A stretch of 64,000 nucleotides of DNA from an uncultured virus (IMG/VR IMGVR_UViG_3300021399_000140). Its lineage: Duplodnaviria; Heunggongvirae; Uroviricota; Caudoviricetes. A model generated the notes under the pieces. That model saw only the letters and a program-made list of their open reading frames with translations, was not told the origin of the DNA and did no database searches. Position 1 is the stretch's first letter; each line of letters opens with the position of its first letter. The stretch lies in the IMG/VR virus record IMGVR_UViG_3300021399_000140; one strand, 5' to 3'. Position numbers and translations under genes: made by a program. This document shows, one piece after another, positions 1-64,000 of this stretch.

Positions 1-1404
1 ATGTATGTGTCAGAAAGATTCATACATGTCTATGTGCAAGAGCCAGGAACTAATGCATTAGAGCAATATAAAGGTGTGCAAGAAGGTCTGTTCACTGACA
101 ACAACATTGAAAATGGAAGCTACATATACAAAAACATAGATCCAATATTCAATGTGCGTCTAAATGAAAACAAGACATATGAGATAACATTTGGAAATGG
201 CTTCACCGGAAAGATTCCACCAAAAGACTCAACTATATATGTGATGTATCTTGAATCTAATGGACCAGACGCTACATTAGAGCAAAATGAGATAATTGAT
301 GTGCAAATAGACCACGGTGGGCATTTGTTTGGAATAAGTGATGAAATGTACAAGCAGATGTTCAACATTGAAGATGAAGATCTTAATGACAATGCATTGA
401 ACTCACCATTGTATTCAGATCAAGCTAAATGGAGAAATGTAGCATCATCTACAAGCTCTGTTGATGAGGAGACAGTTGAAGAGATTCGTAGACATGCACC
501 AGAATGGTTCAAGACTGGAAACAGACTAGTTACAGCTTCTGACTTTGAATATTATGTGAAGAACAGATTTAGAGACAACATTGTAGATGTAAAATGCTAG
601 AACAACTGGCAATACATATCTACATTCTACTAGTGGCTTTACAATCTTGGACTTAATGGCCAAAGGACTAAACTTTCAGATGAGTCTTCAAAACGTTCAC
701 CTAATGCTACATACTATGTCAACACATATCGTCTTCAGAAACATGACTTGAAGTATGCTGATGCAGCAGATGGAAACAATGTCTATCTTTGGATAAAGAT
801 GAAGAATGATGCAGACATATACAAAGATCTTATAGATGAAGAGATATTGAACATAAAGTCGCTTACACAAGAAGCTGTATATGTCAAGCCACTAGATGTG
901 TATTTCACACCAAGCGCACTTGACAAGAATGATGCATTGCTAAATCTCATAAAAAGTGAAAAACTGCAGCAAGCATACACTAAGTATGACTAGTCATACA
1001 TTGAGATAACGCTAGAAGATAATGTCTTGTATTCAAGCAATGACATACAGAACAAAGTAGCTAACATAATACGAGAGTTTTTCTCTGAAAGAAACTTTAG
1101 TCTAGGACAAGTAGTTGACTATGCTACATTAGCAAACAAGATATTGAATGTAAGCAGCATATCAAGAATAAGAACTATATGGAAAGACAATTCAGGAACT
1201 GGCTATGCACGAATAGTCAATGGATTGTCATTTGCTACATGGACAACAGATCTGATTGACATTGGTGATGACATTGAGATTTCATCTGTGTCAAGAACCT
1301 TGGAAGCATTCCAATTTCCAAAGCTTTACCAGTCAGCTGACATTGCAAAAAGAATAAAAGTCATAAAGAAGTCAATAAGCAATGTCAACTCAATACAATA
1401 TTAA
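1..1404 (+). CDS. Baseplate wedge subunit (T4 gp6-like), 5'-truncated
   Basis: Three same-frame fragments (1..600, 748..993, 1027..1404) join through TAGs to TAA; motifs YEITFGNG.TGKIP and ETVEEIRRHAP...NRLVTASDFEYY are typical of gp6/baseplate J. Confidence 0.8.
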
Positions 1405-1439
1405 GCTAGCTAGAAGACAGTATAAGAAAGTTGTTAAAG

Positions 1440-4400
1440 ATGAACATTGGCGTTACAGATGTCGATTTAGTTAAGAAGAACAGCAATGATTTTTCATTTT
1501 CAAAAGAAGTCTTGAATGAAGTAGTTAATGAAGACTTCATGCAAGGAGCAAAAGACTTCTATTCAACATTGACTAGTGATTCAGACACAACGGCTAAGTC
1601 ATACATATGGCAAGCGTTGTCAGCTGTCACTGATGATGTTGGAGAGACATTATACTAGAATGTTCTAAACTATGTAGACAATGTGTCTGACATTGACACA
1701 TGCAGCATAAAAGCATTGCAGTCAATGGTGCAGTTGCTTGGAACAAGATACAATGTTCTTGATGGAATAGTTGAATTACCATTAGAGCTAGCAAATCTCA
1801 TTGATGTGTTTTCAATGAGAAGAGAATGTCTTGTCAATTCACAATATGTGTGTCAGTAGATGGTTGAAAAGATGAAAAGTGTTTCAGCCTTGTCTGCTGT
1901 TGACATTTCAGAGAATGATTTGATATCTAGCACAAACAAATATCGCAGTGAATCAAAATTAAGCAATGACTAGAGACTTTCTGCATAGATTTCTGCATCA
2001 CCAGCAATTGACATCAGCCAATTAGACAAAATGATGTATGATACGATTTCTGCTACTATCATGAACTTTTTAGATCTGTCATATGGAAAGATGACAGATG
2101 ACAAGCCAATCAGGACAATTCTTTCAAACAGCATACTTTGCTCAGGCTTTGACATACCAAACAAGTCACAAAGCAAGATAGATGAATACAAGACAAGATG
2201 GCATATACCACCAGAATTCAATCCAGAAGATGCAGTTGAAGACATTGAAGCAGGACTTTCAACAATAGATGACTATCAAGAGAAGTACAAAGGCCTAATT
2301 GAAATTGAATATGACAGAGAAAATGCAGCTTTGAACAAACTTGAGCCAATGACAAGATATGCATATTTCAAAGAGAAGAAAGTCAAAGAGTACTACAAGT
2401 TTGTTCAAGACTAGTATTTGCAGATTGCAGACAGATACAACAATGCTACAAAATATGATGTTGACAACACATACTTGCTGTTAGATTCATCAAAAAATGG
2501 AAAAAGTGCGCTTGTTGTTGATCCTTTGATGCAAGAAGATGGTGGCATAAAAGGATATATGGTAAATGCAGTTGTGAACAATCTGCTAGATGTCATCCAT
2601 AAAGTCCAAAATCTTCGAGAGTATTTGAAGTCACATGCTCAACGAGCATTCATGAAAGGAACATTCCTTCTCATATCATATGCTGTGAATGAGTATTTGA
2701 AGCAAAATATATATCCAACTGTCTAGAAGTTCCATACTGGTGGAGAATTTTTGTCTGCAACAAGCTTTGATGATGATGGAAGACCTATAGAATATGAAAA
2801 GATAAGTGTTGATAATGACTTAGAGTACTCTTCAGATGAGAATGTCTTAGAGCTTATTGAATATGTTGACTAGACATAGTACTTCAACATCAGAACTGAT
2901 GTAGACAACTTAAGCACAAAAGGTTTCTCTACATTGAATGGAAAGTATTGGAATGCAGAGAACACTACTAATGGTGCAGCAACATTTGTTGACTCTACAA
3001 ATGTCTTGAATTCGGCTGACAAGTCATAGATAATCATTGGAAAGCAGATGCAGTTAAATGCAATTGCTGATTTCTATGACAACATCTTGTCTAAGCCAGA
3101 AAACAAGCTTTCAAGTGGAAATACCTACATAAACAACTTCTTGACATCAGTCTTTGCTTCTGGTGCAGATGACAGCTGGTGGCATGATGCTCATAAGAAA
3201 GTCATGGCAACATTGTCAGACTAGACTAAGACAATTGACATTGACAACTATGTTGATGCAGTGTCGGCTGCTAGAACTGCAGACATAACTGAGCGAATAT
3301 TGTCAGCATTTGAATCTCCTGATGGATAGACAGTGAAGTTCTAGCTAGATCTTGCAAAGCAACAATATATAGACAGTCTATCTTCAGAATGCGACAACAT
3401 CATTGACAATCTTCGTGATTGGTTGGACAATGCTCTTGTAAACATTGATGATTTGCTAGCAACACTTGAAAGCTACCATTCATAGTTTGTCAATCTTGAA
3501 TCTAGATGTGATGTGTTGTACAATGCTTATGGATCATAGACAACTGGATTTATAGCAAATGAAGATTATTTGAAGAAGAATTTAGACAACTACATTTACC
3601 GTGCACGATTCAATTTAGACAACATACAAGAGTTTACAAGAAACAACATTATTGTTCAAGGCGACATATTAGCTTCAACACACGCTAAAATACTAAATTC
3701 ATTGCATGCATTTTGCAAAAGCACTAAGTACTTGTCACATATTAGCATAAATAGTGCATTTGATATTGCATCAATAATGCGACTTAGCATAAATGACTTC
3801 ATATATTTGACATATTCTTAGTTGTCAGCAACTAAAGAAACAGTACAGTCACAATATTATGAAGTAAGCTACAATGCTGCAGTAGAGACATTAGAAAACG
3901 CAAAGACTAAATTAGCGTTTGAAATAGAAGAAATAATTGCAGATTTGCTTGCATTGTTCAAGAGTAGACTTGACAAAATTTCATTAGGTGAATTTGATGA
4001 TTTGTCAATTCTTTTATCATCATATGACTTCTACAACGCTACATTTAGCATAGTTGACTCTATCAATTCAGTTTCAGCCGCATTAGACTATTCAGATGAT
4101 GCATGGTACAAGTATAAATGCAAGCTTTTCATGAAGTATACTGGATAGGATGTTGGAGACACTCCACATTATTATCTTGAAAACAAAGTCCATCCATCAT
4201 ACTAGATACATCCATGTCTTAGTAACTTTGTGCAGAAAGTAGATTTTTCATATCCAATAATGAACTTAGGTGGAATGGCTGATGACATACTTCAGCAATA
4301 TGAGTCCTCATTAGTCTGCTCAATAATAACATCAAATGGCTATTTGAAGGAAATGTGGAAAAATCCAATGAACAGCAACACAGACTATGTTGTAAGATAT

Positions 4401-6674
4401 GAGCAAGAGAACCACATTGACTCAAACTTGTCTGCCAACTAGTATTTTGGATGGGATGGATTGATTCATCCAGACATTCTTGCTAATCATATGATTCAAA
4501 GTACTTTAAAGACAGCAGATCTGGAAACTATTTTGTCTGGTCAAAACTTATTGTCAGATGAATATAAGAACTACAACAATATAATAGACAAGTATAAGAC
4601 AATATACAAGCAACTTACAGCATGTGACATAAAGCAATACGGTCTAGATTGGTATGGAAACTCATATATCCTTCTTTCTGGAAATAACAACAACACATTC
4701 AACAACACGCTATGGTTCAGACCTAAGAACATTCCAATACCATTCCCTGCATTTGCATACACTGATTCAAATATGGAAGAAAGCAGTATGAGCTGCTGTG
4801 CTTTCAGCCATATATCTACATCAAACACATACTTCAAGAACATTGTTCCAAAAAACATTATTGATTAGATATATGTTCCAGAAATAATAGATTTCAATTT
4901 CACTCAAGACAACACTGTTCTCATGTTTAGATGCAAAAATGCAACAACTAGCTTAGATGAACTAGTATTTGGAAAAGTAATACAAGACAAAGACAATGTC
5001 ACACCAATAAGATGGCATTTCTTGCAGGACACATTTAGCAGAATAGAGCATTTGACTTTGCCTACAGATGCAAGTTGGGAATTTGCATGCTGGTATACAG
5101 AAAGAACACAATTTGGTGTAGTGTATGTAAATGACTATGCTGAATATGCACGAGAGAAATGCAACATATATGTGTCAAAATTTGACAGACAAACAACACA
5201 TGAGAATGTTGCAACTAGTGTTGACATTTCTACTCCATATAGAAATTCTAATGTCTTTGCAGATTGTGATGTCAATGGAAAAATAGCACTTGCATATTCA
5301 TTGTCTGGAGATAGATATTCAGGAAAGCTTGATACATTGAAAGAAGATTCAATGCAGTATACTGGAAAGCAACTAGCAACAAATGACTTGCTTAGCACAT
5401 ATGGTGACACAACACTCTATAGCATAGCAGCACAAGAGATATTTGTAGCTGGAAATTCAATATTTGTGCAGAAACTAAAAGTGTACAAGCCAATGCAAGA
5501 AGCTGGATTCATTCTTGCTACAACCAACACTGACATTTCTGGAACTGGACTTATGGATGAACTTTCTGCTAATGGTGTTCTTAAGTTCAAGCTAGCTGTT
5601 CCAAGTGCTAGCATTAGTGCTGGAATAGACTTTAGGCATGTATGTCCAATACGACAAATAGAAGGATATAGATCTGATTTGACAGAGGAGACAACTGCAT
5701 ACCATTATAATACTAGTGAAGTAGCAATGTCTGGAGTTATTTCTGGTCATAATAATGTTCACTTCTTTGAGTCAGTGTACAACTAGTATCTAGCTACAAT
5801 GAATGATGAGCAATTCTATGAACTTGCTGAAGCAGAGCGTATTGGAAGAAAGAATCCAGACAAAGTAGCAATTTAGGCCAATTTTGACTACTAGCAGCTA
5901 GCACATTATGATGTAGCTAAATATCTTTCAGCAATGCGTTCAGAAGAATCTATATCTAAACATAGTGATGACATTACAGACGTATTGAAGCATAGAGGAT
6001 TTGTTCAACCATATATGATGGCAGAAGGTTCTATTCCTTAGACATATCAGTATGGTGCATATATAGTTGAAAATAGTAATGGTAAGCAAAATGCTTTTAA
6101 AGCAGATCGCAGTGCTAAGATTCTAGATAATATAAAAACAAATACTGCAGTCATAAAGCTTGATCAAAATGAAGAACTTTCAGTCAGGTGGATAAAAAGA
6201 ACAAATGGTGAAATAAAATTAGATTTTAACTCATTATTATATATTGATAATGATGATGCTTATGGCAATCTTCCAGAATGGCAAAACAATTTTAATTCAA
6301 TATTAAGTGGTAGAAATGATACTAACAAAAAAGATGTAAATGAAAGAAACAAGTTGAATCTATTCTTAAATCTTGACTATGCTGGTGAAGCAGGAATAAT
6401 CAATACTTGGTCGCAATGGAGATCATACTTAATCTACAAGAATACATGGATGGTAAAGAACATATCAGATAGTGAACCAAAATTCATTCTAGCTAAGCTA
6501 GATAGAACAAAGCTTGACAAGCCTGATGGCACAAACATTGCATAGCAAGTTGCAGGAATTGAGTATAATGATTTTCTTCTAGCATCATCTAGAAGCCAAT
6601 AGACGCAAATATAGCCAGAAACATATCTTGTTGTAGCAGAAGGACCTATATTGAGGTACATTTCTTTTGAATGA
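1440..6674 (+). CDS. Very large (~1740 aa) putative baseplate/tail structural protein
   Basis: Nine track fragments (1431-6545) share one frame separated only by TAG; ends TGA; follows the gp6-like gene. Confidence 0.6.
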
Positions 6675-6704
6675 TTTTAACAAGTGTAAATAAGAAAGAG
6701 ATTT

Positions 6705-7667
6705 ATGTAGACAGTGAATGAGAACATACCAGTGACAAAAGTTGTTAAAGTGTCAGAACTAAGGACAGTTGACTACATTACAGATGATGCAATGTTCATA
6801 TGTGTCTAGAATGGAAAGTCATTAAAGACTACATATGGAGCATTGAAAGACATTTTGCTTAAGCAAGTTCTAAAAGATGTGCAATAGAAGATTTCTTATC
6901 AAGCGGAGCTAGAGCAAGCAGCATTAAGCTCTACAGATGAATTGCTTAAAGCAAGCACTAATGCGTTGTCAAGCCGTTTAGCTGAAAATACGATAAAGAC
7001 TAATAGAACATCAAATGCAGTAGACACTTTGTCAACAAATCTTGCCAAGATGAATGATGACATGCAATAGCAGTTTTCTTCTTTGCTAGAAAACTACTAG
7101 AGAATGAGCAATAGAATAGAGCAAATTGACACTAAATACTCTACATTGCCTTCAAATGTTGAATCTATGCTTGACATTAGCAGCAAAGCAATCATGAATA
7201 GCTTTGAGCAACTTAAGAATGACATTTCAAGCTAGGCTAATTCAACATCTATCTAGTACAAAAAGCTTTTCAAAAACATCAGTGCTAGCATTGAAAAAGG
7301 CAAATCAGAGTTAAATGATTGCAAGAATTAGATTGATGTATCAAACAACACATTTGAAGATGCTATAAATAAAATAAAAGACAGATTGAATAAAGATAAA
7401 ACTATTGTTGAAGACAAAATTGCTAATGTTGAAAGCAATATCAAAAAGAATACATCTGACATAGGCAGTAATTTTGATTCTGCAAAAGTACAACTTTCTT
7501 CAATGGAATCGCAGATAGCAATATTAAAGAACCAAATAATTTCAATTAATGATTAGATGAGCAGTTTAGTAGAAGAAAATGCAGAATTGCAGAAAAAAGT
7601 CAAAGAGCTAGTTGCATACAATGAAGATTCTTATTGTGCAACTGTAAATGAAGGAACTGATCTATGA
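6705..7667 (+). CDS. Coiled-coil protein, putative fibre/structural
   Basis: ATG-TAG start after GTAAATA; open to TGA in code 15; KVSEL N-terminal motif then heptad-rich sequence; absent from the code-11 track. Confidence 0.6.
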
Positions 7668-9259
7668 ACATACAATCAATAAGCGAACTTAATGCATTAT
7701 CAGATAAATATGAAGCAATACGTTCTTTATCAGCTGTACTTAGCACTGATACATCAGCAATTCATGATTTTAATGAAATAGCTCCAGCTATTTGCACAGA
7801 TACGGATGTAAGCAATATCTTAAATAAAGTTGCTTTTGATGTGTTGTCATGCAAAGATTTCTATGTTGAAGCATCATATCAAAGTGGCAACAGCTACTAG
7901 TCATTGAAGTTCAATTTAGGCGATGCACTTTCAAGACTAGCAAAGTCTTTAGCATTGATAGCAATAAAGAACTTGAATGCATTGACAAAAGAAAGAGCTG
8001 ATGACTTATATGTTCCATTTTCTGGAAACATTGGAAGTGATAAAGCTGTATCAGGTCTTTGGATTTAGTAGACTGGAGCGGCTGATAATACTACTGCATT
8101 AAGTGTTGATGGTCCAGTATTTGTATGTAATGCTAGCAAACAAAAATTGCTTGAAATAAATCCAAATAATTCAATTAGTTCATCTACTATTACAATAAAT
8201 GGCGGAACATTTAATGCTTCTAGCACATCAAGCAATTTTAGTAAATTGACAGCAACTGAGATCAAAGCAACAAACGAAATTAGTACTGCAACATTAAAAG
8301 CAAATTCATTATATGCTGGGTTGTCTAACAACACATGGAATTTTACACAACAAGCTAACAATATTACTTGCAGTATAGCCGGTTGTTTGACAGCTAATAC
8401 TGGAAACTTTGTAAATTTGACAGCTACTAATCTTACAGCTAATACTGCATATGCAGGAAAGAATTCAGATGATAAGTATACGTTGACAGCAAATGGAACT
8501 GGTGTTACTACTAGTGCTTTGACTGCTGCATCATTAGCTTGCAATGGCAATATCAATAGTACTGGTTTTATTCATTCAAATGCAAGCATATCTTGCGCTG
8601 GAACTCTTAGTTCTACAACTGCCCTTTGCACTGGTGGTGGATTTAATTGCGCAGGAGCTATTGAATGTGGTGGAAACATCCATGCAGATGAAAGCATATC
8701 TTGCGCTGGAACTCTTAGTTCTACAACTGCTCTTTGCACTGGTGGTGGATTTAATTGCGCAGGAGCTATTGAATGTGGTGGAAACATCCATACGATTGAA
8801 AGCATCTCATGTGCTAAAAATCTTAGCTCTACAGCCCTTACTGTTGGTGGCAATATTTCTTGTAGTGGTACGTTGACTGTTAGTACAGCGCTTAAAGCAG
8901 GATTTTCTACACCTGAAGGTGGATCAGAATAGATAAATCTTTATGTTCCTAATTCTGGTGAAATTAAGATAGCATAGCTTAGTTCAACTACTATTAAATG
9001 CAAAGATCATTTGTATGCAGGTCATGATAGTACAACATGGAATTTAGACGTTCCAAATAGTGGAACAATAGCAATTAATAGCTTAGCAGCTACTAATTTG
9101 ACAGCAGGAATAAAAACAGGTGCAGCAGGATTTAATGTTCTTGTAGCTGGCTCAACAGAAAACAAATTGACATTAAATGCATTAAATGTAACAGCAACAA
9201 ATGGTTTGACAGCAGCTGGAATATCAGAGCTTACTGCTAAAGCAGCATGTTGGTCATGA
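7664..9259 (+). CDS. Putative tail fibre / beta-repeat receptor-binding protein
   Basis: Fragments 7664, 8147 and 9011 in frame; Ser/Thr/Gly/Ala/Cys-rich short beta repeats (LTA, ISCAGTL); ATGA overlap with the upstream gene. Confidence 0.6.
8584..8791 (+). repeat. Tandem duplication, 108 bp period (36 aa) within the fibre gene
   Basis: 8584-8683 and 8692-8791 are identical except one C/T; unit SISCAGTLSSTTALCTGGGFNCAGAIECGGNIH. Confidence 0.95.
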
Positions 9260-9275
9260 TAAGAAGCAAAATTCT

Positions 9276-10529
9276 ATGTATGGCAGTTTTAACATAAAAG
9301 GTCTTAAGAAGACAACTAATGAGACTATAGTAGAAGTACAAGTTGGTACATCAACTAAGTACTTCATGCTAAGTCAAGTTGCAGGTGATGACTAGTTTGA
9401 CAGAAAGTCATAGGCAAACAAAGACAGCTTGCTGTTGAAGTCTGGAGAGATCATACACAACATGTATGATCTTGACAAGCTATGGTATCATAACCAAGCA
9501 GCTAGAAGACATAGATATCCTTATGAGCAAGAGAACTATGACTACTAGCATATATATAGAAAGCCAAATGAGAAAGAACATCAGACATTGTCAAGCATGA
9601 CAAAGCTTGGTGACACTATATATGCATTAGACACAATGGGAACAAAAGGCCATTCATTCATCAATGATGAAATGTACAAATGGCTTATAAATGACAATGG
9701 TTGGAGCACTCCACCATGCAGCTACATTGCTACAATGCTGTATGCATACACATCAGGAAACCAATGTCTATCTAATTTGATAGCTGCTAATTCAACTGAC
9801 AACACTTTGTCAAACTACTATACCACAGAGCAATTGCAGTCAACTGGAATATTTGCAACATCAGCTATGATTGGTGTCAAATACAACACAATATATGAGA
9901 TACCAGGAAGCATTAAGCAAGACTATAGCAAGAATGAAGTTATAGCTAACACATTCAAGACTAAAAGCTAGTACAATGCTGAATGGACAATGCTGTCATC
10001 TGATGGTTGTGCACTTTCTGATGCTAGAAGCTATTCAGAAGTACGTAGTTGCGGTGGAACACTTTGGTTGAAGTACAAGACTTCTGAAAACTATGTAAAA
10101 CCAAACGCCGGCAATGATCTTTACACAATATATCCAAATTTCTGCAAGAAAATAGAAGTAACAACAGCGGCTGGTAGTAGTCTTCATGCATCAAGCACGC
10201 ATGTAGAAGTAATAACAAGAATAAATAGAGGTGTAGAGTCGCCACAGCATAAGACTTCATTGTATTCATTGAATCTTAACACTACACTTATAGACAAGAT
10301 ATTTTCAGATCAAAGCATCACTTATAAAGAAAATGTTCCATTAGATGCTACTGGAAAAATTGACTATTCTGGAACACCTTCATCAAGTGAAAATATAATT
10401 GTAGATGACAAGAAGCTTAAAGCGTTGAAGTAGACTATCAAAAATGAGATAAAGAACTGCATAAGAAACATTGCAGAAAACATTGCTCCAGCTAATAGTT
10501 AGTTGTTTTCAGTATCAGTAAATGAATAA
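9276..10529 (+). CDS. Hypothetical (putative structural) protein
   Basis: ATG 9276 in frame with the 9588 and 9990 fragments through TAGs; ends TAA. Confidence 0.6.
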
Positions 10530-10530
10530 T

Positions 10531-10875
10531 TTATAAACCAATATTAGTATTAAGTGTCTTAAGATGGCATTTGCAGTCATTTGGAAGTTTAGTTATATTG
10601 TTTAATATAAGCTTTACTTTATCCTCAGTATAAAGAACAAGATTTTGCCCTTTTCCTTCATCTAAAAAAAGGCTATTTATCCATTTATTTACGTCAGAAT
10701 ATTCGCTATCAAATATTAGCTCATTTAGCCAATCTTTTTTATTTGTTTTTATAAGAAGCCAAAGCTTGAAAAATAAATCAGGTTCTTTTTTAAGAAAATA
10801 GTTATCTTCATAATATGTGTCAACATAAGCTTTTAGTGCTTTATTAGATCTAATAATATTTTTATTTGAATTCAT
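10531..10875 (-). CDS. Hypothetical protein
   Basis: TAG-free ORF filling an intergenic gap; GTAAATA on the minus strand at 10882-10888. Confidence 0.55.
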   Translation of the reverse strand: MNSNKNIIRSNKALKAYVDTYYEDNYFLKKEPDLFFKLWLLIKTNKKDWLNELIFDSEYSDVNKWINSLFLDEGKGQNLVLYTEDKVKLILNNITKLPNDCKCHLKTLNTNIGL

Positions 10876-10931
10876 GTTCAATATTTACTACATGTTTGCT
10901 AATTATTAGGAGAAGTAAATAGTAATAAGCA

Positions 10932-12398
10932 ATGTAGTTTACGTATGACATATAGAGTATTTAGAACAATGTAATTGCTAATGCAATTAAGTGGGCAAAT
11001 CAAGACCGTAGTGCAAATGACAATTTGTCAGCTGTTTCAATTGCTGATAATATAGGAGACTATTCTACTGCTACATTACAAGATTTAACGTGTTTAGTTA
11101 ATACAACAGACAATCTTAATTCAAGATTTAAGAAAGCTAGATATTCTATTAGAGATAGAATAGCATTGTATTCAAATGCAGTCAATAATTCATTGAGTAC
11201 ATATATATAGTTGTTAGATAAAGTAAAAGACAGTATTAAGTCAGATAATGACACTCAACTAGTATTAGCATCATTTAATAATACAATACAATTTGTTTAG
11301 ACTCCACAAAAAATAGAATTTAGCTATGTTGTAAGAGCAGACGGTGAAAACTTTGTAATTAAAGACGGAGATGATGCAAGACAATTTGGTGGTTTTAATG
11401 GTGGATTAGCAATATCAGAATTTCTAAAAGAATATATTGAAAGAATTAAAACATATGAAATTACTTTACCAGTTGGACATCGTAGATTTTATTATATAAA
11501 TAACACTGCTGGAGTTGATAATTATGCTGTAAAAAACGCAATTTTTTCATTAGAAGCTAATATTGTTAGTTATTTTGATTTTGATATGATGTTAGTTCGT
11601 CATATTAGTAGTAATAAAATAATATATGATTCAATTGCATGCATTTATGATATAGTAATGCAATTGTATTGTTTTTATTTAGAGTTAATGAAAGTATGTC
11701 CAATAAGCATCAAAGCAGAATATCATATATCATAGATAGGAACATTAGAGAGAATATTGACATCTAATAATGTAAATACTAAAGTAGAACTTGAAAGTCC
11801 TAATTCAAAATGGCCATAGGCACTTTTAACATAGATGATAAACTAGTCAGAATATACTATAACATTTACACCATATTCTGTAACGCATTTTCCAATACAG
11901 CAATTGAATTTGAACATATTGAATGGAAATATAGATAAAGCCGCAACATCACAATACACTATTACTAATTTGTTTAATGTGGCATATGGAAATTTTGCAA
12001 ATACATCTAGAAATTTTGAAAATTCATCAGATGGATCTAATGGAGTATTTTCATATTTTATTAATGTTGAAGATAATCGTAAAGTACAGACTTTTTCTGA
12101 ATTTTAGCAGATGTTTTTGCAATATATAAAACAAGGAGATATTATATCTTTGCCTTCTATTCTAATTGCTATAGATCAAATATTTGACTATTGGCTTAAT
12201 AATATGCAATCAATATCTATTAAGATCTAGTTATGCCATCAAAATTGCCATACAAATGTTATGACAACATCAGTTGCCACACTTGTTTGTACTTGTAGAG
12301 GTTGGGAGAGCAATACTGTACAAACAGATGTAACTAGTAAAATTCCACAAAGTAAAGTGACAGACACAGGAGATGGTGATAGTTCAGAAGATGACTAA
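10932..12398 (+). CDS. Putative virion protein with WLN...CHxNCH module
   Basis: ATG-TAG start after GTAAATA; joins the 11025 and 11904 fragments; YWLNNMQSISIKIQLCHQNCHTN near the C-terminus. Confidence 0.6.
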
Positions 12399-12412
12399 CA
12401 TTATTAAACATT

Positions 12413-14905
12413 ATGAAAATAAATGATTTTTATACATCAAACTATGTTGGTGAATTTTCAGAAATATCTTCAACAACTATAAATTCTACAATTTCTAAAT
12501 ATGTAGATTTAATACGTTAGAACAGTATTACCAATACATCAGAATTATACAATACTGATGCATAGGAAATATTATATTCAAATGCAGAAATGAAGTCATT
12601 TGAAGGTGGTGGAATAACTGAAACAGTTCCGCATAAAGATTCAGTTCAAACACATTTGCTAGAAGATATATAGAAAGGAATAAAAGGAATACTTACTGCA
12701 AATGAATGGCAATCTAGATAGCTTAATTTTTAGAGTTTCATCAGCGCCACTGTTAGAAACCAAGGCTATAATGACGATGATTTATTTTATTATAAATGGA
12801 GTGATTTATCAACAGTATTAAACATAAGTTTTAAAGAACTTCCGCCAATAAGATTTTAGACTTCATCAATAATAACTGCTGAAAGTTTCTTTACTTTAAT
12901 GAAGAATTTAAGCTATGTTTTGCAAAACATATATTCAGTTGACTATAGAATAATCTATAAAAAATACATGTCACATATTGATTTTTTTGTGATGAGTCCA
13001 GCATATTCAACTTGTCCTAATGGTAAAGTGTTTAGATATTACAAAGGAAGCAAACACAAAAATGAAAGGTATAGATATTTGTTGTTTAGTGATGTAGTCA
13101 TAACAAGTCCACTATTTAAGCATACTATTATATCAAACTCTTACAACAACAATGAACGTATAATAGGAACTTATACTCCAGCGCATGGAATTATAAATAA
13201 TAATTGTTTGTACAATGGTGAAATAAATGGTGATAATATAGGCTTTAGTGCAGCACTTGGTGGAGTAAAATTAGCATATGTTCCAATACAATTGCAATCA
13301 GATATTCCTAATTTCAACATTGAAAGTAATGTTGGAAGCAACGGAGTCTTTACAGCGTATAAGACAATAAGCTACAATAAAAGCAATGTATTAGAGAATT
13401 TTGTAAGTGGAATGCAAACATTTGTAGAAAAAGGAAAGACAATAATAACATACAAATTTGTAATAAATGCAATAAATATGCTGTTTAAGGCATGGCTTAA
13501 CTAGTTGAATGTTATGACTATAAATGTCTATGCATGTCATAGCAATTGTCACTATAATGGTGCAAATGTTCCAAGTGATGAACTTCCACCTAGCACTGTA
13601 ACATTTGAGTATTCTTATAAAAACTACCCAACTGACTTATCAACTATACTTGCTTGGGGAGATACATATTTAGGTACAGTACCTAGTGTAGAAGTAAAAG
13701 ATTCTGAAGTTAAATACAAGTATAAGTATGGAAACTATGTATTTTTTAGTAAAAATAATCATCTTCATATTCTAAACATATCTATTACATGCCCAACTAA
13801 TCCAGCCGCTGTATAGCAATCAACATATGAACTTGATTTTTCTAATAGCAGTAAAGCAGCAGTTCCAATGTTTTTGTATTAGTAGTTTACTAATGCAAAT
13901 ACAACTGATAGTTTAACTGCTAATTTTACATTGTCTAGCGCAGAATATACTAATACTACTTTTTACACAGTAGAATTTGTTTTGAGTAAAATAACAGATG
14001 CTGATAATCCAATTGCATCACGTTTTATATCTATAAATGGATAGAATTTTCTTTCTAGTTAGTAGGGTAACAACATAATTGCTAAAGTTTAGTTAGAAAA
14101 TAATTCAGTTTCAGCATTAGAAAGAATATCAAAACTTGACAAAATTTCTAACTACATTGCAGCTGAGAATTTAGATGAATCTCCAGCAGCAAAATCGTTT
14201 GGAGGTTGGTACTATAAAGTTGAAAAAGTAGAACATCCAATAACAGATCTAAGTAGTAGTGCAGCAATACCATATAGTAGTAGAATCTTTACTTTATCGG
14301 CTAAATGGATAGATATTGCTACACTTACACTATTTCCAAATGGTGGAAGCATAATAAAAAATGATAATGTTGTGCAATCTTTTACTAAATATTATCCTTA
14401 TGATACTATTCCAGCAGCTACTGGCCTAGAAGTTTCTTTAAGTGACTTTGTAGAAGATAACTTTTTGACATTAAGCGCTGATACTAGTGCTTTTACTGGA
14501 AATATTCTTAATGCTCCAAATGGCGACATAATAGCAACTCAAACAATTAGCGCTGACAGCCATATATCAGTATATCCAGAGTGGAAAGCTTTGTCAGTAT
14601 ATTTCAATGTTCCTAATACAGTAAAACTCGTTAATTCTGAAAATACTATTATTACTGCTATAAATCCTGCAAAATATGTTTATAAATTATGTTTTTATGA
14701 AGATGGTAGAGTTCAATATAAAACTAGAAGCACTAATGCTGTAGAACAAGAATTTTATTTATCAGGTTTTGATCCAGCAAGATATCGAATAAGTTGGTAC
14801 AATAAAAATCCTCAAGCTGATAATTCAAGTCAATATTCATTTAATGTAGATAATGAAATACTAGATGTAATGAGTTGCTATCTCAAGCTTGATTCTATAA
14901 GTTGA
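12413..14905 (+). CDS. Putative virion protein with WLN...CHxNCH module and beta-rich C-terminal domains
   Basis: Joins the 12899, 13505 and 14372 fragments; AWLNQLNVMTINVYACHSNCHYN; ends TGA. Confidence 0.6.
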
Positions 14906-14981
14906 TTGATATGTTAGCATACATTAAAATGGTAAAAACAAAGTAAATATGTCTAAATAAACAAGAAAGCGGCAAATTGAA

Positions 14982-15482
14982 ATGGCACTTTCACAAGAGA
15001 TATATGACTCAACAGAACTAGCTAAAGCGCAAGTAGCTAACTCAGATTTAAGCGATGACTACAAAGCGTCATTGCTGAAGCTTCTCAACATAGCAGCAGT
15101 CGCTACAAATGGAATAAAGCCAGAAGAGAAAATACAGAAGATGACAGAAGCAATCTAGATGCTTGCTGTCTCTCAAATAGCTTTCATAACGCATATTGAT
15201 GAAAGGATATTTGAGATAAACAGACGGCAATGTGCAGACTGTAAAGCAATGAAAGTAGCTAATGATATTGAAGAAGCAGAGAAGAACAAGAAGATAATTG
15301 AAGAGTACAAGAAAGCGCATGGGATTGCTGGAGATGAAGTTCCTCAAGGCGCAGCATTTCAGTATGGAGTAGTCAAGTCAATTCTCATGAAGCCATATGT
15401 ATGGATGTTTGGCAGTGTGGCAGTGTTTTCTCCATTCTTGTCTGACATTGTGAAGCAGATTTTAGACTTTTTCTCGAAATAA
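14982..15482 (+). CDS. Membrane protein with a C-terminal hydrophobic segment
   Basis: ATG 14982 in frame with the 15159 fragment via one TAG; ILMKPYVWMFGSVAVFSPFL. Confidence 0.6.
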
Positions 15483-15505
15483 CTAATTGACGAACAAAGA
15501 GAAAG

Positions 15506-15539
15506 ACTGCTGGGACCTAGCAATAGGTCCTTTCGCAGT
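15506..15539 (+). terminator. Hairpin, probable terminator
   Basis: GGACCTA-GCAA-TAGGTCC stem with an outer ACTGC/GCAGT extension. Confidence 0.55.
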
Positions 15540-15566
15540 TTACATTTCCTTCTAAGATGATATAAT
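15538..15566 (+). promoter_or_regulatory. Sigma70-type (early) promoter
   Basis: G-TTTACA-N16-TATAAT with TG extended -10. Confidence 0.65.
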
Positions 15567-15572
15567 TTAATT

Positions 15573-16292
15573 ATGAAAGTGATGTTGACATCAGATCTTC
15601 ATGGCCAACTAGATGGATTTGAAGAAGCAGCTAGCAACGCAGACATAGTTGCAGTTGCAGGAGACTTTGCTATGCTGAAAGGCAGAGGTTCTTGGCACAT
15701 CTATGACCAGAAGAAATGGGTCTAGAAGAAGTTCATTCCAATTCTTGAAAAGCTCTGTGATGTGCAGTTTGTCATAGTTCCAGGAAACCATGACTTTTGT
15801 GTTGAGCCAACTAGATGCAGAAGCATGGCAGCAAATGGCCAAGACATGCATTTAGATTGGCCAGAGAATGTGCATTTTCTTCTTGACAGTGGTTGTGAGA
15901 TAGATGGCTTCAAGTTCTATGGCACTCCATGGGTTCCACCAATAAGTTGGAGCTGGGCATTTGAGTCAGACTTACAGCAGCTTAAAGAGAAGTTTGCAAA
16001 GATTCCAGAAGGCTTTGACTTCTTGATTACGCATTGTCCACCATTTCTTGGAAGAGAATGTGATGTTGACAGGTCAATCCAGACAGACTCTGAGCATTTT
16101 GGCAGCTATGCGCTAGCAGAAGAGATTCTTGCTAAGAAGCCAACTTATGCAATTTGCGGGCATATACATTCTGGTGACCATTCTGGCCATCTGTTTGGTA
16201 GCACAATGGTGTTCAACGTCTCAAGACTTGATGAGAGATATGACATAGCTTATGAGCCACTTTGGCTAGACTTGAAGGACAAGCATGACTAA
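15573..16292 (+). CDS. Calcineurin-like metallophosphoesterase
   Basis: SDLHG, AGDF, PGNHD, LITHCPP and CGHIH motifs. Confidence 0.9.
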
Positions 16293-16893
16293 GAAGCAGC
16301 TAGCTAAGAAAGCAGGAAAAGGAAAAGATCCTGCATCAGTTAGAAAGATCACTTAGCAGTTTCATGACTTGCTTCAGTCTGCTCCAACATGGAGTGAAGT
16401 CTAGGCAGAGCGTAAGCGAAAGCTAGCAGCCTTAGGAAAAGAGCCAATTGACTTGATGGCGCCAAATGGTGTCAGAAGCGCAGACATGCTTGATGACATC
16501 TACCATACAGAGACATGGCAAGCTATGCAAGTGAAGCTAGCTACTTATGGAATGACATTGCAGATTGAAGACCATGTATGGCTTTGCAACACATTAGCTT
16601 ACCATTATGGATTTTGGCCTCATACACGACTAAGATTCAAAGCATATTGCTAGCTTATATAGAAAGATTTGGATTGTTTAGCAGTAGTTGGACAAAGGAA
16701 GTTTGTCAGCTTTGTCAAGAGAGAAGCTGAATATCTTGACAAGCAGATGAAGATTGATCCACTTTATGATGTTCCAGGAAGAAGAGATGAGCTGAAAGCT
16801 TGGCTCAAGCTGCTTGATGTGATGAAAAGATGCTAGAAGAGAAATGACGCAATTAAGAAGTCAAGAAAGAAGAAGTTATGGTAGATTGGCTGA
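16285..16893 (+). CDS. Hypothetical basic protein
   Basis: Open in code 15; includes the 16453 fragment; overlaps both neighbours. Confidence 0.55.
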
Positions 16894-17993
16894 AAAGAAA
16901 GAGAATGAACGTCCTAGTTGTAGGAGCTAATGGAATGCTTGGAAGTGCAGTTCTTAAGCATTTCCAGAAAGAAAGCATGAAGAAGCATTCAAAAATCAAC
17001 AGTTGCATAGGATTGGCTAAAGAAGACTATCAGCTTGGCAGCTTCTCAACAGCTCTTGCTAGAATGTGTGAAGACAAGATGGTTGATGTAGTGATAAATT
17101 GTGCAGCATATACTGACACAGCTGGTTGTGAAGACAAGCAGAACTTAGAGAAGTCATACATAGCAAATGTCCTTGGTGTAAAGAATTTAGCTTCTACTTG
17201 TGCATACCATAAAGTGAAGCTTGTCCATATCTCAACAGACTATGTCTATTCGCAGCACTCATACATGTACTAGCCATGGATATATGAGTTTCCATGCAAC
17301 ATGTATGGCATGCAGAAGTTGCTTGGTGAAAGAGAGATGCAGCTTGAGTATGCGCATTGGCCAGAAGGACAGCTTATCTGCAGAATGTCATGGCTGTATG
17401 GAAACACAAAGAAGCATCTTTTCATGCACAAGATCTTAGCTGCAGCATATAGAGCTAGAGCATTGATGGCAGAGCAGAACAAAGATGAAGCTGTAATCAA
17501 AGCAGCAGCAGACTAGTTTGGAAGTCCATAGACAGTAGACTCTGCAGCAAGCAAAATCTTGAACTTAGTTTGTGAAGGTGTGTATGGAACAGTCAATTGT
17601 TGGACAAGCATCTTAAATGAGACAAGATTTTCTTTTGCATAGCATATACTCAAAAGCTATGCCAATATGGTTGACAGGCGTCTAGCTCCAGTTAAAGTAG
17701 AAGCATGCAAGTCAACAGACTTTGTCTCTGTTGTAGAGCATCCACTGTTCTCAGACAAGACCGGTCTGCCAAATGAATATCTTGCTTCTAATTCATCATT
17801 TTGCAAGCTTGGAAGTGGTAGAAAGTTCACAAACATGCTGCTTAAGACTAAAAACAGCATTGATGACATTCTTCTAGACTATGGTGCAATAGCTTCGTTC
17901 ATACGAGACAATGGCAATGCTCTTAAAGAGCATGTACTTGGAATGCTTGATGACAAGACAAAAGACATATTGAGCAAATTACCAGAGTAGTAA
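16878..17993 (+). CDS. rfbD: dTDP-4-dehydrorhamnose reductase (RmlD/RfbD-like SDR)
   Basis: GANGMLG, INCAAYT, HISTDYV, YGMQK (YxxxK) and D(TAG=Q)FGSP motifs. Confidence 0.85.
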
Positions 17994-18022
17994 ATAGTAA
18001 AGTGGTAAAGGACAGACCGTAG

Positions 18023-19468
18023 ATGAAATTTAGAAGCATTCTAGCAGCATTGTTGATTCCATTTGCATGTTTCAGCGCAGAGTATGTGACAACTAACTTG
18101 AATGACAGTCTTCATACAGAAATAACTTATGATGCTGCTACTAACATAGACATACGTCTTGTAGAGATTCGCTCTCTTGACATTGACTTGACAATATCAA
18201 ACAAGTTCAGTCTTACATGGTGTAGTCCAAGAAAACTTTCAGTTGAAAAGCTTGATGCAGCATAGATAGTTGTTGAGAAAGTAGAAGTTGAATACCTTAC
18301 TCCAGAGAAAGTAGAAGTAGAGCTTTTGTCACCAGGCAAAGTAGAAGTAGCTGATGCACATTCAGCAAAGCTTCTAGTAGTTGACAATAGCATGTTCAAA
18401 GTTTTTTGGTCTGCAGATACATTTGCAGAACTAGACCAAATGAAGAAAGCATATTAGTTTGGCGCTTCATATGGTGGCTCTGGAAGTCCTAGAATGAAAG
18501 ATCTAGAAAAGCTGTATGGATTTTCAAACTTATAGATGTACTACAAATGGCTGAACAAGCTATGGGACAACAAGACACTTGAAATATCTAAGATAAAGCC
18601 AACTGGATCATTCAAGCTTATTGGAGAAGCATGGATATACAGCAACAAATGGGATCAAGCTGTAAAAGAGCAGTTTGAAAGAAATCTTCAATGGACAAAG
18701 GCTAAAGGCTATGACGCAGTTCTTGTGCGATTTGATTGCAATGAAGACATGACAAATCTTCTTGAAATGATACAGGTCATACGAAGCAAGAGCATGAAAG
18801 TATTTTCAGTATATGTTGGCCGGGACAACACTTGTCCAAGATGGAATCCTTACATTGATCCAGACAAGCTTGAGCCATTCTTCAAGACTATAGCAGCTAA
18901 GTCAGATGGCTACATTCTTGGTTGGAGAGAGACATCAACGCATGTCCGCTTGATGCCAAACGAGTTCTTCAACTACCTTTGCAAGATGGCTAGAGAAGCA
19001 AATCCTAACATTCTGCTGTATGGTGAGATCTACTATGGATATACATCATCGTCTGCAGGCAGAAGGGCATTGTTCTACAACATTCCAAAGAATGTGACTG
19101 GTGTAGTAGTATAGAATATGGGATTTGTTGGCTACAATCATGGCTACATTGTATAGCAGTTGTTCAAGAACATAGTTCCAAACTACAAGACATATGACAA
19201 GATATTCCAAGTAGTAGGAAGTGGACCATACTACAGAACTAAGAATGGGCATAATGGTGCATACATTGAAGATCTTTCAATTGAAGAAGAGTATAAGACA
19301 AAACGCTCTGTAGAGAACTCTTTCAAGCGATATGGAGCTAAGACTTTGACATTGCTTCATGATGGAGTTGATGACAACTTCACTTTCTTAGTAGCAGATC
19401 CAAATGACATGAAGCATTGGAATGACACTACAGACAACTTACTTTATGACACAACACTAACAAAATAA
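18023..19468 (+). CDS. Secreted protein, possible glycoside-hydrolase-like TIM barrel
   Basis: Sec signal MKFRSILAALLIPFACFSA; three in-frame fragments; KAKGYDAVLVRF and DGYILGWRE segments; fold call is an inference. Confidence 0.5.
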
Positions 19469-19483
19469 CAAAGGAAACAACAA

Positions 19484-20503
19484 ATGAAAAAAATACTAAT
19501 TGCAATAATGTTTGCTTCAATAGCAGCATTTGCAGACAATACTGTTCAAACTAGTATTGAACAACTAATAGCAGAAAAAAATTGGAATGTACTTTCAACA
19601 AATAGTTTTGATAGTAGCATTGTAAAGACATGGCAAACAACTGACGCTGAAGCTTTAGTAGAAGCTGCTATTTAGAATAAATTCTATTATACTGCTTATT
19701 CAGTTGCAACTGTAAATTCAAGAAAACCAACATTGATTGCTGCATGCTAGGCATTAGCTAATAATAATTTTATAACTAAAAAGAATGGAACATGCATGAC
19801 TATTCATTGGTCAAATTCATTAGATTGTTATGAATGTCGTGATGTAGTTATATCAATGGTTGCTAAATTACGTTAGATTCTAGCAGAAAATATTCCAGCA
19901 AATATTGAAAACGTAAATCTACCAGCAATGTGCAATTTTATTATGGTAGCTAACAACAAGTTCAATCTTGAAAAAACACCATTATAGATATCTGATAGTA
20001 TTATTAGAAATTCAGCTTTTAACTATATAAAACAACCAGCATTAACAATAAAAAACAGTGATTATAGTGAATAGTATGCTTAGATATATGCAAAATATTT
20101 TGCAGCTTTACCAGAAAATTCAGATCTTGCAATACGACAGAATGTTACATGGGAAAAACTTTCATATATAAATTGGCTTAATAAATATTATGGCACACAA
20201 TTTAATGATATATTATATGCTAAATCAAATTTTGCTGGAAAATTGTATATTGCAGTAGAAACAAGTGATGCTGACAAAGTTCTTGATGTATTAGAATTTG
20301 TAAAACAAGATACACTTGATGCTGAAACTACTTATAAGATGATAGTAATTCTTAATGGTCAAAAAGCTGACTGGCGCCAAGCAGATGTGCTTAAAGCTCT
20401 TAAGAACATCAACAGCATGTACACAATCAGACTTTATGATGATCGTGATGCTTGGGAGCCGGTTCTTAGCAAACTTCGTGCTATGATTGAAGTTAGACAG
20501 TAA
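19484..20503 (+). CDS. Secreted hypothetical protein
   Basis: Signal peptide MKKILIAIMFASIAAFA; AAAGGA RBS; joins the 20243 fragment. Confidence 0.65.
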
Positions 20504-20526
20504 TATAAGTCTGTCAGCTCACTTCT

Positions 20527-20557
20527 GGAAGCTTCTAGATTCATTCTGGAAGCTTCT
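20527..20557 (+). terminator. Hairpin, probable terminator
   Basis: GAAGCTTCTAGA-TTCAT-TCTGGAAGCTTC stem (one G-U pair); also a direct repeat of TTCTGGAAGCTTCT. Confidence 0.5.
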
Positions 20558-20697
20558 GCAGTCTTAGAAGATAGTTATTATGTCTAATATTAGAGTAATC
20601 TAAGATTTATCTATGATAATGTTCAAGAAGTGCTACATTTTATGAACAACTAATCTTAGAAATGCCAGAATCTTAGTCTTTGAAGTAAGTAAAAATG

Positions 20698-20716
20698 GTC
20701 TAAATTAGTACGATGT
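20698..20716 (+). promoter_or_regulatory. GTCTAA-N4-GTAYGRT motif (putative middle promoter)
   Basis: Same spaced motif at 37907, 44591 and 50867, each just upstream of an ATG. Confidence 0.55.
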
Positions 20717-20725
20717 AATAGAGTT

Positions 20726-21022
20726 ATGGAAAACGAAGAAGTCAAAAAAGAAGTAGTTGAAGAAGTAAATGAAGAGCAGATCGTCCAATCACCATTCAAG
20801 AAAGACATAGTTGACAGTGATGTGACTTTGATTGGTGACAAGTCAACTATATGCCAAGTAGTCTAGCTGCTTGCATACATACGTCATGCAATATAGAACA
20901 ACTTTCAGACTGAGATAAAGCTGAAAGTTGGCTATAAGATTGCTAATGGCACTTTCATGTTCGCTGTGAATGGTCTTGAGATTCCTGACTATCGTACACA
21001 AGAAGAGATAGAGATCAATTGA
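20726..21022 (+). CDS. Hypothetical protein
   Basis: Open in code 15 with two TAGs; ends TGA just before nrdD. Confidence 0.65.
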
Positions 21023-21036
21023 TTTTAGGAAACATC

Positions 21037-23328
21037 ATGAAGACAATATTGAAAAGAAGTGGAAAAGTAGAAGCTCTCTCAAAGAAGAAGCTTTTTGACT
21101 CTATATGCAATGCAAACAATGCTGTAGCAGAAGAAGAACGGCTAACAAAAAAGCAGATAACTAGAATAACAGAGACAGTTATTGCTTTTTGTGAAGATCT
21201 TGAAGAGCCAATTGACATTGACAAGCTTGAAGATGTCATTGAGAAGAAGTTGATGGAAGCTTAGGGATATGAAGTAGCTAAGAAGTACATCACTTACAGA
21301 TATGAGAAAGAGCGTGTCAGAAATAGCAGAAGCTTGACTGAGAAGCTCACTGCGTCAAATGTGCAGAACCAGAACGCTAATGTTGATGAGTTCTCATTTG
21401 GAGGACGTATTGGAGAGACTGCTTCATTTGTCGCTAAGCAGTATGCTCTTGACCATCTTATCTCAAAGAAGCATGTCCACAACCATGTGAACAATGAAAT
21501 CTACATACATGACCTTGACGCTTATGCAGTTGGCTCACACAACTGCCTTTCTATTCCATTTGACAAGCTTCTGAAAGAAGGATTCAACACACGCTAGACA
21601 GATGTGCGTCCTGCTGGCTCGGTCAACACTGCAATGCAGCTTGTCGCTGTGATATTCTAGCTTCAGAGCTTGCAGCAGTTTGGTGGAGTAAGCGCAACTC
21701 ATCTTGATTGGACAATGGTTCCTTATGTTCGTCTAAGTTTTTGCAAACATTATTTTGATGGATGGAGATTTATTGATTTAATGAATGGCTCAAAACTTAA
21801 AAAAGAACATAAAACAGAATTGCCAATATCTAAAGATGAAATAAGAGAACTGCCAATTGATTCTGATTGGTACAATCATGAAATTCCAGCATATACATAT
21901 GCAATGGAGAAGACGATTGAAGAGTTGAACCAAGCAGTTGAAGGAATGTACCACAATCTCAACACTCTTCAAAGCAGAAGTGGCAACTAGCTTCCATTCA
22001 CTTCAATAAACTATGGAACATGCACACTTCCTGAAGGAAGAATGGTGACTAAGGCTCTTATTGAAGGAAGCATCAAAGGATGTGGCAAGTTCCATAAGAC
22101 AAGCATATTCCCATGTGGAATATTCCAATGCATGAAAGGCGTCAACCGCAAAGAAGGTGATCCAAACTACGACTTGTTCAAACTTGCTTTGAAGAGCACT
22201 TCACTTCGTCTTTATCCAAACTACGCAAATGTTGATTGGACAGGAAACGCTGGTTATGATCCAGAGAATCCATGCACGTATTTCAGTACAATGGGATGCA
22301 GAACTGCCAATGGCTGGGACATCAACTGCGATGATCCAAAGCTTGGACAGCTTAAAGATGGACGCGGAAACATTTCACCTGTCACAATCATAATGCCAAC
22401 ACTTGCAATGCAAGCAAAAGAGAAAGTTCTAGCTGAGCGAGACAAAGACAATGCTAACAACATAGATTGGGAAGCAGGTGCTTTTTCAAAACGAGTGCAA
22501 TTAGCATTCATAAAGCTTCTTGACAAGAAGATAAATGAAGCGCGTGACATGCTTCTTGAACGTTTTGACTGGCAATGTTCTCAGCCAGCTAAGTCAGCTA
22601 AGTTCATGTATGAGAATGGAACTATGTATGGCTACAAGCCAGAAGAAGGAATTCGCTCAGCACTCAAGCATGGAACACTTGCAATTGGACAGCTTGGCCT
22701 TGCTGAGACATTGCAGATTCTCATTGGCAAAGACCACACTACAAAAGAAGGCATGCAATTAGCAGTTGAGATTGAGACTCTGTTCAAAGAGAAGTGCGCT
22801 AAGTTCAAGAAAGACAACAAGCTGAACTTTGGCGTTTACTACACACCAGCTGAGAATCTTTGTTACACTGCAATGAAGAAGTTCAAAGCACAATATGGTG
22901 AAATAAAGAACATTTCTGACCATGAGTTCTTCACAAACTCAATGCACGTTCCAGTATGGAAGAAGATGACACCATTTGAGAAAATCGACATTGAAGCTTA
23001 GCTTACTCCATATTCATCTGCTGGTTCAATAACATATGTTGAACTTGATGCTGGAACAGTTAATAATATTCAAGCACTTGAAGATCTTGTAAACTATGCA
23101 ATGGACAAAGACATTCCATACTTTGCTATAAATGTTCCATCTGACAGTTGTTCAGATTGTGGATATCAAGGCAGTATTGATGGTAACTGTCCAAAATGTG
23201 GAAGCTCAAACATATAGCGCCTTCGCAGAGTAACTGGATATCTCACTGGTTCATACAAAGATGCATTTAATCCTGGAAAGATTGCTGAAGTTGAGAATAG
23301 AGTGAAGCATAATGGACTGGAGGCTTGA
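21037..23328 (+). CDS. nrdD: Anaerobic (class III) ribonucleoside-triphosphate reductase with ATP cone
   Basis: ATP cone; YIHDLD, HNC, MGCRT, TPAENL, CxxC...CPKCG and RRVTGYL glycyl loop; TAGs fall on conserved Gln. Confidence 0.97.
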
Positions 23329-23330
23329 TT

Positions 23331-23810
23331 ATGAACTATGCTTCTATCTTAAAAGCTGACATTGCCAATGGAGAGCATTTCCGTGTCTCACTTTTTGTAA
23401 GTGGCTGCGCTCGCAACTGTCCAGGCTGTTTCAACCAAGAAGCACAAAATCCAGCTTTTGGCAAGCCATTTGATGACAAAGCTAAGAAGAAGATCTTTAA
23501 AGAGCTTGAGCATGACTGGTGCAGAGGCGTATCATTCTTAGGTGGTGAGCCATTGTCAAAGCTTTCTGACAACAGAAAAGTCGTCATTGAGCTTGCAAAA
23601 GAGATAAGAGAGAAGTTTCCTGACAAAGACTAGTGGATTTGGTCGGGGTATACACTTGAAGAGATCCAAGCTGATAACTCAATGAAAGACATCTTGAAGT
23701 ATGTAGATGTTCTTGTTGATGGACCATTCATTGAAGAGCAGAAAGACTTAAGCATTCCTTTTCGTGGAAGCAGGAACTAGCGAATCTTGAAAAGAGGAAT
23801 TGACTTTTGA
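23331..23810 (+). CDS. nrdG: Anaerobic RNR activase (radical SAM)
   Basis: SLFVSGCARNCPGCFN, GGEPL, DVLVDGPF and FRGSRN(TAG=Q)R. Confidence 0.95.
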
Positions 23811-23820
23811 CGGCAAAGTA

Positions 23821-24114
23821 ATGAAAAAGAAGATACAATACATTGAGAACAACCAGACGAGATTGTTGTCTAAGATATGCAAAGATGCAGGATATAGCAA
23901 GTGCTTATGCCATATATGGAGGTATTTTCTTTACTTCAATGATCCAGCTACACCAAATGATTATGGCATATGGTTCTCTTATGATGAGAATGGTTGGCAG
24001 AAGACATGCCGCACTATGGATCCATGGTATGACAAGATATACAATGGACTATGCAAATGCTTTCCAGATGGAATTGAAGGACTTGAACTTCCTCCTAAGT
24101 TAGATTCAATTTAA
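23821..24114 (+). CDS. Hypothetical protein
   Basis: TAG-free ORF ending TAA. Confidence 0.55.
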   Translation: MKKKIQYIENNQTRLLSKICKDAGYSKCLCHIWRYFLYFNDPATPNDYGIWFSYDENGWQKTCRTMDPWYDKIYNGLCKCFPDGIEGLELPPKLDSI

Positions 24115-24158
24115 GAGACAACAAGAATCAGAGTATTTGAAGAGAGGAATTGTCTTTT

Positions 24159-24821
24159 ATGGAAATAGAAGAACTAGATTTCAATAATCCTATCACAATA
24201 CCTAGGTTTTATTGTTTCTACAGAGATGTATTTAGAAAATGCTTCAACAAAAATGAGATAGGAAGTGTTGAAGCTTATGTCAAGATAAAGTCTGATGCTT
24301 AGTTATATGACAATGAGTATGAATATCATCTTGACTTCATAAAAGATGATGGAAAATATGTTGCATGCTTCATATATTGCTGGTTTCCAAAGATAAAGAT
24401 GCTTGCAGCAGAGTTTGCATGTGTAGAAGAACATTACAGAGGAAAAGGCCTTGCAAAGATGCTTATGAAGCATGTTGAGCAAAAATATGACTTTGACTGG
24501 ATGTTTGGAGAAATTGAAGAAGACAATTTTACAAATTTGTCTATATGGAAAAAATATGGCTTCAAGCATATTCCAATAAAGTACTAGCAGCTTTCACTTG
24601 GAGATGGAAGAGATCCAGTAGACAGCATGAAGCTTTGTGTTTATAGTAAAGATAAGCATCTTAACGAGATCAGTCTTGACAATGTACGACAATTTGTATG
24701 GCATTACTACAAGTATTCATAGTTTTGCAATGATCCAGACATCACTAGCACCATTGTTCAAATAGACAATCTGTTGAATCAAGGCATTAAAGACTTAAAT
24801 CTTGAAACATTAGCAGTCTAA
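24159..24821 (+). CDS. GNAT-family acetyltransferase
   Basis: CVEEHYRGKGLAK acetyl-CoA motif and WKKYGF; GAGG RBS. Confidence 0.8.
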
Positions 24822-24895
24822 TGTTGTTTAGACTATCACAAAGTATAATATAATTATTATCTAGAATAAAGTAAATATGTTCAAAGGATCATTAT

Positions 24896-25249
24896 ATGAA
24901 TAGTGTAACATTTGAAATACTTTGCAATAATATAAAAAATGCATTATAGAAAAATGCAGAATATAAAAATGCAAGAGTGGCAATAATGCCAAATGGTGAA
25001 AATTATACAATTGCTATATCAGCAACAATAAATCATTCAAAAAAATAGATAATTATAAACACTGATAAATACGAGCCACATGGAATAAGTGCATAGAAAT
25101 TTTTAGCTGGTGCAACAAAATATTTGCCAAAATGTGCAAAATACTCAGTGAAAATTAAAACAGATGACGATGATAATGGAAAAATGTTGACAGGAAAAGT
25201 CAAATTAAATGATGATTCTGTAGATGGATTATCAATAATTCTAAGTTAA
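24896..25249 (+). CDS. Hypothetical protein
   Basis: Open in code 15; GTAAATA and AAGGA upstream. Confidence 0.6.
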
Positions 25250-25322
25250 TATATTGCAAAAATCAGACAATTAATGATTTAAAGCTGCAAAAAGCCATAT
25301 AGTTTAAATAAAAAGACATAAA

Positions 25323-25931
25323 ATGAATAGGATTAAAATTTGGTTAGCTGCAGCTGCAATGTCATTAGCAGCAGTTGGACATGCAGCAGACGCATTTGAG
25401 TTTGTGAACAGCTCTGATGGCTACAGCTACATACAGATCAATGAGAGCATTGAGTCATTTACATTCAAGTCAGATTGGCATTCTCTTGGAAATGCTGGAA
25501 GAGTTGGATATGTCGTCTACACTGCTGACATGAGTGATAAAGAGCGTGCCGTTTACATGGAAGCTAACGCCAACAATCCACAGTTTGGAAAGAACATCAA
25601 TGATGGAATAGTAGATCTTGGCTCGCTGAAAGCTGGTGACAAAGTTGGCTTCTATGAAGTTCGTCCAAATGGTGGAATTTACACATAGACATTATTTAAA
25701 GATTGGCACGATGAGAAGTGGCTTGCTTTTGACAAAAATGGCGGCCATGGCAAAGATGAGTGGATGACAATTGCTGACATCAATGTGAGCACTTCTGGAG
25801 GATCTTCAGCTGGAGCTTCAGGCGGATCATCTAGCGGCGCTCCAAGTGGTGCTCCACTTCCTGGCGCATTAGCAGTTTTGCTAGTAGGCAGCGTTGGCTT
25901 TGGCGCTTTGAAAGCTTCTAAGAAAAGATGA
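25323..25931 (+). CDS. Secreted protein with a PEP-CTERM/VPLPA-like C-terminal sorting tail
   Basis: N-terminal signal peptide; Gly/Ser linker then PSGAPLPG-ALAVLLVGSVGFGAL-KASKKR (Pro motif, TM helix, basic tail). Confidence 0.75.
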
Positions 25932-26836
25932 AATATGCATTTATAGCATTTTTCAGCATTGCATTTAGTTGCATAGCTTCATAGTTCAATCTGACTCTAG
26001 AGAATGATTGCTTCCTGCCAGACAAAAGTCTTGGCAGGGGGGATCATGACTACACGCATGGAACTGGCTTTGAGTATGTTGACAACAACTTCATACACTA
26101 CAAAGCTGGCCAGAACATGTATGCTCCAAGTGACTTGAGAAGAAGTGACCACATTGATGGTGATCGTCCATATGCCGGAATCATATATGGTGGAGTTGGA
26201 TATGATTTCTTCAGAGACTACAACCCATATTGGACGCATTACGGTGAGATTGACTTTGGAATGATTGGCCCTGCTGCATTTGCTGGACATACACAAAGAA
26301 TGATACATCGCATTCTTGGTTGCAGGGATCCAAAAGGCTGGCATAACTAGCTTCATAATGAGTTTGTAGTCAATGGACAATGGTGGGAAAAGTACAATTG
26401 GTATCTTTGTGATTATGTAGCTTTAGTTCCAAGGGCTGGTGTTCTAGCTGGAACAATCCAAGACGCATTTGAAGTTGGCTGTGACTTGAAGATAGGCTGG
26501 AATCTCAGAAATGATGCTGGAAACAACATGATGTTCAGCTCTAGCAGAAATGCAAGACCAAAGTCATTCTTTGACAAGCTAAGTGCGTGGACATATGTTG
26601 GAGCTGATGAAAGATACTATTTGTACAACCATATCTTAGAAGGCTCATTCATAAGAAACAGAGACAAAGACTTAGATGTCACAATTGAGCCATTTGTTGG
26701 AGAGCTGCAATGGGGAGCATGCATCTAGTATGAGAACTTCATTGTAAGATACTACATGTGCTTTAGGCAAGATGAGTACAAACATTAGAAGCATTCACCA
26801 AATTATGGCGGCTTGATGTTGGGCTGGTGCTGGTGA
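25928..26836 (+). CDS. lpxR: Lipid A deacylase LpxR family (DUF2219) outer-membrane beta-barrel
   Basis: Signal peptide; END, DYTHG, GQNMYAP, DRPYAG, GMIGP..., TQRMIH, PKGWHN(TAG=Q)LHNE; terminal aromatic W. Confidence 0.88.
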
Positions 26837-26853
26837 TAGTAAATATGTTTAGT

Positions 26854-27033
26854 ATGAAAAAGTTTCTTATTATGTCATTTCTTGCTGCATTGGCTGGCTG
26901 CACTTCAACAATAGACAAAGCTAGTCTAGAGAAGATAGACAAAGCTGCAAAGCTAGCTGACTAGATTGAGATGAATGGCTACAAGCTTGTAGCTACAAAC
27001 AAGACTTTGATCTTGATAGCGCCAAAACAATAA
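26854..27033 (+). CDS. Small lipoprotein
   Basis: MKKFLIMSFLAA-LAGC lipobox; 59 aa. Confidence 0.75.
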
Positions 27034-27072
27034 GAATAAACTCTATAATAGTAAAATCTAATTATAGAGATT

Positions 27073-28032
27073 ATGCAACTTATATTGAAGCCAACAGCAG
27101 CATGCAATTTTGCATGTACATTTTGCTCAGCAAACAAGCTTAAGTTGAAGCACCTTGTTTCAGTTCCTGATGAATTGAAGAAGCTTCTTGATGCACTTAA
27201 GCCTTAGGACATAATATTGACAGGTGGAGAGCCATTGCTTTGTTCAATAGCTTTCTATGAAGAGCTACTTGAAATAGGAGCTTGGACATTGAGCTTTACT
27301 TCTAATTTGAAAGCTTTTTATGAAAGTCCAGAGTTTTGGACAACATTGTTCAAGAATAGAAGAGTTGGAGTGTGCACTTCATTCTAGTATGGACCTGGAA
27401 GATGTTGGTCAGCTGGAGAACCATATACTGAGCAAAAGTTCATTGAAGTAGAAGAGCTATTTAGACAGAAGATTGGATATGCACCAATGTTTATAGCGGT
27501 TCTTTCAAATGACAATGAGCAATATGCAATGAAGCATCTTGAGCTAGCAAGAAAGCTTGGAACAAAATGCAAGCTTAATGGAGTTCTTCCAGTTGGATTG
27601 AGCAAAGAGTTCTTTCCAAGATGGAAGCTTTTCAAAATATGGCTTGATGCAATAGATTTAGGATATGGAGATGTGCTAGACATATAGACAGCTGCATATC
27701 AAGGTGGTTGTGGCTTGAACACTAACTGCATGTGCTAGTCTACAATAGGTGCTTGCGAGATTGCTGAAGATGGAAAGCTCCAATATGCAACATGTGAAGA
27801 AGATCTTAATGCTTAGACAGACCTTATTCTTCCACCAGACCATCAACTTGTTCCACAGCAGATGAAGATCCATCCAAACACATTGATCAGCAAAAAATGC
27901 TTGACATGCAAACTTTGCAGACTTTGCAATGGCTGCAAGCATGCAAGAAATGGTGCTTGTCATGATGACAGGCATTGTGAAGAGATGAAGAAGCTTGAAG
28001 ACAGAATAGTAGCTGCTGGCTGGAGGCTGTGA
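27073..28032 (+). CDS. Radical SAM protein with SPASM-like Cys-rich C-terminus
   Basis: LKPTAACNFACTFC, TGGEPLL; C-terminal CLTCKLCRLCNGC. Confidence 0.9.
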
Positions 28033-28835
28033 TGGAAGTGTATGCAATACCAAACTATGAATGCACATTAGCATGTCCTCATTGTGAGATAAAAGACATG
28101 AAATGTGAATGGAACAAAGACAAGTTCATAGAGCAGTTGAACAATCTTCCACAAGATGCAAAAGTCACATTGTTTGGAGGTGAGCCAACAATGTTTTCAG
28201 ATAGACTTGATGCATGCTGGCAAACAGGAAAAGTGACTTCAATCTCAACTAATTTGATGCATCTCAACTAGACTGCATGGAAAGTTCTTCTAGACAGAAG
28301 AGTGAGCATAGCAACATCATGGAACTTCACTAGATTCAATAGCAATCTTCCAATGAGCAGATGGCTAAGCAATCTAGAAGCGCTAGCAGGAGTTGGTCGA
28401 ACATGCATGGTTCTAGTGACTTTGACAGAAGATCTTATTTCAGACAAGAATTGGCTAGATGTTCTGCATGCATTTGACTAGATATAGAAGACTAATGCAT
28501 GTGATTCATTGCTTTTTGAGCAACTTATAGCTGATGACGCAGATCAAGCATTCTATGATGCATGTGATGGTTGGCTTTGCAAGCTTCATTGGACTTGGCG
28601 CTGGAAGTTCAGAAATGAGATAGAAGAGAAAGTCAAGAATGGATGGAAGTTTGTCTGCAATGACACATGGACATTGCATCCAGATGGAAACATGACTTTT
28701 GGCTGTCCGCATGGAAAGAAGAAAGCAATATGCACAAAATGCTTTTCATGTGAAAGAAAGTCTTCATGCAAGCCATGTGCGTTGTAGAGATGCTGCACTA
28801 TGCCAAAGCAGCTTGCTTAGATCTTGTCAGCTTGA
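28032..28835 (+). CDS. Radical SAM protein with SPASM/twitch-like C-terminus
   Basis: CTLACPHC, FGGEP, STN; TLHPDG...GCP, CFSC...CKPC; TGATG coupling to the upstream gene. Confidence 0.88.
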
Positions 28836-29774
28836 CAAGTGGTTCTTAAGATCTTCAAATGAATGAAGCTAGTTCTTTTTTGCTAGCTGGTATATTTCAG
28901 ACTTGTCTATGCACAATGAGCCTGCAAACTTGTTAGCTAAAGTTGTGCTTTCACTGAATATTATTTGTTGCTTCTCGTCTACTGCATTCTGCAGAATGAA
29001 CTGAAGAAGCTCTTTTCCAATGCTGTAAGACAAGTCAATGCTATGTGTTGAGAACACTACATCTGGAAATGCTAGATATTTGACAGTGCATTTGCAAGGA
29101 AGCAATGTCACATATACTGCTACATCATCATAGTTAGTTATAGCATTTCCTTGCTTGATGTTCTCTTCTGGAACTCCAAGTTTGCTTAGTCTATATGCAG
29201 CAAAGTCTCTCATTCTTTTGTCAAGCTCTATTCCATAGCATCTTTTAGGATCAGCACCAGCTATTATTGCTGCGGCTAAAAGATTTCCAGATCCAGCAGA
29301 TATGTCAATTATGTCTTTGTCTTGCAAAGTGTCTAGCTTTTCAAGCATCTTCATTGACATTGTTGGTTCAGTGAAGTACTAAGAGAACAATGAAGCTCTT
29401 ACTTTGTCAGACAGTAGTTGCTTGCTTTCTTCTTTTGCAATGTCATGCTCTTCAATTATTCTGCTCTTTACATCTTCTGAAAGGCTAAGTGCCTAAAGTT
29501 TTCTCCAATGTCTTAAGCATGTGTATATTCCAAGATCTGATGTCATAATTGCATCTTTGAACTGCTTGCTTGCAGACCACATTGGAATGTCTTCTAAAGC
29601 TACTATACTTTTTATGAGCTCATGCTCTTCATTTGTCGTGTACTTGTGCCATGCTGTTGGTTGCAGACTTATGCATATTCCATCTGGTTTCAACATCTCA
29701 AGAGCTTTTGCAAGAAATCTAAGATGCAAACCAGACTAATATGGTGGATTCATCAATACAATGTCATATTCCAT
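28827..29774 (-). CDS. N6-adenine (amino) methyltransferase with permuted motif order
   Basis: N-terminal YDIVLMNPPY, then S(TAG=Q)YFT, DISAGSGNLL and YGIELD. Confidence 0.8.
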
Positions 29775-30411
29775 TTTTCTCTACCATTTTAAGATATTCA
29801 CGTGATATGAAGTTAGTGTGGATATGCTTCTCTTTGCGTATTGGTTTTGGCATGTCTTTCAAGCAGCGCATGACATATTCCATGTTTACTGCTAATGTTC
29901 TCATTGTCTGAAGACCTTCTATGTCATGCTTCATCTCATCAGGTGTGTCACCATAGCATTCATTCCAGTACTAACTTCCAACAACTATCATTGAATGCAT
30001 CAAGAAGTACATGTTCAATTCTGCAAAAGCAGTTGTGTTTCCAGATCTTCTAGATGTAGTTATTCCAGCGCATGGCTTGAACTCTAGAAGATTTGGCTAG
30101 CTGTAGAACAATCTTGTCAAGAAGTTCTTAAGCTAGCTTGTTATTCCACCATAGTACACAGGACTTCCAACTATCAATCCATCATATGTGTGGGCGCATC
30201 TGACAAAGTAGTCTAAAGGATCATCTTTTATGAAGCATGTAGTCTTGTTGTCTTTGCAATGTCGACAATTCAAGCATGGCTTTATGTCTGTTCCAGTCCA
30301 TATAAGATCAAAGTCAACGCCGAGCTTGTTCAACTCGGCGCCAACTTCCATCAAAGCTGCATTAGTGCAGCCATTCTTTCTAGGACTGCCGTTTACTAAG
30401 GCTACTTTCAT
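29764..30411 (-). CDS. Iron-sulfur flavoprotein / NADPH-dependent FMN reductase
   Basis: NGSPRKNGCT, CLNCRHC...C, GSPVYY and VGS(TAG=Q)YWN. Confidence 0.9.
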
Positions 30412-31397
30412 CACGAATTGTATGTTGACTCATATGAGATAAGTGCATTTCCACATGTGATCCTGTCACGATCTTCCTCTTTGCTAGGAATGAACACAAT
30501 CACTTGCCAACCTTCGTCAATAAGCGGCTGCTCAAACTGCTTGTACACATCATAGTTGTAGTAGCCTTCAGACGTCTCAATTCCATTAGCTTCAGCTTCA
30601 ACCGTAGCATGGATAGGAGTAATCTTGACAATGAACTTCTCTTTGTCAAACAGACGAGTAAGCTCTTTAGGATCAAGAATAGTGTCTTTAGTCACAGGGA
30701 AGTTCAATGTGTACTTTCTTCCTTGTGGCATTGGAAGTGTCTTAGCAATCTCTGAGATCTCAGCTAATGTCAAAGAAGCGCCTCTGAACAAGTCATCTCT
30801 CTAAGCTTCATCAGTAGAGTTTATAGACAATTGAAGTCCAGCTTCACCCTTGTAGTGTCCATTCTTTATCTTGTCGCAGAACTCATAGATTATCTCTTGA
30901 AGCTTGTCTTTTCCAACAGCTTTAGGACACATTGTCGTGAACACTGGATGGATAGCATCAGCTTTCATGTTTCTGTTGACGATGTCTTCAAGCTTGTCAG
31001 TCAAGAACTCAAATACATTCTTGTAGTTGAATGTAGGCTCACCCATACGTGCTAAATGAAGATTGAACCTTCTAGTGTACTTGCATTCACTGAACTTTAT
31101 AGCGTTCTCTGTCTCTTCGCAAAGCTCATCTACAGAGATGTTTCCTTTGAACTTGACTTTAGGACAATCACAGAACTTGCATTTCATTGGACAACCTTTT
31201 TGTGTTGAGATTGTCACAACAAGCTTGTAGCCTAAGTCAACATCTTTATGCTCTACACCATTTATCTCTTTGTTGTATCCCAAGAAATCAGCTTTTATGT
31301 TGTTTTCTTGGCCATAGTCACCAACATAAAGATATTCCATTGTCTTGTCAGTGTCAGCAAATATTGCACCAGTGGCAGTTGGGAACTTCTTTATCAT
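30411..31397 (-). CDS. RlmN/Cfr-like class A radical SAM protein
   Basis: ISTQKGCPMKCKFC, MGEP, LQLSIN and C-terminal TCGN; AAGGA RBS. Confidence 0.82.
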
Positions 31398-31424
31398 GTT
31401 TTGTTATTCCTTTAATTTAATTAT

Positions 31425-31453
31425 ATTATACCGTTTTTGCAATTGCATTGCAA
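31425..31453 (-). promoter_or_regulatory. Sigma70-type promoter for the minus-strand operon
   Basis: TTGCAA-N17-TATAAT on the reverse strand. Confidence 0.6.
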
Positions 31454-31469
31454 TGTAAATATATATACT

Positions 31470-33671
31470 ATGGTAGATGAGTCAGTCTTAGATTCTCCTT
31501 AGAAAAGTTTGTGTTCATTAGTGTGGTCAAAGTCCACAGATGGAAACTATTATCTCAATCCATAGCTTCGCTAGAAGATAATGAAGCTATGCAACTATGT
31601 CTTTTCTTAGAAGTCATTAGATTGGATGAACAAGAAAGCCAATAGAAATTGGAAAGTTGAAGACTACTAGGTGCATATAATTGGATCTATAACTTCAAAC
31701 ACATATTCTAAGAACTCTGACATAGACATACATTTCATCATACCATCTATTCCAAAGAAAGATGCTGTCTTGTTTTCAGACACATTGCGTCTGAACTACA
31801 AAGAGAACTATCTTCCAGGCAATCCAACATAGTGCTATGGTGGAAACAAGCAAAACAAGTTTCCATTTGAGCTGTACTATCAGCCAAACATCTTCATGGA
31901 CATGACATCAATTGGATGCTACAATGTTCTTGATGGAGTATGGGAAGTTGGTCCTACACTTGTTGACAAAGACTTCAATCCATATTCTGCATACTTCAAG
32001 AAAAGTTTGGAAAACATTGAAGATGTCATATCAGATGTAAGAAACATAATTCTTGAGCCGTATGAGCTAGCTAAAGTCATAATGCATATAGACAAAGATG
32101 ACCATTTGTATAGGCAGCTAGCTAAACAGCTTATACAACTTTTGAAGAAGTCTTATGACATAAGCAAAGTAGTTTGGGGAAGACGAAACTACAAGAAAGT
32201 TGCTCATGACAAGAAGACTGCTAGCAAGATAAGAAACGACAAGACTAAGAAGATAATTGATGCGTCATTCAAGCTTCTTGAGAAGTTTGGCTACATATCT
32301 ATATTAAGAGACTTTGTAAAAGCATGGGAGAAGTTTGAAGATAGACGAATGGATGTAGATGATGTAGTAGAGACAATACTTATGAGTGTAGGACAGTTCA
32401 TAAAAGCGGATGATGAATGCATAAAAGAGTCAAAACAAATAAGAGACAACTTGAAGTTGTAGGTAGAAGACATGAACAATGAAAGACAACTAGAAGAAGC
32501 AGGTCTTATAATAAACAAGAATGATGGTGCATATCCAAAAGAAGGCTAGATATTGATAATGGCTGGTGGTGGAGGATCTGGAAAGAGCTTCATTCTAGAG
32601 AATTTGCTTCTGTTTGAAGGTAAAGTGTTCAACATAGACCATTCAAAAGAGTGCTTGAGACTGTATGGAAAGAAGAAGCCAGATGGAAAAATAGCTTAGA
32701 AATTCAAATAGAGATATGGTTATGAGCTTAAGGACATATCATTGAAGAATCCATAGCATTGCAATGATATACATGAGTTTTTAGTTCAATATCGTCTAGC
32801 ATATGAGCCACAAGCATTATTCTTCAAAGCTGCATAGGTATCAAAGATAAAGCCAAATGTCATATTTGACATCACATTGAAAGATCTTCAACATCTTGAG
32901 ATAATAAGTGCTTATGCTTAGCAAGGTGGATATGATCCAAAGAACATTCATGTAGTTTGGGTTCTTAATGACATTAAAGTAGCATTAGACTAGAATGCTA
33001 AGCGTGAAAGAACTGAGCCAACTGATGTCATTGTGACGGCGCACAATGGTGTAGCTACTTCAATGAAAGCTTTATTTGACTACTCAGAAAAATGGCGGCA
33101 AGCAATTGATGGTGACATTTGGATTGTGTTCAACAAGAAAGGCGTTGATGTTCATACAACAGTCAACATCAATCGTGATGATCTTGGCAACAAAAAAATA
33201 ACAATGAAGATTGATGACTACAGTGCAATACATATGAAAGAGCGTGGAAAGCCTGCGCTGAAGTTCAACTAGATTGAGAAGCCATTGATGGACAAGATAC
33301 TTAGCTATGTTCCAGACACAGCTAAAGCTAAGCTGCAAGCAGATTTAAAGGAAAAAGACATGAAAAACAACATACCGGCTGACATATAGCACTATAAAGA
33401 CCTTCTAGAAGATGATGTTGAGGAACCATTTGATGGTTTCTTTGGTGATGATTCTGAAGACAGCAGCACTAAGTATTTCGTTGCTGTCATGCAAGACAAC
33501 AAGACAAAAGAATGCTCATTTACTTTTGTAGAAGCTACAGATGATGAAGATGCTAGACTTCAACTTAAGAACAAGTTTCCAAATGCTAAAGTGCTTAAAG
33601 TCTAGCAAGAGAAGAATGACGCAAGCTACATATTGAAGTCACTTGGTCTTCAAAATGCAAAACGTGTATAA
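31470..33671 (+). CDS. Pol-beta-type nucleotidyltransferase fused to a P-loop (zeta/AAA_33-like) kinase
   Basis: IIGSITSNTYSKNSDIDIH; MAGGGGSGKS, VIFDIT and NAKRER; one frame with only TAG interruptions to TAA. Confidence 0.75.
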
Positions 33672-33682
33672 GGAACATACAG

Positions 33683-34051
33683 ATGGACAAGAACATAGAG
33701 TTGTGGAAGCAGATGCTTGAAAGCCAACTTGAAGAAGTCGAGCCAGTAGATGACAGTGTAGAATAGTCGCAAGTAGTAATTGACAATGCAGTAGCAAAAA
33801 AGCTCAATGAATTGCAAGGTGACTGCAAGAAATCTAAGTCTAAGTTCATGGCAGAACGTTTTAGAGTATATGGATATGAAGGTCAAATTTTGACTAGCAT
33901 CTGCACTAACTTAGAGAACATCATACAGTCATTGAAAAGCGGAAATATAAGCTTGAACATGTGCGACTGCTTAGATAGTGTTATAACTGACATCTACTAT
34001 GCAGATCGCCATAAGACGCCAGGACCAACTGATCCTAGAGACATAAGATAA
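33683..34051 (+). CDS. Hypothetical protein
   Basis: AAGGA RBS; one TAG; ends TAA. Confidence 0.6.
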
Positions 34052-34076
34052 CATTCTAGCAAATATTTGGTGCAGC

Positions 34077-34112
34077 AAGCATGGCATGAGTTTACATGCC
34101 ATGCTTTTGTTG
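34077..34112 (+). terminator. Rho-independent terminator
   Basis: AAGCATGGCATG-AGTTTA-CATGCCATGCTT followed by a T-rich run. Confidence 0.75.
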
Positions 34113-34126
34113 TATATTATATTTTA

Positions 34127-34756
34127 ATGCGACCAAAGACTTATCCAATCTAGATTTGGCTGCTAGATGATGACATGCAAAAGTCAGTCTAGCTTCTTCC
34201 AGACAAGCAGTTGTCAAAGACAATTCTTGGCTGCATGCAAGCGCTTGTAGCGACACGTCTGTATGTTGTAGGAATAAGAAGCATGCGATTCTACAAGTAC
34301 TACTTTGACAAAACAAGAAAAGATGAGACAATGGACAAGCTCTTTCCACTTTGGCCATTCAGCAAGAAGCCATCATTCTAGCAATATGGAACATAGACAA
34401 GCAAATGGTGCAGAAAATGCAAAGAGCATGTAGACTTTGTGCAAGAGTACATGAGATGCTGCTTAGAAGAGTATTTGTTCCGTTTTTCAAAAGAGCATGT
34501 TGTCTCAAAGTTTCTTGAATGGAACATGATAGACGCTCCACAACTTAATGTTCCAGAAGCGCATATCAAGAAGATAGTCTTTCCTTGGAAAGTTATTCCA
34601 CCAAAATACAGAAGCAAAGACATCTGCCTTAGCTACAGAAAGCATCTTAAGAATGTAGTTGATAAGAATGGTGGAGTCAAGATTGGTGACTACACTAGAA
34701 GAGACATTCCAGAATTTCTTCTAGAAGAGTCAGTTGTGTCAGAGCATATGCTCTAA
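34127..34756 (+). CDS. Pyrimidine-dimer glycosylase (DenV/Pyr_excise)-like protein
   Basis: IWLLDDD...LPDKQLSKTILGCMQAL, KWCR and EEYLFRFSKEH patterns; divergent. Confidence 0.55.
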
Positions 34757-34861
34757 GATTTTTGCAAGTCTTAGAGATAGTTCTAAGCAAAAAGTAGTTT
34801 AAGTGCAATGTCATGTTGATATAATAGCAACATGTAGTTCAAGTGAATGTGAAGGAGCATA

Positions 34862-35617
34862 ATGAAGAACCCTGGAATAAAAGGAAATGCAAATACAACT
34901 AAGTTGATTGCATCAATAAAGAATGCTGCAGAACAATACAAGACGCTCAACAAAGAAGAAGAGCGGGCAATGATAGACAAATATAGGCATGACAGAGTGA
35001 CTTTGAACAAGCTTCTTGTGATGCATAATGTCAGAGCAGTGTTCAACATGGCTAAGAAGTACAAGAACAAGACATATGACTTTGATGGCGTAGTTATGGA
35101 TGGAATGAGAGGTCTTGCAGAAGCTGCTTCATTGTTTGACATTGACAAAGGAATAAAGTTCATAACATATGCGATGTGGTGGATACGAAAACGCATGACT
35201 GCAAACTTCTATGGAAAGTAGACAGAGATTGACAAGAGAACGCTTTCATTGAATGCTAAAGGAATGTCTGTAGACAATGGAGATGGTGCACAACTTGAAA
35301 GCTTTGTGAATGACTATATAGATGTGTCATGCACGCACATAAAGACATTGAAGAATGAAATATCTTCTTCAGAAGAGCAGAAGATCTGCAAAGAGCTTTT
35401 TGACTATGTTGAGAACAATGATGCATTAAGTGCTCAAGACAAAGCAGTGTTCAAAGACATCTATTGGAACCAAGAGCGTCCAAAAGACATATCATTGAAG
35501 TACAATCTTTCAACACATGACATCAACTAGATAAAGTCAAAAGTCTTGAACATGTGCAAAGACATTCTAGTCAACCAATATTAGATAAAGTCATATCAAG
35601 ATTTGCATGATGAATGA
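34862..35617 (+). CDS. Phage-encoded sigma70-family (RpoD/RpoH-like) factor
   Basis: LNKEEE; region 2 HNVRAVFNMAKKY...GLAEAASLFDIDKGIKFITYAMWWIR; region 4-like C-terminus; AAGGAG RBS. Confidence 0.9.
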
Positions 35618-35698
35618 TGCAAATTTCTGGCATATGCGACTTTAGATTCATTTAAGTTGAGTATAATATCTTTAGGTAAAATTCTAAAGAGGACTTAA

Positions 35699-37036
35699 AT
35701 GGCATAGACATTTCGAAATCTTACATATCTAGCAGATACAAGCGGCTGCGGTATGTGGAGGCACTTGATGCCATTGCAGTCAGTCAACTGCATAGCATCA
35801 AGTTTCAACATGGTCAATACAGCAACTTAGACACCAATACTAGATCCAAACTACTACAAAGGGATAACATCTGTAACTGTCCAGCGTTGGATATCAGACT
35901 ACAATAGAGAGATCTTCATGAAGCTGCTTAAGCCTGTATGTGACGCTAATGCAGCTTTCTTGATATATGAAATAGATGACTGCATGGCAGCTAAGTACAT
36001 TGAGATGTACAATAGAGGCAGAGAAGCATATGAGTCTCCAAAGATTCAAGCTAACATCAAAGAGATGTTGAACAATGCAGATCTTCTTATAACTACTACT
36101 GACCACATCAAGCAATTCTACCATGATTGGTATGGTGTTCCATTAGAGAACATTGTAGCACTTCCAAATCTTCTTCCAAGATGGTGGTTTGGAGACAGAT
36201 ATGATGAAGAAAGAAAGGTCTAGCAATTCAGCAAGAACAAAGCTCGACCAAGAATTGGAATAATATCGTCTTTAAGCCATTACAATGTAGATGACGTAAG
36301 AATAACTAAAGATGGTCTTGCTGCTAGAAAGAAGAAGAATCCAGATGGAAAAGAAGTTTGGAAGAATGAAGTTGGAGCAGAAGTAGAAGAAGCAGAATTA
36401 AGCCATATCATTGATGACTTGACAGAAATTATTCCAATGATACAGTCAACGGTGCGTGACTTTCAATGGGTGTTTTTTGGATATTGTCCAGATGTGCTTA
36501 AGCCATTAGTTGACAAGAAGCTTATTGAAGTGCATCAAGGCTCTGCAATATTGAACTATGCTTCAATGCTTGAGAACTTGAAGCTGCAAGCTGTAGTAGC
36601 GCCAATCAAAGACTGTGTGTTCAACAGATGCAAGTCATTCATAAAGTACATGGAATGTGCTGCGATAGGTGTTCCATGTTATGCATCAAACTAGCTTCCG
36701 TATTCTCGAGTGATGCCAAAAGAGCAGTTGTATAGCACTGCAGATGAGCTTAAAGCTATGCTTTTGAAGTTGAAGTTCACTTCTGTTGGAATATATTAGA
36801 AGATCATATAGCAGCAATGGAAATGGCTCAATAGTCCAATACATGAAGGAAGCTTTGACTTGAAGAACTTCTGGCTAGAAGACAATCTTAACATACATAT
36901 TGATCTTCGTCGTCTTCGTCAAAAGCCATTGCAGATATCATTCAAGCTTCTAGCTAAGAATTATGAAGCAATGGTCAAAGAAGAGAAAGAAAATACATTG
37001 TTTGAGACGCCTGGTGGCGCAAAGATCATGAAATAA
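35699..37036 (+). CDS. GT-B glycosyltransferase
   Basis: ADTSGCGMWR, YEIDD, ADLLITTT and FNRCKSFIKYMECAAIGVP. Confidence 0.8.
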
Positions 37037-37045
37037 GGAATTTAT

Positions 37046-37864
37046 ATGGAAAGACAGATTGCAATAGTTGCAGACTAGTGCACAGATGATTAGGTGCTAA
37101 CATCACTTGTTGATGCACTTATGGCTAATGCTGTATGCTAGCAGATAACAGTCTTCACTAAAGAAGCTAAGCCAAGCTTGAATAAGATGCATGAACGCAC
37201 TGCTTGCTAGAATGTAGTGCTTCCTATAGAGTGCGACACTGATCCAAAGACACGAAACTACATAAACAAGCAATATAGAGAAAGTGGATTTACTGGATTT
37301 CTGCATGTAATATTGTGGAACACTATAATAGACAAAGATCCAACAGATTTCTTGCTTAAGCTAGAAGACATGATGGACAAGCTTGACTACAATGTATGGT
37401 TCAACACTATATGTGATCCATGCAACTATGTATACCATAAGTATTGTCCAAGAACATACATCATGCTTGATGATCCAGAATATTAGGTTCTTAGCACAAA
37501 GAGAATAGCATTTACAAGCCATTCTAACACTTAGTGGATAGCATACAATTTAGCAAAAGCCACAGACAGCAATCTTCATTTTGATGAAGATTTCACAATT
37601 CCAATGTACTACATTATAGAGTTTCTTGCTAGAAGAAAAGCTGAAGCTGTTGAAGGTCAGCTGTATTTCATGAATGAATATTTGACTGTAGAAGAAGAGC
37701 ATGGTGTTTTCAGCAAATTCAATGTTGAAGAGAAGACGGACTAGGAGCAACTTAAGAAAGAAGATGCAATATTTGCTTCAAAGAATGTAAAGCACGCTGC
37801 AGACAACAATGTTGATGTTGTAGCTACGTAGTTCTACTTGAAGCTTAAGACAATAGCAAAGTAA
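37046..37864 (+). CDS. Hypothetical protein, possibly divergent GT-A glycosyltransferase
   Basis: Open in code 15; follows the GT-B gene; weak GT2-like pattern without a clear DxD. Confidence 0.45.
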
Positions 37865-37870
37865 TCTTAA

Positions 37871-37903
37871 ATAAGCCAGCTTTTGCTAGACAAGCTGGCT
37901 TAT
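37871..37903 (+). terminator. Inverted repeat, probable terminator
   Basis: ATAAGCCAGCTT-N9-AAGCTGGCTTAT perfect 12 bp stem. Confidence 0.7.
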
Positions 37904-37944
37904 GAAGTCTAAACTGGTATGATATCATCAAGAGGAATTTGAAG

Positions 37945-38511
37945 ATGAACCTGATAGAGTTTGACAAGAAATGCAAGTGTGGGGCAGAATTTGTCTGTGT
38001 CAAGATATTAGACAATTGTGATGTTCTTAAAGTTGGAGCAATTTGGCTTCCAGAAAAGAGCTATGACAACTAGATTCTAGCGCATGCATTAGTAGAAGAC
38101 ATTGGCACAACCGCTGAGAAGAAGCTTGGCTTGAAAGTTGGAGAGTATGTTCTTATAGACAGACTTGCTACATTTGCTCATACTGCTCCAATAGCTTTGC
38201 TGAAGTATGACAGCATCATAATGAAAGCAAACAAAGAGAACAATGACTATGAGCCATTAAGAAACTGCGTGTTTGTCGAACCTGACTAGAAAGATGACTT
38301 TACAGATGTTGGTGGAGTATATGTTCAGAACTATGCTGAAAGACTGAATACTGGAACAATAACAAAGATGAATTTAGATCAAGAGAATGTTGGTCCTTTC
38401 AAAGTTGGAAGCAAAGTAATGCTTGTCAAAGGTGGAGACTTTGTCCAAGTTGGAGAGAAGAACATATACATCTACAAGCATGACATGCTTATTTGCACAA
38501 TAGAGGATTAA
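37945..38511 (+). CDS. Co-chaperonin with two tandem GroES-like domains
   Basis: Domain 1 VGAIWLP...IG...LKVGEYVL; domain 2 PLRNCVFVEP...GGVYV...FKVGSKVML; missed by the code-11 track. Confidence 0.7.
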
Positions 38512-38513
38512 CA

Positions 38514-39305
38514 ATGGAAAACAACTGCAATTATCTGCATATGATAGACAAAAATTCAAGCAAGCCAAAAGTAGTGCTTCCTAGAGATGAAGCTGCAAAC
38601 ATAGTGAGAAGCAAGCTTGCAGACATGCTTCAGCTTTCAGATGACTTGAAGAATGTCAAAAACTAGAAGTCATTAGGTGTTCTTGTAAAAGAGCTGAACT
38701 AGACAATAAAAGATGCAAATAGCTTCATACTTTCTGAATTTTCAGAGACAGTGAAGCAATCAAAGGCAGCAAATTTGAGGTTGTCTAATTTCTTGGACAA
38801 GTACAATGCATTTGGAACATCAAAGCAGTATGTAGTTCTTGAAATGATTCCAAACAATCCAGTTGAAGACAATGATCCTCCATGCGCTGGAGAGAATGTC
38901 CATTTCAAGCATTCTATTGACTTGAACAATGTCTCATTCATTCCTCATATGAATGTCATAGCTTCATCAGAGAAAGAGCTTGAAAGCATGTTTGCTGGAA
39001 AGTACATAATTCCAATACGCTGCACAGACTGCTCTTCAGGAAAAGAGCTTATTGACATAAGTGCATTCATTGAAAGAATATTTGGCTAGAAGCTTACAAA
39101 CATGAAGCCACTTGATGACAAAGATCTTGAGAACTTCAAAGAATTTGGAACATTGACTCCAACTAGCATTGATGACCGTGATGATGACTTGACTGAGCAG
39201 CTTGTCAATCAAAGCAGAAAAGAGCTTAGCAATGACATCTATGAAGATGATGAAGCGCAATTGCCTGAAGATGAGATCAATGAAATAGAGACGAGTTTAG
39301 CATGA
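38514..39305 (+). CDS. Hypothetical protein with acidic C-terminus
   Basis: 38751 and 39102 fragments in frame via TAG; ends TGA. Confidence 0.6.
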
Positions 39306-39565
39306 TAGCAATTCCTCACAACAATGCAGTTCTTTGCAAGCAATTGAACAATTCTACCAATGAAGACAAGAAAGATGGCATAGTGTTTTAGAGAGAAAAT
39401 TTGCCATTGTATGAGGTTGTAGCTGTTGGAGAGAATGTCAAAAAAATACAATTAGACGTTGGCGATGTGATTGTGACAAACTCATAGCCAACTAAGTTCA
39501 ATCTAGATGGTACAATGTTTTTCCTTATTCATGATGACCATATTGCTGGAAAGGTTCAACAATGA
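39302..39565 (+). CDS. groES: GroES/Cpn10-like co-chaperonin
   Basis: PHNNAVLCK, DGIVF, EVVAVG, VGDVIV and LIHDDHIAGKV; 87 aa. Confidence 0.7.
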
Positions 39566-40104
39566 AAACAAAACAAGAAACAACACTGAAATTCACAAAA
39601 GTAAGAAATGTGAAGTCTCCATGTCGTGCACATCCAACAGATGCAGGCATTGACTTCTTTGTTCCAGAAGACTTGTCTAAAGAAACAATTGATGAAAAGA
39701 CAGCGCTTACTAAATCAAGTGTCATGCTTAGTGTAGACAATGGAATTGTAAAAAGCATAGTGCTTGAGCCACGACAGTCAATTTTGATTCCTTCTGGAAT
39801 AAAAGTCAAAGTTCCAGATGGATATATGCTTCAGTTCAACAACAAGTCTGGAGTAGCTTCAAAGAAAGGTCTTATTGTTGGTGCTTCAGTTGTAGATGTT
39901 GGTTATGAAGGTGAATGCCATATTGATGTCCATAATGTGTCAAATAGAAGTCAAGTCATAAATGCTGGTGACAAGATTGTCCAAGCTATTCTTATTCCTG
40001 TAAGCTTTGCAATGCCAGAAGAAGTAGCTTCAGCTGAAGAGCTCTTTGCTGGAAGCAATTCAGAGCGTGGTGAAGGTGGATTTGGTTCTAGTGGAACTAA
40101 GTAA
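39562..40104 (+). CDS. dut: Trimeric dUTPase
   Basis: DAGIDF, KSG, VVDVGYEGE, GDKIVQ and RGEGGFGSSG. Confidence 0.95.
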   Translation: MKTKQETTLKFTKVRNVKSPCRAHPTDAGIDFFVPEDLSKETIDEKTALTKSSVMLSVDNGIVKSIVLEPRQSILIPSGIKVKVPDGYMLQFNNKSGVASKKGLIVGASVVDVGYEGECHIDVHNVSNRSQVINAGDKIVQAILIPVSFAMPEEVASAEELFAGSNSERGEGGFGSSGTK

Positions 40105-40133
40105 GTTTACAACATCAAGCATTTTGATATTAT
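40105..40133 (+). promoter_or_regulatory. Sigma70-type (early) promoter
   Basis: G-TTTACA-N16-TATTAT with TG extension, same design as 15538 and 44516. Confidence 0.6.
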
Positions 40134-40139
40134 AAAAAC

Positions 40140-41396
40140 ATGAAAATTCTTACTGTTCTAGCACGTGGAGTTGAAGGCTGTGGAGTGACAGTCAACTCAA
40201 TAAAGTTCACAGAGTTCGTAAACAAGCAAAAAGGCTATAAAGCTGCATGTGTTGCGAACACTGACATAAAGTGGGGAAGAGGCAATGTCCATAAAGGTGA
40301 CATAAAGCTTCTAAGCTTCACTAAGTAGTTTGATGAGCTTAAAGCTCTTGTAGATGAATATGACAAGATCATATTCATGTGCACACCGTTGAAGAAGTCT
40401 TCAGCTTAGATAAAGAAAAGCTTTGTAGACATTCTTGACTATGCAAAAAGCAAGAAGAAGACTTGTGCATATTGCTAGTTTGACCATAAGATTCGGTCAC
40501 TTAGGACAAACATGTACAGTGATCCAGAATGGTATGGAATTTGGAAGAAGTTTGATGTAGTGTTCACTCACTCTCACACTAATGACTTTGTTGTGAAGTA
40601 TCTTGAGAAGAACAAGATTCCACACAACAGAATTGTCTGTAGAGGTGATGATGGCATTGTGAATCTTTTTGCTATTGACTTTGAAGAGCTTAAGAACAAG
40701 TTCTGGAAGAAGTTTGAAGACAAAGAGCCTAAGACAATAAAGTTCATTGGACGCGATTCTGCTTGGAAAGGTCCATGGGCATTTCGTGACTTGCATTACA
40801 ATTGGCTCATGAAAGATGGTTGGATTGCTTCAGCAGAAGGAATTGGTCTTTCAATTGGCACATTGAATGACATATTCAAGCAGATAAAGCCTAGCAAGAT
40901 TGTGCGTGATGATGTCAACATTGACTACATAAAAGCATCTAAGAAGAATGTAGCAGACATTGATGCTGGAAACATAAAGCTAGAAGCTGGAAATCCAGTA
41001 TACTTCATGCCACCATACAATCATGACACTGCTATGGAAAGACTTAGCAAGTGCTAGTTTGGAATTGAGCTTTTGATGCTTGATGATAATTTCAGCAAAG
41101 ATGTCATTGAGAATGCCATGTTTGAGATTGCTGCTGTAGGTTGCATACCAGTGTTCAGAAAGCGTTGGGCTGACAACTTCAAGCTTGTCAAGAACAGAAC
41201 GCTTGGAAGCTATCAATTTGCAGAGACAGGAATGATTTTTCTTGATGAAGAGAATCCAAAAGCTGCAGTTGAGCTTATGAACATGCTTGCTAAAGACAAG
41301 AAGAAGTATGATGAAGCAAGAGAGACTGCATACAATTTCATGAAGACATTCTTTGACGTCAAGCCAGTATACACTAAACTTCTTTAGGAGCTGTAA
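40140..41396 (+). CDS. agt: DNA alpha-glucosyltransferase homolog (T4 a-gt family)
   Basis: ARGVEGCGVT (T4 ARGLEGCGVT), DHKIRSLRTN, IGRDSAWKG and EIAAVGCIPVF. Confidence 0.85.
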
Positions 41397-41397
41397 G

Positions 41398-42441
41398 ATG
41401 AGAGAGACAGAATTAGATTACGAAGAGTATTTAGCTGCTGGTGCAGCTAAAGCAAAGTACACAGAAATATATTCATCAAAGCATGTGTTTTGCTTTACAC
41501 ATAGTGCAGACTATGATGGAATATTCAGCGGAGAGATTGTAAGGAGATTCTTCAATGGAAAAGTGAAGATAATTCCAATAAACTTTGGAGATGAAGACGC
41601 TAAGAATGTCTTGAAGAAATGGGACTTCACTGGAGCAGATGTGATAATATGTGACTTCTGCTTTGATGATGACATAATGGAAGAGATTGCGTAGACAGCG
41701 CATTCACTTACATGGCTAGACCATCATGCTTCAGCTATTGACAGAATGAAGAAGCTTAAGTCATTTGACAAGTTCTATGGAATTTGGACAACTAAGCATT
41801 CAGGAGCATACAATACTTGGTGCTGGTTCTACAATAACATGAAGCTTACAACTGCTTCAGACAGAGATGATGTTCCAGAGATAATCAACATTGTCTCAAA
41901 GTATGACACATGGACTTTCACACATGCTGAGATGCAGAAGATGATGGCGATACAGCTTGGAATGAAAGCATTAGACATAAAGTTTGGCTCAGAGCTTTTT
42001 GATGTACTTCTTTATGAAGTGAAGAACGATGGAAACACTACATATGACATGTACTAGAACTTGATGAACTAGATCATCTAGACCGGCTCAGCAATTGACA
42101 AGTACAATCAGAACTACAGCTATCGCTCATATGAGCGCATGGCATTTGATGTTGTCTTCAAAGTAAAAGGAAGAAAGCTAGTTGGGTGTGCTTTGAACAT
42201 TGATGCACATTCAGACAGTTTCAGATATGTGTATGACAAAGATCGTCATGACTTTTGTATTTCATTCCATAGACTTGGTGACAAATGCGCTAGCAAATGG
42301 ACATATGGAATATACATCATGAATGACAAGAAAGGAAAGATCAGCGCTATTGACATTGCTTAGCATATAAGTCCTTCTGGTGGTGGTCATCCATCTGCAT
42401 CTGGCGCTACAACTGATGAGCTTATAAAGGAGCTGCAATGA
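41398..42441 (+). CDS. DHH/DHHA1 phosphoesterase
   Basis: HSADYDG, ICDF, WLDHH and GGGHPSASG. Confidence 0.9.
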
Positions 42442-42899
42442 AGCAAGTCATGCATCATTACATCAGTTGGGACACTATAAGTGCATTGTCATGCACTTTA
42501 GCACTTCAACTGAAAGGAAAAGCTGACTTTGACACAATTATTTGCGTTGGCAGAGGTGGAATGGTTCCAGCAAGACTTCTGTCAGAACGACTTGGCATAA
42601 AAGACATACAATTCTGTGACTGCAGATCTTATGTTGGAATATGCAAGCAAGAAGAAGTGCATATCAAAGACACATTGCAAGATGTTGAAGGAAAGCAAGT
42701 TCTTGTAGTAGATGATTGTCTTACATCAGGAAAGACATTAGATGCAGTGTATCAGTTGTTGGCAGACAAGAAAGCACAAAGCATCTACATGGCAGTGCTG
42801 TACAAGAACATAAATGTAGATGATGTGTTTCCAATGTCATGTGCAGCATTGTATGATGCAGACAAAGAATGGCTTGTTTTTCCATGGGAAAATTGTTGA
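42438..42899 (+). CDS. Type I phosphoribosyltransferase (Gpt/Hpt-like)
   Basis: RGGMVPA, VLVVDDCLTSGKT and WLVFPWE. Confidence 0.9.
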   Translation: MKQVMHHYISWDTISALSCTLALQLKGKADFDTIICVGRGGMVPARLLSERLGIKDIQFCDCRSYVGICKQEEVHIKDTLQDVEGKQVLVVDDCLTSGKTLDAVYQLLADKKAQSIYMAVLYKNINVDDVFPMSCAALYDADKEWLVFPWENC

Positions 42900-42907
42900 G
42901 GTGTCAA

Positions 42908-43684
42908 ATGGACAAGAAGAAGTTGTTAGAGTCAAAAGAGTTTGAGAAAGCACTTGTAGAAGGTGCTGAAGCTAAGAAAGAGACAGTCACAACATATAAG
43001 ACTGCAAACAAAGCTGCATTTGAGCAGTTTAGTGAGATAATGTTCAATGCAAACAAGCGAATTCAAGAAATTCTTAGCAAGCGTCGGAAGAACAGAACAG
43101 ACGCAGAGCTTGAAGAAGTCAAGAACTTCAAGCAACTTGTAAGGCAAATGTACTTTTAGGCATAGCATTTGCTCTCTACTGAGAAGGTTGAAGCTGGAAA
43201 GAAGACAAAAATAGACAAGATTGTCGATAAGCTTGTTCCAGTGCTCTATATTCTTAGATATATTGAAGCTGATGCGCTTGAACAGAAGCTTGGACAATAT
43301 GGAATAAAATTAGACCATATGCCAACACTTGACTATCTATATGAAGATTTAGCAGACGAAGCAAAAAAGCAAGCAGTCAAAGACATATTTGCTAGTGCTA
43401 AAGGAATCAAAGACAAGATAAACAGCAACAACGAAGCTATTGGAACAAGCATATACACAAAGAAAGTTCCAATTGAGCTACAATATGACAAAGGAAACAA
43501 CAACATTGGTCTTAAGCCTGGCGACTTCAGAAAGCTTGTTGACATGAAGCTCAAGCTTGACATGGCAAAGTCAAAAGAGCAGAAAGACAAAGTTGATGAG
43601 AAGATCCAAGACCAAGCTGAAGAGAAGCAGTTTGAAATAGCTAGAGCTGAGCTTGTACGTGATGGCTTGACTAAGTTGCAATAA
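42908..43684 (+). CDS. Hypothetical helical protein
   Basis: GAGGTG RBS; two fragments joined by TAG. Confidence 0.65.
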
Positions 43685-43731
43685 AATCAAAGTAAATAGT
43701 TCTAGAAATTCAACATAAAGGAACTACTATC

Positions 43732-44433
43732 ATGATAGAAATGGTCTTTGAGAAGGTATATACGCAATACCATTGCAAGCAAAAGCTTCAGGCATTGTCA
43801 GAATATCTTGGAAAGATTCCTGGCTCAGACAGCAAGAAGTTCGTGAAGATGCTTGTGTTTGTCAAAGGTGGTCCAGCAATCTACAACATTAGCGACATAA
43901 AGATATCTCCATGCATTGGAGATGGAACAGCTACAACTACACCTGGTCCAAAGAAGGTGCAAATCATCTACACCGGAGATGAGAACTCACAAGTTATGAA
44001 GATGAAGCAGTTTGCAAATGCTTGCAAGACAATTCTTGGTGCACTTGCAGATGTTGATGAGAAAGAAGTAGTTCTTGAGGCAGCCCTTGAAGGAAAAGAG
44101 AACGCTGGTCATTCATTTAGATTCTATTACGACAATTCCCGTGCATTTGCAATTCTTGTTAAGAATGCAAATGTTGAAGGAATTGAGCAGTTCCTTAATG
44201 ACTATGAAGGTGATCTTGAAGAAGCAATTTCTCTTCCAAAGACAAGGTCAATAACAGGAAAGAAGAATCCAAAGCCAAAGTCATGGAAAGATGACTATGT
44301 GCTAGTAGATGTGTCTGACACATGTGGACATAAAGTTCGCAGATGGAAGCGGAAGGATATGATGCCAGGTGGTCCGGATATGCTTGACCAAGCACGTTCC
44401 GGTGAAAAAACCGATTGGTGGTCAGGCAAATAA
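43732..44433 (+). CDS. Hypothetical protein
   Basis: TAG-free 233 aa ORF after GTAAATA and AAAGGA. Confidence 0.7.
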   Translation: MIEMVFEKVYTQYHCKQKLQALSEYLGKIPGSDSKKFVKMLVFVKGGPAIYNISDIKISPCIGDGTATTTPGPKKVQIIYTGDENSQVMKMKQFANACKTILGALADVDEKEVVLEAALEGKENAGHSFRFYYDNSRAFAILVKNANVEGIEQFLNDYEGDLEEAISLPKTRSITGKKNPKPKSWKDDYVLVDVSDTCGHKVRRWKRKDMMPGGPDMLDQARSGEKTDWWSGK

Positions 44434-44458
44434 TAAGCTACTGCATAGTTTATTATAG

Positions 44459-44487
44459 TTGAAGGCTAGCATTTTGCTAGCCTTCAA
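44459..44487 (+). terminator. Inverted repeat, probable terminator
   Basis: TTGAAGGCTAGCA-TTT-TGCTAGCCTTCAA perfect stem. Confidence 0.7.
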
Positions 44488-44515
44488 TAGTCTAAAATTC
44501 AAAGCTGTTTATGTT

Positions 44516-44607
44516 GTTTACATGTTTGTGCATTATGATATTATATTATTGTTATGTCATGAAAGTCTAGTATCTTTAAAGACGTGAATGGTCTAACAAT
44601 GTATGGT
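44516..44607 (+). promoter_or_regulatory. Tandem early-type and middle-type promoters of the DNA polymerase gene
   Basis: GTTTACA-N16-TATTAT at 44516-44544; GTCTAA-N4-GTATGGT at 44591-44607. Confidence 0.55.
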
Positions 44608-44615
44608 ATACATGT

Positions 44616-47459
44616 ATGAGCAATTCAATATTTTCAAACGCAATATATCTAGATGACATTCCAAAAGAGTAGTGGAGAGACTACATTGGAAATGGATATA
44701 GGTCTGCATGTTATTTGACGAATGCAGAGAAAGAGGGACAAGTAGTTCTTTTTGGCTTTGACACAGCAGGAAATCCAAAGACATTTGTCTGTCCATGGAA
44801 AAGCTACATCAAATACAATGTGATGTACAAGACAGATGAGACTGACATCTATGGACATTTTGTAGCGACTAAATGGTTCAAGTCAAAGTATGAGCGTGAC
44901 AATTATGTCAAAGAAGCTAATGGCATGAAGATTGTAGAGTGCTTGAAGCCAGAACAAGAGCTTCTTCATTTCTTGTTTGATGGTGAAGTCTTGAAGATGG
45001 ACTTCAACAAGCAGCCAGTCAGAATGCATTATTTCGATATTGAGACTGAGATTAGCGACTAGTTTGAGAAGCCAGTTGATGCAAGAAATCGCATCAACAT
45101 GATGACAATATATGACAGCTAGACAGAAAAGTTCTACACTTGGAGCTTGTAGAAATGCACATTAGACTTCAATGAAGATCCAATATGCAACTATCCAAAA
45201 GACAAGTTTGTTCTGTTTGACAACTTCAATGATGATGAGACTGCGCTTCTTGAGCATTTTCTTGATTGGATGGAAGACAACTATGCTGACATAAACATAA
45301 CATGGAATGGTCGAGCATATGACTTGCCATATCTTGTCAGAAGAATTGAGAATGTTCTTGGAAAAGCTGATGCTAGACGGTTGAGTCCAGTTGGAAGATA
45401 CTTCATAAAAGATGTAAATCATGACAATGAGCGTGCTGATGTAGCTGCTGACATTGAAGTGAGCATCTCTGGTCTTTTCATTGCAGACTGTCTTGTGTTC
45501 TACAGAGACAAGTTTGGTGTAGCAGGATGCACACTTGATGGTGGCTACAGCTTAGACAATGTTGGTGAGCATGAAGGTTGTGGACACAAAGTCAAGTATC
45601 AAGGAACACTTAAAGACTTGTACTTGAAAGATTGGCAGAAGTTCTATGAGTACAACCTTCGAGATGTAGACCTTCTTAAGAGAATTGATGACAAATGCAA
45701 GATGGTTCAGCTTGCAAGACAGATAACTTCATTTGGCTTGACTGACTACAACTAGATCTATGGCTCAATTGCATATCTTATTGGCTCAGTGATGGCATTC
45801 TCAAAGACTGAGATGGGTGGAAAAGTGTTCAACTCATACATGAATGAGAAGAAGCACTTTGACAGTTTTGAAGGTGCATTTGTGTTTCCAACTATTCCAG
45901 GTGTCTATAGAGATGGAATTGGATGCATTGACTTCGCTTCACTATATCCATCAAATATAAGATCAATCAATGCAAGTCCTGAGACATATGTTGGAAAGCT
46001 TCTTGTTCAGCATCTTCATGAAGATGGCAGCTTGATGGCTATTGATGAGCTTCATGAGCCAATGTTCAACATATTTGATGACAATATAGCAAAAGCTAAG
46101 ACAGTAGCTGGACTTTATCTCAAGCTTCCAAATGGAAAGAGAAAGAAAGTCACAGTTGAGCAAGTTCGCCAACTGATAGAGACACAATGCATCTACACAA
46201 CTAACAACACATTGTTCTTGAAGCATGAGAAGAAATGGGGCGTTGTAGCTAAGTGGTGTGAGCATTTCTACAATCTTCGAAAAAGCATCAAGAAAGAAGA
46301 GATGAAAGCCCTTCACAAGCTTTAGACAGAAGGCGACAAACTTACAGAAGAAGAGAAGATCTTGAATGAGACAATAGAAGAGAACTCTCATACAGGTCAG
46401 ATTGGCGTAAAGGCAATGATAAACTCCATTTATGGAATAATGGGAACTCCGCATTCTCCTATTGCAAATCCAGACATTGCTCAAAGCATCACAAGACAAG
46501 GAAGATTCTGCAATCAGACTACAGAGAAGTTCATATTGAAGCTTTTCAAAGAGAGATTTGGTCTTCCAGAAGATGTTACGACTGTAGCAGTTGGTGGAGA
46601 TACAGACTCATAGTTTGTCAACTTAGCAGCTATAAGCAACTACTTGAGAAAGCAGAAGCCAGATCTTCCAAAGCAAATATACAAATGGCCAAAAGAGTGG
46701 AAGAAGAAGTTCTGGGACATAACCAGCGACATCATTGAGAAAGATGTAAATCCATTTGTGAGAAAGCTTGTAGCTGACTATTGCCATACTACACAAAGCA
46801 ATGTTTTGACTTATGAGCTTGAGTACATGAGTGCAATTGGAATATATGAAGGAAAGAAGCACTATGCTACATTGAAGATATTCAATGAAGGAGATCCTGT
46901 TGACGTTGTTAAGTATGCTGGAATTGAGCTTAAGAAAGCGCAGGTTCCAAAGAACATGAAGACATTCCTTGCTGACATATATGATGGAGTCTTGAAGCAT
47001 GACTGGCAAGAGAAAGAGTATGATGAGTATGTCAACAAGCTTTATGAGAAGTTTGGAAAGTTCACTATTGATGAAGTGTCATTCTGGAAAGGGTACAACA
47101 CAGAAAGAACTGCTGCTGGATTCTTGACAATGAACAAAGGAACTACTGGAATAGCGAAAGCTTGCATATACTACAACTAGATAATCGAGAAGCTTGGACT
47201 TGGAAAGCAGTATGACGAGATAAGAGTTGGTGACAAAGTAAGATTTTGCTACATTGAGCCAACAAACAAGTATGGAATAAATCAGATTGCATACAAAGAT
47301 GGACAATGGCCAAAAGAATTTGCACAACTTTTCAAAGTAGACTATCATGTGATGTTCAACAAGATAATACTTGATCCATTGAAGAGGTTCAGAGAAGCTT
47401 GCCATTTTGAGACAAAAGATCCAAGCAAGCAAGTTGTGTTTGACATATTCAGTTTGTAA
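44616..47459 (+). CDS. gp43: Family B DNA polymerase (T4 gp43-like) with 3'-5' exonuclease
   Basis: FDIET, WNGRAYDLPY, YNLRDV, DFASLYPS, KAMINSIYG, GDTDS and KKHYA; six fragments joined by TAG. Confidence 0.95.
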
Positions 47460-47468
47460 GGAGAGAAG

Positions 47469-48557
47469 ATGAGAATAATTGAAGAGCAATAGCTTGACTT
47501 TGATGATTTGATGATGTCACCAAAGCGAAGCACATTGAATTCACGGTCAGAAGTAAGCTTGTTCAGAGATTTTTACTGGACAAGCAAAGATGGTAAAGAG
47601 AATTCACTTAACTGCATTCCAGTGATAATAGCTAACATGGGAACTATTGGCACACCTAAGATGGCAACTATTGCTGCTAAGCGCGGATTCATGTGCGCAT
47701 TAGAGAAGCATATTCAAGCTTCTGACATTCTCAAGCTGTATGAAGACTTGAAAAGTTGGGAAGTCCAAGAGTGTTAGAAGGTTGGAGCTTATAGAGACAG
47801 AGTGATGCCAACATTTGGTCTAAAAGAAAACATTGATGTTCTTTTAGCACTTAAGAATGTTGGTCATGATGTGAAGTGCATATGCATAGATGTTCCAAAT
47901 GGATATGTACCAAAGTTCATAGGCAAAGTGAGAGAAATCAGGGCTATTTGTCCTAATGCTCTTATATTTGCAGGAAATGTAGTGACTGGAGACATCTGCC
48001 AAGACATAATTCTTGCTGGTGGAAATGTCGCAAAAGTTGGAATTGGACCAGGTGCAGCATGCACTACTAGAAAGCAGACTGGAGTTGGGCGTCCTCAAGC
48101 AAGTGCTGTAATTGAATGTGCTGATGCTTGTCATCAAGTTGATGGTTTCTGCTGCAGTGATGGTGGATGCAAGACTCCTGGAGACATAGCAAAAGCATTT
48201 GGTTGTGGTGCAGATTTTGTAATGTGTGGTGGAATGTTTGCTGGCGCTGAAGAGGCTGAAGGTGAAATAGTGTATTTAGACAACAAGCCACACAAGCTGT
48301 TCTATGGAATGAGCTCTAACTATGCTCAAGAGAAGCACTTTGGTGGAAGAAGAAAGTACTCTACATCAGAAGGAAGAGAGAAGTACATTCCAGTAGTTGG
48401 CAGCATCAATGACATATTTGATGACATTGAAGGCGGTCTTAAATCAGCAATGACATACATTGGAGCAAAGAAGCTCAAGAACATACCAAAGAACTGCACA
48501 TTCTACAAAGTCAACCATCAGCTCAACATGAAGTTTGACAACTGCAAAGATGCTTGA
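47469..48557 (+). CDS. guaC: GMP reductase
   Basis: LDFDDL..PKRSTL.SRSEV, ANM, KVGIGPGAACTTR, SDGG, FYGMSS and SEGR. Confidence 0.92.
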
Positions 48558-48601
48558 TTCTAGTCTTGTAAGATATATTTTAGCTGTTGAAAGGACAATG
48601 T

Positions 48602-48913
48602 ATGAAATCAAAAGAAGAACTGATATAGATGTAGCATGAAGTCTGCATAAAAAGACTTATTGACCAACTAAACGAGCGTCAAGGTAATGCTTATGTAAGA
48701 AAAGATGAGCTTGAGAACAATTTGAATAACATGCGAGTAGCTGTTGAAGCGTGCGGAGATCCAGATTTATGCAAATTCACTGAACGTGGCATTGTTGACA
48801 CAACTATAGGAATATTCTAGGATCTTAAGAAAGTAGATGAAGAGTTGAATGCTATCAATGCTGCAAAAGACTATTTGCAGCTAGATTCACATGTTGGAAT
48901 TTTGAAAGGATAA
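48602..48913 (+). CDS. Hypothetical protein
   Basis: Open in code 15; AAAGGA upstream; ends TAA. Confidence 0.6.
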
Positions 48914-48917
48914 GAAG

Positions 48918-49367
48918 ATGTTAGGAAGAGTGTACTATGCAAGCGGTTGGTTCAATCCAAAAGCAGATGAAGAAGAGCGTAGAGTCTTGAAGAAGCTTCG
49001 TGATCTTGGCTTTGACGTATTCTCTCCACGTGATGAGTTTGTTCTTAGTCCAAATGAAGGACCAGAGAAACGAAAAGAGATATTTGAGCAAAATGTCAGA
49101 GAGATGAACAAGTGCGACATCTTCTTTGGAATAACTGACTACAAAGACATGGGAACATTGTGGGAGTGTGGCTGCGTTCATGGAATAAACACTTAGACTG
49201 CAAAGAAGCGCAAGATTGTCTACTACGCTGAGACACTTCCAGAAGGAGCGCCATTCAATGTAATGCTTGCAGAGCCAGCAGATGTAGTCATCACTAAGTT
49301 TGAAGATCTTGACAAGCTTCCTGAATGGCTTGAGACTGGCCATAAGTATGAAGGAGCTATACAATGA
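48918..49367 (+). CDS. Nucleoside 2'-deoxyribosyltransferase / nucleotide N-hydrolase (NDT-MilB-Rcl) family
   Basis: VYYASGWF, VFSPRD, DMGTLWECG and FNVML. Confidence 0.85.
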
Positions 49368-49759
49368 ATGTCAGTAGACGAAACTTTTTAGCTAGTTTAG
49401 CAGCTACAGCAATTGTGCCAGCTTTTGCAGCAGGTGTTTGCACTTCATATGAAGCATCAACATTTGACAAAATAAATGCACAACGCTTAATAAAGCATTA
49501 CCACACTGCTATAAAAAATACAATATATGAAGTCTTTAATGAATATAGTTATGAGCATGTAGATTGGAGTACATGTGTTTCAATGTAGAATAGACTATTC
49601 AAGAAGCTAGTTGATGCTAAAATAACAGATAAGTTCTATGCATGCTATACATATTCTTCATTAAGTCAAGTCAAGCATGAATTGTCATTGTCAGTGTCAT
49701 TGATGCCGACTAAGATACTTGAAGCAACAATTATAACAGGAACAATATTATATGTCTGA
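49364..49759 (+). CDS. Small protein with a twin-arginine (Tat)-like signal
   Basis: MNVSRRNFLASLAATAIVPAFA. Confidence 0.65.
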
Positions 49760-50342
49760 CGAATATAAGAAGTTCATCAAGAATGACATTGCGACATTCT
49801 CAAAAGACATTGACATTCTTAGGTCATTAGTCAGATACTAGAATTGCCATAGAAATGTTGATGAGACTGTCGCCGAGCATAGCTTCTATGTAGCTATTCT
49901 TGTGTTGAAGCTTAGAGAGTACTATAACTTCAATCTTGAGACAGCATTGAAGACAGCTTTAGTGCATGATGTGATGGAAGCAAAGATAAGTGATGTTCCT
50001 CACAACATCAAGCTTGCAAATCCTAAGCTTGCTGCTGCCCTTGAAGAAGCAGAAGCTAATGTCACTAAAGACATGCTTTCTGATGAAGCTTTGCAGCTTA
50101 TACGTGACTTCAATCATGGAACTACTCCAGAAGGTCTTGCTTGCCAGTTAGGTGACATTCTTTCAGTAGTGATGTACTCTAATGCAGAGCTTGTAAGTGG
50201 AAACAAAGTGTTCAACTACATCGCTATAAAAGCAATTGAGCGCTGCAAGCAAGTTGTACAAGCATTAGAGCCATACATCAATGCTCCATATACAAGCGTA
50301 TAGATAATGAACAAGATAAATTAGATCATCAACATCTACTAA
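49752..50342 (+). CDS. HD-domain 5'-deoxynucleotidase (YfbR/DatZ-like)
   Basis: LVRY, ETVAEHSFYV and ALVHDVMEAKISDVP. Confidence 0.88.
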
Positions 50343-50348
50343 GGAACA

Positions 50349-50882
50349 ATGATGATTTGCGTAAATCTTTTTGGCGCTCCAGGTTCTGGAAAAAGCACAT
50401 GTGCAGCATATACATTCGCTAAGCTCAAGATGCTTGGAGTTAACTGCGAGCTTGTGACAGAGTTCGCTAAAGACAAAGTGTGGGAAGACAACAAGACAGC
50501 ATTGCACAATCAAGTGTATGTGTTTGCTAAGCAGTACTACAGACTAGCAAGATGCGCTGACAAAGTTGATGTTGTCATAACAGACAGTCCATTAGCATTG
50601 TCTCCATTCTACAATACTGACAAAGACATACATGAGCCATTGAAGCTTCTTGCATACAAGCTGTCTTAGAAGTACAACAACTTGAACTACTTCTTGAGAA
50701 GAATAAAGAAGTACAATCCAGTTGGAAGACTTGAGACAGAAGAAGAAAGCAATCAAAAAGCAATTGGCTTGAAGAACATGCTTTGTGAATACTAGATTCC
50801 ATTCAAAGAGATTGACGGAGACTTGATGTCAGCAGACATAATTGTCCAAGACATTCAAGAAGCTTTGTCTAAAGGAGTATGA
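50349..50882 (+). CDS. P-loop kinase (AAA_28/NadR-like)
   Basis: NLFGAPGSGKST, ELVTEFAKD, ITDSPL and YNPVGR. Confidence 0.85.
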
Positions 50883-50889
50883 TTTCAGT

Positions 50890-52110
50890 ATGATAGATGA
50901 AACTTTGCTAGATTTCCAAGTATTAGCTAAGCCAGAGAAAGATCTTTTCAAGAAGATCTAGAGCAATGCTAAGTTCAAGACTATTTCAGATGTTCTGAAA
51001 ACAAAAGTTGGAATAAACAACTTCTACAACTTCAGCATCTGCATTAAGTCAACAATAGCAATGAGAGACATTGTCTTGAACTCGCAATTTGTGAGTGGTT
51101 GGGCAAGAAGCAGCCAAGTTCTGAATGACAATGACTCAAAGTTCTCAGTGTACAAGTTCTTGTCAAGATCCAAAGATGAGACAAATGCTTGGATAAAGTA
51201 GATGGAAGAGCTTGAAGCTGCAGGCCATTCAATGGACAACATGCGAGCTTTGATCTATCTAGATTCAATAGGAGACTATGCAATATCTATAGATATACTT
51301 CATCTACTCTATTTGACAATTGTTCTAGATTGCATCCATGAAAACTTAGATTAGTTGCATGATGACTTCAAGCTTGAAGTCAAATGGTTCATTGACAAAT
51401 TTCAAACACTTCTTCTAGAGTATGATGTCCAATGGCAAGATTTCAAGAAAAGCATGTGTGATGCTGCATTTGCAGATTTTCCAGCTATAAATGGAGCAAA
51501 TGTAGACATAGCAAACATAGCTAGAGAAGATGTCTACTCTATAGCAGCGACATACAGTGTCATTGGACAGATTTGGAGACATAGAACATTGTTGAAGCAG
51601 TATTCAGCAAAGACTTATTCTGAAGAAGTTGAAGTAGCTAAGATGTGCACAAAGCTGTACAACTTCAATGACATTGGAATGCATAAAGACATTGCAGATC
51701 TTGTACGAAGCTAGACAGAGAAAGCTACAAACATCTATGGGCTTTGTCAAGGAACAATAACTCCATTCAAGTTTACTGGAACTGTTGGAGCTATACATAA
51801 AGCACTTAGCTAGAGAACTTGCTTCATAAATGACAGTCCATAGTTCAAAGACGCATTTGAGCAATTTGCTAGAAAATATCCAAAACTTCCACTTCTTCCA
51901 CCATGCAAGTTGAACACTACTTCATCAAACAGCTGCTATGTTGGGTATGTGAATGAAAGCAGGTTGCGTGGAGAAGAGAAGACATAGGTTGCATGTCCAA
52001 TTTGGTGCAAGTCTCAAGGAAAGCTTGATGCATACAAGACTTCACTTGAATCATCTAAGACGCAGTGGTATCTAGACAATCTAGATCTTTGGAAGAATGT
52101 CTGCAAGTGA
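50890..52110 (+). CDS. Divergent ThyX/Thy1-like flavin-dependent protein (possibly two domains)
   Basis: QIWRHRT and LS(Q)RTC in the second half; WARSS and DNMRAL in the first half; lies between nucleotide kinases. Confidence 0.55.
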
Positions 52111-52133
52111 GTACAATATAACAGGAGATTGAT

Positions 52134-52739
52134 ATGAAGACATATTGCATTAGTTTTGAAGGAATTGACAAAGCTGGAAAATGGCAAGTCATGAAGTATG
52201 TAGACATTCTTGCAAACCATAAGTATGTTCTTATGGACAGAGGCTTGATGTCAAACATCACATATGCACGAATATTCAAGCGAGACTACTAGTATGACAT
52301 AGCCCAATTCAAAGATTGGGTGTTTGTGTATCTTTTCTGTGATGAAGATGATTGGAATGTTCGTTGCAAGCTTACTAATGAGCCAACTATTGACTATACA
52401 AAGCATAAGTTAGAATTTGACAAGACTTATGAAATGTTTACTAAAGCTGGATTCAAGACATTGTCAGCTAATACTTCACATGTGACGCCTTATGATCTAG
52501 CATTAGAGATAATTCGTCAGATTGAAGAGCTTAACAAAGCGCAAGAGCTTCTTGAAGCTAAAGAAGCTGCTGATAAAGCAGCACCTTAGGTTGAGGCTCC
52601 TCAAGCAGAAGTGATTTCAGCTGAAAGCAATTAGCTTGAACCAGATCCACCACCTGCAGCTGAACCAATTGATTATGAACCAACTACATGTGATGATTGC
52701 ACTACATGTGATGGATGCACTACAACATGTGGTGAATGA
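52134..52739 (+). CDS. dNMP (thymidylate-like) kinase with Pro/Glu- and Cys-rich tail
   Basis: SFEGIDKAGK, MDRGLMSNITYA and VYL; tail TTCDDCTTCDGCTTTCGE; AGGAG RBS. Confidence 0.8.
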
Positions 52740-52765
52740 TTTTTGTTGACAAAGCTGTGTTGTTG

Positions 52766-52799
52766 AATGGACCATGTTAACATGGTCCATTTATTTTTT
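52766..52799 (+). terminator. Rho-independent terminator
   Basis: AATGGACCATG-TTAA-CATGGTCCATT followed by a T-tract. Confidence 0.75.
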
Positions 52800-52804
52800 C
52801 AAGA

Positions 52805-52811
52805 GTAAATA
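52805..52811 (+). promoter_or_regulatory. GTAAATA late promoter (portal)
   Basis: Motif recurs 7-40 nt upstream of about 13 gene starts; resembles T4 late TATAAATA. Confidence 0.65.
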
Positions 52812-52846
52812 GTAAATGGTTACAGTACAAGAAAGAAATAGACAAT

Positions 52847-54679
52847 ATGGCATTTTCATGGAATCCAGCTGCAGACAGACAGCAGCATTCAGCATAGCAA
52901 AATGACAGTCCATTGACTGATAGAAATCCTAACTACAACACATTCAACAGAGTGAATGATGACATAGCTAGAGCAGTGTCGTTGAAGTCAGTCATTGGAA
53001 AGAACGTAGCACAGCAAAGACCATTAGCAAATCCAATTTGGCAGACAATCTTTGGAACAGATCTGCTTGCAATGCCAGTTGCTACAAACAAGACTGAGCG
53101 AATTGCACAATACAGAAAGATATCAGAGTTCACAGAATGCCAATGGTGCTTAGATGAGATCTGTGATGACTTCTTGCATGAAGATCCTTCTACTGGAAAG
53201 ATATTGACGTTGAAACTTCCAGATGGAAAAGAGAACCTCAATGAGACAAGACGCTAGATAATACAAGAAGAGTTTGAGCGTTTCATTGGTCTTTTCAAGC
53301 TTCGTGAAGAAGGCTACACTATAATACGCCGTTTTCTTGTTGAAGGTGAGCTTGCATGGGAAAACATCATAAACAACAAGTATGAAGACAAAGGAATAAT
53401 TGGAGTAAAGTTCCTTAGACCAGAGTACTATGAGACATTGATAGACACAGTCACCGGTGAAAGAATAGGAATATTCTTTGACACAGAAAAGCTTGCTACA
53501 GACATGCGTCAGATACTTTCTAACTCATATCTTGGTTCTGCTTAGATATTCAACTCAATTGTTCCAACTACAGTGTCATTCTCTTTCAATAGAGACACTT
53601 GCATTCCATTGCTGTATTCATAGATAACTCACATTGACTCTGGCTTCTACTCACCAGATGGCATGATATGCTATCCAATACTTGAATAGACAAAGCAAGC
53701 ATATCATCAACTTGCATTGCTTCAAGATGCAGCAGTGATTCTTCGTGTCACTAGAGCTCCAGAAAGACTGTTGTTCAACATCTCAACTGGAAAGATGAAC
53801 TAGAACTACGCTGATGAGTATGTAAGAAACTTCGCAATGGGCTTGAAGCAGAAGAAAGTTGTGTCACCTGGTGGAGACATCGCAGGAGTGTACAATCCAG
53901 TCTCAATGCTTGAGTCTTACATCTTTGGAAAGTCAGATGGAAATGATGGAACTTCAATAGAGTCTGTTGGTTCATCTGCTGACTATGATCAGCTTGGTGA
54001 CATCGAGTATTTCTTAAGAAGATTCATGAAGCAACTTAAAGTTCCATTCTCTCGCTACAAGACTCCAGAAAACACAATGGAGAAGAATGACACAATAAGC
54101 CAAGAAGAGTATGCATTCTCAAGATTTGTCATTCGTCTACAAAGACGTGTTGCGCTTGGCTTCAAGAATGGTTTCATTGTAGATCTTAAGCTGCGTGGAA
54201 TGTGGGACAAGTACTAGCTTAAAGATTCAGATCTTGACATACAGTTCTCAAAGCCTGCATTGTATGACTTGTATGAGACATAGCAGCAGATTGAGACAAG
54301 AATGAACATCTACAAGTCAGTTGTTGATCAAGAAGAGTTCAGCAAGATTGTAGCAATGAAGAAGTTTCTTGGATATTCTGATGCTGATGTTGAAGAGAAC
54401 TTCAGATGCCTTATTGAAGAGAAGCAGAGAACACAACTTGCAGAATGGTATGGTGAGCAACTTAATTCTGAAGGACCAGCTGTGTTTGACAGTCCAGTCG
54501 CAATCAAAGGAAAGACTAACACCGGTGAAGAGGAAACTAAACCAGAAGGTGAGGGTGGAGAAGGAAAAGAAGGTGAAGAGGGCGAAGGCAGTGAAGGTGA
54601 AGGAGAAGGCGGAGAAGAAGGTGGAGAAGAGGAAGAGAAGAAAGAAGCTCCACCACCAGCTACATTTGGTCTTGGCTAA
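52847..54679 (+). CDS. gp20: Portal vertex protein (T4 gp20-like)
   Basis: LDEICDD, RRFLVEG, LLQDAAVILRVTRAPERLLFNISTGKM, DIEYF...LKVPFSR; acidic Gly/Glu tail. Confidence 0.93.
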
Positions 54680-54699
54680 TAAGGTTTGCTTTCATAAAC

Positions 54700-54736
54700 A
54701 AAAAATGGTCCACATTGAAGTGGACCATTTCTTTTT
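54700..54736. terminator. Bidirectional terminator between convergent genes
   Basis: AAATGGTCCAC-N7-GTGGACCATTT flanked by A and T tracts. Confidence 0.75.
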
Positions 54737-54753
54737 CTATGAGCAAATCAAAT

Positions 54754-55368
54754 TCAGTCTTTTCCTTTGTCATCAAGCAACTTGACAATCTGCTCCTAGC
54801 TGTATGCAGCTAGATTCTCAACATCAATTGGATCATCGCTGCTGTTAAGTTGCTTAAGCTCCATGTCATATTTGTGCTTTATAGCCATAAGCTCTTTCTT
54901 CTATTCTTGCTGAAACACCATTATTCGAATCTTGTCAACATATCTTTGTCGCTCTTTGTACATTGATATGAACTCAGCTATGTTGATGTGTATTCCTTCA
55001 AGAAGTTTAGCTGCAGCTTGTATTGCTTCAGGATCTACAAGATCACATGTGACAAGAGATGCATGGACATGCTTGAACAACTGCTTAGCTATCTAGATGA
55101 GATCTTCAACTTCTTTCATTGAAGAGTCCATGTCAACTAATGCTTCTGGCGCATTTCCAGATGTCTTGAGTTCATCTAGCTTCTAGTCTACTGCACTAAG
55201 ACTGCTTTTCACGCCATCATCAAGATGGCTCATAGCATCTTGTATTTCATTAGTGTCAGTCTGAAGACCATCAAGAAAGTCATCAATTGACTAGTCGTCT
55301 TTTATTCCTAACAGCTCATTTATCTTCTGCTCACTCGTCTTTGGAGCATTGTCACTCTGATTGTCCAT
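54754..55368 (-). CDS. Helical protein, possibly small terminase-like
   Basis: Open 204 aa in code 15 (MDNQSDNAPK...), missed by the track; function is a contextual guess. Confidence 0.5.
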
Positions 55369-55987
55369 AGTCATTTTCAATGTAGCTCTTTATGCATTTG
55401 TTCAAGCTTGTGTTTGGAGATATTCCAGAGTAAGATTCTAGCTCTTCTGAAAGCTTTATCAATAAGTCACGCTTTATGTTGATGTGCTTGTAGTGCTTTC
55501 CAATAACAGTGAGAAAAGCATTCCAAGCACATTGTGTGCACCAAGCAAAAGGATTTGAAAACTCAAAGTTGTAGTTCTTAAGTCCTTTTATAAGCTTGTA
55601 GTAGAAGTAGCTTGCCATGTCTTGCTTAAGCTCATATGAGTAGTTTCTGAAGTTGCTATGGTTCAAAAGCTTGTTTGCAATTGCCATCATCATCATTCCA
55701 AGCTTTTCTGATATTATTCTATTTTCAACTATCTTTGAGCTATCTCTCCAAGCTACAAGTTCAGCTTGCAACTCTTTGTTAGTGCAATAGAATCGATCTT
55801 TATTAGCAGGAACATCTTCACCTCTAGCATGTTTAGCAGCTTCTTTCTCTTTTTGCTTCTTGAGCTTCAATGCTTGCTTCTATGCTAATGTGAGTTTTGG
55901 TTTCTTTACTAATTCTTGGTTTTTGTCTACATTTTTTCTAGGACGACCTCTAGTTCTTTTTGCTTCTTTTTTCTCTATAGTTGCCAT
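55352..55987 (-). CDS. gp55: Late-transcription sigma factor (T4 gp55-like) with N-terminal AT-hook-like extension
   Basis: FYCTNKEL, IANKL..SNFRNYSY..DM and NPFAWCTQCAWNAFL; N-terminal RTRGRPRK. Confidence 0.9.
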
Positions 55988-56011
55988 TTGTTGACTTTCT
56001 TAAATTGAAAT

Positions 56012-56031
56012 AAAGTAAATATATTTACTTT
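56012..56031. promoter_or_regulatory. Palindrome containing GTAAATA on both strands upstream of gp55
   Basis: AAAGTAAATATATTTACTTT is a perfect palindrome. Confidence 0.6.
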
Positions 56032-56127
56032 ACAACATATATTGTACAGTACTGCGCAATACTGTATGTAAAAATGTTAAAAATCTAAAAATAATTCTAG
56101 ATTTTTGCAGAAGTAAATAGTTTAGTT

Positions 56128-57387
56128 ATGGTAAACTTGAAGAAAATATACACAAACATCCTTAAAGAAAGTAGAGCAAGTCATTTGAAGCATCTGTTTG
56201 ATGATGGAACAATGACGTTTGATGACTTTAGAAGCACTTTCAAGAATGTGTTCAAAGGAAAAGTTGGAATTTCAAACAAAGTGAAGAAGATTCCATTGTC
56301 AATAACATACAAAGATGGCTAGTACATGCTTGCTAATGACAAGAACTCTTTCAAAGAGCCATTTAGCATAGACAAAGTATGCAGCAAATGCAAATGTGAA
56401 GGTGAGATGAAAGAAGCAGTGACAAATACATTGCAGACATTCATAGCAGCATTAGACAAGCTTGACTAGAAAGACAGAAACAGCATTTTTGCTAATGGCT
56501 AGAACTACTACTCAGTTGATCTTGTTCTTCCACCTGCTAAATGCATACAAGACTACCATAACAGATGCTTTTTGCAAAGAAACAAAGTCAATTGCTATGA
56601 CAACACATTCAGCAATGTAGTTGAAGATGATGACAACACAAACAAGTTGTCAGAGAAGTTGAAGCTTGACAAAGCGCTTGAAGAATGTGGAGTTGACATA
56701 TCTCAAGATTGCATAGATCGTTTGAAAGGATCTGCATCTCCAAACAAAGCGCTAGAAGAGCTGCTAGCAGATCTTGCTAAGATTGTTGATGGAATTGGCT
56801 ACAAAGCAACAGTGAATGACTATGTCAGAGAGCGCTATGCTAGATACATTGTAAACACTGCTTTGCAGAAGGGAATTGACTTGTATGCTAATTCTGACTT
56901 TGTGCAAGAGCTTATTGCAAGATTAAGCCATATTTCAGACCATAGACCAAATAGAGCAGACTTGATAACCTATGCTAAGCGTGGTGGAATTGACTTCAAA
57001 TGTCCAGAATACAGAGAGCTTATAGACTAGCTTGAGCAAAATGCTGAAGAGACTAACAACTAGATAATGAAGCCAATTGAAGAGCTAGTTCTAAAAGCTG
57101 GAACATTGTTGATTAAATGCTTGCTTGGAATGGTAGTAGCTGATCCAAGAAAAGATGCAAGAAAACTTCTAGCAGAACTTGATGCTATGTTGCTTACGCT
57201 TGACCAAGGTGATGAAGGAATAACACCAAACAAAGTGCATCAGTTCAGAAAATGCATGCAGAAGCTCAATGCTTATCAAGCAAGCATTCCACCGGAAGGA
57301 ATACTCATAATGCATAATGGAAAAGTATGCAAGATATGTGGAACTTTTGGCGCTATAAATGACATTGGCAGAATGATGTAGCTGTAA
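56128..57387 (+). CDS. Paralog of 57849..59126 with degenerate ligase-like motif I
   Basis: SHLKHLFD...TF...F.GK..IS.K, PIEELV and EGIL...KICGTFGAIN are colinear with the downstream paralog. Confidence 0.7.
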
Positions 57388-57410
57388 GTACAATATTAAA
57401 GGAGCAAACA

Positions 57411-57833
57411 ATGAAGAACATTCAGCCATATTCAATTGCTACTAATGTAGCAAGATTCATGAATGAGTCACTTGATGAAGATGCAATTGAGCAGACAGAT
57501 GAAGCAGAAGGAAAGCTTGCTACAAACAACTTCACAGTGAAGAATGTAATGGATGTAGACACGACTGCTGGACAGAATAAAGTGACAGTTGGATCTATAT
57601 CTTAGCTCTATGGATTGCTTAAGAAGAACAATGCTACAATAGCAATAGTTGATTTTAGTCTTCCAGAAGTTCCATTATGCTTGTATGTTCAAGGTGACTC
57701 AAAGAAAGCAGCTGACAGCATAAAGTACTATGCCTCAACATTGACTAGAAGCATCAAGTCTGATGGTCCTGAAGACACAATTGACACAGATAGTGTTGAT
57801 GATAATGCAGATGATGAAGTCATAGATACATGA
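57411..57833 (+). CDS. Hypothetical acidic protein
   Basis: AAGGAG RBS; two fragments joined by TAG. Confidence 0.65.
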
Positions 57834-57848
57834 AATGAGAACAACAAT

Positions 57849-59126
57849 ATGAAGACATTCTACAAATGGCTTGAAGAAAGCAAAGACATATTGTGTGAAG
57901 GTGGCGCTCAAGGCCATCTTTCACATCTTTTTGAAAGTCCAAACTTGACATTCAAGCAGATAAAAGACATATTCTAGAAGCTTTTCACTGGAAAGCTTGA
58001 GATAAGTGAAAAGACAGATGGATAGAACTTGACTGTCACTTGTATTGATGGAAAAGTCAAAGCAGCTAGAAACAAGTCAACATTGAAAGAGCCAATGGAC
58101 ATTGACGCTGTTGCTAAGAAGTTTGATGGAAGAGGTCCAATCAAAGATGCATTTGTAAACAGCATGAAAGATGTGCAGAAAGCGCTTGAGTCATTGTCAA
58201 AAGAGCAGCAAGACTAGATATTTGACAATGGAAAGAACTTCATGTCATTTGAGATAATATATCCTCCTACTAAGAATGTTGTTGACTATGGAAACAGATG
58301 CTTGATATAGTTCCATGGAATAGCTAAGTACAATGAAAAATGGGAGAAAGTCTCAGAAGACAAAGCTGCAGCTAAGCAACTTTACGCTATGCTTCAGCAG
58401 AATGATGCTTTGAAGCAGCAGACATTTGAGATAACTGGTCCTGCAATACTTCGAATAAAGAATGCAAAGACTGGTGCAGCATCTTTGAAGACAGTTCTTG
58501 AGAAGTTTGCTAAAGTTCAAGGAGATCTTCCTGACAGCACAACTGTAAATAAGTATGCTAAGCAACGTTATATTGGCTACATAATGAATAGAGCAAGTGA
58601 AGCTGAACTTCAACTTAAGCCAAACTCTAAGCTTGTAAGCGGTCTTGCAGACAGACTTAGCACCGTGTCAAAACGTGCAATAACTAAGTCAGAGATTACA
58701 GAACTTGCTAAGAAAGAGAAGATCGATCCAACATCAGAATAGTTCAAGACATTCTTGAAGCAGCTTGAAAGCACTATGGCTGATGCTAACTAGCAAGTCA
58801 TAAAGCCACTAGAAGATGTTGTCATATATGCTGGTCTTAGACTGATGAAGAATCTTGTTGGCTACATATCAGCTAATCCAAAAGAGACAGCTAAGAAGAT
58901 GGCAGATGAAGTTGACCAAGCTATAGAGCAGCTTGCATCAACTGAGACAAGTCTTGATCCAAGCAAAGTTGCTCGTTTCAAGAAGAATCTTGCAAAACTT
59001 GATGAGTTTCAGAGATAGACTGCATCAGCTGAAGGTGTTGTGTTCATCTACAAAGGAAAGATCTGCAAGCTGACATCTACATTTGGTGCAGTCAACTAGA
59101 TATTAGGTTTGTTCAAATTTGGATAA
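57849..59126 (+). CDS. Ligase/nucleotidyltransferase-fold protein (EKxDG), probably head-packaged
   Basis: GHLSHLFE, SEKTDG(TAG=Q)NL, AARN, FEIIY, EGVVF and KLT; N-terminal MKTFYKWLEE. Confidence 0.7.
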
Positions 59127-59142
59127 TCATTTGGAGCGGTAA

Positions 59143-60999
59143 ATGAAGAATTTTATGACATTTGAGTCATGGCTGTTTGAAAGCAGCAAAAAAGACAAGA
59201 CAAAAAACATTGTAGAAGGCGCTAATAGCAATCCAGCAAAAAATGACTCGCATGAGATTTTGACAGCTATATTGTGCTTGTTGCCAAAGTCAAAAGTAGA
59301 GAACTATATGCAACGTCTAACTAAAGATGCAACTGAAGCAGAAAAGATCTTGCCAGAACTTTACAAGTTTGCAAATAGTGCAGCAACTTCAAGCAAGCTT
59401 AGAGGAGCTAAAAAAGATGATTCAAACATACAGTCAATAGTGAAAAATCCAAATTCTCCTACATTTTTAGCAAAAGCAATATCAGCGGCATTGAGGATTC
59501 TAGATGTTGCAAAGACATCTTTTAGCAAAAAATCTAGCAAAAAGCCATTGAAAGAAGATGAAACTGGTGGAGGAGTTGCTAATACTGTATATTTGACTGG
59601 AAATTCATGGGATGAAGACATTGCTACTTACAGCGGTGTTGACAATCTTAAAGACAAAGGTGTTGAAAGTTGTGGCATGAAAGACTTCAACTCATCAGAC
59701 ATTGTGTTGTCAAATGGCAAAAGCTTTCTTGGTGTGTCATTGAAGCATAAAGACAGAGTCAACAGCCAAGATCCAACAGTAATAAATAGAGCATTCACTG
59801 ACACTATAAAAAGTGATGAAAAAACAAGAAAAGCAGTAAATTCTGCTATAACATCTGCATTCAATTCAATATTGAAAGATCCAAAGTTCTTAGATGCTAT
59901 TTTTGGAAATAGCAAGAAAACTGCACCATTGTTTGTGAAGGCTATTGTTGACAAGCAGTTGGCTAACATAATAGGAAGCTATGACAACAACAGCAAGTCT
60001 TACTTGACATTGAATGACATAATAAAATCTATAGATGTAGAAAGCAAAGGAAATGCTTGCAAAAAGCTAGTTGCAACGCTAAAAGATCCAGTAAAGTCAT
60101 TTGAAGATTCAGTAGCTACATCTGATTCAGTTGGTTCAAGACTTTTTAGCATGCAAAGTGATGATGCTGCACCATTAGACAAAGCATAGAAAAAACAGCT
60201 TAATTCATTGAAAGCTACAAGAAAAGAAATAAAAGACGCAATAGGAACATTGATTGCTACACTTCAGCATACTGACAAGACAGCATTAGAGAAAATATAT
60301 GTCAATATAGGAAATTGCATACGTTCAAACTTAAGCAAAGCAAAAAATGATGACAACACAATTTGGACAATTGCTTTTTCTGAGACAAAAGGCTTAATGA
60401 ATGATGAATATGAAGCTCCAGACGCAGCAAAAAAAGGAACTAGAATAAAAGACAAAGTCAGAGAGCTTGTCAACAAAGAGCTAGCAGATCCAAAAAAGCC
60501 ATACAAACGTGGAGTTCAAGATGCATTGAACAACAAAGCAATTGCATTAGATGTAGCAAACCAATTAGCCAACATAATATTCAAAGCTAATGCAGAAAAT
60601 GGACTAGACATACTTAGAAAGATGCATAGATTTGACTTTGGCCTTTGCACAGGAATAGCTGTCTACAAGAAAGGCCAAGGAAAGTCCGCAAAGCCTACTT
60701 TCTAGATAGACAAAGCAGACTATGAGCCAATAGAGAAAGTGACATCTCTTATGCTTAAGCTGAAAGAGATAGGAGATCCAAAGCTTATAGCAATTGAAGA
60801 TCAAGCAGAGAAAGCTGGTGCTGTGACATTAGCATACTATCTTAACATTGGTGGAATGAATGTAGCTAAAGTAGAGATACGATACAAAGGCGTCTATACA
60901 TCATCTCCAACATTCACTGCTACAATAACAAAAGAGTTCAAAGCAGCACTTGAAAACACTGACTCTAATTTCACTGTAGCAAACAATGCTAAAAAATAA
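59143..60999 (+). CDS. PD-(D/E)xK nuclease-like protein, probably head-packaged
   Basis: HEILTA, SSDIVL...GVSLK and EIRYKG; three in-frame fragments; N-terminal MKNFMTFESWLFE. Confidence 0.55.
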
Positions 61000-61010
61000 T
61001 AGGACATATC

Positions 61011-62687
61011 ATGACTATAAAAGATTTGACTTTGAAGCTAGAAGCAGTAAAGAAGAAAGCATTTGACAAGACAATTGCTCTTGTAGCTGGCTCTTACAAG
61101 CCACCACATGCTGCTCACTTCTTGATGGTATAGCATTATGCATAGATTGCAGACGAAGTAGTAGTTCTGATATCTGATCCTAAAGCTGTCAAGTCAATTC
61201 GCAAGACAAATCTTGGAACAGTCATAACACCATAGATGAGCAAGCAGATTTGGGATGTGTACATAAAGCGCTATGGCCTTAAGAATGTAGTTGCAGAAGT
61301 GTCAACTGAAGCATCTCCAATAACAGCAATGTTCAAATATGTAGATGACAATCTTTCAGATGTCAATGTGATATTTGGCGTCAGCAAGAAAGGTGGAGAT
61401 GAGCAACGATTCAAGTCAGCAATGAGATACTATGAAGACAATCCAAACATAAATCTTCTAGATCCAGTGAAGACTGCAGTTGAGCCATTTGCTAGTCCAA
61501 GTGGAGTTCCAATATCTGCTACAGACATAAGAAACAACATTGACAAGCCAGAAGTAATACGTCCAATGCTTCCAGACAAGCTTACAGACCAAGACATATA
61601 GAAGATAATGCAGATTCTTGGTGCAGCAAATGAAGATGTCAATGAAGACACTATGGTTGATGAGCTCATCCAAAAGAAGCTTCCTTTTGACAAGCTTGGA
61701 ATTGATGAAGATGAAGAGCTTCCATTGAACATAACAGATGAGGTGCTTGGTCAAGCAAAGATCTTATGCTACAATATTGGCTAGCAAGTAGTAGACCAAA
61801 AAGGAAAAGACATTCCAGTAAATCCAAAGAAGTTTCCAGACAAAGCGATTGACATAAAGTTCATAGCAGATGGCCATCAAGTTGAAGTATGGCTTGACAC
61901 TGAGTCAAAAGAGTGGATGTCATCTGTTGATGGAGTTTCTAGACTTTCATTAGAGCAATTTGGCCAATTCTTCTCTACTTAGTTCTACATGAAGCTAGCT
62001 AAGAAGCTTATAGAATGCTGGCCAATGTCTGATGAGCTTTATGGTGGACTTTTCTTAGGTGTAGCTAACAAGAAAGTGTCAGTCACTAACTAGCCAGCAT
62101 TGTCAGAAGATGAAGAGAATGACAAGAAGCGTGAAGAGCGACTTAAGCAGAAGAAGAAAGACAAAGAGAAAGCAGAACGCCGTTACTCTCCATCTGGACG
62201 AAAGCTCATAAAGTTTGGTGACATTGGCGTAATAATGTCATCAGCTAAGTTCTTTTGTTGGCCAGACAAGAAGAAGCTTTTCAGGTGGTCTACATGGAAA
62301 GATTGGAAGAAGATCAAGCCTATATGTCGCCTTCGCTTCAAGCATACAAATGGCAAAGAGTATGGAATGTCATTGTCATGCATTGGAGAGATGTATGAGC
62401 ACCGCGGCTTCAGAGGATATGACTTGACTACACAGCCAACACTTCAATGGTTGTCTAAAGATGAGATGCAAGACTTCATAAAGCTTTCAATTGTCCAGAA
62501 GTTCATATCACACTGCGCAAAAAGAATACAGGAAGCTTTAGACATTGACACAGATGAGATCTATGAGAAGATAAACAATCCTGACAAGATAACTAAAGTT
62601 GAGATTGAGAAGACCAAAGAGATGGTCAGAAAGACTTTGCAGTACATAATAAAGAAGAAGCAACTTGATGACTTTGTGTGGAAATGA
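61011..62687 (+). CDS. HIGH-superfamily (cytidylyl/adenylyl) transferase with C-terminal extra domains
   Basis: GSYKPPHAAH and ISATDIR; single frame to TGA. Confidence 0.8.
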
Positions 62688-62700
62688 CAAGGAATATAGC

Positions 62701-63615
62701 ATGAAGAATTTTCCAACATTTTTAGAGTTCTTGATGGAAGAGGTTGGCATTGCAAACAATGACATCTATCTTGCTAACATGGCAAAGTCATTTGGTGACA
62801 AAGCTTGGTTCTTGAAGTACATGCCAAAAGGCATAAATATGATTGTAGACTTTGGTGGTGGAGCAGGTGAGTTTGCAGAATACTGCATGAAGAAGACCGG
62901 TGATGCCATTCGATATGTAGTCATTGACAACAACCCATCATTCTTGACAGCGGCTAAAGCTAAAGGAATAATGTGCTATGAGTCACTTCAAGACTTGAGA
63001 AATGCAGAAGGAAAGAATCTTCTTTCTGCATTGCTAGTTCTGTCATCAGTCATACATGAAGTATATTCATACAAAGATCCTTTCTATGATGATGTTGGAG
63101 TTTTCTGGTCTGACATAAAGAAATGCCAATTCAAGGCAATTGCTATAAGAGACATGAGTGTAGCAGAAAATGCATTCAAGAACATTCCAGTTGAGGCTAC
63201 ATTATGGGTGTACTAGAATGTGTTCTGCTCAGACAAAATCACTTACAAAGGAAAGACATTCGCTGAGATAACTGCAAGCTTTGAAGAAGAGTGGGGTCCG
63301 CTTTGTGATTTATAGTTGCGAAAAATCAATGTCAAGCAGCTGTTCCATTTCTTGATTAAGTACAGATATCAAGACAATTGGGAAAGAGAAGTCAAAGAAG
63401 ACTATTTGCCTGTGACACAAGACAAGTTGCAGAAATGGCTTACATCATTCATGAACTATTCGCTTGTCCATAAAGAGTCAAGCCACCTTGACTTCTATGA
63501 TGATTGTTGGACAAAAGACTTCAAGCTTAATAGACCAGACAATGGAAACTACAAGAAGACATTTCAAGCTTGGCTTAAGACACTTTCAACACACATAAAA
63601 TGGCTTGCTGCATGA
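62701..63615 (+). CDS. Class I SAM-dependent methyltransferase
   Basis: IVDFGGGAG, VIDNN, LSSVIHEVYSY, IRD and WEREVKEDY. Confidence 0.82.
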
Positions 63616-63657
63616 TGAATATGGTTTTTCTAAGCGTAAGTAAATATATACACAGTT

Positions 63658-64000
63658 ATGGACATACATAAGATTTTTGAAGATGCAATGGTAGCAGCTG
63701 GTGCTGCTGGAGGAGATGTTGTAGCTCCTAGCGCTGGAATTGGAGCTAATGATGTCTTAGGTCATTGTGACCATAAAGCAGATGGATATCTTGGAAGTGG
63801 AGATCCTGCAGGCTGCTTCCATATTCCTGGAAAATGCAAAGTTCCATTTAGACGTCATGAGATATGCAATGGTGGTGGAAAGAAGAAGAAAAAGACTTTC
63901 TACGACAAAGGAATGACTATTGTCACTGATGCTGAGCTTGACAGACCAACATTGAAAGCATTGCATGAACTAAGTGAAGAAGAGATAGAAGATTTTGTAA
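63658..64000 (+). CDS. Hypothetical protein, 3'-truncated
   Basis: ATG after GTAAATA; open to the window end. Confidence 0.6.
   Translation, partial: MDIHKIFEDAMVAAGAAGGDVVAPSAGIGANDVLGHCDHKADGYLGSGDPAGCFHIPGKCKVPFRRHEICNGGGKKKKKTFYDKGMTIVTDAELDRPTLKALHELSEEEIEDFV

Follow-up and report, generated by a model that had tools for sequence, protein, structure and literature searches.

The DNA analysed here, a stretch of 64,000 nt which we call the window, belongs to a jumbo phage of ruminant guts that is T4-like but distant from T4, and as judged from alignments with homologous proteins and codons its TAG is a sense codon for glutamine (genetic code 15). Taken as a whole, we consider it highly probable that this phage uses code 15 and that its TAG is translated as Gln by means of an amber-suppressor tRNA(CUA). 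The use of code 15 by jumbo phages of gut and rumen that have a T4-type portal has already been published, according to the available parts of PMC13037316, and recoding is unusually complete here.

Reading through TAG restores the genes of the window

Table 11 placed 14.5% of the window in ORFs of at least 200 aa, and treating TAG as sense placed 88.9% there. At the same cut-off, a sense reading of TGA gave 32.3% and one of TAA 18.4%. The longest ORF grew from 349 aa under table 11 to 1778 aa when TAG was sense. The gene set was picked mechanically as greedy, non-overlapping stop-to-stop ORFs with TAG read through, and because of this its start codons are approximate. Its 62 genes occupy 97.1% of the window, 57 of them bear TAG (Table 1), and the frames are interrupted by TAG only, never by TAA or TGA. 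In-frame TAGs were observed on both strands and in structural, replication, metabolic and sigma-factor genes, and thus the window-wide amber recoding across these classes that had been proposed in a sequence-only reading of this DNA is indeed borne out.

By construction of the ORF set, 31 genes end in TGA and 30 in TAA, and one gene runs off the window. The alignment of NrdD, which ends in TGA, reaches residue 741 of the 743 of chain 8p23_A, and that of PolB, which ends in TAA, reaches residue 947 of 947 in relatives. Since both ends coincide with the C-termini of homologues, TAA and TGA remain the terminators, as had also been claimed earlier. A few TAGs lie 1-3 codons before a terminator (in RmlD and in the genes at 16285-16893 and 56128-57387), and these are indistinguishable from stops. 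The number of TAG-free genes in the window is 5, against 4.6 predicted by a uniform TAG rate, and the longest stretch devoid of in-frame TAG measures 1,507 nt. The GC content is 37% (range 0.32-0.39). Gln makes up 4.0% of the codons when TAG is counted as Gln and 2.7% when it is not, TAG being about one third of all glutamine codons. The base following TAG is A in 50% of cases, which is similar to CAG (A in 42%) and unlike real stops.

Table 1. Positions of the genes and sites discussed, with TAG read as sense
Feature	Position	Strand	In-frame TAG	Remark
Whole window, TAG as sense	1..64000	.	269	62 ORFs; ends TAA/TGA only
gp6-like baseplate wedge protein, C-terminal part	1..1404	+	3	PHROG 219
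1747-aa structural-block protein	1431..6674	+	26	window maximum
TAG-free gene	10531..10881	-	0
RmlD-like reductase	16878..17993	+	5	Pfam, solved-structure alignments
Anaerobic ribonucleotide reductase NrdD	21019..23328	+	6	Pfam, standard-code loci
NrdG activase	23325..23810	+	2	codon 152 is Q in 84/84 homologues; codon 103 is I/V
LpxR-like lipid A deacylase	25928..26836	+	4	codon 141 matches Q in chain 3fid_A (1/1)
Sigma-70 family factor	34862..35617	+	3	TATAAT element ahead of gene
dUTPase	39562..40104	+	0
TAG-free gene	42438..42899		0
TAG-free gene	43732..44433		0
Family B DNA polymerase PolB	44616..47459	+	8
PolB codon 179	45148..45150	+		TAG in window; two further runs have contigs with CAG (T>C at 45150)
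Motif GTAAATA, putative late promoter (example copy)	52805..52811	+
T4 gp20-type portal	52847..54679	+	8	Portal_T4 1.3e-72
gp55-like late sigma factor	55352..55987	-	1	PHROG 234
TAG-free gene, cut	63658..63999		0

The TAGs are inherited

One transition is enough to turn CAG into TAG, and the window was assembled from a metagenome, which would suit an origin of the TAGs in C-to-T errors, in misassembly or in a decaying, pseudogenised element. Against such artefacts stands the fact that TAG alone breaks the frames, and that an independent IMG/VR record (G001), which shows 31 differences from the window in 51,272 nt, keeps 224 of the 224 in-frame TAGs. Furthermore, the stretch is present on contigs from goat, sheep and bovine sequencing runs belonging to 12 studies, 15 of the 88 aligned window TAGs are common to an 82%-identical relative (L192), and close relatives have the same TAG pattern. 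The artefact reading is already refuted by these independent records, and the TAGs are inherited and are not errors. One TAG/CAG strain polymorphism was seen, at PolB codon 179.

TAG aligns with glutamine

The residue was assessed at 52 TAG columns with at least three standard-code subjects, drawn from 144 of 185 loci; the other 41 were left out because counting TAG as sense raised their coverage by ORFs of at least 150 aa by more than 0.06. The mean Q fraction was 0.25 at the TAG columns, as compared to 0.23 at 146 CAA/CAG columns, and it was 0-0.05 at the columns of every other window residue. In a column-weighted log-likelihood over 51 scored columns Q obtained -128.4, K -144.0 and E -153.9, and Q came out ahead in 1997 of 2000 bootstraps (1886 of 2000 when NrdD and NrdG were left out). 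Q is not the commonest residue in 39 of the 52 TAG columns, which is expected for a weakly conserved residue, but single positions are uncertain. Codon exchange with L192 (82% PolB identity, 7270 aligned codons) points the same way. Opposite 88 window TAGs L192 has CAA 21, TAG 15 and CAG 12 times, and opposite 208 window CAA/CAG codons it has CAA 64, CAG 31 and TAG 18 times, so that TAG exchanges with CAA/CAG in the same way as these two Gln codons exchange between themselves.

Eight individual sites had been put forward in the sequence-only reading as examples of TAG in place of a Gln of homologues, and six of them held. In standard-code loci the three NrdD positions are CAA/CAG in 97/98 (codon 193), 97/98 (codon 214) and 99/100 (codon 324), and five of the six NrdD TAGs fall where these loci have CAA/CAG in most or all cases. 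The NrdG (codon 152) and LpxR (codon 141) examples agree as well (Table 1), and RmlD codon 214 falls on the conserved Q of the DQxGxP motif, both of the two aligned solved structures having Q there. The flavoprotein example was not backed, its position being Ile in three of three distant WrbA-type chains (E 0.002-0.004), and a homologue search with the methyltransferase returned no significant matches. Outside these examples, portal codon 259 is Q in 13/13 standard-code relatives. Some TAG columns hold another residue in homologues, namely NrdG 103 (I/V), RmlD 218 (T) and LpxR 267 (G).

We regard it as very improbable that TAG is sense for a residue other than Gln, such as Lys, Glu or Leu, or that its reading is ambiguous. 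K ranks second in frequency in the TAG columns, and among the non-Gln codons that L192 has opposite TAG those for E and K are the most frequent, but these partners are equally frequent opposite the window's CAA/CAG codons. A K, E or L reading predicts a matching fraction of about 0.36-0.39, whereas the observed fractions were 0.17 for K, 0.05 for E and less than 0.04 for L; Q is separated from K by 15.6 log units, and at NrdD 193, 214 and 324, NrdG 152 and portal 259 the homologues have Q without or almost without exception. For crAss-like phages, peptides with Gln at TAG positions are described in the available part of Peters et al. 2022 (PMC9523058).

A distant T4-like phage among recoded gut phages

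T4 uses the standard code. The likeness of the present phage to T4 extends to the gp20 portal, gp23 capsid, gp21-type prohead protease, tail sheath, gp25 and gp6 baseplate proteins and gp15, as well as to the gp55 late sigma factor, UvsX/UvsY/UvsW, a gp41-like helicase, PolB, NrdD/NrdG and an alpha-glucosyltransferase homologue. Part of this set lies on an adjoining IMG/VR record (G007), which carries the N-terminal part of the gp6-like gene (126-nt overlap at 100%, ORF continuity) and the domains Gp23 (3.4e-78), Peptidase_S77, Phage_sheath_1C (twice), GPW_gp25 and T4-gp15_tss. The relationship is distant, the best identities to GenBank phage records being 27% for the portal and 28% for the PolB of a relative. 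Contigs 263,544 and 298,328 nt long carry the window's own proteins, and the contigs of relatives are about 300-322 kb; the genome is larger than those of the T4-like phages (Straboviridae-type myophages). The T4 late promoter TATAAATA was not enriched (3 found against 3.9 expected); unlike in T4, GTAAATA occurs in its place upstream of the structural genes as a putative late promoter, and 11 of its 17 window copies lie at most 60 nt upstream of a same-strand start.

With the code 15 gut phages (Lak, crAss-like and Garnet/Amethyst/Agate/Jade/Sapphire/Topaz), as described in the available text of the Borges et al. 2021 preprint (bioRxiv 10.1101/2021.08.26.457843) and of Devoto et al. 2019 (PMC6784885), the phage shares TAG aligning with Gln, TAA and TGA stops, low GC, an animal gut habitat, standard-code relatives and code changes within the family. 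In those phages TAG is found mainly in late, structural and lysis genes, whereas here the replication genes are recoded too. The longest TAG-free stretch of the window (1.5 kb) compares with stretches of more than 5 kb given for Lak in the accessible portion of PMC6784885, and its 100/113 TAG-bearing genes (adjoining record included) with clade means of 26-71% of genes with in-frame stops in that of Borges et al. A Lak megaphage was rejected on GC (37% against 26%) and contig size (about 260-320 kb against at least 540 kb), and a crAss-like phage on the T4-type portal, capsid and sheath proteins. Code-15 jumbo phages from rumen, pig and human gut are catalogued in PMC13037316 (2026), and as far as its available sections go they are like the present phage in their jumbo genome, TAG as Gln and a portal gene broken under table 11, a worked example being a Portal_GP20 gene that falls into three pieces. 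The same sections name the rumen as the richest habitat for code-15 jumbo phages (8.75% of jumbo phages) and report recoded stops as absent from most genome regions, in contrast to their presence nearly everywhere here.

TAG across gene classes and the timing of recoding

TAG is evenly distributed among the gene classes (structural, replication, nucleotide metabolism, transcription and auxiliary). TAG-bearing genes amount to 44/52 in G007 and, combined with the window, to 100/113 (88%). In the two records together we counted 8 TAGs in PolB, 6 in the DnaB-like helicase, 8 in the primase, 1 in UvsX, 9 and 5 in the gp46/47-like genes, 4 in ThyX and 6 in NrdD, and replisome genes with TAG were present both in the window and in the adjoining 60 kb. 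Genes without a late-type upstream motif were also TAG-bearing, gene timing being assumed from T4 and from upstream motifs. The family comprises standard-code, partly recoded and fully recoded lineages, with two code changes on the PolB tree. In the window's lineage replication, nucleotide-metabolism and sigma-factor genes have TAG, and homologues of the 1747-aa protein in relatives L220 and L208 contain 33-40 TAGs.

A published model for recoded phages, set out in the available text of Borges et al. (bioRxiv 10.1101/2021.08.26.457843), takes recoding as a late-gene or lysis timer, the early genes being standard-code and the switch coming late. It fits the sister lineages L220, L208 and L206, in which structural genes are TAG-rich and PolB, with 8 TAGs in the window, lacks TAG altogether (P 1e-4 to 2.5e-6 if TAG use were uniform), and at least 140 kb of genome beyond the region examined could hold a standard-code immediate-early block. 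For the window's lineage we nevertheless consider a timer unlikely. PolB, helicase, primase, recombination genes, NrdD/G, ThyX and both sigma factors are TAG-bearing there, and the TAG share of Gln codons is no different between structural (0.34) and replication genes (0.27; p=0.16). Zero-TAG genes match chance in the window and are only mildly raised in G007 (8 observed, 4.8 expected), and a probable lysis cluster in G007 (papain-like peptidase and small lipoproteins) is nearly TAG-free, the opposite of what the model says. It is possible, and we put it forward tentatively as somewhat doubtful, that the window's lineage has completed the code change, with TAG used alike in every temporal class, a timer role excluded and decoding from the first proteins onwards. 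On such a completed change, TAG in all temporal classes including the replisome and both sigma factors would mean that recoding is no late-gene or lysis timer; the suppressor RNA would be transcribed at once or delivered with the DNA, along with a block of host RF1, or else a host tolerating or supplying TAG reading would be the source.

Decoding of TAG

In agreement with the sequence-only reading, which had seen no suppressor tRNA, no tRNA was detected in the window by ARAGORN or by Rfam at gathering score and at E<=1. The window, G001 and G007, which jointly cover about 124 kb of a genome that measures at least 263 kb, contained no tRNA of any kind, and fragments of recoded relatives (about 200 kb) contained none either. 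Neither an RF-1/RF-2 domain (PF00472) nor a GlnRS domain (PF00749) was found in G001-G004 and G006, and Pfam scans of 60 of the 62 window ORFs and 48 of the 52 G007 ORFs gave no release factor or GlnRS. A phage-carried release factor 2 or GlnRS occurs in some code 15 members only and is not a defining trait. Since about 124 kb yielded no tRNA, release factor or GlnRS, the suppressor is still one that we infer.

We propose that an amber-suppressor tRNA(CUA), charged with Gln by the host GlnRS, would read TAG, and that the phage most likely encodes it outside the ~124 kb examined. Since polymerase, helicase, primase and both sigma factors could not be made without this tRNA, its transcription would follow infection at once. 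Host RF1 would have to be outcompeted or disabled, because one protein of 1747 aa holds 26 TAGs. The mechanism has precedents in the available parts of Borges et al. (bioRxiv 10.1101/2021.08.26.457843) and Devoto et al. (PMC6784885). That a suppressor must act early had been suggested before; we still infer this rather than observe it, and it is strengthened by the undifferentiated TAG shares and by TAG in replisome and non-late-motif genes.

The decoding might instead be supplied to a phage without a suppressor of its own, by the host, by a co-infecting element or by a host whose native code has TAG as Gln, which we think quite improbable. No bacterium with TAG as Gln is known to us, which speaks against such a host, the standard code is used at the bacterial MAG loci that hold the nearest NrdD, and more than half of the genome lies beyond the region examined. 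On the other hand, a host-supplied decoding would agree with zero tRNA in 124 kb of phage and ~200 kb of recoded relatives. The 88% of TAG-bearing genes is likewise near the 90% given for code-25 phages on code-25 hosts and exceeds the 26-71% of recoded phages on standard-code hosts, and suppressors were found in only a minority (40%) of TAG-recoded genomes, all in the available text of Borges et al. (bioRxiv 10.1101/2021.08.26.457843). Against this, the consulted sections of PMC13037316 report suppressor tRNAs as common in recoded jumbo phages (60.8%). A phage-encoded tRNA(CUA) remains our preferred reading.

Implications for the family

A public protein collection, built by an automatic pipeline, already renders TAG as Q in its translation of the contig. 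Nearly every gene is broken when table 11 is applied, and therefore the code call is a practical necessity for annotation. The scientific value lies in the family context, with standard-code members, members with TAG in structural genes only and members with TAG in almost all genes, which makes one T4-like family a natural series for stepwise stop-codon capture. If the code change is indeed complete in the window's lineage, the family would show the stages of a takeover, from the standard code through late genes only to all genes. It would also test the model of recoding as a late-gene switch at the point where recoding reaches the replication genes, and should that model fail, these phages would have to change how the host reads TAG already in the first minutes after infecting it, with RF1 to be dealt with.

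TAG is a sense codon in nearly all genes of the window

The sequence-only reading had proposed that TAG is recoded across the whole window, and the comparison of coding densities that it suggested gave a steep rise for TAG only. Stop-to-stop ORFs of at least 200 aa covered 14.5% of the window under the standard bacterial code (table 11) and 88.9% with TAG as sense, while TGA and TAA as sense gave 32.3% and 18.4%, respectively; the effect is therefore specific to TAG. ORFs of at least 150 aa rose from 28 to 69 upon TAG read-through, one of them being 1747 aa long. A greedy set of non-overlapping ORFs with TAG as sense, in which starts and ends were fixed by ORF picking, comprised 62 genes on both strands and covered 97.1% of the window, and 57 of the 62 carried at least one in-frame TAG (269 in all). 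The gene ends in this set (TGA 31, TAA 30, one gene cut by the window end) follow from the ORF construction; those of NrdD and of the family B polymerase (PolB) are real, as the NrdD alignment reaches residue 741 of 743 of chain 8p23_A and that of PolB to its relatives extends to the last residue. Among 20,768 codons we counted 269 TAG, 371 CAA and 193 CAG; TAG, if Gln, makes up 32% of Gln codons, and the Gln content is 4.0% with TAG counted and 2.7% without.

Gene identities were assigned with Pfam and PHROGs. Structural and transcription genes of the window include a T4 gp20 portal, a gp55-like late sigma factor, a sigma-70 family factor and a gp6-like baseplate wedge; replication and nucleotide genes include PolB, NrdD/NrdG, dUTPase, GMP reductase, a deoxyribosyltransferase and an HD 5'-nucleotidase; and an alpha-glucosyltransferase homologue represents DNA modification. 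The auxiliary genes (RmlD, LpxR, a GNAT acetyltransferase, radical SAM enzymes and FMN reductase) form an envelope/cofactor block in which all carry TAG, and are therefore long-resident rather than fresh from a host; the presence of LpxR suggests that the host is diderm. Searching with the wedge protein brought up the IMG/VR record G007 (60,426 nt), whose end overlaps window positions 1-126 at 100% and whose last ORF is the missing wedge N-terminus; G007 is therefore the left neighbour, from a near-identical strain. Walking past the right end of the window retrieved no continuing record, and walking past the far end of G007 retrieved G007 itself and nothing further. ORFs of at least 150 aa covered 0.44 of G007 by table 11 and 0.94 upon TAG read-through, with 213 TAGs in 44 of 52 ORFs. 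These were distributed over gp23 capsid (2), prohead protease (1), two tail sheath paralogues (6 and 16), gp25 (4), gp15 (6), UvsY (3), a UvsW-like helicase (4), gp47-like (5) and gp46-like (9) proteins, Toprim primase (8), UvsX (1), a DnaB-like helicase (6) and ThyX (4), the NAD-dependent ligase having none. Together the window and G007 hold 113 genes, 100 with TAG, and 482 TAGs.

Further features of both records are listed in the table. The peptide common to the N-termini of three genes near the right end might be a targeting or cleavage signal of head-associated proteins. A KxDG-like motif seen by eye had suggested an RNA ligase at 57849-59126, which found no support in PDB, Pfam or NCBIfam.

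Coordinates of features in the window and in its left neighbour G007
Feature	Record	Position (strand)	Observation
gp6-like wedge, C-terminal part	window	1..1404 (+)	
1747-aa protein	window	1431..6674 (+)	
Ser/Thr/Gly/Cys-rich protein	window	7664-9259	531 aa; looks like a fibre or adhesin
Tandem repeat in 531-aa protein	window	near 8570-8833	~36 residues; ~157 nt at 90% identity
Envelope/cofactor auxiliary block	window	16878-31397	RmlD, LpxR, GNAT, three radical SAM proteins, FMN reductase
Methyltransferase-like protein	window	28827-29801 (-)	NPPY at residues 18-21, SAM-binding glycine loop ~150 residues later; motif order looks permuted
Weak GroES/Cpn10 similarity	window	37939-38511	E 4e-4, below Pfam cut-off
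Weak GroES/Cpn10 similarity	window	39302-39565	E 7e-4, below Pfam cut-off; PHROG 3188 at 7e-6
TAG-free protein	window	43732-44433	233 aa; GTAAATA 33 nt upstream
Paralogous pair	window	56128-57387; 57849-59126	32% identity
Genes with similar N-terminal peptide	window	starts 57849, 59143, 62701	MK-x-F-...-W/F-L-x-E-...
Upstream motif (A)AGTAAATA	window	6686, 10915, 14943, 17990, 24871, 43692, 52805, 56113, 63640 (+); 10882, 56022 (-)	
Probable lysis cluster	G007 (L270)	35684-38638	papain-like cysteine peptidase (237 aa, 12 CAA/CAG, 0 TAG, P=0.018), flanked by 68- and 69-aa overlapping proteins with lipobox-like N-termini and two signal-peptide proteins
NAD-dependent DNA ligase	G007 (L271)	56193-58061	622 aa, 13 CAA/CAG, 0 TAG, P=0.013; TATAAT 6 nt upstream

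TAG encodes glutamine

A public protein collection translates the contig of the window with Q at TAG, the window's own NrdD (P0001) included; because such proteins could provide circular evidence, we used DNA loci to examine the residues opposite TAG. Loci were taken as standard-code when their ORF coverage gained no more than 0.06 with TAG as sense, which kept 144 of 185 and dropped 41. The NrdD-based loci L033-L112 were rejected as phage relatives, having nrdD/nrdG/dut alone in common with the window, and served as standard-code controls. In a first set of 103 loci, used for the NrdD and NrdG counts, CAA/CAG stood opposite the TAG of NrdD codons 193 (97/98 standard-code loci), 214 (97/98), 324 (99/100), 661 (90/102) and 733 (82/100), while codon 82 was variable; NrdG 152 was Q in 84/84 and NrdG 103 was I or V. 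Over all genes, Q was the commonest residue in 13 of the 52 TAG columns with at least three subjects, and the mean Q fraction was 0.25 at TAG columns vs 0.23 at 146 CAA/CAG columns and 0-0.05 at columns of any other residue. In a column-weighted likelihood test on 51 columns, with substitution profiles taken from the same alignments, Q scored -128.4, K -144.0 and E -153.9; Q won 1997 of 2000 bootstraps with all 51 columns and 1886 of 2000 with the 43 columns left upon removal of NrdD and NrdG. In solved structures, RmlD 214 is Q in 2/2 and LpxR 141 in 1/1, and other residues face the TAGs at RmlD 132, 218 and 256 and LpxR 267. The flavoprotein and methyltransferase examples of the sequence-only reading could not be confirmed as Gln.

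The strongest single test of the meaning of TAG is the comparison with L192, a syntenic and itself recoded relative (82% PolB identity, 25 genes in common, 7270 codons aligned). Opposite 88 window TAGs L192 has CAA 21, TAG 15 and CAG 12 times, the rest being mostly E or K codons; opposite 208 window CAA/CAG codons it has CAA 64, CAG 31 and TAG 18 times, the rest being mostly K or E. TAG is thus exchanged like a third synonym of CAA and CAG. The 3' base also resembles that of CAG (A 50% and G 9% after TAG; A 42% and G 3% after CAG) and differs at real stops. Combined together, these results uphold the main interpretation made from the sequence, recoding of TAG to Gln, and show that TAG is a Gln codon in nearly all genes.

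The TAGs are not an artefact of one assembly. The IMG/VR record G001 (51,289 nt) corresponds to window 4058-55329 reversed with 31 differences, and keeps 224 of 224 in-frame TAGs. In two metagenome contigs with 99% identical PolB (L189 and L190), TAG is conserved at 62 of 72 aligned positions; some of the misses are paralogue-to-paralogue alignments. The stretch 44616-54600 was found in at least 20 sequencing runs of 12 studies on goat, sheep, bovine or plain gut metagenomes, two of the listed runs being possibly the window's own source and the uncovered parts of the stretch in X5, X12 and X20 being uninformative. Contigs of runs X4 and X5 match 40001-60000 with differences of about 1% or fewer, and among the 40 of 627 differences listed one falls in a TAG codon (T>C at 45150, converting PolB codon 179 from TAG to CAG). 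Contigs of the metatranscriptomic library X20 match 40014-44402 and 56147-59101 at 97-99%, and may be transcripts or carried-over DNA.

TAG use is even across gene classes

The TAG share of Gln codons was 0.34 in structural genes (82/239), 0.27 in replication and nucleotide genes (34/126; Fisher p=0.16 against structural) and 0.22 in the two sigma factors (4/18). Genes without TAG numbered 5 in the window vs 4.6 expected, and 8 vs 4.8 in G007; no TAG-free stretch of the window exceeds 1,507 nt. Borges et al. (2021, preprint) give 26-71% of genes with in-frame stops for recoded clades on standard-code hosts and 90% for code-25 phages on code-25 hosts, and Lak phages are described as having TAG-free regions longer than 5 kb (PMC6784885).

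A few genes stand out. The G007 cluster around the cysteine peptidase is probably a lysis cluster; it is nearly TAG-free, the reverse of what is reported for lysis genes, which favour recoded stops. The ligase of G007 may have been acquired recently, or it may be required ahead of the code switch. The 233-aa protein of the window, which had no match in Pfam, PHROG or NCBIfam, has a counterpart of 222 aa in L192, also with 0 TAG.

The family spans three states of the code

No GenBank phage matched the window at the DNA level, its portal and PolB were only 27-28% identical to those of T4-like GenBank records, and a first portal scan of IMG/VR, in which near-identical records appear to have been left aside, gave no match. 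The longest contig that carries the window's own NrdD or PolB measures 263,544 nt, and the longest with a member of the PolB 90%-identity cluster 298,328 nt; relatives whose NrdD is 84-95% identical come from contigs of 298-322 kb, and further relatives from metagenome contigs of 162 kb and 432 kb. Aligning PolB yielded 73 loci from IMG/VR and 59 from metagenomes. In a FastTree phylogeny of 49 PolB rows (38 of distinct sequence; branch support was SH-like only, and several branches were flagged as long), the window and L192 fell in a clade of nine rows with support 96, all TAG-recoded and each with at least two TAGs in PolB (range 2-15); standard-code rows were basal, and the code states labelled on the tree require two changes.

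A recoded sister group (L220, L208 and L206; 55% PolB identity, L220 on the 432-kb contig) has 5-13 TAGs in the wedge and 7-11 in the portal, and the L220 and L208 homologues of the 1747-aa protein carry 33-40. Their PolB proteins (941-964 aa, 27-31 CAA/CAG) have none, the probability of which under uniform use is 1.2e-4 to 2.5e-6. This is the published pattern of recoded phages, with TAG-rich structural genes and a TAG-free PolB. Among standard-code relatives, one of which (L227) comes from a 252-kb contig, 28 of 155 ORFs end in TAG. The family therefore spans standard, late-only and nearly complete recoding. Two other loci, L202 and L203 (61% PolB identity), have a GC content of 0.29 and an ORF coverage of just 0.66-0.72 even with TAG as sense, and their code or gene density may be unusual in yet another way.

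Promoter motifs and decoding of TAG

The T4 late promoter TATAAATA was not enriched in the window. GTAAATA occurs there 17 times against 8.9 +/- 2.8 expected (0 of 100 shuffles reached 17), and 11 of the 17 copies lie at most 60 nt upstream of a same-strand start, a zone holding 3.0% of strand positions; in G007 it is 12 of 17, with 2.6% of positions. The genes behind it include the portal, wedge, both sheaths, prohead protease, gp15, fibre-block genes and the gp55-like gene. We infer that GTAAATA, or (A)AGTAAATA, probably serves this group of phages as late promoter in place of the T4 consensus. TATAAT precedes the sigma-70-like gene, a glycosyltransferase, radical SAM genes and the ligase, with 8 of 46 copies in upstream zones in the window and 3 of 21 in G007; a scan for generic sigma-70 promoters was discarded as too noisy (80 matches vs 56 expected). 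Apart from the ligase, the genes behind TATAAT carry TAG; therefore, genes outside the presumed late class also need TAG decoding.

The sequence-only reading had seen no suppressor tRNA in the window, and tRNA scans agreed: neither the window nor G001-G009 yielded a tRNA or tRNA-like match. The search for RF2 and GlnRS that it had also called for found no RF or GlnRS domain in G001-G004 and G006 or in Pfam scans of the window and G007. Only four of 102 family or control loci (59 + 43) had tRNAs, all normal: Lys(UUU), Ser(GCU) and Gln(UUG) adjoining PolB in L202/L203, and, in two loci which are not phage relatives, Ile, Pro and Gln(UUG) (L044) and Met, Arg, Thr and Ile (L035). By analogy with published code-15 phages, a phage tRNA(CUA) is probably encoded in the remaining part of the genome (at least 140 kb) and charged by host GlnRS. 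A tRNA requires transcription alone and can therefore act ahead of any phage protein, in keeping with the TAGs in the genes for polymerase, helicase, primase and sigma factors. A protein with 26 TAGs would require near-complete read-through at every one, and because of this demand host RF1 would presumably be outcompeted or disabled.

TAG recoding in phages is itself a known phenomenon, reportedly described by Ivanova and colleagues in 2014 and by Yutin and colleagues in 2021, and automated translation in the public protein collection already places Q at TAG. TAG-recoded phages are among the subjects of several other studies (Devoto et al. 2019; Borges et al. 2021, preprint; Peters et al. 2022; PMC13037316). 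In the literature on recoded phages, searched under terms other than complete recoding, we found no description of the latter. What the window contributes is a T4-like lineage whose recoding is nearly complete, beside sister lineages at the late-only stage.

What the first reader, a model, noticed from the sequence alone, without database searches (positions are those of the whole stretch)
25323..27033. Phage-borne outer-envelope remodelling cassette: PEP-CTERM-like protein + LpxR lipid A deacylase + lipoprotein
Seen: translationally coupled (ATGA) genes for a sorted surface protein and an LpxR-family beta-barrel, followed by a LAGC lipoprotein, all already TAG-recoded. Known: LpxR removes the 3'-acyloxyacyl chain of lipid A; PEP-CTERM tails are processed by host exosortases. 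Inference: a T4-like phage edits host LPS and borrows host sorting to display its own protein, for superinfection exclusion, outer-membrane weakening or altered immunogenicity. I do not recall this combination described in phages.
Basis: partly seen in the sequence, partly recalled or inferred. Interest (0 to 1): 0.8.

Follow-up and report, generated by a model that had tools for sequence, protein, structure and literature searches.

The report
Phage LpxR plus borrowed exosortase-sorted protein
A large T4-like gut phage that reads TAG as glutamine carries an intact-looking lipid A deacylase gene, fused by overlapping stop and start codons to a surface-protein gene copied from bacteria, whose tail looks like the address label of a bacterial sorting enzyme.

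Summary
Under TAG=Q, 25323-27033 holds three same-strand ORFs: P0001 (202 aa), LpxR (302 aa, ATGA overlap with P0001) and a 59-aa LAGC lipoprotein.

LpxR is genuine: Pfam 188 bits, best fold match 3FID, and T34/H122 equivalents invariant. It belongs to a clade seen here on large phage contigs and is only about 30% identical to the best bacterial genome hits.

P0001 matches no PEP-CTERM model. Its invariant GAPLPG-helix-KKR tail belongs to a bacterial family (GQPLPG tails). In 4 of 5 genomes examined, that family lies 1-3 kb from the genome's only, divergent exosortase. The phage therefore very probably relies on host sorting.

The bacteria that carry this family have LpxC but no LpxR (0 of 37 searched).

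The P0001-LpxR coupling recurs in three phage lineages with different P0001 subfamilies. However, 8 of 12 LpxR phage loci lack P0001.

The lipoprotein is a near-orphan with 3 homologues.

The biological purpose is inferred, not shown; surface remodelling or superinfection exclusion is my favoured reading. Prophage-borne lpxR in E. coli is a partial precedent.

The parts
25323..25931 (+). P0001: secreted protein of 202 aa. It has a signal peptide (about residues 1-21), a beta-sandwich domain (about 22-158), a Gly/Ser linker, and a C-terminal G176-A-P-L-P-G181 motif followed by a hydrophobic helix and KASKKR. One TAG (Q122); stop codon TGA.
   Evidence: Translation. 158 homologues. Invariant GAP(L)PG in A2. 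AF2 model with mean pLDDT 74 and a strand-rich core. No Pfam, NCBIfam or PHROG hit. Bacterial homologues lie beside an exosortase.
25848..25928 (+). C-terminal sorting-signal-like tail of P0001: GAPLPG, a helix of about 15 residues, then a basic cluster.
   Evidence: Invariant columns. The same tail type (GQPLPG...KKRKK) occurs in bacterial genomes. No known CTERM model matches it.
25928..25931 (+). ATGA overlap: the TGA stop of P0001 overlaps the ATG start of LpxR (translational coupling).
   Evidence: The same ATGA junction is present in L083, L094 and L119.
25928..26836 (+). LpxR-family outer-membrane lipid A deacylase homologue, 302 aa, with 4 in-frame TAG codons (Q19, Q141, Q267, Q287). 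It has a signal peptide, an E25-N26-D27 motif, T43 and H127, and ends in ...GWCW.
   Evidence: PF09982 at 2.2e-55, 188.3 bits, covering 13-322 of 323 model positions. phmmer to 3fid_A at 5.8e-11 with T34/T43 and H122/H127 aligned. Invariant columns. AF2 plus Foldseek gives 3fid_A at E 2.9e-15, TM 0.68/0.70.
26854..27033 (+). Small predicted lipoprotein, 59 aa (MKKFLIMSFLAALAG|C...), with one TAG (Q37) and a TAA stop. It is lineage-specific.
   Evidence: Only weak family hits. Three homologues in the 5.8-billion-cluster search. Present in G001/L082 at 98% identity, and no convincing match in any other fetched locus.

Best explanation
SHOWN
- The window is a TAG=Q recoded, T4-like large phage. 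Near-identical sequence is found in ruminant-gut samples.
- It carries two envelope-directed accessory genes joined by an ATGA overlap.
- Gene 2 is a true LpxR-family outer-membrane beta-barrel that keeps the residues known to bind Ca2+ and activate water in Salmonella LpxR.
- Gene 1 belongs to a bacterial family of small secreted beta-sandwich proteins. Their C-terminal G[A/Q]PLPG-helix-basic tail has the anatomy of an exosortase sorting signal.
- In bacteria this family is encoded 1-3 kb from the genome's single, divergent exosortase, in a TPR / exosortase / EpsI-like / sugar-transferase locus.

INFERRED MECHANISM
- During infection both proteins are exported by host Sec.
- LpxR is inserted in the outer membrane by host BAM. 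There it removes the 3'-acyloxyacyl unit of lipid A, in a host clade that makes lipid A (LpxC present) but has no LpxR of its own.
- P0001 is handed to the host exosortase, which cleaves at the PLPG motif and places the protein on the cell surface or exopolysaccharide layer.

INFERRED PURPOSE (least certain)
- Together they rewrite the surface of the infected cell. Most likely this blocks adsorption of further phage to infected cells and debris (superinfection exclusion or receptor masking).
- Outer-membrane weakening before lysis is the main alternative.

The downstream 59-aa lipoprotein is a lineage-specific add-on of unknown role.
For: LpxR identity
-.
- The roles of N9, D10, T34 and H122 are taken from passages of PMC6260217.

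LpxR distribution
- 165 homologues of at least 51% identity in metagenomes.
- 9 IMG/VR loci, on contigs up to 434 kb.
- The best 80 of 493 bacterial genome hits are only 23-33% identical.

P0001 tail and its bacterial family
- The tail is invariant in 20 of 20 aligned homologues.
- 42 of 401 genomes sampled from one phylum hold the family, and 41 of those 42 have an exosortase.
- In 37 of the 42, the best exosortase match is the weak-scoring type (E 1e-21 to 1e-31), against 13 of the 359 other genomes (my reading of the table).
- The exosortase lies 1.2-3.1 kb from the family gene on the same contig in 4 of 5 genomes examined. In the fifth, the two genes lie on separate 2-3 kb contigs.
- The enzyme passes the exosortase/archaeosortase signature TIGR04178 (53 bits against a cut-off of 23) but reaches no named subtype. 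The nearest model is XrtD.
- There are 2-4 tail-bearing ORFs per genome.

Host clade
- LpxR was found in 0 of these 37 genomes, against 92 of all 401.
- LpxC was found in 5 of 5.

Coupling of the two genes
- The ATGA junction is present in the window, L083/L119 and L094.
- The window and L083 P0001 proteins are only 32% identical and fall in different bacterial subfamilies, while their LpxR proteins are 89% identical.

Origin of P0001
- Phage copies are nested among high-GC bacterial copies in at least 2 places on the tree.
- Those high-GC loci have cellular neighbours.
Against: - No PEP-CTERM, VPLPA-CTERM or other sorting-domain HMM matches the tail.
- No cleavage or deacylase activity has been shown.
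- The host is not identified. The only taxon label is one MAG protein called Kiritimatiellae, plus an Atlas lead to Lentisphaerota/Verrucomicrobiota with scores below 0.9.
- The co-occurrence with the divergent exosortase is confounded by phylogeny, because the genomes may be one clade.
- The pair is not general. 8 of 12 LpxR phage loci have no P0001 within 4 kb. One low-GC P0001 locus (L097) has no LpxR within 1.5 kb, and in L100 the two genes are on opposite strands.
- N9/D10 equivalence rests on position and motif (END at mature residues 7-9), not on an alignment I could print.
- Salmonella E128 aligns with R133.
- Nothing bears directly on exclusion versus lysis.
Confidence: 0.55

Rival explanations
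1. The two (or three) genes are independent accessory genes ('morons') that happen to lie together in a variable region. LpxR and P0001 each act alone and there is no joint function.
For: - 8 of 12 LpxR-bearing phage loci have no P0001 relative within 4 kb.
- Of the 18 of 29 metagenome P0001 loci with at least 600 bp downstream, only 2 have LpxR directly downstream and 1 has it nearby on the other strand.
- The lipoprotein is confined to the closest relatives.
- The neighbourhood is a mix of accessory genes: GNAT, radical SAM, methyltransferase, FMN reductase.
Against: - The ATGA overlap is kept in three phage lineages even though the upstream gene was exchanged for another subfamily.
- Most of the uncoupled P0001 loci are high-GC bacterial DNA, where no LpxR is expected.
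Confidence: 0.25
2. P0001 is simply a type I membrane protein. The signal peptide is removed, the beta-sandwich sits in the periplasm, and the C-terminal helix with KKR anchors it in the inner membrane. No exosortase processing takes place.
For: - The tail obeys the positive-inside rule.
- No sorting-domain HMM matches.
- No exosortase was found in the 51-kb record G001 or among the 54 window ORFs scanned with Pfam.
Against: - The G-x-P-L-P-G motif immediately before the helix is invariant across proteins as low as 32% identical and across paralogues with different N-terminal parts.
- The family genes lie next to the exosortase in 4 of 5 genomes.
- 41 of 42 family-positive genomes have an exosortase.
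Confidence: 0.12
3. The module serves lysis rather than exclusion. Late, bulk deacylation of lipid A by LpxR destabilises the outer membrane, taking the place of or helping a spanin. The small lipoprotein may be an outer-membrane spanin-like component.
For: - P0003 has a weak hit to the Rz-like spanin phrog_456 (E 0.023).
- No recognised spanin or lysis gene was seen in the window.
- Another LpxR phage locus (L087) has unrelated small lipoproteins on both sides of LpxR.
Against: - The spanin hit is at noise level and no inner-membrane spanin partner is adjacent.
- The lipoprotein is missing from nearly all LpxR phages.
- The genes sit among nucleotide-metabolism and accessory genes, not next to an endolysin or holin.
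- Only a quarter of the genome is in view.
Confidence: 0.15

Closest known systems
Salmonella Typhimurium LpxR (PDB 3FID; Pfam PF09982), the Ca2+-dependent lipid A 3'-O-deacylase
   Same: Full-length Pfam match (188 bits). Best fold match, TM about 0.7. T34, Q118 and H122 equivalents are conserved, and an END motif sits at the position of N9/D10. Signal peptide and C-terminal aromatic residue are present.
   Different: - Only 19% identical over the structural alignment.
- E128 is replaced and K67 is not aligned to a basic residue (the adjacent R71/R72 are basic).
- Encoded by a lytic-type T4-like phage with four TAG=Gln codons.
- Belongs to a clade about 30% identical to the best bacterial genome hits.
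- Activity is untested.
lpxR carried next to the Q antiterminator in lambdoid prophages of EHEC/EPEC E. coli
   Same: It is an LpxR gene on a phage genome acting as an accessory gene. A passage of PMC13192938 lists LpxR (PF09982) with antiterminator Q as conserved neighbours of prophage sRNAs. phrog_2309 ('unknown function') matches P0002 at 5.6e-10.
   Different: - Those are temperate phages, where the gene is read as lysogenic conversion that dampens host immunity (PMC6863877 passage).
- Here the carrier is a T4-like large phage and no integrase or lysogeny gene was seen in the 64-kb window.
- tblastn of P0002 against 50,697 GenBank phage records found nothing at E <= 1e-3.
- No coupled sorted protein is reported there.
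PEP-CTERM / exosortase protein sorting, and its VPLPA-CTERM / XrtD variant
   Same: N-terminal signal peptide plus an extreme C-terminal Pro-containing motif, hydrophobic helix and basic cluster. Genomic linkage to an exosortase, an EpsI-like protein, a TPR protein and a sugar transferase. The central P-L-P resembles VPLPA.
   Different: - The motif is G[A/Q]PLPG, not PEP.
- No CTERM domain model matches.
- The linked exosortase scores far below every named subtype cut-off (XrtD 66.9 bits against 400; XrtA 66.3 against 208).
- Only 2-4 substrates per genome.
- The substrate gene has been taken up by phages.
Phage superinfection-exclusion and surface-modifying accessory genes (T5 Llp lipoprotein, Cor, O-antigen acetylases/glucosylases). 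These are recalled from general knowledge and were not searched here.
   Same: Phage-encoded envelope proteins that alter or mask the cell surface during infection. A small outer-membrane lipoprotein is part of several such systems.
   Different: No homology to any of them was found. The chemistry proposed here (lipid A deacylation plus an exosortase-sorted protein) is not among the examples I recall.

Membership tests
LpxR (PF09982) | Sequence match above the curated Pfam threshold over the whole domain | tested here: met
   188.3 bits against a cut-off of 26; model positions 13-322 of 323.
LpxR (PF09982) | LpxR-type outer-membrane beta-barrel fold | tested here: met
   AF2 model with pLDDT 71 and pTM 0.71. 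Foldseek rank 1 is 3fid_A at E 2.9e-15, TM 0.68/0.70; the next barrel is at 1.3e-5.
LpxR (PF09982) | Catalytic His122 and Ca2+ ligand Thr34 (roles from PMC6260217 passages) | tested here: met
   The phmmer alignment to 3fid_A pairs T34 with T43 and H122 with H127. Both are invariant in 18 of 18 homologues.
LpxR (PF09982) | Ca2+ ligands Asn9/Asp10 | tested here: inconclusive
   E25-N26-D27 is invariant and lies 7-9 residues after the likely signal-peptide cut. However, the printed alignment to 3FID starts at residue 30, so the equivalence is positional only.
LpxR (PF09982) | 3'-O-deacylation of lipid A | not testable with these tools
   Needs expression and lipid A mass spectrometry.
PEP-CTERM sorting domain (PF07589 and NCBIfam CTERM models) | Match to a curated CTERM domain model | tested here: not met
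   0 families for whole P0001 in Pfam and NCBIfam at E <= 1. 0 families for the 36-aa tail at E <= 10. Bacterial homologues give only sub-threshold LPXTG/Heimdall-CTERM noise.
PEP-CTERM sorting domain (PF07589 and NCBIfam CTERM models) | Signal peptide plus C-terminal motif, hydrophobic helix and basic cluster at the very end | tested here: met
   The predicted helix spans 181-199.
Exosortase substrate (functional class) | Family restricted to genomes with an exosortase and encoded near it | tested here: met
   41 of 42 family-positive genomes have PF09721. The genes are 1.2-3.1 kb apart on one contig in 4 of 5 genomes. This holds for the bacterial homologues; the phage's own host is unknown.
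Exosortase substrate (functional class) | Cleavage of the tail by an exosortase | not testable with these tools
   Biochemical test.
VPLPA-CTERM / XrtD system | Exosortase reaches the XrtD model cut-off | tested here: not met
   TIGR04152 scores 66.9 and 73.0 bits against a cut-off of 400 for the two exosortases scanned.
Bacterial lipoprotein (P0003) | Signal peptide ending in a lipobox [LVI][ASTVI][GAS]C | tested here: met
   MKKFLIMSFLAALAG-C. This is read from the sequence; no dedicated predictor was run.
Rz1-like outer-membrane spanin (P0003) | Family match and an adjacent or embedded inner-membrane spanin partner | tested here: inconclusive
   phrog_456 at E 0.023 only. No partner ORF was recognised in the ORF lists.

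The most novel reading that the evidence does not exclude
A lineage of large gut phages hijacks the host's exosortase pathway. They carry a host-derived exosortase substrate, exchanged between phage lineages so that it matches the current host's version. It is translationally welded to a phage-clade lipid A deacylase that the host clade lacks. This would be a two-component 'surface mimicry plus LPS editing' system for superinfection exclusion. It would be the first virus-encoded client of exosortase sorting, and it would expose a previously unnamed exosortase subtype with a G-x-P-L-P-G C-terminal signal in PVC-group bacteria.
Probability: 0.3. Interest if true: 0.8.

Novelty: new variant of a known kind. 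Interest (0 to 1): 0.62.

Why it matters
LpxR is known as a bacterial, or prophage-borne, immune-evasion enzyme. Finding an apparently active clade spread through large, lytic-type gut phages, in hosts that appear to lack the enzyme, would add lipid A editing to what phages are known to do to the cell envelope.

The upstream gene matters in a second way. It ties an unannotated protein family and an unnamed C-terminal signal to a divergent exosortase. It also suggests that phages can use that sorting route. Exosortase biology has very few experimentally tractable substrates, and a small phage-borne one with a sharply defined motif would be a convenient test case.

The swap of P0001 subfamilies at a fixed slot could also serve as a host-range marker for these uncultivated phages.

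Tried and rejected
- **Family searches on P0001.** PHROGs, Pfam and NCBIfam gave no hit. The tail alone at E <= 10 also gave none.
- **Fold searches of the P0001 model.** These gave only generic beta-sandwich matches. The best were LecB-type lectins: Foldseek E 6.5e-3 to 8e-3, VIA Z 5.0, rmsd 4.2 over 99 residues. Nothing stands out from C2, TNF or capsid jelly rolls at Z 4-4.6. I make no lectin claim.
- **Protein Atlas.** The nearest clusters score 0.86-0.88, below the 0.9 level. Two carry PF07589. I treat this as a lead only.
- **GenBank phage records.** tblastn of LpxR against 50,697 records found no match.
- **The window's own assembly** is not held. The nearest record, G001, is a 51-kb fragment estimated 21% complete.
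- **Phage-encoded exosortase.** None was found in G001 or in the 54 window ORFs scanned with Pfam. Most of the genome is unseen.
- **Recent transfer of P0001 judged by base composition.** Rejected. GC3 is 0.355, the same as core phage genes. The higher total GC reflects Gly/Ala content.
- **Spanin reading of P0003.** The hit is at noise level.
- **Earlier notes of this scan.** None exist for this genome.
- **Transcription.** Two RNA-library runs hold only short contigs. X19 has two identical 151-nt pieces, at 25183-25333 and 26874-27024. X20 has a 596-nt piece of a roughly 92%-identical relative that spans the P0001/LpxR junction. The tool warns that DNA can be present in such libraries, so transcription is not shown.
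- **Literature.**
  - 'LpxR' with 'phage': 43 papers, 20 listed. None is about a metagenomic or lytic phage LpxR.
  - 'lipid A deacylase' with 'auxiliary metabolic': 0 papers.
  - 'LpxR' with jumbo/huge-phage terms: none of the 12 listed papers contains LpxR.
  - 'PEP-CTERM' with 'phage': 30 papers, 15 listed. The only virus-linked case I read is a PEP-CTERM-domain protein on a Dehalococcoides virus-like element.
  - 'exosortase' with 'Kiritimatiellae': 1 unrelated paper.
- **Not attempted.** Complex prediction was not run, because I do not claim that the proteins bind.
Full report
**What is there**

Read with table 11, the region 25323-27033 is a run of short fragments. With TAG read as glutamine it becomes three ORFs on the + strand, at exactly the reported coordinates:
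- P0001, 25323-25931, 202 aa, one TAG.
- P0002, 25928-26836, 302 aa, four TAG.
- P0003, 26854-27033, 59 aa, one TAG.

The stop of P0001 and the start of P0002 share ATGA at 25928-25931. Seventeen bases separate P0002 from P0003.

The recoding has independent support. Two of the four TAG codons of P0002 fall in columns that are invariant Gln in 18 homologues. Homologues from phage contigs with no in-frame TAG have CAA or CAG at those positions.

The window is a T4-like phage. It has a baseplate wedge protein, NrdD and NrdG, plus a T4-type portal (250.8 bits), DNA polymerase B, DNA alpha-glucosyltransferase and dUTPase. No tRNA lies in the window.

The 1,711-nt stretch is 99.07% identical in virus record G001. 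It is also covered by contigs of two DNA runs from other studies of sheep and goat gut. A host-phage chimeric assembly can therefore be set aside.

**The LpxR gene**

P0002 matches Pfam LpxR over the full model (2.2e-55, 188.3 bits against a cut-off of 26). Its only hit among solved-structure sequences is Salmonella LpxR, 3FID (5.8e-11). An AlphaFold model built on 18 homologues (pLDDT 71) finds 3fid_A first, at E 2.9e-15 and TM 0.68/0.70. That is ten orders of magnitude ahead of the next barrel.

Passages of PMC6260217 name H122 as the base that activates water, and N9, D10 and T34 as Ca2+ ligands. Against these:
- The printed alignment pairs T34 with T43, Q118 with Q123 and H122 with H127. 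T43, Q123 and H127 are invariant in the 18-sequence alignment, as is E25-N26-D27.
- The N26/D27 to N9/D10 equivalence is positional only, because the printed alignment starts at residue 30.
- E128 of the Salmonella enzyme aligns with R133.

The protein has a signal peptide and ends in ...GWCW, as outer-membrane barrels usually do. This is read from the sequence.

I conclude that it is an LpxR family member and probably active. Activity itself is untested.

**Where this LpxR clade lives**

- The 5.8-billion-cluster search returned 165 relatives. The 120 listed are 51-96% identical, all are from metagenomes, and some lie on contigs of 260-433 kb.
- IMG/VR holds 9 loci on viral contigs of 14-434 kb. 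Some of these genes carry 3-6 in-frame TAG codons and others none.
- Among one genome per species of 185,579 bacterial and archaeal species, the 80 best of 493 relatives reach only 23-33% identity. Many are Verrucomicrobiota and other PVC-group MAGs.
- tblastn against 50,697 GenBank phage records found nothing.

As far as these collections show, this LpxR clade belongs to large uncultivated phages.

Phage-linked lpxR as such is not new. A passage of PMC13192938 lists LpxR with antiterminator Q as the conserved neighbours of prophage sRNAs in pathogenic E. coli. PHROG 2309, labelled 'unknown function', also matches P0002 weakly.

**The upstream protein**

P0001 has no Pfam, NCBIfam or PHROG match, whether whole or as its tail alone. 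It has 158 relatives. In 20 aligned relatives the block G-A-P-(L)-P-(G) in front of a hydrophobic helix and a Lys/Arg cluster is invariant or nearly so. This holds even between proteins only 32% identical.

The model (pLDDT 74) shows a signal-peptide helix, a well-predicted beta-sandwich, a disordered Gly/Ser linker and a terminal helix. Fold searches give only generic sandwich matches.

The decisive evidence is comparative:
1. Of 29 metagenome loci holding a relative, many have 57-63% G+C and no need for recoding. Their neighbours are cellular genes: a solute-binding protein, Ser/Thr kinase plus FHA, and an FGE-sulfatase domain. These loci are bacterial.
2. In a sample of 401 genomes from the phylum of a Verrucomicrobiaceae MAG, 42 hold the family. 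Their proteins are about 190-380 aa, have signal peptides and end in S-G-Q-P-L-P-G, a helix and KKRKK-like tails.
3. 41 of the 42 have an exosortase (PF09721), against 299 of 401 overall.
4. By my reading of the table, 37 of the 42 have as their best match a weakly scoring exosortase (E 1e-21 to 1e-31). Only 13 of the other 359 do.
5. In 4 of 5 such genomes examined, that single exosortase gene lies 1.2-3.1 kb from the family gene on the same contig. In the fifth, both genes sit on separate 2-3 kb contigs.
6. In G114 the order on one strand is: two tail proteins, a TPR protein, the exosortase, an EpsI-like protein, then a sugar transferase.
7. The enzyme passes the exosortase/archaeosortase signature model but reaches no named subtype. 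The nearest are XrtD (the VPLPA-CTERM enzyme), XrtA and the generic model, all far under their cut-offs.
8. Each of the five genomes has 2-4 ORFs with a true GQPLPG tail.

This is the pattern by which exosortase substrates have been recognised. I therefore read the tail as the sorting signal of an unnamed exosortase subtype. It is not a member of the PEP-CTERM family as the models define it.

One caveat: the 37 genomes may be a single clade, so the co-occurrence numbers are not independent events. The gene neighbourhood is the stronger argument.

**Host clade and lipid A**

LpxR (PF09982) is present in 92 of the 401 genomes. It is present in only 2 of the 42 family-positive genomes (G296 and G365, which have ordinary exosortases). 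It is present in none of the 37 with the divergent exosortase (0 of 5).

LpxC is present in 5 of 5, so these bacteria make lipid A. If the phage's host belongs to this clade, the phage brings an activity the host lacks.

The host itself is not identified. The only label is one homologue (61% identical) from a MAG that NCBI names Kiritimatiellae. An Atlas lead points to Lentisphaerota and Verrucomicrobiota with scores below 0.9.

**Is it a cassette?**

Partly.

*For coupling*
- The ATGA junction between a P0001-family gene and LpxR is present in the window, in L083/L119 and in L094.
- The window and L083 have LpxR proteins 89% identical. Their upstream proteins are only 32% identical.
- These upstream proteins fall in different subfamilies. 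Each is 66-78% identical to a different set of high-GC bacterial proteins.
- On the tree, low-GC copies sit among high-GC copies in at least two places forced by well-supported branches.
- The slot upstream of LpxR has therefore been refilled with another host-type version while the overlap was kept. That argues for selection on the pairing.

*Against a general cassette*
- 8 of the 12 LpxR phage loci I could inspect (L084-L091) have no P0001 relative within 4 kb.
- One low-GC P0001 locus (L097) has no LpxR within 1.5 kb.
- In L100 the two genes are about 1 kb apart on opposite strands.

*The lipoprotein*
- P0003 has a clean lipobox, but only three homologues in the whole collection.
- It occurs beside LpxR only in the nearest relative, G001.
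- Its hit to an Rz-like spanin PHROG is at noise level.
- I count it as a lineage-specific neighbour, not as part of a conserved unit.

**Mechanism and purpose**

*Shown:* gene identities, the conserved residues, the coupling, the bacterial origin of P0001 and the exosortase linkage of its family.

*Inferred from what is established for LpxR and exosortase systems:*
- Sec export of both proteins.
- BAM insertion of LpxR and removal of the 3'-acyloxyacyl unit from lipid A.
- Exosortase cleavage of P0001 and its placement on the surface or exopolysaccharide layer.

*Speculative:* the purpose. I favour surface remodelling that prevents further adsorption to infected cells and debris. Outer-membrane weakening before lysis is the main rival.

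Base composition does not indicate recent transfer of P0001 (GC3 0.355, as in core genes). Contigs from two RNA libraries touch the region, and one spans the junction in a relative. This does not prove transcription.

**Novelty**

I found no paper describing LpxR in lytic or metagenomic phages. For a phage-encoded exosortase substrate, the one virus-linked case I read is a PEP-CTERM-domain protein on a Dehalococcoides virus-like element. The searched library omits most subscription journals, and I read no supplements.

Given the prophage precedent for lpxR and the known logic of exosortase sorting, I file this as a new variant of known kinds. Three elements are new:
- A phage-specific LpxR clade in hosts that lack the enzyme.
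- A host-derived, swappable exosortase client welded to it.
- An unnamed G-x-P-L-P-G sorting signal and exosortase subtype.

Noticed in passing
L135 (G114:C58:5034-8756), L136, L137, L138; family genes at G114:C58:9585-10589: A bacterial locus encodes two small secreted proteins ending in GQPLPG-helix-KKRKK, a TPR protein, a 290-aa exosortase that reaches no named NCBIfam subtype (nearest XrtD/XrtA), a 351-aa EpsI-like protein and a sugar transferase. It looks like an undescribed exosortase subtype with its own C-terminal signal.
   Followed up: partly
L102 738-3325; L095 373-2132: High-GC bacterial contigs carry three (L102) or two (L095) tandem paralogues of the P0001 family, all with the same GAPLPG tail.
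   Followed up: partly
L108 3758-7105: The P0001 beta-sandwich domain forms the N-terminus of a 1,115-aa bacterial protein that has no GAPLPG tail. It lies next to an FGE-sulfatase-domain protein.
   Followed up: no
L087 3822-3998 and 5623-6015: In another large phage (265-kb contig) the LpxR gene is flanked by two small predicted lipoproteins (LLAGC, LVAGC) unrelated to P0003.
   Followed up: no
window 27073-28835 (+) and 28827-31397 (-): Directly downstream lie two tandem radical-SAM-like proteins. On the other strand are a methyltransferase-like protein, an NADPH-dependent FMN reductase and a third radical SAM protein (phrog_24834, 6.3e-92). This is a possible modification gene cluster of unknown target.
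   Followed up: no
window 40140-41396: A homologue of T4 DNA alpha-glucosyltransferase (PF11440, 81.9 bits). It hints at glucosylated hydroxymethyl-cytosine DNA in a TAG-recoded gut phage.
   Followed up: no
window 16878-20503: An RmlD-like sugar-nucleotide reductase (138 bits) is followed by two signal-peptide proteins of 488 and 339 aa with no family match. These are further candidate envelope-directed accessory genes.
   Followed up: no
window 7664-9259: A 531-aa protein in the baseplate/fibre region contains an exact internal duplication of about 33 residues (ESISCAGTLSSTTALCTGGGFNCAGAIECGGNIH) and has no family match.
   Followed up: no
window 31437-33671: A 744-aa protein whose C-terminal half matches phrog_5268 (1.8e-64) also shows a weak Zeta-toxin/P-loop kinase signal (9.9e-6).
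   Followed up: no
window 42438-42899, 47469-48557, 48918-49367, 49752-50342: A set of nucleotide-salvage genes: phosphoribosyltransferase, IMPDH/GMP reductase (223 bits), nucleoside 2-deoxyribosyltransferase and a YfbR-like 5'-deoxynucleotidase.
   Followed up: no

Follow-up and report, generated by a model that had tools for sequence, protein, structure and literature searches.

A tandem double-ThyX-fold protein encoded near the DNA polymerase of a T4-like phage and its possible role in glycosylated DNA base modification

The family B DNA polymerase (PolB) of a large T4-like phage from ruminant guts is flanked by nucleotide metabolism genes, a homolog of the T4 DNA alpha-glucosyltransferase (a-gt) and a gene for a 406-aa protein modeled as two ThyX folds in tandem. 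We tentatively propose that the product of this double-ThyX protein is a dUMP substituted at C5, in the simplest case 5-hydroxymethyl-dUMP. After its phosphorylation and incorporation into DNA, this nucleotide would receive a sugar. The evidence points to a uracil-derived base and not to hmC. A sequence-only reading of this DNA had suggested a non-canonical base modification pathway around PolB, an interpretation that is partly supported here. The analyzed window comprises 64 kb of a genome of about 264 kb.

The T4-like affiliation is indicated by Pfam, PHROG and tblastn matches to Portal_T4 (2.9e-74), a gp55-type sigma factor (5.2e-21) and a gp43-type PolB (T4 gp43 by tblastn, 5e-39). Reading of the region with translation table 11 gives only short ORFs. 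The standard code yields 33 ORFs of at least 150 aa (6,775 aa in total, the longest of 348 aa), versus 81 with TAG open (25,581 aa, the longest of 1,777 aa). Glutamine occupies 15 of 33 aligned TAG positions in standard-code homologs. The TAG-encoded residues Q308 and Q366 of the double-ThyX protein are glutamines in 25/25 family members. The PolB gene contains eight in-frame TAG codons. The glutamine matches support a predicted TAG-to-Gln recoding of the phage. ORFs were therefore called with TAG as glutamine, which makes the gene set of positions 39562-52739 readable, and the 59 window ORFs were scanned with Pfam and PHROG profiles. The set of genes described earlier around PolB was confirmed in this way.

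All genes of the island are located on the plus strand. The first one encodes a trimeric dUTPase (39562..40104; PF00692, 1.6e-17; phrog_135, 4e-41), a putative source of dUMP that would also keep dUTP out of DNA; it contains what we take to be the C-terminal GGFGSSG-type motif of this family. The a-gt homolog (40140..41396; PF11440, 81.9 bits at a cut-off of 25; phrog_2888, 1.6e-53) is followed by a DHH-family phosphoesterase (41353..42441; phrog_4771, 2.1e-33; no Pfam match) and a small phosphoribosyltransferase, PRTase (42438..42899; PF00156, 1.2e-16; phrog_8995, 2.2e-15), presumably of about the size of Gpt. Two ORFs of 271 and 233 aa (42869..44433) have no matches in Pfam or PHROG and are 65-66% identical to their counterparts in the related locus L003. 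Downstream of PolB (44616..47459; phrog_262, 4.2e-135; PF00136/PF03104) lies the guaC gene for a GMP reductase/IMPDH-family protein without CBS domains (47469..48557; PF00478, 6.9e-66, 223 bits), in which the GPGAACTTR sequence presumably represents the Cys motif. GuaC and PRTase are most simply explained by purine salvage. The remaining genes encode a nucleoside 2-deoxyribosyltransferase-type protein, NDT (48918..49367; PF05014, 52 bits at a cut-off of 28.8), a 131-aa protein with a TAT-signal-like N-terminus (49364..49759; PF10518, E 0.0017, below the cut-off), an HD-domain phosphohydrolase of the YfbR/HDDC2/OxsA type (49752..50342; PF12917, 7.2e-16; PF13023, 1.4e-15), the nucleotide-kinase-like P-loop kinase 1 (50349..50882; AAA_28, 1.7e-8; phrog_2107 'thymidylate kinase', 2.4e-15), the double-ThyX protein (50890..52110; no Pfam or PHROG match) and kinase 2 (52134..52739). 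The latter has a Tmk-like P-loop, FEGIDKAGK, and a Cys/Thr-rich tail, and its assignment is weak (Thymidylate_kin, E 0.0046, 17.1 bits at a cut-off of 27; SPbeta YorR, PDB 2axp, E 0.028). The gene order is repeated in relatives, which argues against chance clustering. A second gene of glycosyltransferase type closely precedes the island (35699..37036, plus strand; phrog_7162, 9.3e-19; no Pfam match) and possibly belongs to the same system. The sugar donor could come from an RmlD-like nucleotide-sugar reductase/epimerase (16878..17993, plus strand; PF04321, 4.2e-40); the related locus L005 has both RmlC and RmlD genes within its nucleotide module.

The identification of the 406-aa protein is based on its AF2 model (pLDDT 89.3). 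In a fold search with the N-terminal half, five ThyX-family chains were the top five of 48,161 (Z 10.5 to 9.1, next 3.0), the best being 5chp (Z 10.5, rmsd 3.5, 174 aligned residues); the polyoxin enzyme PolB is within the top structural matches (Z 9.8). The same five chains lead the search with the C-terminal half alone (Z 5.8 to 3.8). In the model, both halves have the ThyX fold, and the earlier recognition of a divergent ThyX-like gene at this position is correct by fold. Profile comparison by hhalign of the double-ThyX protein with canonical ThyX gives E-values of 8e-5 to 2e-4, while the N-terminal half alone gives a non-significant 0.29. No Pfam family matches the protein at E <=0.01, hence it has no Thy1 (PF02511) match; among 28 remote relatives scanned for Thy1, 17 show a weak match and five reach the cut-off.

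Canonical ThyX proteins, such as T. maritima TM0449, M. tuberculosis ThyX and PBCV-1 A674R, share their fold with both halves, and their RHR motif and last invariant arginine are kept in the C-terminal half as the invariant RHR 230-232 and R309. The N-terminal half has LNS in place of RHR. The S-x-R-Y substrate loop that follows RHR in the same domain is absent, and no SQRY is found downstream of RHR; WARS 71-74 of the N-terminal half is a possible counterpart of the SQRY loop. This half tentatively retains the substrate-loop and E..AR-type residues, so that complete sites could form only between the halves. In contrast to the canonical homotetramers of ~220-aa subunits, the window protein is a single fused chain with four extra invariant cysteines (311, 339, 349 and 369), and no single domain retains both the GH..EH and the SQRY motif.

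By profile, the closest functional context comes from phages with hypermodified thymidine. Alignment of the window family by hhalign with SP-15 gp130, YerA41 gp081, Carin-5 gp49 and others has 99.5% probability and an E-value of 2.2e-23 over 294 columns, with only 14% identity in the aligned columns; R59, W71, A72, D116, R230, R309 and R358 are invariant in 38/38 sequences. This profile match identifies the window protein as a distant member of their superfamily. Both groups have a two-half architecture of ~360-413 aa, the motifs WAR(S/T)S, (Q/M)D..R, Q..RHR and (S/Q)R.C, a Cys-rich tail, and an NDT partner, often with an HD partner too. Unlike the gp130 group, the window family has an insertion of ~30 residues after RHR, and its T4-like phage encodes PolB and has recoded TAG, whereas gp130-type phages have a family A polymerase. 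SP-15, YerA41 and Carin-5 are described as carrying glycosylated, long-linker modified thymidine, shown experimentally (PMC5977210, PMC12686479, PMC13697223, PMC9023294). The 2018 SP-15 genome paper hypothesized that gp130 is a hydroxymethyluridylate (hmdUMP) synthase (PMC5977210), and the Carin-5 paper lists YerA41 gp081 as a thymidylate synthase variant for 5hmdUMP (PMC12686479). The hmdUMP idea is not wholly new, and the earlier description of the pathway as an undescribed route was too strong. SP-15 and Carin-5 also carry a second, conventional thymidylate synthase-type gene, which gives these phages another candidate thymidylate synthase besides the double-ThyX protein. No further gene of this type was found in YerA41 and Va2, which is compatible with either a modification or a housekeeping role.

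The association of the double-ThyX gene with NDT and HD is conserved. The NDT gene is present in 8/8 cultured carriers of double-ThyX and in 0/5 control phages with an ordinary thymidylate synthase. It is directly adjacent to double-ThyX in phiXF1, Va2, 1.031.O and 150E35-1, and GXN1 has the order NDT-HD-ThyX seen in the window. The trio occurs in eight of 11 metagenome loci, at identities down to 37-41%; the other three are contigs shorter than 1.8 kb. NDT, HD and double-ThyX form a conserved module, in line with the grouping proposed from the window, where double-ThyX is flanked by the two kinases. The profile of module-linked NDT proteins retrieves 17 true NDT/PDT structures from PDB first (2e-20 to 5e-4), followed by DNPH1 at 0.045 or weaker and the MilB-type CMP N-glycosidase at 0.61. 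By this ranking the NDT protein resembles true deoxyribosyltransferases and not MilB or DNPH1, so of the initial label of NDT/MilB-like hydrolase only the NDT part stands. The invariant residues are Y6, D77, E83 and N114, and E83 in the G-T-x-x-E-x-G motif is presumably the catalytic glutamate. For a protein of this transferase type, base exchange would fit at least as well as nucleotide depletion. The HD protein appears to be a YfbR-type 5'-deoxynucleotidase by profile (PF12917, 58.8 bits at a cut-off of 25.9; PF13023, 58 bits at 22.5; PDB 2cqz, 3e-10; 1xx7, 1.4e-9; YfbR 2paq, 7e-4).

T4 AGT matches the a-gt homolog from end to end (residues 1-403 versus 2-384 of 1xv5; E 8.5e-32; T4 a-gt by tblastn, 5e-33). 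The homolog is 27-29% identical to T-even a-gt, a level at which the substrate base and sugar are not readable. It is retained across a clade of 45 clusters, and together with its full length this argues against a relic. Homologs are located on contigs of 162,032 and 301,049 bp, equal in size to those carrying the ThyX-like P0003 and P0016. The co-occurrence of the two genes, proposed earlier as a check, appears to hold on such large contigs; no AGT was found in five cultured double-ThyX phages of the gp130 group (0/5), in a search whose control was silent.

The window was also searched for the enzymes of the T4 hmC pathway (gp42, gp56, gp1, a-gt and b-gt). PF00303 and PF02511 have no match among the 59 window ORFs or in the overlapping record G001, the best tblastn match of T4 gp42 has an E-value of 3.4, and T4 b-gt gives no match up to E 10. 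Neither the window nor any of 11 related loci gave a match for gp42, b-gt, ThyA or canonical ThyX, and the best 120 of 3,252 database matches of T4 gp42 include none on contigs of the sizes concerned. The absence of gp42 noted earlier is borne out for 64 of the ~264 kb.

We consider it unlikely, but a serious alternative, that the phage uses T-even chemistry, with gp42 and a dCTPase encoded in the ~200 kb outside the window. The a-gt homolog would then glucosylate hmC as in T4, the double-ThyX protein would be a thymidylate synthase, and NDT, HD, GuaC, PRTase and the kinases would serve salvage. The portal, late sigma factor, PolB and a-gt homolog are common to this phage and T4, and nucleotide genes surround the polymerase in both. 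Among GenBank phage records, 651 have an a-gt homolog, and the 30 listed all belong to T-even-type phages, so by precedent a-gt pairs with hmC and not hmU. Cells also have two-domain ThyX-like proteins (Bacillota cluster, TM 0.69), which bear the name FAD-dependent thymidylate synthase, and the double-ThyX architecture may thus be a plain thymidylate synthase; ThyX is the usual thymidylate synthase in many large phages (PMC7824862), and the window shows no other. However, gene 42 and b-gt adjoin gene 43 in T4, whereas near PolB in this phage is double-ThyX, with a ThyX and not a ThyA fold as the carbon-transfer candidate, and the search of the 64 kb and of the relatives' flanks revealed no gp42. 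The NDT link, the three T-hypermodified phages and the separate conventional synthases of SP-15 and Carin-5 would not be expected for a housekeeping enzyme.

An improbable explanation is that there is no DNA hypermodification and the island serves only deoxynucleotide balance and salvage in an AT-rich phage of an anaerobic host. HD would release deoxynucleosides, NDT swap their bases, the kinases re-phosphorylate them, GuaC and PRTase interconvert purines and the ThyX-like protein make dTMP, and the a-gt homolog would glycosylate a non-DNA target or be a relic. The true transferase type of NDT, the YfbR type of HD, the ordinary salvage and synthesis genes (GuaC, PRTase and the NrdDG genes detected in the window by profile scan) and the window GC content of 29-41% are consistent with this explanation. 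The phage DNA was assembled from ordinary shotgun metagenomes of several studies, unlike YerA41 and Carin-5, which are reported to have resisted sequencing (PMC12686479, PMC7354516), so any DNA modification should be small or absent. Against it, the module's tie to T-hypermodified phages would be left without explanation, and the a-gt homolog is full-length and conserved in the 45 clusters. To our knowledge, all members of the a-gt family act on DNA.

Very improbable is a bulky SP-15-type hypermodification, in which double-ThyX would start a long dihydroxypentyl-type C5 side chain and phosphate and sugar would later be added to it, on the model of SP-15, YerA41 and Carin-5: the homology to gp130, gp081 and gp49, the glycosyltransferases and nucleotide-sugar enzyme, and the genes for three radical-SAM proteins and one flavin reductase (27073-31397, Pfam scan), whose products could conceivably perform carbon-chain chemistry, speak for it, but the gene has no ACP-like, FabG-like or TPP enzyme beside it, unlike in SP-15, Carin-5, Va2 and Vibrio phages, the polymerase is PolB and not the family A enzyme reported for SP15-like phages (PMC13697223), and the genome was readily sequenced and assembled.

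In the proposed 5-hydroxymethyl-dUMP pathway, dUTPase would provide dUMP, and the double-ThyX protein would move a one-carbon unit from methylene-tetrahydrofolate to its C5, giving the substituted dUMP instead of or alongside dTMP. Kinases 1 and 2 would phosphorylate the product towards the triphosphate, which PolB would insert into DNA. The HD nucleotidase and NDT could act on deoxynucleosides, to deplete the thymidine pool or to swap one base for another. Once the DNA is replicated, the hydroxyl would be glycosylated by the a-gt homolog, which may be assisted by the second glycosyltransferase and the RmlD-like enzyme. This pathway is favored by the ThyX fold, the gp130-type homology, the NDT link, the second synthases of SP-15 and Carin-5, the a-gt homologs on contigs of equal size, the lack of gp42 in the window and related loci and the RmlC/RmlD genes of L005; it is weakened by the lack of a Thy1 match, the E-value of the N-terminal half, the split motifs, the hmC precedent for a-gt, the cellular two-domain proteins, the 0/5 result for AGT, the ordinary shotgun assembly of the phage DNA and the portion of the genome searched.

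The proposed pathway would share its logic with the 5hmdU pathways of SPO1, PhiW-14, ViI and M6, in which a modified dUMP is made at the nucleotide level and a dedicated kinase and post-replicative decoration follow (PMC8989533). In these phages the enzymes are a dUMP hydroxymethylase of the classical ThyA family and either a 5hmdU DNA kinase or aGPT-Pplase. Neither of the latter two has a PHROG or Pfam match in the window. The MilA/MilB and BcmA/BcmB pairs combine a C5 hydroxymethylase with an NDT-fold N-glycosidase, as the window pairs a candidate C5 one-carbon transferase with an NDT-fold protein; MilA and BcmA are ThyA-fold enzymes, and the NDT partner in the window ranks with true deoxyribosyltransferases and not with MilB. 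The polyoxin PolB, a ThyX-like UMP/dUMP methylase, structurally resembles the window protein. If the proposed pathway is true, a double-ThyX protein and a T4-type glucosyltransferase would together produce sugar-decorated modified pyrimidines in phage DNA.

The ThyX-like protein encoded at 50890–52110, within the gene island at 39562–52739, would on the reading that we tentatively favour start a modified-pyrimidine pathway. It would make a C5-substituted dUMP, in the simplest case 5-hydroxymethyl-dUMP, to be incorporated into DNA and then glycosylated. The island genes named in the sequence-only reading (dUTPase, a homolog of the T4 glucosyltransferase a-gt, DHH, PRTase, PolB, GuaC, NDT, HD, two kinases and the ThyX-like gene) were all confirmed at their coordinates. 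The weakest call among them is kinase 2 (52134–52739), whose Thymidylate_kin score of 17.1 bits is under the cut-off; this protein also has a Cys/Thr-rich C-terminal tail (TTCDDCTTCDGCTTTCGE). A DCD match of the dUTPase (5.4e-8), which could suggest a bifunctional dCTP deaminase, is far weaker than its dUTPase match. Two GroES/Cpn10-like genes, both barely above the Pfam cut-off, are found at 37939–38511 and 39302–39565, and one of their products, of 190 aa, has an N-terminal extension.

TAG is a sense codon for Gln throughout window positions 1–64000; for example, the 1,747-aa ORF at 1431–6674 contains 26 in-frame TAGs. Under table 11 the window has 33 ORFs of at least 150 aa (6,775 aa in total, longest 348), and with TAG open it has 81 (25,581 aa, longest 1,777). 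Opening TGA or TAA instead gave a far smaller gain on the plus strand, which is dense with coding sequence once TAG is read as Gln. Of 33 residues of standard-code homologs that align with in-frame TAG positions, 15 are Gln. Two TAG codons of the ThyX-like gene, those for Q308 and Q366, correspond to Gln in all 25 family members. No tRNA, suppressor or other, was found in the window by ARAGORN. For distant family members on four metagenome loci (L007, L008, L011 and L012) the standard code applies.

By its matches to Portal_T4 (2.9e-74), a gp55-type late sigma factor (5.2e-21) and a gp43-type PolB, the phage is T4-like. The portal (52847–54679) ends in a long acidic Gly/Glu-rich tail. The window also encodes anaerobic NrdD/NrdG and a homolog of the outer-membrane lipid A deacylase LpxR (25928–26836; PF09982, 2.2e-55), which implies a Gram-negative host and makes cell-surface remodelling possible. 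The phage was found in goat, sheep and bovine gut metagenomes, with at least 72% of sampled words present in studies P2 and P3 (P1, the possible source, was left out). These sequencing runs are assembled contigs only, in which modified bases cannot show. An a-gt copy identical to that of the window sits on a contig of 263,544 bp, in agreement with the 21% completeness estimate for G001, a 51-kb record overlapping the window.

Several further genes of the window deserve mention. A radical-SAM cluster at 27073–31397 includes a Pfam Radical_SAM protein (27073–28032), a protein assigned to radical-SAM by PHROG only (28029–28835) and, on the minus strand, a third member (30411–31397) with a weak Pfam match and 309 bits to phrog_24834, for which no function is given. 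With them on the minus strand are a methyltransferase-like protein (28827–29801) and an NADPH-dependent FMN reductase (29764–30414), and the cluster could be part of a nucleic-acid or cofactor modification system. The 744-aa protein of 31437–33671 combines an NTP_transf_2 nucleotidyltransferase with a Zeta-toxin-like P-loop kinase domain (phrog_5268, 1.8e-64). The neighbouring ORFs 56128–57387 (419 aa) and 57849–59126 (425 aa) have no family match and are both kept in L003, the locus of a relative; they look like paralogs, sharing N- and C-terminal motifs judged by eye. In a distant relative (L011, 9650–16091), topoisomerase II genes are split by Hint/intein-like and DUF559 endonuclease ORFs, and the contig also bears ankyrin-repeat and LRR proteins.

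The Met at 50890 was taken as the start of the ThyX-like protein because its homologs are about 406 aa long. The family is small, with 42 clusters at 90% identity; among 1.84 billion representatives, eight matches were found at E≤1e-30 and 67 at E≤1e-3. No member turned up in GenBank phages, IMG/VR or GTDB genomes, and "hypothetical protein" is the only label attached to the family in any source. An AlphaFold model from 26 sequences has pLDDT 89.3 and pTM 0.88. In an exhaustive structural search, five ThyX-family representatives led, from T. maritima (5chp, Z 10.5), M. tuberculosis (2af6, 10.2), polyoxin PolB (4p5a, 9.8), H. pylori (3ah5, 9.5) and PBCV-1 (4fzb, 9.1); the sixth chain scored Z 3.0. 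All 26 rows listed by Foldseek are ThyX-family chains, from E 5e-4, with the match spanning residues 3–192.

Since the invariant RHR at 230–232 falls outside these residues, the C-terminal half (190–406) was folded alone, from seven sequences (pLDDT 74.5). The same five ThyX chains led its structural search (Z 5.8, 5.4, 5.1, 4.5 and 3.8), and Foldseek likewise listed nothing but ThyX in 24 rows, though none below E 0.16. In a profile-profile comparison with six genuine phage ThyX proteins (alignment A3), residues 216–342 align to ThyX positions 81–227 with E 2.4e-4, or 8.2e-5 for the C-half alone. The two RHR motifs coincide, and R309, itself invariant, meets the last such Arg of ThyX; for SQRY and E..AR this alignment gave no counterparts in the C-half. 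In the N-half, LNS stands in the place of RHR, and W71-A72-R73-S74 and D116/R119 are invariant. The hhalign comparison of this half with canonical ThyX, at a non-significant E of 0.29, places D116/R119 on E..AR. Neither the whole-family nor the C-half profile found ThyX among PDB sequences. We call the protein a double-ThyX for the ThyX fold of both halves, and infer that it is a fused pseudo-dimer with the catalytic residues divided between them. Four invariant Cys (311, 339, 349 and 369) suggest a metal site. In T. maritima ThyX the last invariant Arg makes contact with the uracil ring; the alignment of R309 with this Arg, together with the dUTPase, points to dUMP rather than dCMP as the substrate.

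Weak HMM matches of the family are proteins of about 330–440 aa, and RHR is at the corresponding position in 47 of the 55 full-length ones. Pfam Thy1 gave a weak N-half match in 17 of 28 relatives scanned, and five reached the cut-off. Starting from two such relatives, homologs were traced in cultured phages, namely gp130 of SP-15, gp081 of YerA41 (with a counterpart in the closely related vB_Yru_GN1), gp88 of phiXF1 and gp49 of Carin-5, with others in Va2, GXN1, 1.031.O and 150E35-1, the last two being Vibrio phages. A profile of the cultured homologs with six metagenomic relatives matches the window family across both halves (probability 99.5%, E 2.2e-23, 294 columns), and all 38 sequences share R59, W71, A72, D116, R230, R309 and R358. 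RHR is retained in YerA41, phiXF1 and most metagenomic members and replaced by RQH or RHA in the SP-15/Carin-5/Va2/GXN1 subgroup (loci L020, L022, L023 and L024; alignment A4).

The three phages with experimentally demonstrated replacement of thymidine by a long, phosphorylated, glycosylated C5 linker are SP-15, YerA41 and Carin-5 (PMC13697223, PMC12686479, PMC9023294). The SP-15 paper proposes gp9 as thymidylate synthase and gp130 as hydroxymethyluridylate synthase (PMC5977210), and Table 1 of the Carin-5 paper gives YerA41 gp081 (QSM00782.1) as the thymidylate-synthase variant of that phage (PMC12686479). SP-15 and Carin-5 have a second, conventional thymidylate synthase; YerA41 and Va2 lack a further one. 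Bacillota two-domain proteins of similar build carry the name FAD-dependent thymidylate synthase. Among the literature matches listed, none dealt with the DNA chemistry of phiXF1, GXN1 or the Vibrio phages. In the SP-15/Carin-5/Va2/GXN1 subgroup, neighbours of the double-ThyX include FabG-like, ACP-like, TPP-binding and MazG genes. The island of the window has no side-chain-building genes.

The gene order in the window is NDT, a 131-aa ORF, HD, kinase 1, double-ThyX and kinase 2. NDT, HD and double-ThyX occur together in eight of the 11 metagenome loci of relatives (L002, L003, L004, L005, L007, L008, L011 and L012), the other three being contigs shorter than 1.8 kb; L008 and L011 (37–41% identity) have the order ThyX, NDT, HD. 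In the relative L005 (63% identity; 5427–8851), HD is separated from kinase 1 by inserted genes for RmlC, RmlD, a DUF1848 protein and another NDT-like protein (Nuc_deoxyri_tr2), and an NAD-kinase-like gene follows kinase 2. All eight cultured double-ThyX carriers have NDT above the Pfam cut-off, a small sample with partly non-independent members (1.031.O and 150E35-1 are close kin). NDT is the next gene in phiXF1, Va2, 1.031.O and 150E35-1, and is 1.6 kb away in SP-15, 2.3 kb in YerA41 and 11 kb in Carin-5; GXN1 has the order of the window (NDT at 29294, HD at 29788, ThyX at 30396). None was found in five control phages with ordinary ThyX or ThyA (L5, Carmen17, HRTV-5, S-RIM2 and T4), likewise a small sample. 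HD_3 is present in four of the five cultured double-ThyX phages tested, but tens of kb from the double-ThyX; HD is adjacent only in GXN1, 1.031.O, 150E35-1 and the clade of the window.

A profile of ten module-linked NDTs against PDB ranks 17 true nucleoside 2-deoxyribosyltransferases on top (2e-20 to 5e-4), with DNPH1, the 5-hydroxymethyl-dUMP N-hydrolase, at E of at least 0.045 and the MilB-type CMP N-glycosidase at 0.61. The earlier label "NDT/MilB-like hydrolase" keeps its first half; on this ranking the MilB-like reading was rejected. The HD protein is of the YfbR/HDDC2/OxsA type. The two types together indicate chemistry at the deoxynucleoside level, after which the kinases would restore the phosphates.

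Similarity of the a-gt homolog to T4 AGT extends along the entire protein. Homologs were found in 651 GenBank phage records, by organism name mostly Escherichia, Klebsiella and Shigella phages, and the 30 listed of the 651 are T-even-type phages (27–29% identity); by that precedent a-gt goes with hydroxymethylcytosine (hmC). The metagenomic a-gt family has 45 clusters, from 100% to 27% identity. The co-occurrence of a-gt with the ThyX-like family, proposed earlier as a check, appears to hold in the clade of the window wherever both are visible: the genes are 9 kb apart in L003, and contigs with a-gt members measure 162,032 and 301,049 bp, as do those bearing the ThyX-like relatives P0003 and P0016. 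AGT was detected in none of five cultured double-ThyX phages, and control genomes were equally silent. A second glycosyltransferase-like gene (35699–37036; phrog_7162, 9.3e-19) and an RmlD-like gene are also in the window.

Standard T-even chemistry, with the dCMP hydroxymethylase gp42 encoded outside the window and a-gt acting on hmC, is the strongest alternative and seems somewhat unlikely. The a-gt precedent speaks for it, and equally weakens the favoured pathway, as does the fact that the window is about one quarter of the genome. Against it stands the absence of gp42 beside the polymerase: in T4, genes 42 and b-gt adjoin gene 43, whereas here the ThyX-like gene occupies that neighbourhood. 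As previously noted, the window lacks gp42: there was no ThyA-family or Thy1 match among the 59 window ORFs scanned or in G001, which re-covers only about 4k–55k of the window, and T4 gp42 and b-gt queries had no match in the window or the 11 related loci (best E 2.2 to 3.4; positive controls a-gt 5e-33, gp43 5e-39). In a set of 5.8 billion proteins, the best 120 of 3,252 gp42 matches are all at least 58% identical to T4 gp42, a range outside which a distant gp42 would rank; none of these 120 is on contigs of 263,544, 162,032 or 301,049 bp.

Pure salvage with no hypermodification of DNA appears improbable. The Bacillota names and the lack of another thymidylate synthase in YerA41 and Va2 do weaken the modified-pyrimidine reading, which is favoured by the NDT partner, absent beside ordinary thymidylate synthases, by the second conventional synthase of SP-15 and Carin-5, by the co-occurring DNA glucosyltransferase, by the lack of gp42 at the place where T4 has it, and by kinship to proteins that are the sole candidates for carbon transfer in three phages with proven T hypermodification. 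Since the phage DNA sequences normally, which also counts against the favoured pathway, a bulky adduct of the SP-15 type is very improbable.

A more specific form of the modified-pyrimidine reading is rather doubtful when taken as a whole. A flavoenzyme of ThyX rather than ThyA fold would act as pyrimidine C5 hydroxymethylase, the a-gt homolog of a T4-like phage would then yield alpha-glucosyl-5-hydroxymethyl-uracil DNA, a phage counterpart of base J, and the NDT–HD pair would handle the modified base or remove thymine by base exchange at the deoxynucleoside level. If so, NDT–HD–double-ThyX would be a portable "thymidine replacement" cassette common to SP-15, YerA41, Carin-5 and many uncultured phages. 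The claim that the route is undescribed holds in part. The core idea, a ThyX-like hmdUMP synthase, is already printed as the SP-15 hypothesis (PMC5977210); the literature searched, whose supplementary tables may annotate these genes, gave no account of the module, no mention that double-ThyX proteins are tandem and no experimentally shown ThyX-type hydroxymethylase.

The double-ThyX is the only candidate carbon-transfer enzyme for starting the bulky thymidine modification in SP-15, YerA41 and Carin-5. The window holds a distant branch of it in a simple setting of dUTPase, two kinases, NDT, HD and a T4-type glucosyltransferase. This setting and the normally sequencing DNA offer a tractable test of flavin-dependent pyrimidine hydroxymethylation versus methylation by a ThyX fold, and of the role of the NDT partner. 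If confirmed, a second, evolutionarily independent enzyme class would stand at the start of phage DNA hypermodification, and NDT, HD and double-ThyX would provide a three-gene marker for modified-DNA phages in metagenomes.
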